Below are positions 1-64,000 of a DNA stretch of 64,000 nucleotides, piece by piece. Position 1 is the first letter of the stretch. Every line of letters begins with the position of its first letter. The notes beneath the pieces are model-generated. The model saw nothing but the letters and a program-made list of their open reading frames with translations, was not told the origin of the DNA and made no database searches. The position numbers and the translations under genes are program-made. This DNA is from Ophelia neglecta. Lineage: Eukaryota. The stretch is from assembly GCA_965285935.1 (NCBI GenBank), contig OZ260664.1, forward strand, positions 69,626,001 through 69,690,000, given 5' to 3'.

Positions 1-503
1 AGCGCAGCATGGGGCGAGGCGTTGCAAATAACTCCTCGTCAACTTAACGCCGAGGTGCCTTTCCGGAACCAATCTACCGTGAAACTCATCATCTGGGACG
101 TAGACACCTTGCTGAGATTTATGGCCGAGATAGCCCATTAAGTATACATGTCACGTGAAAAGGAGCCATTAAACTGGTAGCGCGCGGACTTCATGCTGTG
201 TTGAGTCACCATTTGAGCCTGCCTGTCACTTAGTTGGTCATTAAAATGATAAAATGCCATTATAACCAATCATCTCGACTAATGATCAGGGCGACCCGCG
301 CTTAACCTCCAGTCGATGCTATTGCTCGAGAAAGTCCGTACAAAAAATAAACATGCATAACGTTTGCCCATGAGAAAAAGAACATTGATACTTCATTTAT
401 TATCGTTCCTTCGAGTTGTAAAGTCGTGTACCGCTCATTATCAGCAACTCCAATTTGGTCGGCTTACATATTCTTACAGCGTGCATCTAAACAATAAACC
501 ATC

Positions 504-572
504 ACTGTATGTTCGCACACAATTAAACAATACTGTATGTCCGCATACAATTAAACAATATTGTATGTTCGC
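504..572 (+). repeat. 28-bp tandem repeat, ~2.5 copies
   Basis: ACTGTATGTTCGCACACAATTAAACAAT / ACTGTATGTCCGCATACAATTAAACAAT / ATTGTATGTTCGC. Confidence 0.9.
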
Positions 573-3500
573 GGAAACATGCATGTTTCTCGTCACAAAT
601 AATCTAAATATGAAAGAATGCTATTCACAAATAACACTGATTGATATAAGCAGGGTGTGAACGGATTGTTTTTACAAATACCGCGTAAATAGTAATCTGT
701 ATGGATTTCTAATATTTTCTGAAACTACTAGTAGTGAGTGGTTGGTATGTTGGAAAAATAGTCCATGGAATGAATGTCAGATTAGCATCAAGTTGCTGGA
801 TATAAAGACACGATTTAATGTATAAACATCGGTAAAGTAGTATTCAAATGGGCCTTTCAAAATATATATTTGTACATACATGCGTATTACTACATCATAA
901 CCATAACGTTAGAACCCATCAAATAACTTTATACTAAATCGCAGGTACGAAACGTTGCTATATATCTAGATTAGTTTTGGAGAGGACGTAGTGTTAAGGA
1001 TGTAATTTTTAGTTAATGGCTAGCAAAATTCTACAACATACAGAATTTCAATCCAAACATTCGTATCTGTCCATCTCGAAATTCACCCTTAACTTGTAGC
1101 AAGTTTATTTATAGTTAAAATATGCCTTGAGGGACAACTCAATCCTGTTTCATACAAACTCCGCCCAATCTCATCTTGAATATGGATCATAGAGATGGTC
1201 TTGGCCAGCAGTATAATTCAGTACGCTAAGAGCTCTGTCACTAGATGACAGGACAGTAGTCTCACCTATCTCATCTAGCCAAGTCGTTCATTAACTTGAC
1301 AAACATATTACAATAACATAGCACATTACTATAGACCAAGGTAATGAATTTATCAATGGAATAAGTTGGGTTGTTAAGTCGTAAATTTAGGGGAATTTAC
1401 TCTTACAGAATAGGCCGTTGTTTCGTATATATAAAGCAGTTATGATGGAAACAGGCCCGGCCGGTCGATGATTGTCGTTGATATAGCCATGATTGCAGCT
1501 ATGCTGATATTTACGGCAAAATAAATAATTTCTATTAAAACACCGGTTTTTCGGCCAAGATATAACCCATCCTCGGTCAGATATAACTCTTGTGATTACA
1601 AGAAGCGAAGTCCTCATCACTAAAGCCTGAACATATTGGGTTATGGAAGAGCGGTGAATTAATTAGGTTCATCCAAAGCAGACAAGGTATTCAGGTCCAA
1701 GACGTTCCCTGTGTCCTCATATATCGCGAAGTACGCCATTTAACCTAAAATTGCCAAACATATGGTCGAACATATTAAGAGCATCTCTAAATCTTCCCCA
1801 CCAGTGATGTGACCTTAAACCTTGCAGTTGTAGTGGTTGTTTAAAGGTTTCTTCAATAAAAACTTCTTTGGGGACTATAACAACCAATGGCTGTCTAAGT
1901 ACATCCCTACATGTTAACACATGTGATGCATAACTCAGTCCAGGACCTCAAGGTGAAAGGGCCCTAAACATCACCAGGGGTCCGGGCTACTGACTTTTAT
2001 GCCAAAGCATCCGTGGAGGATTTACAATCTCCTTAACTCGGCAACAAACCAGCCATAGGTAGACTTTCAATACTTTTACACATTTCAACAAGAACGTTTA
2101 CAAAAAGTTTATATCGATGTATGCTAACATTCGGATTCAACCTTCAACTGAATTCAACTGAAGTAACTTCATTCAACTGAAGCAAATATCGGTAGACTAC
2201 TAAGAAGCATCCCGAAAGTCGGAGGACCGCCAACACCTCGAGTCCCTTGGTTCAATTGATTCACGCGACCCCGTGTAGAGGGCTCCACTTCACAGCCATT
2301 CATACATTTTAGAGTGAAAAAAACAGGTAATATACATACTGGCCTATAATTTTTTGAAAACATCTGGGTCATCTCTTGTATTGGTTCTCTTGTATTTGCC
2401 CTCAAGTATTTGTTTAATCGGTATCTTATTGCCTCGGTGTAGTTAAACTTCCTGAGGACTGGACTTTTCTTTTCACATTGTTCACGATAACAAATCATGC
2501 ATTTACTGACTTGAATTCCTGGAATTAATGCAACAATATACTATGCCTGCAAAAGGTCCCATCGACACAAAAACAAAATGATGCAATAATGATGGTCACA
2601 TTTCGGACGGCACCGAATAAATGTTAGCAAGAAACTCGTGTTGAATGTATAGCTTGACTCTGCCTCTTTCTGCACATTGGTCCCATGAGCAGCATCCCTG
2701 CGAAATTACCATGCCAACGCCAGTTCATCCAACCACACTGGACATAGGTGATTTCGCCAAAATGGCTGAACATTGTGATGATCGGAGGGATTTCTTGAAC
2801 ATTCAAGTTTTATTATTCTTGATTAACTTATCAACATAATGTGACTTAAGCATAGTATTTATAAATGTATTTACAATATTCAATATATTTATTGTTTTGG
2901 CAAGCCATTAATTTAATAATCACAGTCGGGTCTTCAAAATAGACAGTGTTGTGTTTGTGTACGTAAATCCAGTTTTGATCTCTAATTAATAATCAAATAC
3001 CAAGGAGAGTGGCGGCAATGGGATCACCACTGTATGTTTCCCGTGGATACCTTAAACCAAACGCATTGATAAGTAATATATTTAAAAAAAACACTTGTTT
3101 CACAGAAAGTGTCATTAATGTGTCTATATATGCGGCTAGCAGCACCAGCAGGACGACATACGTTGGGTCATTAAATAAATGTAACCCTTTAAGCGTCATA
3201 TTTTATTCATACTATATGCTGTTACTAAGAGTGTAAAATGCACATGTGATGGTTGATATATCTATCTTCAGGGAATAAACAAAGTAAGCTATTCGTCATA
3301 TTATTACAGGATAAGCCGATCAGGGAGGGACTTTTGAACTTTGGCATTAGTTAAAAGTGCGGCTTTGGATTTTGTGGCCTTATATATCACCCTTGTTTTC
3401 AGCTTCCCCCAGTTGAGGAGCAAAGCAGCGATAGTTATTAACATGTACATACTTAATCATTTTTTACAGTCTCTATGGTAGCCATATAAATATCCATAAG

Positions 3501-4199
3501 GTGTAAAAAAGGTGCCTAACTTTTTGTGGAATCACAAAGAATTTTGCCGTACAATTTCAATGCTCGTCATATGGTAAATGTGGAAATGAAATGTTATTGG
3601 TTGACAGGTTGTGGTAATAAAGAAGACATTGCCATAACTCATTAAGAGTTTTTGAATTTGCTTCAAAGCAATAACCTTCAAATCGTGGTAGGTTTTTTTT
3701 CTGTTTGTTCGCGTTGCCAGTCCTCCGAGACCTCTTTCCATTTTAAAGGTACAGGTCCTTTCAGCATCCATCCATTAGTCGTGGGTATCTGGGAACACGT
3801 TGTCTATAGTCTCCTAATATTTCAAAAAGAGCACATTCCATCATAGATTCTCCTAGGGCGAAAATGAGAGTCCTTGATGCATTGACTGTTTAGTATGTGG
3901 CTCCACTCATAACATAGACAACACTTTCTCATTGCAAGTCAGGCCAGTTATTAATTTACTACTATACAGTTTACTTTCGTTTTGTTCCATCCTCTGGATT
4001 TACTTTCCTGTGTCCTTTTTTTGATTAGCTTTCTAAAAGTAAAACATGTATTTAAAAGTCGAACACTTACATTTTGTCGAACACTTAGAGCTTGCTTTTA
4101 CGCATGATCCGGAAATTATATTCTTAGGGCCCTACGCTGCATGGACTCGGGATCGTCAGTCTCTTTTTACCTTTTCCTAACATGCTACAATGGGAAGGC

Positions 4200-4780
4200 G
4201 CATTGCTATAATAGTTATTTAAATATGTGTAAATCAATGGCTCTTTGGCTCTGTGCAAAAGGCTTAAGAAGTAAAACAGTTAAGCACATCTAGCACTAAT
4301 CTTGTCAATCTGAACAAATCATAACAGACCAAGTGGCAGTTAACACCAATGAGTTTGAATGATTTAACCCTGGAAATATCCTGTCCATTTAGAACCATAG
4401 GAAGAATGATAGTTGGTTTTCTTACAAAACTAACAATAGTGTCTAAAGAAACGTGTCTGGCATGTATCATTATCTTCAATTTCGCCAAGTATTCCCTCTG
4501 TCACTGACTTTTGATGTGCACAATCTCAAACACCATAAAGAATGTCATCTACTAAGTAACACATGGGAATAGCAGTGTCAGTGTCAATTTTTACTCGTTG
4601 CTGTCTGATTAGCGAATAATAGGGCTCCTAGCCGTAAGTCAAGATTAGAATAGCTGTTGAACCCGGTTTATCCTGAATATCTTGCTTAAAAGGTAAATGG
4701 GGTATTATCAGACATGCAAGTGAATTCCACGCTCTTCGAAGTCGAATGCCTTTAAATCGTCTAATAATAGTATAGTAGTA
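4200..4780 (-). mobile_element. Decayed non-LTR retrotransposon (LINE, CR1/L2-group-like) reverse transcriptase fragment
   Basis: Minus-strand translation gives RT motifs in the correct order, with stops and frameshifts: ILLLDDLKAFDF (4773-4738, cf. LD.SKAFD), RQQRVKI (~4606-4586), YLVDD (~4558-4544, cf. Y.DD), PMVLNGQDISRVKSFKLIGV (~4402-4343), LFYFLSLLHRA (~4280-4246, cf. RLYFL..LKRA). Confidence 0.85.
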
Positions 4781-7700
4781 TCTGACCTAAGGTTTTGAGG
4801 ACATTGAGGACATTTTTTGTGTGCATGCTTCCATATAAACTGGCGTATTAAGAGGACATTAAACCCACTCATGACTGGTTCTATTCATTTAAAGGTTTTC
4901 TTAAAGGATCAAATATTTGTTAACTAAAACGAGTTAATGCATGTGTTTACAGTAAATAGACAATTGATGAGAGTCCCTTATATTTGATATTAAATCACAT
5001 ATCAGCTAGTAGAATATGTGGAAGGAATGTTTATTGTTCTGTATACAAGTCAGCAAATTTCAGGCGTGACGATTGGGTTCCAATGTTAAACAAGTACATG
5101 TACTACGTGAAAATGTAATTGCACTGCAAGTGTGTGAAAAACACTGCATATTAAGTATAATTTGAGAAATGTAATGTTTCATTTTAAAATTCATTCAATG
5201 AGACTTAACATAATATGATGTTAGAAAAGACACTAATGATATAAACATTCCTTGGTCGCCTTGACGAAGCTTTACGCAGCATTATCAGAGACCTGTTAAT
5301 TAATTGCTTAATTAGAATATTCATGTTTATCTAGTCAATGTTATAACTTCTACAGACTATGTTTAAAATAAATAATATTCAGTAATGCCAGACTAAACAA
5401 AAGATATCTGGATAATTTCAAAACACGTTCCCTCGCCTTTTCCAGCGCCGATTCGAAAATGTTCTTAGTCTGTTGTGTTGGGGAGTGGAACCGCCTAGCG
5501 AATACGAAACCAGTTCAAGAAAAACGGGAATGAATTACCGGCAGACAGTGAACATCAATAAAAAAGAATGCCCATTAGATCTTCTGAATTCACTAGGAGA
5601 CTTCAAAAAGAAAGAAATATTATGTATATCCAGTGTTTTAATTATGTTGTTCTATTTTGTAATTAGACCTGATTGTAATCACTCAGGCATACGATTTGCT
5701 GGTTCAAACCTAACCTTATCATTTTTCCGTAACATATACCTGTTTTATCGCACCTTTCAAGAGAAACATGTAGTTAATTCAATAGCCGGTGTTCTTCATC
5801 AACACAAGTCAAACATAATGTCCCAGTGCTCGGCAGAACTGAGAGAAGGAATTACCTTAATGGAGGTGGATGACAGTACATGATGCATGCGGCTTTTTGG
5901 CACTATTTACATTACCTTGCCCTAATTCCCAAAGGAGGTCAAAGCCCTTCACCAGCCTGAGCCAGCTACGCCAACTCGTTATTCGTGTGACTCTAGATAA
6001 CGTTCGTGAAATCGCACTTGTCGTGTTCAAGAAAAATGGTTTCATTTGTGTTGTGTTCTCTCCAACTGCGTGGTTACTTTGATTTATTGCGTGAAGAATC
6101 TCCTATTTAAATATTCTAACTTCGAAACAAGTTCATTAGTTCAATATCTAAATTGAAAAGCTCCTCTTGTATTTTAATTAATCATTCTTTCTTTGTTGCC
6201 AGCAAAATTTTCTTAATAAATTCAGTAATAAAACTTCGCTTTTCCCTTTTTGTGACTTCTTCATGTCCGATTTGGGGCCTAATATTTGCAGTCATTATCC
6301 GTCCTACTGTAAAATATATATCAGAGTAAATCTCACAATTCTCTGCCTAAATAACAGCTTAATGGTATCTTGTGACAATCGCAACCTATTTTCGTTTTCT
6401 TTTGGGGGGAAAACAATGGCACGAATAAATTATTTACAACAGTAATCATCACTAAGGGAATAGCTCTGCCCATGGGAGTACATCTGAGGGGACATTTGTA
6501 AAACATCAGCCTAACCAATGAGCAATATTTTTAGACGCTCGTGAAGAAAAAGTAACCATTTTACTTGTTTTTTGCTACAAGTATGGCCCATTCCTTACCG
6601 ACGAACCCATACATATTCCGGTCTGGTCTGTGTAAAAGAAACCTTGCCCTTCTCTCCCTCAGTATGGGTATATTGTGAGCGTTCACAACCTGGCAGCTAT
6701 TTTAAGATCTGAACCCCAGGTAGGCCGGCCCGGATTTGTTAACAGCCGAGGCGCTCGCCATCTTTATGATATAAAGACGATTTCGCGTCATTTCCGATTC
6801 GCCGACATAATGTTACAGTATAAGTGACGTCATTAGAAATCTTGGCTTCTCACTAAATATGATCAAAGGAACATCTGTCTAAAGAAATACACTCTGTGTA
6901 CATGGAGGAAAGAATTAATTAGAAGTTTGTTTGGTATAAGGGGGCGACCGTCTTCGATCCAAAAAATGGATAAAATGCGCTTTTATCACTTACTAATTTG
7001 ACCATAGGCGTCGATTAATCTGAATATCTTGTCCACGCTAGTTTAAATTAGTATAAGACTTATTACATTAAAAACTGGCAACATCAATTAAATCTTAAAC
7101 AATCTAAGAAAAGAAAATCTGAGTTCTCAGAAGCATTAAAGAAACTGTCATAAAAGCTATTACATTTTCTTTTGAGGTCTAGCTATTGCTGTCTTATTAT
7201 TGATAAAGCACCGATATGAATATAATTATGTAATCCTCTCCGACTGATTAGGTTATTCACTAGAATAATCTAAAAACAAAATATAACACACGTCTTTTCA
7301 ATATCATTCGTTATGGAAATAAGGTTTATTTGTGAAATCTTGTTTGTCACTATCCTGCTGGTTCTGGTTCTGCTAAGTGCATTCATTTATCAGGGAAAAA
7401 ACGTTTTATTGACTTATTTTGTGTGCTAATTGCTATTGAAGTAATGAAAATGTATCACTCAAGGCGCTCTCGCTAGCCTTTATGTCATTGTCGGTGTTGT
7501 AAGTATGAGTTGATAGTACATGCAATGTATAATTTTCACACAAATAACTCGGTATATATATTATCTAAATGTTTATAGTGCAAATTGTTCAAAACAGGAA
7601 ACAACTATTTTGGTAATAAAAATACAATGCCACATACAAATTTGATGAAGATAAGCTGCTGGTCAAATGTTTACAAAAAAAGGAAACCTCTGTAAACCAC

Positions 7701-10700
7701 GGGCAGGATAAATAGGACTAACTGAGATTCTGATATATCACGAGGGATCTTCTTGTCGAAATTGAACTTTAGAGGCTTAGCTTTTCAGTGTCACACAAAT
7801 CTTCCTGTAACATGATATCGGAGGGAATTAGACAGGCGTCATTTTAAGTACATCCCAGGTCCGCTCTCTGGAATGATGCTAATGGAATACACATCAAGAG
7901 GAGGCCATCTCAAGTCGATTATGTTCTCGGGAAAAGTCAGGTACTCCAGCGCAACAGTGTTCTGAGGATGCTAGCATATGATAGCACCGATAGCTTCGGA
8001 ATCATTCTGGCAGCCATAAACTCAACTTTGAAGATTTCCCACTGGACACTGGACGGTAATGTAGTGTTCACTCCTGGGAATCATTTATATCCTAAATATC
8101 TGGATTTTGCCACTCAGCAAATAGATTCATTCGGTAAAAATCACATAATGGTAAAGTGCAAATAAAACGACTGAAGAAAATCAATCCTATAATCCTATAA
8201 CACATTGAGGGTTAGAAATCGCGAATCCTCACTTGAGGGATTCACTTTCATGACGTTTCAAAAATACATTTTCCACATTAAAAGTGCCGCATAGTTTTGT
8301 AATTGATTATTCGACGCCGAGCCGATGGACTCCCTTCCAATTAAGGTTTGGTTTATCATAAAAACATATTCAGCAAGCCATCGATTAATTTTATTTCAAA
8401 TGGACCGTCACATCATTTAGGCTCCACTGTTTCAAATGTCTTACCTATGTTTTAGTCATCTATTCTGTTGATCAAGTTTATATTGAAGAATTCTAATTAC
8501 TATCATATGTATATTAGAATAATCTAGAATCATTTAATTTGAATACTGTTATTGATCTTGAGTACAGAAGGGCTGCTGCACATTCACAAGGTCGACATAT
8601 TACATTTATCTTTGGATACAGATGAATTTAAAGCAATTACTTTCCCTTACGTAAGATAATTACATATATTATTTCTTCAAAGGCTATTGATATCCCCGAC
8701 ACTACGTTTTCTATATACGGGCATGTGAGGCGCCGGAAGAAGGCTACAATCATAATGGCCGTATGGGCATATGTCGGGTTTTACTGTTCCGTCTGTCAGA
8801 AAGACCGATTGCAATATCTAGACCGATGCTTGATGCTTTAGGAGCAGTAGTTTAAACCCATAAATTATTTCATGTTAAGCAATCATTGCAATTCCCTCCT
8901 GTTAATTCTACAAGTCGAATTATGAAGAAAGCATTTCTGATAAAATAGACACCGACCTTGTGACATCACGACTGTGAGTTAGTATAATGAAAACATTTAT
9001 ATACAAAGATGCATGGCATCGCCAAATAGGTTTCTGATAAAACCATCCTGTTTTTTATTGGGCGAACTTGTCACCGCTATTTGGAAGCAGCGGCACATCA
9101 ATGCCCAACTCACAAACTGTAAATAAACTTGTTATGCAAATAAAACAATGAAAAGATAAAATTGAATTGACTTGAATAAGCAAGGGAGCTGTTAATACTC
9201 AAACACATAGTTTAACAGAATCTCTCAAATTCATTGAATGTCGCTTATGTTTTAATTCTGAAAACTATAGTAGTATATGCGTCCCTAGTTCCTTTTTTCC
9301 AGGTTACCATTAGATATTTTTATTAAATTATTTGCGCATAAGCGTCTGCAAAGCAGGTCCTACTAGTAGGTGGTTTTCCAAATGCGTTTTGCACTGATGT
9401 ACATAATTTTTGCATTTAATTTATTTCTTATTTTATTTACGCATTGGTGTTCGCAAACCTCGTCCTTTGTGGTTTAAGGCGCATCCTTACCTTTCTTCAG
9501 CGGAATATCGGTTTCTGGACTGAACTCCGTCAATTCTATCCTTTCGGCACATATGACTATTTAGTAATACCACGTCACTACCATTCGTCAGTTGGCAATG
9601 TCAATTAACACCATTACGTAAAATCAGTTTTGTTAAAAACACTGTGATATCGGGACGCTCTGATTGATCTAACAATGTTAAATGTTCCAATGTCATAATT
9701 GTTCTTTCGGCGGCATTTCATTTGAGTGACAGAGTAAAAAAATTACATGCTTATCATTAGGGAACAGCTGCAATGCCCCTTTTTGAGGCAATAACAAAAA
9801 AATGACCACAATAAGCAAAGAATACGCCCCTTAGTTGGAGTACCACGAGGAATATGAGTCCTAAGGGCACATGCTTCAAGTGCCATGGATCATAGAAGTT
9901 GGAGCATATATCGTATAGGTTAATTATTCCCATGGTCTTAAATGGCGTGTGTTCTTTATAATATGCATAATGACACTTTCATAAAAATATAGCTATCCTC
10001 CGATGTAAAGCAAATGAAAGTACACATCCTCGTTGTGTTCTTCTTAATCAAACATTAAGCAGTCCGTCTGCCATCTTTAATATTGTACTTTTTTGATGCT
10101 AGTCAATGATGATAGCTAGAGTTATCCAGCTTTTCTGTTCATCAATATTACCCCCACGGTCGTTTGTCGAAGTATGAAAAATTGGTAATTAAAAGTAGTA
10201 TGAGTGGCCCTTAAATCAGCCTATACTGTTTCGCGTTGCTTTGTACCGTTGATTGATCGATGACAACAGTGTTGCCAAACAAGAACGAACCTGAACACTG
10301 AAAGATATAATTGCACCTTGTCAGCGGCCGGATTGTTGCACTTAGCTCTTATGAGGTGCTCACAGTGCGTCCTAATTTGGCTAGGATAATGGAGTAGAGA
10401 CCCGGTGAACAAAGCAAAATCGTTAATCAAGAATCGTGAATTCAATCGGTCCGAAATCATTAGCTGTGAGATCATAATTCAAAAGGTTATCCATTATGAT
10501 TGGTAAAAGTAAAAAATTAAACGTAAAGCATGAATATATGGTGGGCAGCACAGCTTTATGAAGGTTATATTTCGCCTCAGACTTATACCGTTTACCTAAG
10601 TCGCATCAAAAAACGCATGACTCTGGTATGTGTAATTGCCATCATTGGCCAGAATGGTTATATTTTGCAGTGAACCAATAGCAGATATTCCATGCACTTT

Positions 10701-13700
10701 TGCCCACTCGTAGGTGTTCCAGAGCACACAGTGCAGTAGTAATCTTAGCAGAGGTGGACTGCGATTGGCCTCAAAAGACAGGAAGCATATCTTGATTGCC
10801 TGGATAATGCCCTATTCAAGTTATCACATTACTTTGGCGGCCATTTAAGGCTATATTCATTTGTACCTACATGTGGAGCTCCTCGATGCTAATTGTCTTC
10901 CAACATATGCCGACATCGTTATCAGTATATTACAACCGTCTATAACCAGCCAATTATAATCTTCACTGTTTAAGCCTTCGGATATGTATTATATGTCATC
11001 TGATAAGGCTATGTATAAAGTAGTTTAAATATCCCGGAAATTGCTGAGGCTTTGTTGTAGCTTTGGACTGGCATTTACAATGCTAATGGATGGATGAAAC
11101 ATGAGAAAAGGAAGACCACGAGTAACACAATTGATAATGCAACTAGTTCACCAGGAACAAGGTTGCACCTTGTTGAAATAAAGACCAGTCAGTAAAGGTG
11201 ACAATGTACACCTTTATAGTGACTGAACATGCTATACACGTAAAACATGCGCTGCCCCCGGTAGTTAGCCCGTATTAATATGCCACCAAGTCCGCGTTGC
11301 AGTACGAGATTGATTAGCTTTTTAAACATCTGTTCACAGTGTGTTATTTTAGCGGCAATCATCTTATCCAGTGAATGTCGTGCTTATACATTGGAAGCGG
11401 TCGAATCGGCGAGTAGTCCTTAACGGATAATATCTCACGTCGGAAATGCTTTTATATACAGCTCGAAATTGTTTTCGCTTTCAGAATTGTAACTAAATGG
11501 TAAACATATACCTCTTTTGGGCCTCGGAGTAGTAAGAAAAAGAGTTCATTACCTTTTTTACCTTAATCCCTATTTGCTATAAGATGACACATGAAAAGAC
11601 TACGCTAATAATTTGTCCAGATAGTAACCACTTCAGATATGGTGCCAGAAAGGCCATTAGTGTCAACAGAAGCCGATGATTAATACAAACAACCAGATAT
11701 GTAATCTGAGTTGTAAGCCCACAAAATTGAAAAATAGCCGATTAGAAAAATGAAAATATGAATATATGCCCATAATGATAACACAAATGATAGGAATATT
11801 TAAAGAGCAAGGAAACCAAACTGAGCAACTAATTGGGCGATATATAAGCGGCAAACAAGACAAAATCGGTCATTCATACCATTCCATCTCATAATTCGAA
11901 ACCATCATTCATATACAAAACAATATCCAGTTTAAGACAATAGGCATGTAACCAACTTATACAGAAAAAAAGTTCTTTACAACGAATTAGCTTTTCATAA
12001 TAAGAATAAGATTAATGACAGGTGGGCCAGATATAATATTGTCTGCGTGATCTGAAACTATCGCAAGGATTTGGCCATTCGGCTCCGCGCTAACTATGGC
12101 TCGCTGGCATGGGTGTAACTTTAATGCAGGAATGATTTAAAAGTCTTAAATAACTAAGTGATTAGAACAGAAATATATTCTGAAGTATGCCCTAGATGAG
12201 TCTATTATAGACAAGGCTATTTTATGTAGAAAGAGGCTCCTGAATCACATGACTGAAGAAGAATGTAAATGTTCTTTGTGCCATTTGTTTGTGGATCCCA
12301 GGCTCGTTTGTTTCGTGCTCTGGCACGCAACATGGAAAATATCTATTTACTGTTTTGGAGTTAAGGATTAATATATGTGGGTCTATGGAATGTGGTTAGT
12401 GTTGTTTTCAGACCAATGTAATGAACTCTGATTGGTTAGTTATTTCGCTTTTCTGCCCGGTATCCACTCCCGATTCCTATATTAACAATTCAAAACGTTT
12501 CGACTATCTTGACCAGGTTTTGAAACAAATCACGATGTAATATGTTATACATGTAATGATAACTGATTCATTTTGCGTTATTCATTTTTTACCAAACAGA
12601 TCATTATTTTTTCTGTATTGATAGAAGGACTTGACTCACACGTAATTGCTTTTGATTGTTTCAATCAGCATCAATCGCACAAAACAACCAAGCCAATAGC
12701 TGCAAACTAAAGGACGGAGTAGGCCTCTGCTGATCCTTTAAGAATAGTAATTTCACATATATTGGTCGGTAAATGATAAGTCGACGCAATTCAACGTCAA
12801 CTCAACACTTTTCAACCACGTTTCCCATTAATGCCTTTGACAAACGCTTTATCAATTCACTCTGGGTTAACGCACATTCTACAGTTGAGATGCCCTATAT
12901 GTTTGTAGCTAGGTGCAACACACAGTTATTGAAGTGTTCTCTTTATCTTGAAAAAATTTCAAATAACTTTATGACTGCTCATCGGAATATAAGTACCTAT
13001 AGCGTGACCAATAACCAATTATGTCCAGGACAAAGCATTATTTTAGTTTTCTTGGTCATGCCATTTTGGCAATGCATGGAGAGCACATGTGTTTTACCCT
13101 AATTTTCTCGCTCATCGGTGCCCATTTTCACCGGTGCAACATTTATGGGTGAGTTAAAGAAGACGATATTTCTTGCTTCGCAGACCCCTACGCACTACCT
13201 CATATCAACAGAATATGACAGGCAAATGGCAATCAAATAATGCCGCCATAGAAAGCAAGAAATACTTTTTGATGTTTCTAGTTCTAGGCGGACTAAAACA
13301 TGCCACTTACCTTAGATACAAAGGAGCGCGCAGAGTTCGATAAGCATGATACTAAGTGAGATCGATGTCCTACTGCTTCTTCCTTTTGCCGTAGCATACT
13401 GTGATTTACAGGCATAGCTCGATACAAACGCACCATGCATTGATCAAAACCAATCTCCCAAAGCCGGACACTGGAGAGTTCGCAGTCATTCATTTCGCTC
13501 CTAACGGCACAACTCAGTTTTTTGCATTATTGAAAAGGGTTTCCTCTTTTTTATGGCTGCGGCATATTGCAGCCGCTCATTTTCTGTCATAGGTATAGTT
13601 AGTAAATCAAACACACGGGCTATTTATTGGTTGTAAGGCAGCAAGAGAATAACTATTTCTTGGGAATTATGGCAGTACTGCTAAAACAAAAATATTTATA

Positions 13701-14063
13701 ATATTACCCGGGTAGTTCTTCCGTAACCATAACCAGACCTACCCATTATTAGCTTCATAGAAACAAGAGCAGTTAATCATGAAAATAATTTAGCTCCTAA
13801 GTTTATTCGATAAGCACATGATTTGTAGCTATTGAATGATCTTCATTTCATCCTGAAAAAAGTGGTTTGTGTGACAATTTGTTAGAACGTCATATGCTGT
13901 TCAATTTAGAAATTACCAAAAAGGTTGACTTATTTAAGCTGTTAAATTAGCTTGTAAGTATTCCAATAATCTAATATTGGTATATTAATGTTCACTTTTG
14001 TCTTTTTAGGGCACAGTACATGTTACACAGTTTCGGATATGTGTATAATATATTTTTTTCCAG

Positions 14064-14357
14064 GCACAGGTGTGGCGGACATTGTCAGGCCAGAAGGACA
14101 GCGGCTGGAGGGCTGACTAAGCCATCATGCCTTACGTCTACTCCGACAACGTCTGGTTCCACGTAGCCATGCAGGCCAGAAGGACTTGGGCTCGCGACAG
14201 CACAGAGAAGAGCGGCGGCAACACATGTTTCGGCTCTGTAGCAGCAACCAATACATATAGACTTAAGACAGGGCCGCTGTCTGACCGGTCAGACAGCGGT
14301 AACACCGTCCAGCTTATACTCAGCCAGTCATTGGCCAATGATTGGTAAAACCGATAG
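14064..14357 (+). ncRNA. Candidate structured non-coding exon (block A copy)
   Basis: Acceptor-like TTTTTTTCCAG| at 14063 and donor-like AG|GTAAAT at 14357/8. GC-rich island made of hairpins (14072-14162, ~14200-14242, palindromes 14274-14299 and 14324-14345). AGAAGGACTTGGGCTCGCGACAGCACAGA aligns to AGAAGGCCGAGAGCTCCCGGCGAGCTCAGA at ~61213. Confidence 0.5.
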
Positions 14358-15147
14358 GTAAATTACGACATCCGGAGAGAGCACACAACATCATTCCCTC
14401 GTCTCTTCCTCGTTTCTAGAACTGTTGTTGCTTCAAAACGAAGAAACAAAGATTCATTGGAATGTTTATTCATTCGGCCATCCATTTGACCAGTGCAGTC
14501 ATTTGACCAGGCACCATTTGACTTGTCAGAATGTCCATTTATATTCTCAATCTTAACCATACGGTGCCAAATACCTATCTGGTTTATTAGTTTGACTTAT
14601 GACAGATTAATTTAGGGAATAAAGGTACCACAATATATTTGACAGCAGGCTGATCGAGGCATCTACGCAAAAGTGTCTGACTCCTTGTACCACTAACGCA
14701 TATAACTTACACATTCAACAATCCTGAGATCAATTTTGCTAAAAAACGCAACGCAAGTTAAATGCAATGCTTGTTGATCGCTTCAATGCTAAAAGTAGGA
14801 TTAGGGGAATCTTAAAATGATGAAACAAACACCACATTATCAGGAAGTACCCGTCAATGGTGTATGTTTGAAATCGATTGCTATCCACTTTGAATTATTA
14901 AAAGGGCCCCTATTTTCTAGATGGAAGTCATTTGACATATTCTACATACTTAGGATCATTATTAGAACGTTAGGGCTAAAACCACCCCTGTGGGACTCAA
15001 TGATACTATGAGGCAGAAAGTCGTCATAGCTTTCTCCTAATCAAAGTGAGTGCAGAAAAAAGCTGGCCGACTCTTACGTCTTGAATGAAATTTACGGACC
15101 AATGCCTATGAATTCTTAAGGTTTAAACAGAACGAAGTAGACAAAAT

Positions 15148-15373
15148 GGCTATTAATTAAACGTAGCGGTGCGGAAACTATGCGGACGCGGAGGTCATAG
15201 GCATTTCAGAGAAACAAGAAGCAAAAAAGCGTCAGCAAGGCTATGGTTAGGGCTGAGGGTTAATTTCAGGGTTAGTGGAAGGGTTAGGGACAAACCTTCT
15301 AGATATAGTGATCTGTTCTAATTTCGGGATTTACCTCCGCAAGGCTCCGCGCTTCCGCTTTTAATCAAAAGCC
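15148..15373. mobile_element. MITE with 8-bp TSD and internal telomere-like GGGTTA(G) repeats
   Basis: Direct repeat GACAAAAT at 15140-15147 and 15374-15381. Imperfect TIRs GGCTATTAATTAAA..GCGG..GCGGAGGT / ACCTCCGC..CCGC..TTTAATCAAAAGCC. Internal GGTTAGGG, GGGTTA, GGGTTAG, GGGTTAGGG. Confidence 0.8.
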
Positions 15374-18300
15374 GACAAAATAAACATTCTTCAAGTTGAT
15401 TCAAGTACAATACACGATTTGAGTACGTGTGTAGTCAAATAGGATTCTATAGAGCACAAAGAGAGTCAACCGATGCTTATCATCTTCAATCTATGTGTTC
15501 AGGAACTAGCTGTGATTCAGTTAACATCAATACATGAACACGTTATTCTCCGTGCATTTAAACGATAGTGTTTCCTACTCCACTCTACTCGGCTCTTGGT
15601 CTACGGTATTGGGTAATATCTGAGACTGTTCAGTGATGAGACTGGTGTAACCACCATCCTCCCGAAATCAATTTTAAACTATCGCTATCCTATATTATTG
15701 TATGGAGAAAAAATAGAAAAAAATTAAGCGAGATCAGTATCCGTACCTCGTTATGTGATTCATATACATAGCTATGTTGTCCTACTAAATTTCCATAAAT
15801 TACACTGTAAGACTGGTACCCGGTATATTTTAGCCTTTTGTAAAATCGATATTCTTCCTACACCCAGGGCGCTCTACTGGATAGGAGACTACAGAAGGGT
15901 AACTGCTCAAAGCAGACCGAGTCTGTCAAATCCAGAGGCAACAGTGGTGGGATACGGCTCTGTAAGTACTAATTTGGTAAGAATATATTATCATCATCAA
16001 ACCAAACAGGAAACTTTGAGCTGTTAAGGGGGTTGCATCGAATTTCCTTAATTGAGTTTTCATCAGCTGTTTTTTTTCTGCAAACAAAATATAAGGAAGA
16101 AATGGCAGTTATTGTTTATTGTAAAGTTCCGTAAGATTCATCAGTTTGCCTGATAGCTTACAATTCAGATCATCATGAAGGTTGTTAGTGCACAACCCAA
16201 TACTGGTGTATAATTTTCGATTTAAATCAGATTGGCTTTTAGAAATTCTAAAACATTTCTCTTACACCAAAGCTGTTTTATGTTGTTAAGGACCTGGACT
16301 TGAAGCCATTTGATCCAATTGTGGAGTGTCTTCCATTATCTGGTCACTGTTTAATATATTTCCATCTCCGACACATTTCTTCCCAAGGCAGGAAATGAAC
16401 CTGTCGATCAACAGTGTGCTAAATTGGTGATATATCGGGTTCGACAAAGAAATAATAAATGTTTGGGTTTAAACTTGCAGGCATAAGTAGAACTAGCATA
16501 CAAGCGTTTTGAACAGATGTTTATATGTTAAGATTTGTTTGTATAATTAATTTTATCATATAACTGGTATTTTCTTCTTATAATTCCCAGATACACCATA
16601 TTGCCAGAATCTGTTCTCGTCTTATATCGAATTTAAATAATATATAGAATCTTCCTTAGTCTATCACCTCTAACGGGATGTAACCATTGGCAGACTTGTC
16701 CCTTTCTTAAACAATCAGGCATTGGATTGTCAATATTACCAAAGGCTGATCATCCATAGTCAGCCTTTTATAGTAATAACTATATACCGGAGGCAATCTT
16801 GTTAATTGTGTTCGGTTAAAAGCATACTAGTATCATATTTGGGACGTCTTGTTGGCGCTCTCCTCTGCTTGGAATGTCAGTGTCTTATCTATATATGTGT
16901 TGCTTAGGTCAATTGTCATTTTACTACGTAACTATATCTTGCAGATTTACCTAGGAATGAACAACTCGAGCAGCCGCCTTTTACATGTGTCTTCATTACA
17001 TGAGTAGCACTCTATATAACAGAAATGGCGCTGTCAACCTGTCTCACAAGGAAGTGTCTATATCTACAGGTATTTAGCCCAAGAATGTCATGAAAAAATC
17101 TCTATGGAAGCTCAATATAATAATAAGGAGCGATTTAATTTATGCTTGCTGTGGAAATGTAAACAAATAATCCTGTGCGCACTATAGGTTATACGTCACA
17201 AATCTTTTGGGTTTTTTTTTGCATTTCATATTCAGAAGTAGCCAACTCATTCCAAAAATAGGACATGTGGTTCTTTTTTTGACGCTACGTATGTGGAACA
17301 TTTCGGATCAGTGAAACGATATTATTTTGGAATGACACTATGTTATTTGAACTTTTACTACCATATTTTAGAGACCTCGCAATGAGCCACCTGCAAACAT
17401 GAGCTAACATGATCGTCAAGCCGATGGGTGCCGCTATCAAAGACGAAAGTTGTCGAGGTCGAAGGTCAAGCTTGCACTGTTACTTCCAAATAGTGGATGT
17501 CGCAGTTTGTGTCGTGTACATGTGATTGGTTTAACCAGGCAGTGTTTAACTGCATTTCAATAGACTCTTCAGGTGACCATTTGAATGCATTTGTGTAGTT
17601 TGGACAATGTATGAAGTGAATGCTAATGAAGAGGAACAAATGGCTGAGGGGCTGCTGAAGAAGATGGTGAGTCAACTATCATGAGAGGGAGTAAGGTTGT
17701 TTGCCCCCAGAGGGCAATTCATGGTTTACCCGCAAGGCTAATCCCCTTCAATTTGATGTAAGAACGAATGCTCTTGTATAATTATAAATCAGCCCATCTC
17801 TTTCACTTAATCCACCAAAAGAGACTGTGTTTAGTAGTTGGTCATGTACAGCGGCAATCATGGTGGGGCGAACATCGTGCTGTAGTTGTAATTAAGACTT
17901 ATTGTGGACTAATCAAGAATACACAGATGTCGCCGGAAGGAATGGACAGCCCAACAGACGTGCTAGCTATAACCGCAGAAACTCCACTCTAGCAGCATAT
18001 TATTCTCCATCGAATAATGAACGAAGATAGTGTAACGGTAATTATGTGTTTGGAATAATGTTGAATAGTGAGGTGCATTTCAATTGTTATCAATAAATTG
18101 GTAATTTTATTTTATATACCATAGGATAAATTTCATTATATTATTCCTATTTATATCCCTGTCTGGTTGTGTGGCCATATTATGGCGGAGTGCCTGTAAA
18201 TCATATTGGATCCATAAGGCTGATATGTGGTAACAATCGACTTTCCCATTCTCTGAAGAAAGAATTATAATGGTAGCCAGTTTATATCAATAAAAATTAC

Positions 18301-21095
18301 AAATACTTTTGTAAACTTATGAATGGCCCAACTGTCAATGGTAACTTTCTGGGTTGTTTCTATTTTAACACAATGTACATAACCACGACAGTAAAGTATC
18401 GAGCAACTTGCATTTCCCAAATATTAAGTTTGATGTTATGAAGTGTAATATTGTTTACCAGGGTATATTCTATCACACAATGAGCATAAAGAGTCTACTA
18501 TAACTGCTCTGTGCAATCCTTTAAATTTTCTGTAAGGACTCTGCGTCTGGGCGTGACTGAATGGTGCGTGGCGTCGCGGCCGTGGAGGGCTACGTGAGCT
18601 TTGTGGCTGGATGTGGCCAAGGCGATGGGCTAGGGTCAACGCGTTGCCGGGAGGTTTTGGGCTTTGGGGCTTGCGCCCCTTGGGCAGTAATTGCCTTGAG
18701 GCGTGGCGCCCCTCGGGCATTGGCTTATGCATCAATATATGATTAATTAATACTGTGTCTGATTGTACACATGTGGACTTACTGTTTTATCGGTTATATT
18801 TTGTTTACATTGCCGTGTTCAACTACAGCCAAAACATCATTTATTATTCAGAAACGCATATAAACTGTAAGCTTGTCGCTGTCATTTGTGTAATTGTTTG
18901 CAACACCTTATAATTTTTGTCAATAAAAGATTAAAATAAAACTAATTCAAAAGCGTCTGTGCTTGACAGAAAACGTGATTCAAATACGACACATTTTGGT
19001 ATCATGAGAAATGTATTCTATCATACGAATGGCTAACATACCTATTGCCAACACTGATCATTTTAATGACATTTATTCACTACTTGTGTTAATGTTAAGT
19101 GTAAAACCAGGGTATATAATTTGACATTAACTGTCAAATATGTTACCTATTTCCCTTAAGTCTTAACAATATTTCTAATTGGACTTATTCCATATAGGTT
19201 TAGTATGATACGAATGATTTTAGACATATAAAAATAAGTTCAGTTACTCGTTCTACAGACCCTTTGGTTATGGTCGCGGTTCTAACAACTAGTATTAAAG
19301 TGTAGACTAATAGGACGTCCAGCAAATACTCATTGTATGGTGGGGAATCTAAGATGCAACATTTGCAGACTAGCAAAATACTGTGTGATTTGGATTCGGC
19401 TGTATAAGCTTACCCTTCTGACCAGATGAGGTCATGATTATAAGGCAATTTCCATTGTATATGTTAAAGATTTGCTCCGGATTGGTGTAAGTAGACGGGT
19501 CATTGATAGTACCCGCTTAGATTGAACAGATGGCATTAAATCAAACCATGGATTACTGCTGACTTTAGGGCTAATTTGTGTTATGAGGGGAGTTATAACT
19601 TGCTTAATGAATTTATGTCACGCCGGAAAAATGGGATGTCATCGTAGGAACACTGCATACAATTGAATATCCTAATGAATGGCATCCTCATTATGATGGA
19701 GAAGACCTACAGTTGCATGTAAAATACTTCTTTCCGCGCGAGTGGTATAGGCAGACATTGTCTCTTCTAGTATGTGATGATATTGAGGGTACAACTTGCA
19801 TTTAGCAGCAATGTTGAGGTACATTCAGCGATTTGGTTCATTCTCGCCTATTAAATAGCCCTGATCATTGCACTAGCGGTGTGATAAAAATGGGGTATAC
19901 TTAGTCTATTTAATAATTTAAACCATGGACGAGTGTTTAAATTAAAATACTCTGATTTAAAATGATCTGAGATTTGTCAAACTGCTCTCAAAACATTTTA
20001 AATAATAATAATAATGATAATTATAATAAAAGTATATTGATATTAATTCTTATAATGATCTTAATATTAATACTAGTAATGGACAACTTAAATCCTTTTA
20101 TTTTACGTTTTCTAGTCCATCCTGACCTAATTAGGTGATATTTTATGGACAGCTGCGAGAACACACTGGTTAACTTTTCTGTGTTCCCAGTATCGAGCTA
20201 CATGAATCAAAACTACCACTGGAAGCCAAATTGAGTGATTTCGTATATGAGAAAGAGGTTATGTTTTTTCTTGTGTCTGATGAAAATATTGAGTATTTTA
20301 AACGCTCAGATTATCCCTTAACGAGTGCAGATATCATCGAATTGCAAAATTGCAGATAGCATGTCAAACAATTAAGCTATATGAACACAAATACGTGGCC
20401 TTCTTGAGAGAAAGAAAAGTGATGTGTTTATTCCCCGCGCCGTGCCTGAAATGCCCGGTATAGCATTTACAACTACTTGAAAACAAATATATATTTATTG
20501 AGCTCTTGCAACAATTGTATGATCACAAATAATATGCGGCCCATTTAGTAATTTGGCAATATTTATAAGGCTTTAGCTTAGCCCCATTACTTGGAGTATT
20601 CTTAATTCCCCGTGGATATTATCTGAGTTTTTTATTAACCGTAAAAAGTTCTCTATTATTTTGAGAATCCACATTGGGTTAGCATCAGTGGTGCGCTTGA
20701 CTAAAAGAAACGTGTTAAGCAAACAAAATGATGAGGGTCCTTTACATCTGCTCCGTCCAATTCTGATGAGAAAACTTAACTTTCTTACAGCGCAAATTTA
20801 AAATGCAATCGTCAATGTCGCTTCCTGCAAAAAAATAAAGTGCTCTTCACAGTCAAGAGACACATATATGACATAAAGGTGTGCTTCATCCACACGGGAT
20901 TGCATTCATACTTTGAGTGAGACACGTGCGTGTGTTTTTTGTAATTGCTGCTTGTTTTCAAGATCCTAAGGTGCCCTACCGGTTTCTTTGGGCAGTCTTT
21001 GACTATCACGCCGAGTGGCGCTCTTGAACCGTTGGTCACTTGTTCATCGTATGAAAGTGCACCGCTAGTGTATGGTAAGGGACAGGCAGAGCTAA

Positions 21096-21390
21096 GGGAC
21101 GGACCATTAGATATCTAGGGGGGGGGGGGGGGGGGGCAGAGAACTTGGCTCTAGTCAGGAAATTTTTTTTCATGAATAAAGTTGACAGAAAAATTTTTTT
21201 CACCAGAATCTGCCAGATTATTTATTTTCTCTATATGATATATTTTTTTACTTGAAAATAATAGGCAGATTATTTTTTTTCATATATTTTCCTGGCAGAT
21301 TATTTATTTTTGAGAAAATCGAAGCCAGAAAATTTATTTTCATTTTTTTCTGCCCCCCCCCCCCCCCCTAGATATCTAATGGTCCGTCCC
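21096..21390. mobile_element. PIF/Harbinger-type MITE (295 bp)
   Basis: TAA TSD at 21093-21095 and 21391-21393. Perfect TIR GGGACGGACCATTAGATATCTA followed by a G-run and CAGA, mirrored at the right end. Internal CAGA(T/A)(T/A)ATTT.TTTT subrepeats. Confidence 0.93.
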
Positions 21391-24300
21391 TAATAATGAA
21401 AGCATTGGCTAACGGCGCATTTATAAAGCAAAGTCGTTTGATCCACTGGTCTTATATTTGTGAGCTGATTGAGGTGATGGTTTTCTTGGTCCGGGTTGTC
21501 TCGTCTAGGTAATCCATCATGCCTGTAGTCTTTGATCTAGGCATCCAATATTAAATAGATATGATGCCTATATCCTAGGCTCTCTTGAGTTCATCTTGGA
21601 ATTGCTATGCATTTTTACAGGTTTCCATTACATACTTATCCCTGTTGTTTCACTACTGAGGAGATTAAACGGGCCTACTCTTTTACTCTTTAGTACGCTG
21701 GGCCCTTTATATACTTGTGTGGTCTTGTGAGACAACTTTATCCTTGCTCTCCACATTTTGATGGAGTATAGCATATTGGAATCTCCTCGGGGTTATTTTA
21801 TCTCTGCCCTACGTTGACCACTTTTTTTGACTGTTTCTTATTGAAAAGAATATCAATTATACAGACGTGAGGCCTAATAATGAATATACTACTTGGATTG
21901 TAATTAGTAGCTTTGAAATACGATGCTTTTTACCATTGACCAAACACGAATAAACTACGCCCAACGACATATTTTGATGTTCCTTTGACGACATGCTACA
22001 TCAATATGTTTTTCTGTTTTTGCAGACCAAGTAGACCATCTGCACCTAATGGTCCCTGGTGACCATAATATACATAGCAGCTTTTAAATTATGTGTACAG
22101 TAGTACTTATGGTGTCGCTCTTCGACAGCCGAAATGTGCCCAGGCGTGAAGTATCCGCTCTTTCAGAACTGTCCCAAACACCGTCTCGATTCTTCATATG
22201 GATAAGAAAAAAAAACCACAATATCCAAAATTACATTAAATGCCTGACAGAAAAAGTTGTTGTGCTAAGGTTCATCAAGCCAATACACAATGTTTTACCG
22301 GAAGAAATGGTGAAAAGGAGAACCGCATTTAAGCCATCGGGGTTTTTCTAATCTTATGGACGGCCTCATGAGTTTTTGAAATAAGGCATGAACTTGACTT
22401 AATTTCATTTTTCGGCAATCCGATCCTGCAGAGCAGGCTGGCCGGTAAGTAGTAGTAGTACCAGATACAAGGCCAGTAATACTCATTAAAGTATCTTTTA
22501 AAAGGAAAAGCCTTTTCTATGCGTCTCTGAACTTCTATTTATTAATGTTTTAAAAAAATTACAGATTACTTATTCTGGAAGATACAATGATCCCCCGGAA
22601 GCGTCACCATGCGTTCCAGAACACTCTCTCAAGACCATTCACCAAACTCGCTGATGTGACGTACCCATCAATTTGCAATTTGAAAATCACATTTCATCAG
22701 GGGACCGTATACTTTTTGGGCCGCTTAGAACTCGGAATATCAAGATAGAAATATCTGTTTCAACTACATATTCCGCACCTAACTTTTGAATACAGCGAGT
22801 TGAACAAGGACAACAACTTCCACTGTACTATTTTAGTAGTTAATTTGTACTTAAAACGTTTGATCTCTTTTTTTAAAATGGCAGTCACGTAAATTTACTC
22901 TCAGAGGATTCAATCCTTCTAGTCTCAAATTGGCAGATTTGACTATGGTATTAACTACTGAAAGCCTAAGAGTAGTGTCATTTGGTTTATTTGTACATTT
23001 GCACTCCAGAAAGAACACATTCAGTAAGTATAAGATATAAACTTCAATGAGGAGACACGTGCCTTTATCGTGTTTAACAACATTGCACCTTTTTAGCGTT
23101 TGAACACTTTTAAACAAGACAAAAGGATACCTTGGTTTTTGGGGATTTAGGTTTTTCCAGTGGTGCGTTCTATTATGGCAACTATTTCTATGATTACCAT
23201 GACTTGCTTTCGGGGGGACAATAGCAGTCGGTAAATTCGATCAAGCTGCATCCAGCCATTTGAAATTCAGCTAATAAATGCTGGGCCGGGACAATTAGAT
23301 CATTGTGCCTCATACATTATTTATTTTATAGTTACGCAATTTAGGAAATGGGACTTATTTGTCCATATCTCCATCTTTTATTTTGACAGAGACATGTGGT
23401 CTATCAGATTCGCTATCATCATTTGCCACCTACTTACGGACAGTTCCACGAACCCTAGATCCGTGAAGGAAGATCAATTTAAATCAAGGACTACCTACTT
23501 TGATAACGGGTTAAGCTTGTATGTTTTGTTCGTGAATAGGTACAAATAAGTCACCTAGCCCAGGCTTCGGGGAGGCGTCTTGATCTACTAAGTAACTGTT
23601 TATCGATTCTGGTAACTGTGCCATAAATATGGATGGTCCAAATACAAATGTTTTAAAGAACTCTTTACCTGAATGAAGCTTATTGTATTCGTTTTCTCCG
23701 TTAATCTCAGTAACGATGGTAATTTACAAATGCTTTAGTTTTCTTTGACCAAAAATAGGCGGTAAGAGCTAGTTAAATAATTGACGTGAAAACTGTTCAT
23801 CGGTGTTTTTGTTCTGTTTAAACAGGAGCACTTAACTTACATGATATTGTGCCAATCAATAACACCCAGAGAGAGCCAGGCGACATACAACAGCGGACAT
23901 TAGCCATCAAACTGATACAGCCTCCAGAACAAAGGAGCTGATTCTGAGAGCACGCTGATCCCTGAAGACTAATATCAATACTACGCCTTTGTTACTAAAA
24001 CCATTGGACGACTTAAGTGAGATTCGTCAAATCTGTTGGGATTATTCAATTTCATTTGATACTATATGATGATTTAACCGGGTTTCTCTTGTTTAAGGTT
24101 ATTACATAGTTTACTCGCTTATTGAATATCAAATTATCCACCATAATGCTAGCTCGAAAAATAAATCAGATTTTAAATTATTTGGCTTAAGAGTGACGGT
24201 AGGTTGGTTCCGAAATGTAGGTCAGTTATCAAATAATGTTCATATTATAGCTGCAATGAAAACAACTGCATTCCCACCAATACTTGAATAATACCCAGAT

Positions 24301-25673
24301 TAACCGCGAGACAGGTAGATGACCACGTGACAAAAGGTGAGGTGATGGTTACTTAAATTATTCTAACAGCTAACACTTTCATCTCGAATTTTCGTTAACA
24401 TTTACGGTGAATGGGGCTTTATGGTGCAGCTTTTAGCTATCTGTAGCTTTAATATTGTCCATTTGACCTTTGCCCTCTAGTATAATTCCTTGGCAATCCA
24501 CGTATAGACACATGAAATATTCAATCATATCCCGGGCTTGTTGTTTCCCTGCAGCTAACGGTTTTCTGATGAATTCCGACAGATTTTTTTTTTCAATATT
24601 ATCGGCTAATAATTTTGCATTGTCTGTCGGGCATCCACATCATTAGCTTTCTTGATTAAACCTTGCCTTTTTCTGAGATACAGAAAAAGGCAGCTTTGAC
24701 CTTTGATACCCTTATAGTGTATCCCTGTGAAGGATTTCATATATATATATACAGCAATATATTTCCGACTGGATTCTCATGCAGCACGCTTTGCGGCTAC
24801 TGTAGAATCGATTTCCTCTCTTCGCTCCGAGCTCGCCACTCGAGCGGAGATTGCCAGGCCAAGAAAGCAACTCGGAACACAGAATCTTGACGCCGACAGC
24901 GCCGGGATCGCGGCAGCTTAACCTTCTCAGTGACGAATTATTATCATCCCAAATTTGAGCATCTTAGTGCATAAGGTCATTTATAAATTGCACCTGATTC
25001 CGCTGATCAAGTCCTAATACGTTCATAATTTGCAAGTGATATGCCTTATATATGCTTTGGCCTTTACTTGATGAGTAAAAATACAAGATAAGCAATTCTT
25101 GTACGAGCATAATGAATTTGTTCAAAAGGTTTCCGATATGTTAAGAAACTCGCATATTAATGCACGAATGTGGCATTGAATGCATCGATATTGTCAATCG
25201 ACTATACTTGGAACTGTTTTGTCAAGTTGCACCGGTGTAAAAATATACACTGCCCACTGAAAAAATATTCCCATGGCCCGGACAATTGAACCTAGGGATA
25301 GAATTTCGGTAAGAAATACTGTCGCTGCAAAAACCTCCCCCACCCCTACCGGATGGTCATAATATATGTTACAGTACAATATGTCCGTCGAACATTAAAT
25401 ACGCGGACAGTATATTTGGGCTCTTCAGTAGTAGTATAAATTGTCCTAGGTTGTCCGCCAGACAGCTCAAACTGGGATAAGGTGTCCCCGGCAAACCTCC
25501 TGTAATGTCATTATCCTAAGGCATCATAAACTGGTTCAAAATTGTCCCACGAACAAATGCTTTTAGCCAGGAATAGCAGTCCTTTCGATATATCGTTAGT
25601 TCTTACCGGAATACTACTCTATATTGTAGACACCATAAAATAAATTGTCATCTGCAATTAATCGCTAGTGTAG

Positions 25674-25735
25674 TGGTCACAACATTCGGGTACAAGTCAG
25701 GGATATCTGTATTGTAGGGGTTCGCTTCTGGTCAA
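25674..25735 (+). mobile_element. Possible degenerate tRNA-derived SINE head
   Basis: A-box-like TAGTGTAGTGG followed about 35 bp later by B-box-like GGTTCGCTTC; no cloverleaf can be built. Confidence 0.3.
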
Positions 25736-26902
25736 AACTTGTAACGTCATATTTTCAATTTATAATGACTGAAATAAATAAATGCACAGGGCCATTTTAT
25801 ACCAGAACTTGTGAAATTCATCTTGATTCACTCCCAATTAAGGAGCAAGACCCAGGCCTTCTACTATGACATATTAGCGATGTTAAAACTGTCAGTTACA
25901 CAAGCATTTTAATATGTATGTTGGAGATGACAGGAGAATATTTTATTGTTTGCATAAGAATTGGTTGATTTATGTCGACTATGGATGGCAACGAATTACT
26001 CGGTCAGATACCCGAAGGCTAGAAAGTTTTGTAATGTGAGTTTTCTTGGCGAAATATGTCCTATAGAAGACCAAACAGTATCAGAAAGCGTCGGATATGG
26101 AGCTTGAGACTACTCTGTGACGAAAGCCACAGACTCGTCTGATGTAGGAGGGTGTAGACGAAACTCGCGCACGAACTAGAATCTTTCAACCGGAAATGCC
26201 TGTTTTTGAAAACAACATTCCATTGGTAGGTTAGTGAGATATATATGTGGGATGAATTATCCCGAAGATTACAGCAGATTACACTTTTTTATCAAAAATA
26301 ATTCAACAACTAGTTGCAGGACAACGTGTGTTATATATCTCAAATAAATATGACAGGTAACCTACCAATACAATGAGCCCTGGCAAAGGAGTCTTCAGGA
26401 AAAATATCCAAAATACGTTGGGCAGACATCTAATAACTGGATTATGGTCTCCTAGCAATGTTAATCCCCCTGGTAGCGGTTTCTTCAGGAGAATCTATCC
26501 ATGCATGTAACTATCTTACAATCTTACCATTGCAGGCACACACCCATAATATGTTGGGAAGGTGCCCAATGTAACTCTACAGGGGACAATTTATACTGAA
26601 CACTGTTTCCCGGGACTTATTTATTTTTCGGGGGATATATAATCTGAACTGAACATCTGAGACTGGTATTGATGGTCTGGTCTGACGGTCTATTCGGATT
26701 AAACTGTCTTTAGGGCAGTTTACTCTAGGATGCTTAGTCCACCAGACAACTTCTACGATGGTCATTCCTCCCTGGTTCGTATGTAAAAGTAGATAACAGT
26801 AATGATAGGCCTTCTTGTCCGTCAACCAAGACATTCCGGTACACGAGGAAGCCGGTTTGGAATTTGGTTCAGTACGTTCCGCGGTCGACAAATACTTATA
26901 TA

Positions 26903-27081
26903 CAGTGAAACCTGTGTTTGTGGTCACCTGTGTAATAAGGTCACCTGCCCACTAAGGTCACTAAATAATTGTTTGATCCCCATTAATGCATATGTTAAAT
27001 GACCTGCCTATTAAGGTCACCTGTGTAATGTGGTCAGTTTATTCCAGTCCCTTGACTGACCTGATTCAACAGGTTCCACTG
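26903..27081. mobile_element. Tc1/mariner (pogo/Tigger-like) MITE (179 bp)
   Basis: TA|CAGTGAAACCTGT ... ACAGGTTCCACTG|TA (12/13 TIR match, TA TSD). Internal GGTCAC(CTG) subrepeats. Confidence 0.9.
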
Positions 27082-27439
27082 TATTTCGTTCCTATTACGG
27101 GTTCTAACGTTATTAGCGATTGGTTTTAAATCAAGGAGTCTTTACAGCTAGCTGACCTTATATTCGAATAATGAACACCGGCGATACCAATTAAATGTGC
27201 CCCAAGTTTTATGGATCAATTTTGTTATTGATTTGTTCTTTGTCCTGGGGAAGTTGTAAACCTTTTATTTACCAAGCAAAGTTGTAAACCTTTCAAGTAT
27301 TAGTTGTAAACCTGTATGGTGTCAGGATGTTCTTGGTCGTTTTACTACAGTTCATATCACGATCAATAACACCGGTAGAATGGATTAATAATGACCAAGT
27401 AACTCGTTGACGAGACTAATGCGTAGGCCTAAAAGTATC

Positions 27440-27980
27440 ACAGGGGGAAATAAAATAAATTTTGAAAATACATTGATATAATTAGGAGAAACATATGAGA
27501 CACGAGAAACACTCAAAGCTCAAAAATACGAATTTAAAGCTCGATATTTCGTTTAGGAGAAACTGAAAAATTGGATGGGGTCTGTCTGCACCTGCGAGAA
27601 AAAACCTTTAAACATGATTTGGTTGCTTGTCCGAAGTTATTATTTTGTGTTCTTTCTCGAAGTTTAGAGTAAAAGATTGCCCAATCTTCAGTTTAAAATC
27701 GAAATCTCATAATTTTCAGTTTTTAAAAGGTTAAAGTTCGAGTTATCTCGAGTTTATCTTACAATTTCGAGCTTTATTTAGACGGAAATGATAAAACTCG
27801 TAATTTTGTGATTTTTGCCGTTAGTTTTTAATTCAAGTTTTTACTTGTAATTCTGAAGTTGAGAAAGACGTAATTTCAAGTTAAGACTCGTATGCTCTTT
27901 TTAATGAATAATATCATTATTTCGAGTCCTTTATGTTAGAACCTATTTCCTCAGAAGTGTATTAATCAGAGTTTATTTCG
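27440..27980. repeat. Degenerate repeat with CTCG../..TTTCGAG subrepeats (probable old DNA-transposon remnant)
   Basis: Many variants of AAGCTCGA/CTCGTAATTT/TTTCGAG, with an A-rich left half and T-rich right half; ends not defined. Confidence 0.4.
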
Positions 27981-30900
27981 TCACTGCAAAGGTTGGCCAC
28001 CGTATTGCGGCCTGTTTACATCCTTGTGACGTTGGTCTAGGATATTCAGGTTCGTGATTGGCGTATTATGGGGTAACCTATTTTCCCGAAACCCTCTGCT
28101 CTTGACACATCCCCGTTTCGACACCAGCCAAGCCTCACAATACTTTTCCAAAGTCGAATTTTTGACAGTTTGTTGTACGCGCAACTGGACCCGACCATCC
28201 TCGGGTCAAGGTCGGAAAGGAGCAACTGCGCCGCCTTCTTGCAGCCTGTTGATAATTAGCATATATATAAAATCCGTCCCTAAACAGTTCCCTAGTTTGT
28301 TTGCTCACATTACTCATAATTAGAGGACTGTCCAGATATTCATCTATGTATGTATGTATTTTAGTATGTGTATAACTACTGTTTTCCGCATCGGGGAAAC
28401 ACTCCAACCACCTAAACACGCTAGAAGCCTCCGAAGCCGTGGTTTGACTGACAAGTGCGTTGACCTCATTTTACGCCAATCACAGAGGCGAACAGGCCAA
28501 CGTTACAGGCGGTAAGTTCAAGGGATTTAAACAAACCGCAAAGCTGTGGTCCGCCTTTGCAGTGAACAAAACAAACTCAGACTGGTGCAGCTCTGGTAAA
28601 ATTGGTTCTATTTATCCTCTGAGACCCTATTAGGCTTCCATAGCCTAGCACCTGAAAGATTGGTTTTTCTGTTATATTTGCAGCATAGTTAATCATTCAT
28701 AGTCTAGGTTAAAACTGACTTTGAACTACACATTGAAACATCCTGTTGTTTGCGTGACTGGTGGGGATAATATAAAAAAAACAGTTCATGGTATATCGCT
28801 CTCCACTTATACCCTTAACGCAGCGGAAATGAAGATGTCAAGTCTGACGGCATTCATGTATGGTTTTCTGATGATGGCAGTTGGCAGACAATTTACTGTT
28901 TTTGCTCATTGGAAAGCTCGCAATGCACTTTTGGATTGTCTATGGGCTATATCTTGCCGATTTGACAATCTGGAACTGAGCACAGGCGATGTTTTCCGCC
29001 CGAACTCAGTTAATCAGCCCAGACAGATTCATTGGATCTCGCTTTTTGCTGCTTTCGTCTCAGGCACGAGATGCATTTCTGGAGAGGCCTTTATTACAAA
29101 TGGGAATTTTCTGATCAAAGGAATAGGCATCAGCACCCATATGACAATAACATCTGCGCAGCTGTGGGCTAGAATTGTCTTGCAAATCTGACTCGCATAG
29201 TAGCTGGAGGCAGAGGCAATGTCAACCTCTAGGACGATATCAACCTTTGAATCTTCAGACATTAGGAATAATGTCTTTAATGTCTTCTGAATACACATTT
29301 CCCATAAATATCAAAGAAATATACCTTGAAGAAAACACGTATCAAAGACAGGTATGATGCTCAAGCTTCACTCACAGTCTACAATAAAGGCCTATATACA
29401 TGGGATCACAACATTAATATTCTTCAAACAATGGGGTCAGACGTCATTCGGCCAACGAACTGATAGCGTCTTGCACTACGGCATCGCTGTATTAAATATT
29501 TGTAACATTTCCGTTCTGGGAAAAACAAGAGGGATGAATCCATCTAAAGTTCGCGCACGTTTCTAATTAGGAGCACGATTTGAAATGGCGTTGTACAAAG
29601 TAGAATTTCACGATCAATGCCTTTTGGCCCATTGTCTGTTTTTTGTACTGGCCTCATATCTGCAGCAAGTTGCATCTATCCTGTTGAAGTTAGCCAGCTC
29701 TATACCCTATACAGGAAGTTTACCCGCCATGGGAATTAACCCAGATAATACCATACCAGAACTATCAGCGTATACTGTTGAAGCTACCAAAGGCAACGCG
29801 GTGATGTCATATAAATGCAGACGATACATTGTGGAGCAACTGAGCAATGAGTGCACATGTGCTGACTAGTTTAAAGCACAGTGGCTGGGTTTTCCAATAT
29901 GGCTGCCAAATTGACGGCTTATTACTGGCAACATAACTGTTAATGGATTACCTATATATTAATTACATTTTCTTTTTACCGGGTAGACAAAAACATGCTG
30001 AGAAGGGATAGGATCCATTGAAATATTGGTCACGAATCAAATAGTACAAATTAAAGTTCAGACAAGGATATGTTTCATTCAGTCTGTTTTTACAAATTCT
30101 ACTAGGCCATCAATGAAAGAAAATGATAAATTGCTTATTACATTGCTGATATCATAATTATAGTCCCATTATTATATTTTCAATCGCCTAAAGGTTTGTG
30201 AAAATATCAAGTGAGCTTGGCTTATTTTCGAGCATTATGATATTTGCCTTTTAAAAACATCTATATATGTAAAATTGCCTATATTTTATTTGCTGTTTTA
30301 GGGATCAAAGTTGCAAATATTAGTAGCCGGCTCGGAAAAACAATTTGTTGAGCCACATGGAAGACCTCGAATACTATTCTGTATTATTTTGAGTTCAAGT
30401 GCATGGTACAAGTTGAGGTTAGACTTCGTTGAAAATCATCAGTCAGGAAGTATATAGTATAACAATAGGTGCAGGGATGTACTACTTGTTAAGTTTTATA
30501 TTGAAAAAAGAAGAGTTTTAAAGTAGTTATGGCTTAATTTCATAACAATGTGTATACTTGCATGAACTTTCCACCTAATTAGGATGCCGCATATCTTATT
30601 TGCAATTTGTTTTATTTTGCTAATTTCCCATGATCATTTCGCATGTTTGCTAAAACCTTTCAAAAAATTCGATATAAAGGTTTTATAAATATAACTGGAG
30701 TTCCATGGAGATATGTTCTCACTTCATATTACAGGGCAACTGATCGGAAGATACGTCAAATGGTGTTCATTACATTTGACAGTGCAGGCCAGGTAGCTGT
30801 AGACTGTTAGTGAGGTTTTCCACCAGGACAATCAACCCTATTGTGCTGGTTGGACAGAGGCGATGCTATAGAATAAATTAGACCAATGGTGGACTAATTT

Positions 30901-33205
30901 AGTACAAAGGATGCCACCGGAAGGACCAAGTGGACACACTACAGTGTATGTAAATAACGCATTACGTAGATTGGAGCAGACATTTTGTTTATCAACAATG
31001 TTACAGTCCATATATTGAACGAATACAGTGTAACGAGAAAATATACACTCGTGATGACACATGAACTAGTAATTTATTCTTGAATTGATGCAAAAACAAG
31101 GATGCAAAAAAACCACGCAGCAGTAGTCTGGGTACTTTCCAAGACATATGTCAGTGTTCTAATCATGTCATACAAAGACAGTCAAGATCCTGGCGATACG
31201 GACTCTGACACACGCCTTTAGAACCACTGGTTGTTCGTTGATTGGTCTAAGATGTCACGACCGTAACATGAAGTGATAATGGAAATAGACGGTCTTCTTT
31301 TAGCTATTGGAAGAAGCCATTGTCGTCTCGGATTGTCCATTGTACACATTACTGAAATACATCTGATTAATTCAGTAGTCAATCCTTAGCTGGTCCATCA
31401 TGCAGACTAAATTGGTCGATGACATTAAATATTGTCTGTTCAAATAGTGAAAGTGAGACGTTTTTAATTTGTTATTTCTTTGTGTGTCTCGACTCTACAT
31501 TTCATGTTTTGAATATGACCGTTGACGGCTTAAGACTTAATATATGGCGTTGTGGCAGAACAAATTACTTGGCTGGCGAGCATTCAGGCCATACTATTAA
31601 TATGTTGGTTTAAAAGAGCGCTCTGGTTATTGGAAATTGGAATAAAATTATAAAAGGAAATTGCCAATTGAACTTTTCCCTGTTATACATACCAGGACCT
31701 GTTCTCTAATGTCTTTTTTCTGTTGATTTTAATACAGTTCTTAATGTATCATTTTGACGTTGAAACCAATTCTAATTTTTATTATGGTAAGTTACTAGCC
31801 TATACCATTTTGTTATTTTTCATGTTTCCCTTGTGTAAATTTATCCCATTTTATTTCTTACTTGTTTCCTTCCACCTTGTCGAATATTTTCCTAGACCAA
31901 CGCATTAAAAAATGGTGGCCTTAACATTTATTTAAACATATGTCAGCTTCAACACTTAATGCTAGTTAATTAATCATGGTTATTCCATAATTATAATTCT
32001 ATTAATCATTACATTGCCGATATCATTATCAGTACAAATGTTATACAAACACCAGACCACTAAACAATGTGAATGTGTATCATCAAGTGTGCACATATAC
32101 AGACCCAATAACAAGAACAAGAAGAGAATGGCCGATATATCGGGGTATAAATAATGTATATAATTTATATATCGGCCCATGAATACATGTATGCTCCACC
32201 TCTCCACCACCCCAAACACCCCGTGTACCATCTACCCAACATATGAGAAACCAAGTAGCCGAGTAAGAACCAAAGGAGCGTCCTCTAGTGTTGCAGCATA
32301 TTCGAATAAAATGAACAACATTTAGTAAGACCTTTGTTAACCCCCCCCCCCCCCCACCGCCTTACCCATTCACTATGATAGTGAGTCATGAAAATATTAA
32401 ATATATTTATAAATAGGGCGATAGAGCAAACGAACATGAAAAAGGCAGATTTTTAAAAAATAGGCTCCTTATTTAATTTGAATATACTTCCAGTCTATGA
32501 TAACACCAAAGCCAAACGAAACCCATATAGCGACCATCTCCTTGCTCATAAATGATTACTCATTATTGAGAAAGCTGAGAAAAAGTAATGGAATAATTAA
32601 CGCACTTATATGTAGCACAAACGAATTCTGGAAAAAAAATACACATAAATCAGCCTACTTGCCGATCACATTATCTATTAGTTGCGGCAGTATTACCACA
32701 TACCGACTTGTTTACCAACCGACCATTCTTATGAAAGGTCACGAAGAGGATTAATGTCTGTTGCCAAGTTGCCAATTGTGATAGTTGGTCTTTCGCGGTA
32801 ATGTACACTATACCTGACTGTGAGCCATTTTTTTCTATTCTTTATTCTTTTTGTATATTTTTCGTTACTTATTTTTAGACTTGGCGACCATGCTATGTCA
32901 GTCTTATCCTACTTCATTAATTACGCTGCCTAAAATCCGACATTGAAGACTGGCTACTGTTTACAAACTTCCTTCATTCATCGACTTTAAGAACCGATTT
33001 GCCGACAAAATCATTTAGTCTAAAAAATATCAGATTTCCGTCAGAACTTTTCTCTGTTGGTGATGGAGGAGGACGGTTTTACTTTGATTATTGTTTTGTT
33101 TTTAATTAAATTTCTTTGTTGACGAGAAACATGTTGCCTTTTTTATCTTTATAACTCATGACATTCCCCCTTCCTTTTCTAGTGAACCTTCTGAACGCAA
33201 AATGG

Positions 33206-33360
33206 NNNNNNNNNNNNNNNNNNNNNNNNNNNNNNNNNNNNNNNNNNNNNNNNNNNNNNNNNNNNNNNNNNNNNNNNNNNNNNNNNNNNNNNNNNNNNNN
33301 NNNNNNNNNNNNNNNNNNNNNNNNNNNNNNNNNNNNNNNNNNNNNNNNNNNNNNNNNNNN
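33206..33360. other. Assembly gap (155 N)
   Basis: Run of N, abutting a (TC)n microsatellite. Confidence 1.
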
Positions 33361-33364
33361 CCTG

Positions 33365-33386
33365 ACTCTTTCTCTCTATCTCTCTG

Positions 33387-33418
<32 letters not shown>
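33365..33418. repeat. (TC)n microsatellite, imperfect
   Basis: TCTCTCTATCTCTCTGTCTCTGTCTCTCTCTC... Confidence 0.95.
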
Positions 33419-33423
<5 letters not shown>

Positions 33424-33849
33424 AGCAATCTTATAGCCGCTCAAAATGTCATCGATAGACGTAATCACAATGGGGAAACTAGCCCCAGAGAGGAGTGTGA
33501 CGTTCTTAGCAATGACACGCCAAATAGCAAAAGGGGCACGGAGATTATAATCAAGAGCCATCGATGGCGATAGATGAAGCTACGACAGGTAGATCCTCTC
33601 CTGTAAGTGTGGACAGGTATCAGTCTTGTGCCTACCGGATATCCATTGGCATTCAGTGTCCACCACGCCGCCATTTTTTCAAGCCAGGTTCTACTATTAT
33701 TGACTGCCATAAAAAGTGTTGCAGATGGCAAATGTAATAAGTTGGTCAGCTGACTGTGCTAGTTTCGACAAGCAGTAGCCAATAAATACGATTTAAAGCT
33801 TCACGATTATCAGCTAGCGTTTCGGAGGTGTTTGTAAATCGGTCGAGCC

Positions 33850-33932
33850 GCGAGGGGCGATTGGGAAAGGCGAGGGGCGAGATAAAAAAAGTCGAGGAGC
33901 GAGTTAAAAAACCGAGAGGCCAGGATAAAAAG
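33850..33932 (+). repeat. ~20-bp degenerate tandem repeat (4 copies)
   Basis: GCGAGGGGCGATTGGGAAAG / GCGAGGGGCGAGATAAAAAAAG / TCGAGGAGCGAGTTAAAAAA / CCGAGAGGCCAGGATAAAAA. Confidence 0.75.
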
Positions 33933-36900
33933 CAAGTTGTGTATCAGTCACAGTGTCCGACGCTTCTGTTGAATTAGAAAGGCTGTCACCGCTAAAAGGA
34001 TGGCTCCTTGCTCGATACGAGAATAGCACACTAAGTTTGCTTCGCTATAAGACACATCTTACCGTTGTCAGGTGTGTGCCTCTGTCGAACAAGAAATAAA
34101 ACACCGTTTTGTTTTGCTCGCGGGTTCGAGCCCCTTTCAACCCGGCAAATGATTTGCTTAATTAACTGTAAACATGCACTTATATTTTGTTTTATCTCGT
34201 GTTTCAACATATATTTGGGACTATAGATTTTAATATATTCCTTGCAATAGACAACTGTTTACAGATGTCAACAAGTTGGAAATTTCCCTTCGTTGCAAGT
34301 ATACCCCAATGGTCTTGCAAACATGTTCGTTCGGTGAAGCTGTTTTGTTTCAGTCAATTGCGATTGAATCATTTAATAGCCTATGACCAACAGTATACCT
34401 GTAACAAAAATGTGTTAGGAAATGTCTGGTCGACAAGGAAGTTAATATTTCTTTGTATCTCTAGCCATCGCATGATTAGACTATAAATAGTGTATGGCTG
34501 ACATTTAGAGAATATAAAATGATACTAGTGCTGCCGACCTATTCATGGAGGCGCCACCACAGCGCGTGAAGAGGAAATCCGATTTCCGCTCTTCCCAACA
34601 CGGCACCTTATTCCAATCCGGGGTCTGGTGAAGAGACATTATAAAGACAGGCGGGATATGAAATTACGGAAGCTTATTAATTAGCAAAAATAGGCGCGTC
34701 AGCTTAAAGCAGTCTATCTATGAAGTTGCCCCATCAATTAACTCGCTCATACGATCGAAAATAGCAGGGGGCGCCTTTAGCAGCTCATGTTTATGAGAAA
34801 GATGGATCATTATAAAAATCTTCCGTTATTTCCCTATGAAAGGCTAACATATTTTAATTTGGATTGGCCAAATTTAGTGCGGTAAATCTTGTGACCTATC
34901 CCTACTATTCTTAGTAAGATTTTAGATAGAATGAACTGATCTACATATCATGGAAAAGCAGACGAGTAAACAGACACGTATTACACAAAGAAACATACAC
35001 AAACGTTCAACGTAAACAAGTATTTCATAAAAAGTAAAAGATGGAGGCGGAAAAAATATCAAGGCATAAACATGATAACATGTCTTGGAGCTTGACAAGC
35101 CGGCAAAATGGCAGAAACGACTGCTCTAGTGAACAGGAAAGGGCAGCCAGAGCAGGAGATCTTGATGAACACTAAAAGCCGCTTGGCAGGCTATAGATCG
35201 TGTCAACTGAAATTATAAAATCAATTTTATAATACTTGTAGTACTGATTTAGAGAATACTTTTCATTTTATATGAATCGCTTAAATATTAAACATGGCCT
35301 ATATATCTATTATTATGTAAAATCATCACATTTCTATTCTATTACACCAAGCACCCCTAAAATGACTCTTTATCGATACCTAGGCTATATATGTAAACGC
35401 GTCCGTTTGACCACTCTTTGCCCGGCCATTAAATGCCGAGGAGTGGTGCGTTAGGCCAAGAAACAACGCCGTGCCGATTTGAACAGCATCATCAAATAAA
35501 ATACTCGAAGAAAATATAAAAACTCACAGATAGTTTTGAATGAAAGATTGAACACACCCTGTCAACATATTTCTTTGATACATGTGCGTGGTCGGTTTAT
35601 TTCCATCGACATATTTTGCGCCACCTGTTGTTAAAGCAAAAACAACATATTCTATGATCGATAAGATCGTGCTGAGGATGGGAAGATTCACAGCTACAAA
35701 GAATATTAAATGTCATCTTCTTGGCTCATTAGAGGAGAACTGTAAGCATGTGGACCGTATTTCAAGGTTCTAGATGTGCATGGAATGTTTTTTCCAAAGA
35801 TATATCCGAGTACATTTATAGCAATGAATATGCATTAGTACATTTCAAAGAAAATGAATTCAAGCGTATATCTCTTAGGTAAAGAAATGGCATGCATAAA
35901 TAAACGTGTTGTTTTATATTAATGTTCGGACATGGATATGCACATCGAATCCAGCGAAATAGAGATATTTCTGAATATATCTCAAAGGTGCTCTTGGTGA
36001 AACGAATATAGCATTTACACGTCTCGTGTCCTGGATTAATTAAGTAGAATTATGCAAACGCGGCAATCAAAACAACAGGGTTCTTGTTGTAATGCACTTG
36101 ATTTGTAAGGAATATTGAACAAATAAATACCTATATTTACTCTGAAATAAGCGAGTACGAATTAACCTGCGTTCAACGAACACACCAATCAAGGGAATTC
36201 GATGTGTATTGATTGGGGTAGCGGGAAGCGAGTACCGGGCTGTAAGCTCATTAGCCGAGTCATGGTAAATGTCCGGTGTGTTGTTTCGGTTCGTTCTCGG
36301 GAGATCACATTAATTGCCACATCACGTGTTCTAAAAGAGCTTCTTTATTTGGTCTGCACCGATATCGATCTACTTATCACAAAATGAACTGACTGCACTG
36401 CCAATCAATAACACATCACCACCTATCGGCTTGTTAATGTCGAGATTTAAAGTTGGAAACTCGTCTATATGAAGAACCTTTAGATGTTTTATAATTGCCG
36501 TTTTATCAATATGCTTGATAGCGTTTCACATCGTGGTTTTATTAAGTTTAGGAAAAGCTGTATCCGGACTGTCACAAAAGTAAGGTTAATCGGTACAAGC
36601 CGAAATGCGGTTGTAAATCGGTCGCGAGTTTCCCTTATTAAAGTCACATCCGTTGTATTTTACCTAAGTTTTATTGATAGTTTCTTAATGCAAAATCAAT
36701 GTACATTTTAATTTATAATTCTCTATGGATTTTAATTATCATACGGTGTGTCGATCGCATTGCGTGTCCCGTTTATCGGCAGTGGGGTGTGGAAGTGCCA
36801 GACAAGGGTATCACTAAATCCTGTTAATAGCTAAAGAGAACGACTTGAGACAAACTCCTCCCTTGGTGCTTCCTACATTAATTGCTTCCTGCCTAGGCAT

Positions 36901-37719
36901 AATTTGGAACAAGACATGCTACAAATATTTGGCCCTGCAACTGAAATGACATCATTCCGCTTGAAGGGAGAATGGCGGCCATTTTGAATTCTTCTAATAA
37001 ATAGTTATCTGTCATTAGCTCTATAAAAAAGAAAATAACAAAAAAAGTGTAACCACCAACAGTAACACAGTAATTCGAAAGAAAACACACATAAAACATT
37101 GGGAAAGCGTTATAAACGATGATTATTGGAATAATGGTAGCAGTTTGAATGGCCTATACTTATGCATAGGAAACTCATTACGAGTCGATGACACAACACG
37201 TTTTTGTGTATATGCATTTCTTAAAGTTAGAAAACTCTCATAAGAAATACATATATGAACAAAATTGCATTATTGTGGACCAAATAGCGGTCTTTTTTGA
37301 TTTATTGAAACGAATTAGTGATCAGATAATGGACAGACCGGGGGATGTGTATTCCGCGTCCCTAAAATATCCAGTGAATAATTGCTAATCGCATTTAAAG
37401 ATATCATAGGCCGTTTAGTATAAATATGGCAACAATTTTATTTTCATTTAGATAATGGCAGCCATTTTTAATTGCTTCTTACCTAGAAATGGAAAGTACA
37501 TCGGTTAAACAGTTTTTTCTTGGCACCATGTCTAGAAGTATTCCTAGACATACACAAAACCATTCTGCCATGGACCCCAGCTCCTAAATGCCATATTTTG
37601 ATTTCGCCACCAGGTTATATGATCACACGATCTTTAAAAACATTTTAAAAATGGTTTGACACTAGATTAAATTAGCAAAAGCTTCAGATATTGGCTTCAG
37701 CTTGAGGCAAAAGAAAACA

Positions 37720-37912
37720 ATATTGGCATTCAACAGGAGGTATCGCCTACGACGGCAAGCGGCGTCAGGCAATATCCTCTGCTTCTGGCAAATACAATTC
37801 CATTTTGCCTGTAGTAAACGGCAATGTCTGCTAATATCTAAATCTATTAGCTTTAGCACTTTGATGTTACCTACCGTCGAATCGCACTAAAGCGAATGTT
37901 GAATGCCAATAT
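37720..37912. mobile_element. MITE-like element with perfect 16-bp inverted termini
   Basis: ATATTGGCATTCAACA (37720-37735) and its exact reverse complement TGTTGAATGCCAATAT (37897-37912); TA-flanked. Confidence 0.75.
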
Positions 37913-40900
37913 AGTAGTCGCAAAAAGCCATACTGTCTTTATTTCTGTACGTACACAGTCATTGGAAGACTAAAAGCGAATGTAAATAAAATATAGAAAA
38001 CTTCTTCGAAAATTCCACCCATCATTCCCCCTAGAGTCTATAGTTAAGCGAGGTCGCTCTTTTGGCCTCTTATCTATAAAACCCATTGCCAGCTGTTAGT
38101 TACAAATCTTCTTTTATTTCTTTTAGGAACCATGGAAAGATGGTTCTACAACGCTACCATTGTCCTTATATATGTATATACAATATGAAAATTTGCCTGA
38201 ATAAAATTAAGTTTAAGGTAGGGAATAAATTTAGGATATGTCCCTTCAAGTAGTACATCAATTGAAAGCAGATTGTGTACCTTATTCCGTTCTGGACTCA
38301 TTATAAATTAATTTGAATTGTGGAAAATACACACACAAAATCAATTATTGCAACTCTTGTGGGAAAATATTTGTATGGATGGAGTGGTAGACAGAAACAA
38401 AAACACTTTATAGGTTTTGCAAGTAGGGAGCCGAATACAGGCTGATGGGTGGTCGTATAATGGCATGATGTTTCAGTTCCGTTTCTGATCATCGGATGAT
38501 CAAGACTTTGCATCCCATGTCAACAGAGGCGCCTGGCAACTCGTCTCGGGCTGTAACCATATTGACAGATTAATTGTAGTCCAGTCTCGCCGTCTGCACC
38601 AGGTCTCGCGAGATACAACCAGATCGATTGGTCACACGGTTCGGAAAAATATCTTTGATCGTGATCGCATGATATTGATGTACCTATAGGAGAACTAGGA
38701 GGAAGGGACCCGGGCATGCTCATTCCGTCGTATTGCTTACATGTCCAGCGAAAGAAAAGACCAAAAGCAGGAATAGAAAGCCCTGGAAAAGTTCAAATGA
38801 CTGCTAAGTGCTGGGCGAGACGAAAGCTCTCCGCGTGCTTGACATTTAATGCCTGGTTTGTATTTGTGAGAGTTGGATACGGGCACAAAGACAATTCAGC
38901 AGAGGTTTTTAAGTACACGTTGAGTGTTACCCACTCATATTGTCTAACACATGTAAGCACCCGTTCTTGTGAGAGATACAAGATCGATATGTCCTACTTT
39001 AGGAAAATATTTTATTCAAATCTAGCTTTGCTGTCGGTTTGCTCTAAACTTAAAAGGGGAGTCAGACATGCTCGTGTGGCTGTCTTGTGAGATATAGAGT
39101 GCCACGTGCTTGGTTGATCCTCTACAAAGTAGCCTCAAACGACATATTTATCCTGCTCTTACACCTGATATATGTTATACTACTTGATAAAATAACACTA
39201 CTTGAATATCTGTTTGATCCCTACAAGCTCGGTGACTGAACAGCAATAGCTTCACGGAAGGTATTGCTTTGATTTTATTGTAAAAATTCCTTTCTACTTT
39301 CTCGGTGCTTTCCGCGCTTGAGAAAACAAAGAAATGCAAATTTGAGCAGCTCATTCAATTCAATACATTCAATTCGATACATAACCTATTGACACGTTTT
39401 ATGTTGGCATTTCATGGAGGCAATGATTGAAAAAAGTATCTTGTTGTTCGGAGGCCAATCTATCCATTAGCACTTAAAAAAAATGTCATTTTTCAAATTC
39501 ATAGAAGTATGAACTGAAGAGTGTTATTTTAATATACAAATGGACACACACTCTGGTTTCAAGCAATACCTGCATGTTAACCAATAAAGCTTGTGTTTCC
39601 TGCATCCAGTATGGGAAGCAGATTATTTTGCTGAAAACCCGATTATATTGTCTTTCCAATGACAAAGTGACGAGTGTAGGATCGCATGGGTGCGCATGAC
39701 CGAGTGCGTTCTGGTGATGACGAAAATGTAGTGCTGGATGGCAAGTGGCCTCGATCAAAGAAAAAACACCATTAATCGGTCAGTGGAACTGCCATCGATT
39801 GAAATGACGTTCTGTCGCCATTGACGTGACGTGTAAGTTCCGCTACTGATCAAAAGTCTTCGATCCAATGGAGTGTAGACGCCTCGAACCTGTTTCTGAG
39901 CTGTGAACCCATTTGACAAGTTAATTGTGAATGTCCGGTCATGCCGCCTGCACGAGGTCCCCAGGGATGAACATTGATCGGTCTATCACATGTGCGGGAG
40001 AAGCCTCTTCCATCACTACATTGGAGTTTATATCGATCTCAACCGAACAGGATGAACTGACTCAATTTCCTTTATTAAATTGGTTCACAGTCTCTATCAG
40101 TTTGAAACTGTTGGAAGTAACATATTTCAAATTCGGTGAATGTAGGCTTCCTCTTTCTTGAAAGTGATGTTTCAGGCTAATATCTATAAGGTATATCTCC
40201 CTGACATATGAATTCAATTTTTTTTTAGTTTCATCCATAATGAATTAAATGGAAATATATTCAGATTTATTTTTCAGAGTTGCTGTTAGGAACTTTTGCC
40301 TGATTGTACTCCAAGGCGACAATTCTTGCGATTTTTTCCGACTTTTTCCTAGAATTTGCTGTATGTGGTATTTTCCGACGCATTTCCCACAACATAATAT
40401 ATGTATATACATATATATACCCGATCATGACGTTTTTATAATTACAGAACAACTATTCCATTCTTATTAATTCAGCTTCTAATAGGTAACGCAACCAAGA
40501 AAAGACATCACATCATAATATTCTGCCGACAGCCATCTATTCAGCATTGACCTTTTCAATTTATAAATCATAGAGCTGATTGCCTTTATTATTACAGGCC
40601 CATACGCAGGTGGTATGTACTAAATGATCATGATTGTGACTGCAGGTCGACAAGACATTGCCTAGATACCTATCGACATAACGACATCGAACTATACACA
40701 GTTTGTTATTGTTCTTTCATCATTTCTGCGGTGAATAATTATAGATACAATAAAACCCAACTGAATAACATACGAGTAGAAACACATAACCTAAGCCATG
40801 AATGAGGTAGCTGCTCTTTGACAAGACCGAGATAATAAACCACAAAATCGCAATACCAAAACGTGACAATTGCCTTACAAAATTGCCTGGCACATGGCCA

Positions 40901-43900
40901 TGCCGCGAAATTGGATTTTCCTCTTTGTAAAATGAACGAAGCAGTGTTCTGCCTCATGGTTGTGAAATGTGATCGAAAAAAAATGTTTCACCTCCCACCC
41001 AATGGAAAAAAGCAATATACCACCTTAGCTTTCATATGTGCTTCTATATCCTGACAACTTTCAAATTGGATTCTTAAATGATGGTCTTAATGTCAAATGC
41101 ATGACATTTTACTATTCAAATCCACACACACGGCAATAAAATGCCACCATTTGCCACAATAACAATGAAGAAAAGTTCTCTAGATAGGATAATCTTCTTG
41201 CAACTGCAAAGAACAAGGGAGAGAATGCTTGGGCATTTGAGGGTATGTATCTTATTATCTTGTTTTAACAATCAATTGCCGAAAGTGGCAAGGATCTGGA
41301 CAACCCACGTTTCCCTGTAATTATCTATAATGCCCCTGATGCTTATTTTTATCATAATCTCAATTAAGAAATTTACATGCAACAGGTGACAATATAAGTT
41401 TTACTAATGAAGAAGACTATGCTGTTTTTGGATAGTTGTCGCTTTGAACACTATGGCAAGCAAGAACAGAACTTGTACCGTTATGGCAATAATGTTAAAA
41501 GCACACATAAGTTTACAATTGTTATAGAATTCAAGACGTTCTAAGTGAACTATTAAAGTTCGACCTCAGGAACTATGTCCGATGGAACAATTCTCTGTTT
41601 TGTCCTATTTCTTGCGTTGGTCATGTGTCAGACACTATTTGTTGGAGGAGGGGAGCTTCAAAATGGTCATCGGGCTTATTTGGGGGGGTTGGGAGTGGGA
41701 TGATGGGTTTACACTCTCAAAGCTCCTTCTTTAGCGGAACACACCTAATTAACATTCAAGCACTCTTGGAGCTCATTATGAAAACAGGAGTGTCGCACCT
41801 CAAGATTGCTGTTGGCCTGGTATAGACAAATGCACGAAGAGCTCACAAGGGTTTGTCCACTGGGGTAGCTGCGTCCTACGCGACGCCGGTGCTCAGCATT
41901 ATCGGCAAGCCAGTGAAGCTCGGACCAGTCGGCCTCCCAGCGCCTGGTCGGAGTATCAGACATTGTCAGCGGATACTGAGCTGTCGTCGGAAAATTTGTG
42001 TCTAAGGATATGTGCTACAGTTCGTTCATTGCTGAGGTAAATATGAATGATTATTAGCAAACGTGCGCTTGGATTGCTGGAGCCTGGTATATACAGTTTG
42101 TTGAATTGGATTTACGTTTTATGTCAATGAAACCAATAATAAGATATTTATTATTGTTCTTCCGGTGTTCACTAAATTTTATGATGCTAGTTGAGAAACA
42201 GTTTTCTGCCCCCTTACAAATTGTAAACAATTGTATTGATCCCCCTGTTATGACTTTACGTTAAAGTTTGTCTTTCCTTGAACTACACAAGCCTGTATTG
42301 CGATGTTGCATTTTTTAAACAAAGCGAGGATAAAAAAAATAATGTTTCGAGAAATATGCATTAAATCATTCCAAACCTCGCCAGAAGATCATGATTTATG
42401 TATAGTTCACGAGTACGTCTGAAACTGGGCCCACTTTATTACGTTCACGTCCTTCAGCGTCCGAGTCTAACGTAGAAGGATAATCATTCTACGGGTGACT
42501 AGTTTACTCAATATACGTGACAAAAGCCTCATTCGCTATCTATGCAGCCAGCTTTACATGCAGTCAAGGCTGTTAATTCATTTAACTACACCTTTTGTGG
42601 GAAGCTGGAGGAAGGCAGGAGCGTGATCTCACAGACTAGCAGGCGAGAGCCTTCAGAATGTTAGTCAGATCTGAGGAGTCTCCCGCTAGGCTTTGATGGT
42701 CTGCTCGAGCCAGGCAGCTGTTCTTGACAGATTATACAAAACATAGTCCGCTTGTCCACTATTAAAGTTTGTTACAGCTGTGAATTAAAACCAGGGCTAT
42801 GCGCCATGCCGTATAAAGTTGCCACCAACTATTCTAAGGTGTAATCACCTAGCCTCTCATGGTTAAATATGAAATAACCTGTGTTCGCCTGATGTTGATT
42901 GTATTAGATTCAACAGTTGCAGGAAGATAATGTGTTGATGTGGGTTCCCTTGTTTAGTATGGTTTGTACGCGAGGGGCATGTGGTCCCCGAAAATTCCTG
43001 ACAAGGTATGTCACTGCACTGCTGTTTCTGGATGTTTAGAGTCGAGCTGCCATTAAATAAACCTTACATATATATACAGTGAGACGAAATGTCTAACAAC
43101 TACTACACTTTTTGCTATCAATATCATGTAACTGTGCGCTAACGTTACATAATTCATTTGATAATATTTCATCAATGTTTAAGGCTAGATAGCAGAGCAA
43201 AAGAGGAGCTCCGTTATCTATTCCAATGATGATAACGTTTTTAACAATCCTTTTTCTAATGGGGTGCCTCCTCTTTGCTCGTGCCAATTGTTGCGGTTGA
43301 TTTTGAGTGGATTTATTAAAGTTGTAATATATTGAAGAAAGATATTTTAATTATCTACATTTTAATGACTGTTGATTTAGTTCGCATAATATATAATGAA
43401 TATGTCAATCATGATAATTATACTATAGATGTACCACACGGTAGGTGAAGAAACAAATAACTTGATTTCCGATGAATATAGGGCCAATCTCATGACATCA
43501 TTTTCAACGCACTTTTAGTATTTGCCATTGCCAATATTAGATTATGTATTATGGTTGTGGTAAATAGTCCAATAGTTGTTGACTGTAGACTAAGCATCAG
43601 GCATAGCAGTAACGAATACTTGCGAATCGCGTTAAAAATACACCAATCTGACTTCAGTGTTTGGAAGATCCAGTCAACTGCCCCTATAAGTCATTCTGGT
43701 CACAGGGCTATGATATATAATATTATATATGCCCAATTGCATACTTCACTACACGGCAATAATAAAACAGGAGACAGGGCAGCCCAGTTATTTGGGGGAG
43801 TTGAAAAACCACAGAAACTCACAGAAACTGCATTCAAATTAAATGTTTCATGTAATTTCTATTCAACTAATGGCTTATGTTAATCAGAAATACATCTTTT

Positions 43901-46900
43901 CTTATACTATTACTCACAGATATGACTGCATAATTTGATTAGTCCATTATCTAGTAATCAGTTTTGTAGCTCGCAAAACACATTTGCTTTTTCATTATGC
44001 ATTCTTCAAAAATCCTCCTGAATAGAATAATGAATGGTGTGTTGATCATGTCTAAATTAGAAAATAATATAAATATCCATTCTAGAACCTAACATCTTAC
44101 ACGAATATCTCTTTGTGGAATACATGTTTTTGGTATTTATTTTTATTAGAGATGAAGAATCCTCGATTGATTGCTACACGTCACAGTGTTGGGAGTGGTG
44201 TATTGAGTTACGTGCCATTGTCCAGTTCACGTAGCCTTAATGTTTTTGCCTCTAACAGTCAGCCTAAAGAACTCATCATGGGCACGGTTGATTTCTTCTG
44301 TTGTTCAATACATGCAGCACTGTTTTAGCACTGAACATGTATTTTAGATTGTTGGCTGAGTTGTATTGAGCTGGTCCATTTCAATGGAACCTTTGAAGCT
44401 ACGCGGATAAATAAGCAGAAACCATATATGAGTAACGTCTTCGATGATGGAGATCATTTGATATTACAATTAGAAACCAAAATGAATAAACAAAATCGCT
44501 GTGGTATTGTTCAATATGCTATTGTTCACTGAGGTTGGTCATGGTAAATGCATAAGTGTTGTTCCCAGCCATTATGGTAATGTTATATCTAATTCTTCTG
44601 GAGTGTGGTCAGAGGTGAATATACGACACAACGGTCTAACGTTTGCTGAAGGCGCTTCTTGGATTCCACTTACATGTAATAGCTACAATCATGTCTATCC
44701 CACTACAATTTCCCATCTGCAATACAATACAGGTACCAGGAGCTTACACAGGAGGATTCGGGTAGACAGCAGCATGACTTGGTGATCTGTCTACTTGAAA
44801 AGCTAATCGTTTACACTCCACCTTGATTTGAAGTCACCTTGAAGGCAGCGAGTGTCAGCATAACCTTTGTTAGCAGTAGCATTCGAAGACGAGAACGGCC
44901 AATTACCTCTCAATCTCTTCAGAATTTGACAGCAAGATAAATGTTGTTATGGTGATACTTCTGGTTTTCTTACATTGCACTTGTGTGTTATTATAAATCT
45001 CCGTGCCTCGCAATCCGATTCAGTAATCGTGGGCAGCCTGTGGGATAATTCTTAAGTCCTGTGATCATTAGGATCATGTCCTCGATGGAAGACGAGCATC
45101 AAGGATCATTGACCTACATCGACTCGTCTAAAAGACACAATGAAAATCGATATGAAAAAAGTTGTTTGCATTATTCTGTCCAGAATAAACCCCTCTATAT
45201 AGTGCACTGGTAGCAGGGTGCACCCAGCTACGATACCGTCACTCTTGGAATGTGACTATTAATCAAGCTACACTTTAAATTCTTCAATTTATGTTATTTG
45301 TTGAATTTTAATCCTGGCCAAAACTGTATTATGCATTACAATATAAGTTTTATCATTGCACCCTCCCCCCTTGCGATTGTGAGCATTCATGTCAAGTGTA
45401 AGGGGTTGATTAAACGAATGGGTGTAGAAGTGCTCATTGCTTTTTGGAATCAGGCATCCCCTTGAAAGGCCAGGCAATTCCACGACTTATTGAGTTGCCT
45501 CTCATTTTAGAAAACCACAAAAAGCAGAGCTTGGTTAACCATACAAACACCACGAGCTCTGGTTTCCTTGGCTATGAAGGCTGCTTGGTTAAGTGGCATG
45601 GTGTCCACCATATTGTAAAAATACTTTCGTGAAAACATTACTTCCTTCCCTATGATATGATAAAACGTACCAAAAGCCCGTTTCAGAATAATTAATATGA
45701 ATTACTTCCCAGATGATAAATTACAGTATTTATAAAAGAAAAAGATTCTCTCGTGGCAAATATCTTATAAACCTGTTTCGCATGAGCAAACTTAGTCACA
45801 AAAGTCACGGACATTCAATATCGTTATTAGACAACACTTGCCTGAATATTAGTTACTTGGTATGAATGTTAAGCTGGTCATCATTGGTACGCGGGTTTCT
45901 GGCAGACCAGGTTTGCAATAGCCAAGTTTGATTTGATTGATCGTACCTTGACCTATCCAGCTTTCCTTGTGACCTAATGGCAGTGTCGTTCCCAATGAGG
46001 TTTTTTTTGCCAATCATTGATTATTTAGGGCTCTATGTATGAAAAAAATGATGATTGTATCTTGCATTGTGAATGCAGATATATTGCTGTCATGTTGATA
46101 CTTATTGCTGTCAGTTAGATACCAACATTAGAATGTATATTCTGCTGACTGCGATGAAGGCTGTGTAGTCTGCTCGTGTTACACGACACTTTTTATGCAA
46201 ATGTTCATGCAAGAGGCGTTTCAGGGAAGTTCCTATGCACATCTGATTGAGTGACTCTATATGTGTGGTGACAGCTACTCGCTCACCAACTCTGCATCTG
46301 CCGCAGACATTGATTGAGGCAAATCAGTGCCTCTCAATGCATGTATCGGAGAATGGCAAAGTCCAGGCCCTTCAAGACATCCCAGTGAGACACTGATGTT
46401 GGCTCATCGTGCCTTAAGTGCTGTCCTGTCGGGTTCTTTCACTTCTACTCATGACAATCCTGCGGCCAATCCCTCATCCTGTTTCGCAGCCATTCAAACG
46501 CCTATTGCATTGCGTCAATCGAATGCTAGGATCCGAGGGTCTGCATGGCAGCGAGGTAAAATACGGAAGTATACTTAAGGGTTAACCCACCTTATTCTTT
46601 GTCTAAGCGGGACTCTTAATGCCGTTGCATTATTCATTAGCCAAACCATCCATCGGCCGCGATGGGAGCCATTCCACTGCAAATATTTGCTTTTGAGGCT
46701 AATGACACGATCAACACTGCCATGGACACTGTAGACTAACTAAACCCATCTCTATGTTCGGTCGCTGATATGTTCTGGTTCAAAAAAGATCATACTGCAA
46801 ATGAAGGAAAAGTATCAGGTGTTTCCTGATATTAGGGCCAGGTAATAGAATCTGGCCCCAAGAGAAATGCTCAACAACTTCTGGCCGCTAAGCTTGACTC

Positions 46901-47044
46901 CTGCACAACAAGTGTATCTACTACGTCGAGAACCAGAGCGATGAAAGCACCAAACAAGCTATATACATGCATTGAAGAACTGTAATGTGAAATATTTTTA
47001 TTCAAGGTAAAGATTTGTGTAAAATGGAGGCTGTCTTATGTTAT

Positions 47045-47210
47045 GAAATGCAGAAAATGTCCCTCTGGTTTAAATGTAATAGACCTTCACTAGAGGTAAT
47101 AATATCAATATGGATGGCATTGGAATTGATAGTGTAAAACATACTTAATTTTTAGGAATGATGTTCAACAATAACTAAACTGGAGTGAACATACAAAGCA
47201 TGTATGTAAG
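47045..47210 (+). mobile_element. Decayed LINE RT C-terminal fragment
   Basis: EMQKMSLWFKCNRPSL ... INMDGIGIDSVKHT*FLGMMFNNN*/WSEHTKHVCK matches the pattern W...N.L.LN ... V...KFLG..ID..L.W..H of CR1/L2-group LINEs. Confidence 0.8.
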
Positions 47211-50200
47211 TATGGATACTATTTTATCTAATGGAAGCTGGTAATGTATGTGAGCACGTGGCTGTAGATTTTTGATAAATTCGGACCACTTTAATTGACT
47301 ATACTTGATTAATCAGTTTACTTTGTCTGCCGGGTAACCACTCCCACAATAATCTTGAAGTTGGCGAAAATATTAGTTAATATCAACCCTTACCATATTT
47401 GTTAATTAAAGGCCTTAGAAGAGGGTCTGAACAGATGTGTGCTTTTTTAGAAACCACAGCGGTTGATTCCCGGCAGACAAAGCAATCATTAATGATGAAT
47501 TATTCATTACTGACTCTGTCAGAAACATCAAGAACCACCAGCCGCTGGTGCACATATACCGATAAACCAATCAGAACACGTATTGGATCTTCATTGGGTT
47601 AATAACAAGTACTATGTAATGCGTAAAGTTTCCAAAAAACGAGGATAAGGCGATCACACAATAGTTACTGATTCACCTAACAGTTATACTCTGCAACACC
47701 ATAACAAATAACACAATGGATTGCAAAAATAAACCTGTGTGATCAACATAGTTCTCCGGTCCCCACCCCGTGTTATACTTGCAAGATGAAAAATATGTCT
47801 CGAACAAAAGGAACTAGTAAAAGTTTGCTTGAACATTGGGCACCGAGGGACATCACATGGTTAATTGTATAAGGGCAACTTAGGATTGTGTTCATTTATA
47901 CAACGCCGGCTTTTTGCCTAATCATATAAAGCCACAACATGTGACTGACGAAATATAAAGATGAATCGAAATTCAAAATAAGAAATAAAATACCTAAGTT
48001 TTGGCATGCATTTCACATTCTTATCCTCCCACCCACAATTTTCTCTGTATGTTGTTTGTTGTATGTTTTGTAGTTTTCAAATTCAATTCAATCAACTTTG
48101 GATTATTGTTTTAAATTATATAACAAATGCGAATTTACAAACACACGATATAAAATTAAATGAAAACTTGGGCGTTTTCACTTAGAATATGTCAACTCCT
48201 TCTTGATTAGACATATGTCATATTTCTCAAATTTGACCATAATAAGTTGTTGACCCTTTATAGCTCTTAATATGTTATGTCGAATGGCCTAATTGTTATG
48301 CAGTCTTATTCTAGGTATATACCTGGTTTCGTTGTTTTGTCTCGAACACTTGGGATCATTCATGAGTCCTGCATATCAAAACGAAGAAATAATACCGGAC
48401 AAATGGGACCCCAGTGGCCCGATGCAGGAAAGTGTGGCAATAACTCTAAGTAAAAAGTATATAAGTTGTCAATGCAAATACATTGAACTATCAACCACCG
48501 TTCTTACACCAGCCATTAGAACATAGTTGATAGCTGGTTGAGACCTAAGTGATGTCCTGCAGGGCTCTTATCTTTTGCCCTTGGTTAGCCTTGTTAACCA
48601 ATACATCATTCTTTATTCCCACCATTGCAATGTATAATCCATTTCTTTCATTGTCAACTAGCTCCCGTGATAGGTCATACAAGAAATATGCTACGAACCC
48701 TTTGCAGTAATAGCTTTCATGTATGGACATTATTTCGACAGTTTCAGCAGGGTCATAGAGTGTTAATTTCCAAACATGCTTCGGTTACCTAACTGTCTTT
48801 GCAAATATTTGTCTAGCTAATATTTTCACTTAACGCGCATTTCCATCCTCTGTTCGACACATCAAATTAGCTTCATTTGAGACCTGACTGTGCAGTTATT
48901 TAATCGACCAACTTGAATGGAATTAAAGTTGACTTGTGGTTGTTAGCTGATTTCAGGGCTCTGGTAATGTGTAAATACTCCCAACATAAAAAAATTTATT
49001 TATGGAGCACTATGGAAGACGAATGTATGCATTTCATACTTGTAAGTTGTAGATTCAATATAAAACAATCTCCCTTTGTGCAGTTATTGTAATATGTGTA
49101 TGATATTTTCCACACCCTTTATTTAATTTCAACGGTTAGATTAAGTACCCTGCACTTAAGGTAATCAATTTGAGTTTAAATAAATGCTTCAGATTTCTTC
49201 GATCATCGACTTAAGTAGAGCTAGGCGAGGCCGATCTTTTCATTAAGCTATATCGCATCCTGTCCATCGTCTGCCAATTCCAAGAAGGTTCGTGTACGAT
49301 TTGTTTTTACAAATCGCATTTAGGATAACTAAACTTAGGATAACTAAATGTGTTTCTCAAGCAGATGTTCTCCAAAATACCTGAATTGCGACATCCTTTT
49401 TTGGAGTAGTCAATATCCCGGTTGCCTCTTTTTAGCTATTTAATTACATTTGCACCTTAGGTGTGTTATGTAAAAGGCCGACCGACATACGTTATATCAG
49501 TATTCTATGTTGAGACTGCTCTAGGTAATTAGGGTTTATCCTCTCCCGTCAGTTAACATATGTGTAACTGAATATGCCTCGAGAGCCCCGAAAATGTTTC
49601 CCTTAAGGGACAATTACGATGTTTTGTTATTAAACATTCCATTCATTAATAATAATATTCAGATTTTCCTAGGACAAACGGTCCATACTTGTGGCCGTTT
49701 TGGGACATGTGCTTGTCTCTCTTTGATTTGCCTATTTTAAAATGGCGTGTGTTACATTTCGGATATGGTCTGGCAAGGCATTTTCTGCTCTGCTATCATG
49801 AGCATTAATTGTTCGGAGCACATCGGCGAATAAATCCCATGCCCAGTCGGTGTCTGGATTGAATGAATGTCATTTGTCATTTGCAGTTTTTGCCAATCTA
49901 AAGGCATAGTGCTTTCAGTCCCTGACTGAGAGACGAAAAGGCGAAACCCCATTCTTTGTGAGAAGCCATAATCCGGGTTAATCTGTGTGATTTGAGTTTC
50001 GTCCCTTGACAGGGCAGTACACGAATAGGTGAGTTATTAAGTTAATACGCATGGCTGCATTATTATGAACGACAACTATGATGACACCGGACTCTTCAGC
50101 TTCTCCGTGTATGAAAGTGCATGACGACCTCAGTATTACTGTGGCTCGCCGGGTAAATACAGGAAATTACTCGAAAGAATTAACTGAAATATAAGAAATG

Positions 50201-53200
50201 ATTCCGTACACAGCACCAATTTTATTTCTTAATTTCCTTGCCTTGCCCATAAAGACATTTTAGTTTGAAACTTTTTTAACATGCAAATTTCTGTGTTCAA
50301 ATTTCTGTGTTTCCTGTGAGTTCAATGTCAATTGGACCGCGGTCTTGGGGCTCAGTGTGTAACAATGGCGTAGAGGTTCACCCAGTAACTCTTATGGCTT
50401 TTCTATCTAGTTATATCAATAACATTTTGAGACTTTGTTTATTCCATCAGTTCCATTGCTTTCGAAGAGAAAAGTTTCTAAACCGGCAATTGGTTCGGTG
50501 GGATAAACACTATGAACTTTAAGAGGGCAGTTTTCCTATCATCCGACTTGGTGCGCAACATGTTCTTGGATCTGTGTTTAAGAAAAACAACGATTGTTTG
50601 GATGATATACATGTGCTTGGATTTTTGAAGTCCTTATCGAAAACACACTGGTTCCCTGAGAGTTTTTCATTGGTTTTACATCATTTTTACTAGGGGCAGT
50701 CGCTTTTCTATCCGTAAAGTCAAGTGAATACGTAATGGGATGGAGCTCTTTAAAGTCATGCTAACTGCTTACGGCAAATACTCAAAGTCTGATTAAGAAC
50801 TGATTCCCATGCATTCTGCCTCCTCCGTAGGTCCTACAGAGGAATGAAGAGATGGCCAAAAGGCTTTTAGGTTTATAAAGTTCCATCAGTATTCAGAGGG
50901 CTAGCGGCTTAAAGAGATTGAATTTAATGCAAACTTACGTTGGGCATATATGTCCTAATAGTGGCATTAAAACAAGTCTTTCGGAGCATACTTATTGAAA
51001 TCCAATGTCGAACAGGCTATGGCAGCAGTGAAATACAGAAATCCTAACATATTAAAATTCATCAATTCACCTGTATTGTTTTTTTTTAATTGTTGATACA
51101 AACGGTCATACTAACACAGCACGTGTTGAAACGTATTCACACAGAGTTTTGTTTGGATCTGCACTAGTGTTACAATAACTGATTGAAACCGAGCATGAAA
51201 GGGTTTCAATCCATATGAACTCCTCAGTAAACAAGATTTTTTTATTTCTCGCCAATGTCATCAAGGAAACAGTTGAATACTCTCCAATACAAGTGATTTA
51301 CTGTTGGGGCGGAGCTGGTTATTGATGCATGTTGGACCCTTGGCCCTTGTTCATGATGTTTTTCGGATATAATTATAATTTAATTTAATTTTTCCAAGCA
51401 CCATGATAAAGTAACCCCTTTTGTTGAATTAGAGAAAGGTAAATGCACCAGATTATGCCTTTACCAATTTGCTGGGGGAATTTGTTTTTCTTTGTTTATT
51501 GTTGCCATTGTAATGTTAGTGTATATCACTTTGTATGTGTATTTCATTGAGGCTTGGCATTTAAACAGCTTGTATCGCAATGGTTTTAATCTTTAAATGG
51601 TTTTAAATTTTAAAGAATAGTTTTACATAGGCGTAATTTCTGTCATGCAAAAAGCAGGGGTAGCTGTAAGAAGTAAAGGAATTGGTAGGAATCCTTGTTT
51701 AACACAACACTGTACATGTCGCTTCAACGCAGTTTAAGTCATCGTCACGACAGTAGCACGTTAGTATTAAATTGTTACCACATCGGTACGACGTCTGGGA
51801 GATAATAGTTAAAATAACGGCTGCAAAGCGTGTCTCTCATTCGTTTCATGGCTTTTTCGCTGCGTTCTTATTATTTTTTAAGTCGAAGGTATAACTTCAT
51901 CCTAGTGTGATGTGGCCATAATGATTTTGCTGTGTCTGACAGGTATCCGGGTTCTTTTGCTTTTAACCATTTTATACCAAAGACAGATTGGTCTTTCTCA
52001 AAAAGGAAGCATGTAGTCCCAAGTATGATGAGTTTGCTATAATTCCAAACTTAATCACCTTGGAGTCACAAGACAGTTGTTGAGAAATTGCTGTGCGAAC
52101 AAGTAATGAGCGGCGCTGTTCCACACCTCGCATCGACTAAAGAGCCGTATTTTAGTTGCAACGCCTCAAATCATGTGCTGTGCAGCCGAGATCATGAGCT
52201 AGGCTCAACACATGGATAACACTCTGCCTGTACATACTCGGGAACCTTCTCCTTTGTGTTAATGTGTCCGGTGAGTCTATTTTTTATTATTGTTTACTAA
52301 AAATGAGAAACCACTCGACATGCGTTCCAAATTCAATTTAGGAGCATTATTCATTTGTTTGTTTAGGTGGAGTAAGGAATTTAATATAAGAGACAGAATG
52401 GTGTCAATGCTCTGTTATTTAGGTAGGAAGTACCATTCATTATCTGCTAGTATTTGCTGGAAAAATAAATGGATCAACTAATATTCTTGCATCTGTGACC
52501 ATGCATTTCCCTTATATAATAGCAACCTTGGTAAAAAATAACAACACAGGTTATGTTCTGAATAGAGACCATCATAGGACTCCATTTAACCAGCCAGTTC
52601 AGACGTTACGGCAGACAGTGTCATCAGGCGATGTTTACATATTATTCTCTGCTGCTGCTCCTGTCGGTTAGCGGAAAGAATGTTCATTGCCATCGGGGAA
52701 AATCTCTCAGCAATAGCTAATATGAGACCTTCCCTATGTGATAACAAAGATAATTTGCTACTGCAATGCGCAATATGAGTGATTGGATGAAAACTATAAG
52801 GAGCTTCGTTCCCTGACATTATCAAATACGTTCTTGTGCAGCTTCATGTGCGATCACTGATGAAGTTCTCTGTACACGCTGACATGCATTGAGTTTTGTA
52901 AACTAAGACCTCTTGACGCGCTGCTCGGGTATTGACTCATTCAGGGTAACGCGACATGGTGATGGCATATCTTGCCTTTGTACTTTCCGGCCCAGTGGTT
53001 CAATGTTGGACATGACGTGAAGCAAATCCGTCTTAGTCGTCTCCGTGCAGCAATTAGTCCTACTATTACCTGGCCATTATAAACATTATAAAGGCTAATG
53101 CATGCTTTAGACTTGTCCATTTGCTAGCAGCGCACGATATAAGGCAGGAGGCTCATCCACATGAGGTACTATCGTTTTTACACACTCAATGCTGCGCACG

Positions 53201-56200
53201 TCCTTTATATGGACCAAATACAGGAGGATTGTGTTTACAACAATGGCTATAAACAAATAGTCGATACATAATCAATGGAATATTAGGGTGTTATGTTATT
53301 AGAAAAAAAGCCGGCTTATGTGGATACTTTAGGGAGATATTGCATGATCGACGTGTATTTCTCGAATGCACCACGGACCATTAAATATTGTTGCTCTGTT
53401 GCAGTGGCTGGATTTTATGTACCACTCAATACCTTGACGATACTCAGCTGAGTTTCCACTATGCACTTTGCATGTTCTACTTTTAATCGGCGGATTGCGG
53501 GATGCCACATTGGCGATTGGGGTTCTGGCTCTTTGCTTTCGACGTTATTAGCTGGCTTTCCATGAGTTCATCTCTCCGATGGCTAGCTACTTTTGCAGTT
53601 ACAAGGCAGTATTATATTATCGGTATAGGGACGTAATCCTCTGGCGAATTTACATGCATGACCTTATATAATAAATCGTGCATTACTATTGACAGGCTAG
53701 AAGCCTGGCTCCCACGAGCCCATACCTAATCTCAGGCTGGTAATTACAGCTCCCAGTGCCGCTACACATTATGCATATTCTGCATCAGCTCGATTGTGGA
53801 TAAAACCAACACTTGATGTTTTGAACTCAGGGGATGCGAAGGCGATGGACAGCGGAATACACATCCTTGTAAAACTGGAAATATAAAAAAACCACGCAAG
53901 ACCCATAATAACACATTTTACCAGTTGGTATTGTCATTGTATATGGATTTGGCTAATACGGAATCTTATACTTTTCGTGTTTCTTCTTCAAAAGGCCGCG
54001 TGTTAGACAGAATATATCAACCTGTATTTACGCGTGTTTCCCATAAAAATATATCAGTAATAGATGGAAATGTGTGAGATCTATACACAAGCTGTATAAA
54101 GAACATTATGAGCTTTTAAATGTGATGTTGCATTTGGTATTGCTCTTTTGCTTAGATGCGATATTTGCAATAAATCTTAACCACGTGGTACCATACGCAC
54201 AATGGGCAGGACGAGACATATAAGAAAGAGAATGTGGCATTTTATTGCCAGTGTCTTCAGAATGCTTATTTTTAAGAATACTGTCACATCTTTACCCGAA
54301 ATGTCTCAAACCCATAGAATATTTTATGCAAAGGTGACATTTTCGTTACGAGGTTCTCATTGGAACATTTATTTAAGCATGCATTTATAAGAACCTGTTT
54401 ATAACGATCCATGAACTATACGGGTTAATCTGATTAGAAAAGAATTATCCAATTTGTAAAAACAATTTTGGCAATAAAAGACTTTGTAGTGGTTTACTCT
54501 AGATGTACACTATCATCCTTCTACAAAATATTACCTGCTTGATAAGTGTATCTCTTGCTTACATGCGTTTCCCTTCTGAGACTGCAAGTTAAGTCATAAA
54601 TTGTATGCCTACATCAGGAATAGCGACATACAGTTATTTGTAAAGCAAGCTTGGATTAATAAAAACCTTCATTCAGAGATAGGAATGTGTTATGCATCTT
54701 AAATCAGTAGTTAGCGTGGCTATGGCGATCGTAAGTTTTACGTGTTTGAAAGGCACGATATGTTAATTCCAGTGGCTCAAACAAAAGATAAATGCATGGA
54801 TGAGATATGTTTTAGACCCTGCTTTACTTACTAGTAAACGTTCTTGAATATTTTGCTTCTGCTCATTACGGGGACATCTGCCGACTTTTCATCGACAACA
54901 GGGCAATACTTTGTTAGTTGGTTGCTTCTGTCATCATCCTTGTTGGTTGATGTAAACTATTGGTTTATAATTCGGTACTCATCTTTAACTTTACTTTCTG
55001 TCAGTTCACCAAGGTTTATACTTGCAGATGGGTTACTATGTGTTTGATTTAGCCCTTTTGACTTTCCAAAATAACCATATTCTAAAATCCCCTTTGTAAT
55101 TTAATTTCACCATTGCTACTTATGTACCTCAATTCAATGATGTTCTCTAAATGCAATTGCTTCCATTTACTATTTTACTCAATGGTGGCTCTGTTCCTTC
55201 GAGAAGAAAAGAACAACTCATTTTTGGATCACACATTACGACGATGATGGAATCAGGCTTAACCTTTCCAACACTCTGCCGAAAACTTGGCTTCTTTGCC
55301 CAAAGACATACAAACGCAACTAAATTCTCTTCAGTGTGAAGTCTACAAGGTCAAGCTTTATAACTGCTATCTAGCAGGTCTTTTCAGGTACTCACATGTA
55401 ACAATCTTCTGAATAGTTGAATGCTTACTACCTGTTAAGAAATGTTGCAGGTTCAATATGGTAAAAGGTGTGTATGGTTGAGAGTCCAGAGGCATAGGTG
55501 CCTCAGTCGTTGACATACATGTAGGGGTAATGCCTTTACATTGAGTTTATACGACCAATCAAACTTGGAATACCACACAGTTAACTATCCACTCTCCTAT
55601 TTTGTTATCTTTTTACAGGAATTATCCTAAACCATATTCGGAATAGTGCAAATTACCAGAATGAATAAGTTAATATCCATAAATCCAGATGTACTTGTAC
55701 AGACGAACATGCCTGCCACAGACAAAGCCTTATCGAAGGCCAGCTGGCTTTCATGAGCTCTTATACATACGATATATGTTATACGATTGTATACTACTCC
55801 CTTGATGCAGCCAACTTGTTGGACCGAGATAAATTATGGTTCCTGCGATGCCGCCAATGTTCGATCCTTAGATTAGCATCAGTCATCAATGAGTTAGATC
55901 GCTTATAAGCCATCCTAACCGCTAACCACAAAATGCAAAGCTAAGCTTGAGGAGCCATTCCAATGCACCATAGCTATTAAGAAGCTCCCACACAGCTGTA
56001 AAAGTAGGCCGGGGGCTATTGCCCATATAATCACCCATATATCTCTCGCAGGCTATATGAACCAGGAAACGGGAAATATAAATTGGCATTTCTTATAAAG
56101 CGTTTTTGTGTGTTGTCATAGAGCTTGCCTGGAACAAAGTAGTTCATCATATGCATGCATATTATAAAATATTGTATAATGTATATTATACAACCCATGA

Positions 56201-56863
56201 AATTGACCAAAAACCATACATATTGGCAAATCGTAAGATGAAAACCACGTCTGATTTAAATGTGTACCTTACTGAATAATAGGCCTATCGGATGCCGCGA
56301 CAATTTTAAATTCTTCTCGCCTGAGCGTCGTAAATAGGAAAACATTTAATTAATTCTTATTCGACTTAATTTGAAATAAATAAATTGCTTGACACGATAT
56401 ATTCTGCTGCTTTGATTAAATTTCATGTGAAAGTTAAAAGATATGTAACAGGCACCCAATGGTTGGTTGAACAGATACTGAGATCGTACTGAATCCAGAA
56501 TAATGAAATGATCTTCATACTATCGCAAAGCCGGTTTCGGTGCTTACAAATATCAAGTTCGCGATAACACAACTAGTGGTTCCAAGCCTATTTATGAGGC
56601 TCCGGTCGTTCTAATGAGGGAATTATTTGTTTCTTATCAGACACATCTGTACCCACTGTACCATAGACCATACAATATACTGCAGTCGTTTTAGGTTTCA
56701 TTTTACGGCCGAAAGATGAAATGAGAGGGCCGATAGATGGTTTGTTGGAGGATGGATGTCGTATCAAAGAGGTTAGAAAAAAATGGCAATGGCGCTTAAC
56801 CTACTCTTTTCACGCATTTCATAATTGAACATTTTAATATTTGAATAAATTTGCAAATTGATC

Positions 56864-57075
56864 GGTGATATATCCGATTCACATGGCTGCTTATCCATCG
56901 TCCCGGCTACGATCCCTCAGGTCATCCTCTATCGGCCCAAAGCGTAGCGAAGCGGAGCGAGGGCCGACATATGATGACCGGAGGATGACCGGGGATATGG
57001 ACCCTTGGGCTCAAGATGGACCGATAGTTCTTCAGACGTGTCATAGCCATTACATATATATATATATGTATATAT
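56864..57075. mobile_element. Fold-back (palindromic) MITE-like element ending in (TA)n
   Basis: Nested inverted repeats ATGGCT/AGCCAT, CCATC/GATGG, GGTCATCCTC/GAGGATGACC and TCGGCCC/GGGCCGA around a central GCGAAGCGGAGCGAG. Confidence 0.6.
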
Positions 57076-57976
57076 CTCAACTTGGGAATTTAGACTCTGA
57101 AGAAATCATTTGTAAGGCAGCTTTCGAAACGAAAGCTTGTTATAAAAGGAATTACATGTATAGTTATATTTTTCGACCATAGCAGAAACAAAACTTGTGA
57201 AATATATCGTAAGTGTAATTTCAAACCAGTTTTCGAGCGATAGCAAGACAGACAGATCCGTAATGGCACGAGGTGTGCCTGACAACACGTTCTATGCCCT
57301 ATAAGTGCTGCAATTTGAGTCAATTTATGAGAAAGGTAAAGGCAACCGTAAAGTTGACAGAAATGGCTCAGCAGAGCTAGGCCTTTAAGGTGAATGTCGC
57401 TACGGTTTATTTTTAGCAAAATGAGACTTCGCCATGTCCGGTGAAGCCGTTGGAATAAACATAATCAAAAAAACTACATTGTATACAGATTGTGCGTGCA
57501 AGATTCTATTAGGAATCGTGAGAGATACTTTCTTAAAATTGCGTTAACCATTGGCGGGGAAGATCTCCTGTTGGAGACCTCTATATTCACTAAGGCATAC
57601 ACAGCATTGAGTATACAGTATAAATGTGTCAATCCGGTGTAAAAATAATGTTGATATCCTTTTCATATGTGCTGAAGAACTGAAAATAAGCGTACTGATT
57701 TATACATTACAACGCCACCCCACATTTGTTTTGTGGTTTGATTCACATCATGTATACCGTAGGTCTTCCTTATTGCAAATGATAACTTGTGTTTATTCAA
57801 TTTAAGCAGGGTTTCGCGCTAACACACTTAACCTTATTTATGGAACTAATTATGGAGGGAGAAGGTGATTAAACACAGCACACTAGACACAATTGTCGTT
57901 AAGACTAACAGAACACAACGTATATTTCATCGCTGCCATCGAATGTCCCTCAACTGTAGCTTTCAGAGCCTTACAC

Positions 57977-57977
<1 letters not shown>

Positions 57978-58010
<33 letters not shown>
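57978..58010. repeat. (TA)n microsatellite
   Basis: Perfect TA run of about 16 units. Confidence 0.97.
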
Positions 58011-58017
<7 letters not shown>

Positions 58018-61000
58018 ATTTCAAATAAAATTTGATATTGCGTAAGCTGTATCAATAATTCGATATCCCTTTTTGATTCGTCGACCATTTTAATTCTCAA
58101 ATATATATGAGTTACTTACATTTCACCTTGGTTGTAACAAATCTACATGTATTTCGCTTAATGTTGTATATCTCATTCCTTTTTTTCTGTTCATGGATGG
58201 AGTATTGTCAACTTTGACCTTTTTGAAGCCAACTTGTTTTTTTTTGGACACTAAGTTCTCTCCTGTCGAGTTTTATTTTCACGTTTGGCCGAAGAGATGT
58301 CTTGCAACCTGTCCGTGTATTTTTTTCCCGAAGAATCTTAAGGCTAATGCATGTCTTTTAACTCAGCCGTGTACCATAGAGGTGGCTTGAGAGAGTTGTG
58401 ACGTCGGTAGACACATCTTCCTGTCGTACTTACAAGTATACACTTTTATGTACGCCATTTGTGTATGCTATCGAAATGATGACGGGGACCTTGTTTTAAT
58501 AACACCGCGGTGCACAAATAGTGCCGTTTGGTTCTTGAAGAGTTCGGTGACCCATGTTATTTGAACAAGTAACCACCCATTTATTTGCCCATGGGAGATA
58601 TTGCATTTAAACATACATATATATAGAAATATACGTGGATGGAAATCAACACTGAAAATCATATACATCAATAGAAAAATTGGTTCATGTCCCGGAGATA
58701 TTGCGGTGGCTTTTTTGTTGGGTCCCGCTCAATAACATGCCAAACTATAGCTTAGCTTCCATCAACCAACAGTGTTTAGTCTTAACCTGTGGATTAAGGG
58801 ATTTTGCAGAATATTGGATGTAACTGATATTTTTTGGTTTAAATAGAGCCCCCCCCCCCTCTTCAATGACCAATAACTTTGCCTCAGAATTGGCTGACGT
58901 ATAATCGATCTCCCGATGAAGCCCTCTGGCGACTTGCCATGGGTGAACCTGCTATTATAAATAAATCTTTTTTTACATTGAAACACTAAGAGCCTGGCTC
59001 CCGCGAGCTCAGCTATAATCTCTGGCGGCCGATTGATGTGTCCGATGTGTCTACAAATGGTGCGATTCTACCCTAGCTCGATCACAGATACCAATTAATG
59101 TCGTTGAACTCCACGGCGATTTCGACTCGTCGTGAAGCAGGTAACCGTGTATCACATTTATGAGTATTGAAGAACGAGCCAGGGCGACCACCACGGTCAA
59201 GGTTTACCAAATTGCACTTGTCTTTGAACCGAAAAGAAGTCAACGAGCAGTTTGATATTTATACGTGTTTCCATCGCAGGAAACAGGAATTTAGACAATA
59301 TCCAACGGAATGCCCTCTATATTTAGCACCATTCGAGCTATAGTATATTAGTTATGAAGCAGAGAATTTGGGAACCGTATAGACAAAGTACATATACATT
59401 GACGCTGGCCACTGAGTGAATAATGAAAATATTACCTACTCCCTTCGGAGCGCTTCCGAACACTTATTGGTTTAAACGGAGCCAAGCTTGCTGCGATAAT
59501 GCCATATCTGGCACCTGGATAATCTCCAAAATCCTATTTGTTTAATTCAAGTCAATTCCCTATTCGTTTTATTCCAATACGTCCAATTCCCCAGTTCAAA
59601 ATAACAATACGCCATGGCTTATATTATCCGTGGTTCCTTGGGAGATGTGTTCTACACTGCATCTGAGAAGTGTCTTAACTGACTATAGATTAATTGTACT
59701 TGTCCGCAAGAATTGTTCTGGTTCCTATTGCCAATTCGCAACCAGGACGGACAACGGATAGAGTTGCATCAATGTCATAGACACGGTGTATGTTATTTTT
59801 AGTCTGAATCCAGTGGAGAAAAATAAAGCAGAGAAAATATGATAATGGGTTAAAATGGGGACGTTCCAGTTAAAAAAAAAACTTGACTCGAAATTCAAGA
59901 TTCGGTAATTAATAACACGCTTGTCAATGACCTCCTTCTCTTTGTAGTGAGGGTAATGACACAATAAGAGTGTGTGGGGGTAGGGCATACCTTGCCCTTC
60001 AATTTCTGTACCTGCCTTTGAAGGCGATAACAGTCTTTAGACATTTAAAACCTTTTGTCTGCAATAGGTTTACAAACGAGCCAGCGAAATAAGTATGGGG
60101 AACTTCACTTTCCGGCGATTGGTCAGCCTCTCGTGCTAGCATGACAGGCCTTCTTCCTGCCAGGACACAGTGGCTCGGCAATTACCGGTCCATGACCTGT
60201 CGGACATGACAGGGGATATGCGGCGGTGAACGCGAGTTCTGGGTGAAGAATACATGTAGTCAAAAGTATAATGGGAGGGGGGGGGCGAGTTGGGGGGGGG
60301 GGGGTTAATGGATATACAGCAGAGGGAATCGTATTAGTGACAGGATTGAACAGAACTTGGATTGCTGTTTTTTAAGAATATTCACAAGGACAAGCTGGTT
60401 TTCGAGTTGAACAACTATCACTAAATTAATGTTTATTTAACTCCGTGCGGGTTTTGAGTGAATAAAAAACCTGTTTCCTGTTATAAAAACAATTTGCTAG
60501 CTAACCCATTTCCATTTAATGACTTTCTTCTTTGTTATTGCCGATTTGACTACTCAACAAGTTGAGTATTTAAGCTTTTCACGCATTATAGCATTGTTTG
60601 ATACGCCTAAGGACTATATTCCATATAATTCATTTTTTCCCTGCAAATGTTTTATACAAATACATGACCAGTTGATCAAGATGTTACAATCATTTGATTC
60701 TCAAACCTCTTGTGCTCGCTGTAAAAAAAAACCAACCCTAGTGCGTCTCGCTTTTTGAATGGCACTCCTTAACTGGAGTTAATAGGGTCACGCCATTGTA
60801 ATGGGCGAACGGTTTCCTTCTGATAGGTTACATAATGAATTTGGCATTCAGTCAATAATTTAACACTCATTCTTTAAAATGCCCATCCTCTTGATGTTTT
60901 TCGCGGCTTCATTTTTATAATGGTCGCCTTGTTCCCAAAAGGAAACTCTGAATATAGGATATTATATTATTCTGTTGCTCTTTTAAAGCGTTGAGCATTT

Positions 61001-61100
61001 AATAAATGTGGTAAATATATGTTTGGAAATAGGAATCTCATGATCATGGTAAAATAAGAGCCCACACATCCACACTGCAGCTCCATTACTGTAATTGCAG

Positions 61101-61327
61101 TCTGAAGCCAGGGCTGAGAGGTTGCGCCGGAGACGAGTCCGGGGCGCCGCTGTTTGGCGTCGCGGCAGTGGCTGTAAAGCCTTACTGATGTGGAGCTGGG
61201 AGTGTTGTGATGAGAAGGCCGAGAGCTCCCGGCGAGCTCAGACATTAGGCTGTAAGTGACTACCGCCACCAGGATAATCCTAATTGTTCACGTATCTACT
61301 CAGTCGGATATGATTTCCTACACTCCG
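61101..61327 (+). ncRNA. Candidate structured non-coding exon (block A reference copy)
   Basis: TAATTGCAG| at 61100 and CCG|GTGAGT at 61327/8; ~117-nt imperfect hairpin at 61155-61271; the plus-strand frames close within the interval. Confidence 0.5.
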
Positions 61328-63068
61328 GTGAGTAGGCCTACATTATAATGTATTCGCCTTAAACATAACTATGATCCGTGTTCATGTTTTTCTTTAGATC
61401 AAAACATGAGAGAGACATGTTTTTCGAAAAAGGACCGAGAGAGAATGGTGATTGTCTGTAGAAAAAAAGCTTTTAAATGGTACATAGTGGTAATTTACTC
61501 TCAGCTGACATTTTGTGTAAACACAAGTTCACTTTATATATTTGCTTTTCCATATGTGGTTAAAATAGCAAGGCTAAAGATATATGAAAGTGTTAGTCTC
61601 TTAGACGAGGCTATATATGGATTCCGTGAAACTCGCTAAGTATAGGGTATTTGCCCGACAGGTATAAATATACAAAAGTATGCTAATGCTCCTACGATTA
61701 GAGAATTTATAAATTTCCCAACACAGAAAAGCCTTCAAATGCGACTACATGTATTAGGATCCCAACACATATCGGAATGCAGGGAGAATGGTACAAGTGC
61801 AATAATCTATGTTATTGAGCTAGCATGCGTACATCTGTGATATTACATGCCGACGTTGTCTCGTATACATGTATATAACTGTGTCGAACCTTTCTCGCCT
61901 GTTGACTTGCGTGATACTGATCAGTGCACGACTCAATATGAGTTCTTTATTCCCGCCAGGGTTGGACTTTACATCAGTCTATCTATACATTATATGCCTG
62001 GATCGAGTATGGTTAACCATGACCTTTTGGCGCAAATCGTGACATCGGTTCCATCAGGACAACCCGGCCAGCGGCTGTTGATTGTTCGTCTGGCTCGAAG
62101 TGCTGTCCTGTCGAGTTCTTTCACGTTTGGTCTTGTACACGATTCGTCTTTGTATTTCCCGGCTATGCTAAAACCTAATGGATTACTTTATCGAAAGACT
62201 GCATGCGCCTAAGATGTGGCAGGATGCATTTGTAGCATTAGGAGACGCATTAACAAGAGGAGTAAAACCTTTGGCAAAGCTTACTGCTTTTTTTCGTAAT
62301 CAGGGGCTGCAGCCGTAATATGTTTGGCCTTTTCCCACAATCTCGTCACGTAGTAATATTTCAGATATTTGATCACACAAAGCCGATGTCCATGACAGTG
62401 GAAGGAACAAATAGTCTTATATGTACGTACAAACGGGTATATTTAATTTCGGACCACGCCATTTTCCGATATTATGAACATAGGAAACTATAGGCCTATT
62501 GGCCATGACTATAATATGTGATCTCATATTGCAATGAATTTGCCGTTGCTGGCCTATTGAAATTCGCTCAATAACTTGGCGAGGCATAGCTTAGCCGAGA
62601 GCTTAGCTCTCGCCATCCAACAGGTTCTCATGGTAATCAGTGGATTGTACTGAGCAATAGAGGTGATTGTATAGAATATTGGATGCTGGCATTACGTATT
62701 GGCTTTCAATGAGTTTGCCCCCTGACGAGTAGCTACTTGGCCTCCTTGGTGAAGCTATTAAAACACCGCTCGGCCTATCGGCGATAGAAAGCCTTCCCAA
62801 TTTGCCATGTGTGAACTTGATATTATAAAGCGAACATGTTTTGGTCAGTATGATAACCCGTCTCCCGCCCGCCCATTGTCCCAGACAGACCACTTCAGTT
62901 CTCAGCGTCCCAATATAGAGCAAGTTTACTATATTGTAATTGTTATTCACAATTAAACACGAAAAAAACTGCAATGATAGAAAACGTGTGGGTGGTCACA
63001 TTCTTTTTCTTGTTACTGTAGGGTGTGTTCAACAATTTAGGTCGAGGACTACATTTGTTTACATATAA

Positions 63069-63518
63069 AGGGTGTTTCATAAAAGTCGGATAAGTGGTTG
63101 GCCAGCTAGAATTGAAGTTAAAGCTATATTTACTAGGCTAAACGGTTTTATAAAGCTCAGCTGGTTAGGTTAAGGCCATAACACTTAGCTTTAGATCAAG
63201 TCCTAGCCAGCCAGTAAGCCACCTCATGATATCTCTGGCTAGGATCTAGCGGTCAATACCTGTCTATAGGACTTCTACAATGGACCAAGCATAAATTTTA
63301 CGCAATTGTATGTACGATTAATGATAGTCTAGCTCAAGTGTGGTCAATGAAATCCTGCTAATCTCATTAATCAATCATGCTAACCATACCTTAGCTTTGG
63401 CAGACGATATAGCCTGCTTACAATTTAAGTTATCTAGCTTGTATTTTAGCCAGCTTACGCTAGCCTGCTTAAACAGTTTAGCTCGCGAGAACCTTTCCGA
63501 CTTTTATGGAAAACCCCT
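63069..63518. mobile_element. Non-autonomous DNA transposon (~450 bp, possibly Harbinger-like)
   Basis: TIRs AGGGTGTTTCATAAAAGTCGGA and TCCGACTTTTATGGAAAACCCCT. Interior rich in GGCTA/TAGCC/AGCT subrepeats in inverted arrangement. TSD not clear. Confidence 0.75.
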
Positions 63519-63588
63519 GCTGTAAACAATTCTAATTGTGCCAGCAATGACCGAACCTCAAACATATTCCCTGAGATTTGTTTGCTCT

Positions 63589-63591
<3 letters not shown>

Positions 63592-63619
<28 letters not shown>
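63592..63619. repeat. (TA)n microsatellite
   Basis: Perfect TA run of about 14 units. Confidence 0.97.
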
Positions 63620-64000
63620 ACAGTGTATTATGTCAGTCGCGAAACTCCATACACTTTATAACAAGGGTTCAAAGCATTGGCTATATGTATACAAAGTCTT
63701 TTCTTTCTCTGGGCCTTGTTTCTATCTCAGTGTCTTTCTAGATTGTTCTGGATAGGCTTTTGTGCTTCATTACACTTTACCATTTCCAGTTCCTGAACAT
63801 AACAAACGAGCGCTGGATACAGATAACGTGTATGCTATGCGCTGGCTGTCTTGTCCTGAATTAAACGGGTGTACGATTTTATAGCATTTTTAAGCCATTC
63901 TAACTACGGGCGGCAGATTGCTTTACTTGGCTTAATGGCCTTACTCTATATACTCTACCAACCAAGCAGTCTGAGAGACAAATGAAAGTAGTTTCACGTA

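Follow-up and report, generated by a model that had tools for sequence, protein, structure and literature searches.

Three tandem, apparently non-coding units with a positionally shared donor-like site in a 64-kb window of Ophelia neglecta DNA

Three units repeated in tandem at the right-hand end of a 64-kb stretch of Ophelia neglecta DNA (the window, by which the whole stretch analysed is meant) may, at a probability of about one half, be Pol II genes, non-coding or decayed, that arose by tandem duplication and would each be spliced within itself. A preliminary description of the window had proposed a larger system, in which nine GC-rich copies of a block A, seven of them ending in donor-like sites, formed an array of paralogous non-coding spliced units. 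The notion of such units stands for 52270, 57440 and 61327, where a positionally homologous donor is followed by a matching intron-like stretch of ∼70 nt; the nine-member array falls. By alignment, only the loci at 52100, 61101 and, weakly, 57300 are paralogous among the nine.

Common descent of the nine block A loci was not borne out by pairwise, alignment or profile tests. When each of the 36 possible pairs was compared with 200 dinucleotide shuffles, the real score was reached by at most 3 of 200 shuffles for three pairs (52100/61101, 38525/61101 in inverted orientation, and 14064/38525), and the other 33 pairs scored at shuffle level. The preliminary description had itself named failure of the GTs to align in a block A multiple alignment among the grounds for refutation; in a nine-way MAFFT alignment the GTs occupy different columns, and there are zero invariant columns. 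The mean identity of that alignment, 0.287, is within the range of GC-matched random segments (0.262 ± 0.019, maximum 0.302, n = 40) and lies slightly above that of locally shuffled copies (maximum 0.283, n = 40), a result to be expected from a set of which only some members are related. Searched with a profile built from the three right-hand A blocks, the window yields those three alone, with no match at the remaining six loci, and an all-against-all tile alignment with reversed controls yields no further block A pair. Several other candidate relationships were rejected. Short words common to left and right loci were lost under shuffling controls; a larger left-hand tandem unit is represented only by block pairs E (15.8/24.7 kb) and F (17.9/30.8 kb), the only two exceeding reversed controls; and a chained-seed self-comparison was uninformative, its control scoring nearly as high. 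The possibility that block D is block A in inverted orientation is a weak lead: one pair is equalled by 1 of 200 shuffles (E = 0.15), but cross-profile comparison gives no match.

All seven donor-like motifs lie exactly where they had been reported, and window-wide such motifs are at chance level, with no enrichment. GTRAGT occurs 27 times on the plus and 19 times on the minus strand (21.8 ± 5.2 expected), GGTRAGT 8 times and once (4.2 ± 2.4 expected), and donor sites of at least 10 bits 9 and 3 times (6.5 ± 2.3 expected); a random point has a 21% chance of lying within 50 nt of a donor as good as the weakest one claimed. Donor ranks (Table 1) refer to the 3611 plus-strand GT sites in the window and to an approximate donor matrix, and all splice scores in bits are from generic matrices. 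Around 18740 and 38720 (−80 to +120), no GT resembling a donor exceeds 3 bits. The label GC-rich suits six of the nine loci and not those at 22300 (44%), 52100 (49%) and 57300 (41%), which lie outside all 18 objectively defined GC patches in the window; 12 of these 18 were absent from the original list. The plus strand has a slight excess of T over A. Donors with an acceptor 50–120 nt behind them number 12 of 78 on the plus and 3 of 65 on the minus strand (baseline about 8%), a weak difference.

The six remaining loci have no relation to block A and consist of patches of high GC, the arm of a transposon and donor motifs due to chance. The block at 28400 and its donor at 28511 lie inside the right arm of an inverted-repeat element, with no GC step at the donor, and the supposed copy at 38525 belongs to a separate local repeat family (D). 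The donor motif at 22444 runs into an AGT microsatellite. At 14357 the donor is followed by a 62-nt intron-like stretch (14358–14419) with an acceptor of 9.5 bits, and the island upstream of it may be a real single-copy exon. Four database matches to an ORF within that island (14121–14345) were rejected as homologues, being weak and repeat-inflated, with a best single stretch of 26–32 bits in the two compared and bacterial repeat domains in two.

Table 1. Positions of array blocks, candidate introns, other loci and donor motifs in the window (slash, donor boundary).
Feature	Position	Strand	Properties
Unit 1 block G, upstream conserved non-coding	50696–50903	+	58% identity over 205 columns to 55850–56055; diagonal +5154
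Unit 1 block A, exon-like	52060–52270	+	48% GC; ends TCCG/GTGAGT, donor 11.3 bits; leave-one-out profile E = 4e-4
Unit 1 candidate intron, 71 nt	52271–52341	+	GT...TTAG; 30% GC; acceptor 3.3 bits at +71
Unit 1 blocks B and C, conserved non-coding	52883–54098	+	about 60% identity over about 900–1000 nt to unit 2; AATAAA at 53670
Unit 2 block G	55850–56055	+	match to unit 1 block G
Unit 2 block A, degenerate	57205–57440	+	44% GC; ends TCCG/GTGAAG; homology mainly positional
Unit 2 candidate intron, 72 nt	57441–57512	+	GT...TTAG; 33% GC; weak acceptor, 2.3 bits
Unit 2 blocks B and C	58185–59394	+	match to unit 1 blocks B and C; AATAAA at 58960
Unit 3 block A, exon-like	61095–61327	+	56% GC; ends TCCG/GTGAGT, donor 11.3 bits; leave-one-out profile E = 2.7e-4
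Unit 3 candidate intron, 70 nt	61328–61397	+	GT...TTAG; 34% GC; acceptor 7.4 bits, sole YAG from +45 to +130
Unit 3 blocks B and C	61990–62941	+	62% identity to 58185–59011
Block G of probable fourth unit	63879–63985	+	runs off window end; profile of two other G copies, E = 3e-4
Extra block B copy	46331–46564	+	66% identity to 62046–62195
Second extra block B copy	48467–48669	+	60% identity to 46.3-kb copy
Family D (38525 locus)	38457–38698	+	end without donor
Family D, other members	36183–36392; 39819–40060; 38952–39087 (partial)
Inverted-repeat (MITE-like) element	27936–28611	.	arms 27936–28101 and 28434–28611, E = 2e-13
Single-copy exon-like island	14064–14357	+	55% GC; acceptor 8.9 bits, donor 7.1 bits
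Single-copy GC-rich island	41820–42036	+	ends AG/GTAAAT (8.3 bits); weak upstream acceptors
Single-copy GC-rich patch	18540–18740	.	62% GC; without donor
Single-copy locus	22300–22444	+	44% GC; ends in window's best-scoring donor motif
Donor motif CGATAG/GTAAAT	14357	+	rank 68, 7.1 bits
Donor motif TGGCCG/GTAAGT	22444	+	among three best
Donor motif CAGGCG/GTAAGT	28511	+	rank 6
Donor motif GCTGAG/GTAAAT	42036	+	rank 28, 8.3 bits
Donor motif TGTCCG/GTGAGT	52270	+	among three best, 11.3 bits
Donor motif TGTCCG/GTGAAG	57440	+	rank 142, 5.9 bits
Donor motif ACTCCG/GTGAGT	61327	+	among three best, 11.3 bits

From 50.7 kb to the window end the DNA consists of an old tandem array with a period of 3.8–5.2 kb and about 60% identity, comprising at least three head-to-tail units and the start of a fourth, in which the blocks follow one another in the order G-A-B-C, collinear, on the same strand and on constant diagonals. 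The 5′ part of block A in unit 1 is 63% identical over 91 columns to 61095–61186, a score above all 7455 reversed-tile controls. Block A of unit 2 is missed by the leave-one-out profile, 4 of 100 shuffles score as well, and its donor is weak, without the G at +5. Upstream of the two extra copies of block B, profile search reveals no hidden block A; a TCCGGT at 47755 lies within 20 nt of the place expected for one, without the donor continuation.

The donors of the three units are spaced by 5170 (52270 to 57440), 3887 (57440 to 61327) and 9057 nt, in agreement with diagonals of 5154–5309, 3698–3882 and 9035–9141. In the whole window the word TCCGGTGA occurs three times on the plus strand, each time at a unit donor, and never on the minus strand; it is the longest perfect three-way run in 2642 alignment columns, although three-way identity in that region is about 30%, and its site is the only donor-like GT common to the three units on either strand of the three-way alignment. 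In one alignment the donor at 52270 is not placed together with those of units 2 and 3, and another pairs the 61-kb TTAG with a stronger alternative acceptor in unit 1 (7.5 bits at +96, giving a 96-nt intron that would end at 52366). Behind the donors a TTAG ends at +71, +72 and +70 in units 1, 2 and 3, which contain 2, 2 and 1 YAG, respectively, between +45 and +120. Coincidence of TTAG within 2 nt is found in 0.02% of 20000 random triples and at 0 of 1658 other aligned anchors, and that of plain YAG at 8% of other aligned anchors. GC content drops across the donors from 0.47 to 0.30, 0.44 to 0.32 and 0.56 to 0.33. In the 250 nt past the donors and in the spacers, similarity is at shuffle level, in a test whose control gave 2 of 66 unrelated donor pairs at p < 0.01. 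Neither an acceptor upstream nor a promoter element nor a poly(A) signal was established as common to all three units, AATAAA being present in two of them.

These features might instead be the residue of neutral decay, an intergenic or intronic segment having been duplicated in tandem long ago, with the donor and TTAG as chance survivors and nothing spliced. This is rather unlikely, but it accords with the non-coding patterns of substitution and indels, with an identity of about 60% that is near the detection limit, so that the patchiness may be noise, and with the chance level of donor motifs window-wide. Blocks D, E, F, G, B and C, likewise duplicated on the same strand, share no donor of at least 4 bits and have only one weak acceptor in common. 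Neutral three-copy simulations of a 4.5-kb unit, scored on either strand at pair identities of 0.50–0.67, produced three donors of at least 5.8 bits with a shared YAG in 1.3–23% of cases under this loose definition; under a strict definition (two donors of at least 10 bits, the third at least 5.8, shared YAG) the frequency was 0.08–1.6%, figures that refer to a star tree without indels and to thresholds picked after the sites had been seen. The strict result argues against neutral decay, as does the finding that the best-conserved word of the unit is a top-ranked donor amid poor conservation, with a length-matched TTAG behind it.

It is improbable that blocks G, A, B and C are cis-regulatory modules, enhancers or promoters of a gene outside the window, with TCCGGTGA as a protein-binding DNA word. 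Islands of kept similarity between unalignable spacers would be consistent with such modules, as would the lack of a recognisable gene in 64 kb, the presence of TCCGGT in two D copies (36272 and 39934), and the retention of all eight bases by the 57-kb copy, though GTGAAG is a poor donor. However, regulatory function leaves the TTAG at +70 to +72 and the GC step unexplained, and the extent of the conservation matches another expectation: pairing with U1 predicts conservation from −4 to +4 around the GT, and the unit donors are conserved over that span.

The array segment holds no recognisable protein or structured RNA, and the earlier characterisation of the units as apparently non-coding is upheld for these three, which show neither periodicity nor a shared frame nor a Pfam domain. 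No Pfam family reached cut-off in any of 373 ORFs of at least 50 aa (best E = 0.002), and none appeared at E ≤ 0.01 in 116 further ORFs, the shorter class scanned being the 113 splice-bounded ones among 1303 ORFs of 25–49 aa. Mismatches between units lack 3-nt periodicity (0.387 at lag 3, 0.374–0.410 at other lags), 32 of 110 indels are divisible by 3, and no reading frame or start codon across the junction is common to the units. Database search with ORFs 61841–62209 and 61406–61636 (near lengths) and 41753–42037 (longer) gave no homologue; Atlas scores (0.75 and 0.79) are no better than those of shuffles, PDB gave no match, and composition scores are at null level. A phage origin was discarded, 52000–54200 giving no match. 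That the units encode small secreted or membrane proteins of a rapidly evolving family, with coding exons diverging faster than the flanks, is very unlikely given that these searches yielded no homologue and that composition is at null level. Phase-1 removal of the candidate intron does leave open frames of 70 aa in unit 1 and 106 aa in unit 3 (77 aa from an ATG, with a hydrophobic stretch), and the ORFs at 52423 and 61349 match weakly in frame (p = 0.005); against this, unit 2 retains only 16 aa, the start codons differ, and the frames of units 1 and 3 are mutually shifted. ORFs of at least 45 aa are common (33–45 per unit), and an open frame of 59 codons covers 10% of random positions.

Hardly any probability attaches to a small-RNA host with repeated exons, of the C19MC or SNORD115/116 kind, in which a spliced non-coding transcript would release a miRNA or snoRNA particular to the lineage and located in block B or C. 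Hosts of the SNORD type carry a box C/D snoRNA in each repeated intron. Here the repeated non-coding units have a conserved donor, and three of the five copies of block B form a stem at similar positions, AAGTGCT, a seed-like word, being present in two of the three. The stems of the five copies, however, have z values from −1.1 to +1.0, the block B consensus fold reaches −3.1 kcal/mol with 8 pairs, alignment folding of 106 windows gives a mean z of −0.05 and structure conservation of at most 0.41, and AAGTGC occurs 17 and 15 times on the two strands, without strand enrichment. Rfam yielded no match at gathering score, the matches at E ≤ 1 being TA repeats only; a tRNA search and a hairpin scan were negative, and the candidate introns were rejected as mirtrons for want of a mirtron-like hairpin. 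C19MC (PMC2691840) comprises 46 pre-miRNAs in units of 400–700 nt, has 37 segments with strong similarity to a 123-nt exon, and is represented by spliced ESTs. The array resembles that host in its tandem units and in repeating a putative non-coding exon, which is flanked by candidate splice sites and lacks an ORF, and differs from the same account (PMC2691840) in consisting of three units of 3.8–5.2 kb at about 60% identity, without a conserved hairpin or shared upstream acceptor. The donor is present in 3 of 3 units, and the pre-miRNA hairpin or snoRNA expected in each repeated intron of such a host is not seen, Rfam giving no match and the fold tests no conserved or unusually stable structure.

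The preliminary description had also suggested that the blocks are cassette exons or alternative first exons, all joined to one exon downstream, in a non-coding parallel to clustered protocadherin or sDscam; this is likewise very improbable. As described in PMC1885805 and PMC9258826, respectively, clustered Pcdh, UGT1 and GCNT2 are variable-first-exon clusters and chelicerate sDscam has cassettes in tandem; in all of these the variable exons are coding (cadherin, UGT, Ig), highly similar, provided with their own promoters and spliced to common constant exons. Like them, the array has same-strand, tandem, paralogous blocks ending in a conserved donor; it continues past the right-hand limit of the window, so that a constant exon could be located there, and the lack of a conserved upstream acceptor is compatible with first exons. 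Unlike those in the same two sources (PMC1885805, PMC9258826), the blocks are non-coding, with no coding domain by Pfam or codon periodicity, and six of the nine loci are unrelated, leaving three paralogous at no more than about 60% identity. The candidate acceptor 70–72 nt past each donor argues against splicing to a common constant exon, for which blocks B and C in every unit would also be needless. Among the arrangements originally offered, separate genes fit best, since no unit depends on another for a candidate acceptor or for blocks B and C, and the protocadherin/sDscam likeness fails on coding content. There is very little chance that the array, with three units in the window and more beyond it, is a live, lineage-specific non-coding first-exon cluster with alternative promoters, each CCG/GTGA donor joining its own +70 acceptor or a shared exon beyond 64000; were it so, it would be a non-coding counterpart, in an invertebrate, of protocadherin/sDscam promoter choice. 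The shared-exon reading alone would surprise specialists.

On the reading as separate duplicated genes, the ancestral unit would have been a small Pol II gene on the plus strand, composed of a GC-richer first exon of ∼210–230 nt (block A), a U2-type intron of ∼70 nt and a downstream exon region (blocks B and C). Tandem duplication would have produced separate genes, each splicing inside its own unit by U1 recognition of CCG/GTGA and its own TTAG acceptor, and selection would have held the splice sites as neighbouring sequence drifted; the 57-kb copy, both of whose splice sites would since have weakened, is probably a relic. The products may be lncRNAs or may stem from a gene that once encoded a protein and whose duplicates have decayed. 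Comparable systems are known: the slncky study (bioRxiv 10.1101/031385) describes the filtering of 'duplication clusters' of lncRNA-like or pseudogenic transcripts, which often derive from coding families such as zinc finger and olfactory genes. As in those clusters (bioRxiv 10.1101/031385), the units are neighbouring, mutually similar and apparently non-coding, being collinear on one strand and without a conserved reading frame, and, as in that study, conservation of splice sites is taken as a sign of a constrained transcript; unlike those clusters, no coding ancestry is recognisable in the array.

The three-unit family is thus a familiar kind of object and an annotation lead, with predicted junctions at 52270/52342 or 52367, 57440/57513 and 61327/61398, and the analysis has corrective value in that an array of nine exons is reduced to three. 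If expressed, the units would be duplicated lncRNA-like genes forming a family specific to the lineage, in which the splice sites have outlasted nearly all surrounding similarity, and would offer an example of constraint at the level of the splice site.

The right quarter of the window carries an old tandem duplication, revealed by sensitive self-comparison, in which the blocks follow one another in the order G-A-B-C, with every copy on the plus strand and at ∼60% identity. The duplicates are designated units 1, 2, and 3, with block A at ∼52, 57, and 61 kb, respectively. Blocks B and C of units 1 and 2 are alignable across ∼1 kb, and block G of unit 3 was not detected. In leave-one-out profiles the unit 1 and unit 3 copies of block A recover each other (E = 4e-4 and 2.7e-4); the unit 2 copy is not recovered in this way and is assigned by position. 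Donor spacings of 5170, 3887, and 9057 match the duplication diagonals of 5154–5309, 3698–3882, and 9035–9141. The G-to-A distance is 1364 nt in unit 1 (50696 to 52060) and 1363 nt in unit 2 (55850 to 57213), and despite their near-equal length these spacers are no longer alignable.

The preliminary description had proposed nine GC-rich copies of block A, seven of them ending in donor-like sites, as an array of paralogous exons. All seven motifs are present (last exon base at 14357, 22444, 28511, 42036, 52270, 57440, and 61327), and three of the loci belong together, the 57-kb one by position, but the nine-copy family does not hold: 33 of the 36 pairs align at shuffle level, and in a nine-way alignment the GTs fall in different columns and not in a common donor column. 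The identity of that alignment is inside the range of GC-matched random segments and slightly greater than that of locally shuffled copies. By an objective scan three of the nine loci are not GC-rich, and 12 of 18 GC patches had not been listed. The nine copies reduce to three. Scored with an approximate, generic splice-donor matrix, the donors at 22444, 52270, and 61327 are the three top scorers among 3611 plus-strand GT sites, the remaining four claimed donors ranking 6, 28, 68, and 142. Relative to third-order Markov simulations, neither GTRAGT (27 plus-strand and 19 minus-strand sites, 21.8 ± 5.2 expected) nor strong sites (9 and 3, 6.5 ± 2.3 expected) are in excess; CCGGTRAG is the only motif standing out (3 and 1, 0.5 ± 0.7 expected), and two of the three plus-strand sites are paralogues of each other. 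A random point has a donor at least as strong as the weakest claimed one within 50 nt in 21% of cases.

The donor motif is positionally homologous in units 1–3. TCCGGTGA occurs three times in the window when both strands are searched, exactly at the donors of these units. Of all runs shared perfectly in the three-way alignment it is the longest; three-way identity around it is ∼30%, and its site is the only donor-like GT common to all three units on either strand. The 52270 donor is set apart from the other two in one of four alignments spanning the site and aligned in the other three. The sequence behind the three donors is AT-rich (30–34% GC), and a TTAG, a feature absent from the preliminary description, ends 71, 72, and 70 nt after the donors of units 1, 2, and 3, respectively. 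Such a TTAG coincidence within 2 nt has a frequency of 0.02% among random triples and is seen at none of 1658 other aligned anchors; for YAG, present 2, 2, and 1 times between +45 and +120 nt after the donors of units 1, 2, and 3, coincidence occurs in 2% of random triples and 8% of other aligned anchors. GGTRA, cut after the first G and followed by TTAG at 68–76 nt, is found six times on the plus strand and five on the minus strand, three of the six being the unit 1–3 sites. Acceptor scores are 3.3 bits at +71 in unit 1, 2.3 bits at +72 in unit 2, and 7.4 bits in unit 3, with an alternative unit 1 acceptor at +96 (7.5 bits). In simulations in which three copies of a 4.5-kb unit diverge neutrally, with an outcome dependent on identity and with thresholds chosen post hoc, two strong donors plus a weak one, along with a shared YAG, arise in 0.08–1.6% of runs, and a looser definition is satisfied in 1.3–23%. 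With thresholds set after the fact and weak acceptors in units 1 and 2, the sequence points moderately, not firmly, to a constrained ∼70-nt intron as a candidate in units 1–3. That the units are a neutral relic is less likely, yet it is the strongest of the rival readings.

Block C retains an AT run resembling a TATA box or a poly(A) signal (53660–53720, 58950–59010, 62820–62880) followed ∼30 nt on by a conserved GC word containing CTCCC, and AATAAA is present in two of the three copies; run and word could mark a 3′ end or a promoter. That the units themselves are duplicated regulatory modules is improbable. As far as can be told, units 1–3 are non-protein-coding: mismatches between them lack any 3-nt periodicity, the length of 32 of 110 indels is divisible by three, no frame or start codon is common to them across the candidate junction, composition scores are at the null level, and no credible match came from database searches with four ORFs. 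A 77-aa ORF begins 9 nt past the unit 3 acceptor, and its sole partner, in unit 1, is frame-shifted; fast-evolving small proteins are very unlikely. The units contain no recognisable structured RNA, 15 candidate stems having z from −2.5 to +1.3 and 106 alignment windows a mean z of −0.05 with structure conservation of at most 0.41. AAGTGCT, a word resembling seeds of the miR-430/302 type, is found at 46415 and 62098 (two B copies), 57302 (an A copy), and 38805 (near a copy of the local repeat family D); hairpins at these sites have no unusual stability, and there is no enrichment of the hexamer. C19MC combines repeated non-coding exons with a pre-miRNA in every unit (PMC2691840), whereas no such hairpin is seen in the present units, and a small-RNA host is highly improbable.

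Features in and around the duplicated units and elsewhere in the window
Feature	Position	Strand	Remark
Block G	50.7, 55.85, 63.9 kb	+	self-comparison
Block A	52.06, 57.2, 61.1 kb	+	self-comparison; 57.2-kb copy by position
Block B	52.9, 58.2, 62.0 kb; extra copies 46.3, 48.5 kb	+	
Block C	53.4, 58.7, 62.5 kb	+	
38525 block	38525		family D member (D at 36.2, 38.5, 38.95, 39.8 kb); without donor
18540 block	18540		without donor
28511 site	28511		inside arm of 675-nt inverted-repeat element
22444 site	22444		runs into AGT microsatellite
Island	14064 (or 14010)–14357, within 13954–14419		single-copy, exon-like
Island flanks	13954–14009 (56 nt), 14358–14419 (62 nt)		intron-like, strong acceptors
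Open frame	13296–13526	−	77 codons; ends at strand's strongest donor (13311, 12.5 bits); no Pfam match
Family D	36183–40060		same-strand local repeat; three copies plus partial, 61–67% identity
Pair E	15758–16063 / 24741–25018		same strand, 60%
Pair F	17861–18041 / 30847–31039		same strand, 69%
MITE-like element	21095–21391		perfect 39-nt terminal inverted repeats, G/C runs at ends
Dispersed inverted-repeat family	47241–47562; relatives 10390–10461, 12368–12472, 24561–24654	both	transposon-like
Palindromic/inverted-repeat elements	37684–37831, 63048–63536, 35771–35902		probably MITE remnants
Palindromic/inverted-repeat element	56876–57013		inside unit 2, shortly before block A; probably MITE remnant
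Assembly gap	33207–33361		155 N; adjoins CT microsatellite; order across gap not guaranteed

The window as a whole (38% GC, CpG observed/expected 0.79, with microsatellites and several inverted-repeat elements) reads as eukaryotic, invertebrate-like non-coding DNA; scans of it found no tRNA, no Rfam family, and no Pfam family at cut-off among 373 stop-to-stop ORFs of at least 50 aa. The island at 14064, which contains an open frame of 75 codons together with a direct repeat of 14 nt and a perfect palindrome of 26 nt (14274–14299), may belong to a genuine but unrelated transcript. The 38.6-kb copy of family D holds the palindrome TCTCGCGAGA, a word of promoter type that is degenerate in the other D copies; two D copies carry TCCGGT, as do the block A donors. 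An inverted resemblance of ∼37 nt between D (38518–38556, minus) and block A toward its 5′ end (61113–61155) was matched in 1 of 200 shuffles and has a profile E = 0.15, and cross-profile tests gave no confirmation of it. Pairs E and F are possibly the remains of a larger left-hand duplication.

For the three related loci the arrangement favours separate units over a protocadherin-like array. Variable-first-exon clusters have coding, highly similar variable exons with their own promoters spliced to constant exons (PMC1885805 and PMC9258826); the blocks of the window are neither recognisably coding nor highly similar. The candidate acceptor inside each unit argues against splicing to a common exon, and such a shared-exon array is highly improbable. 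To a tandemly multiplied small Pol II gene, with separate copies spliced within the unit, we assign, as the most likely reading, a probability of about one half from the sequence. The ancestor would have had a short intron between a GC-richer first exon and a longer downstream region, and its tandem multiplication would have given separate genes with splicing confined to each. We infer that the units are transcribed, spliced, and under selection; they would now be lncRNAs or duplicates in decay, with decay furthest advanced in unit 2. Their nearest counterparts are duplication clusters whose transcripts are lncRNA-like or pseudogenic (bioRxiv 10.1101/031385).
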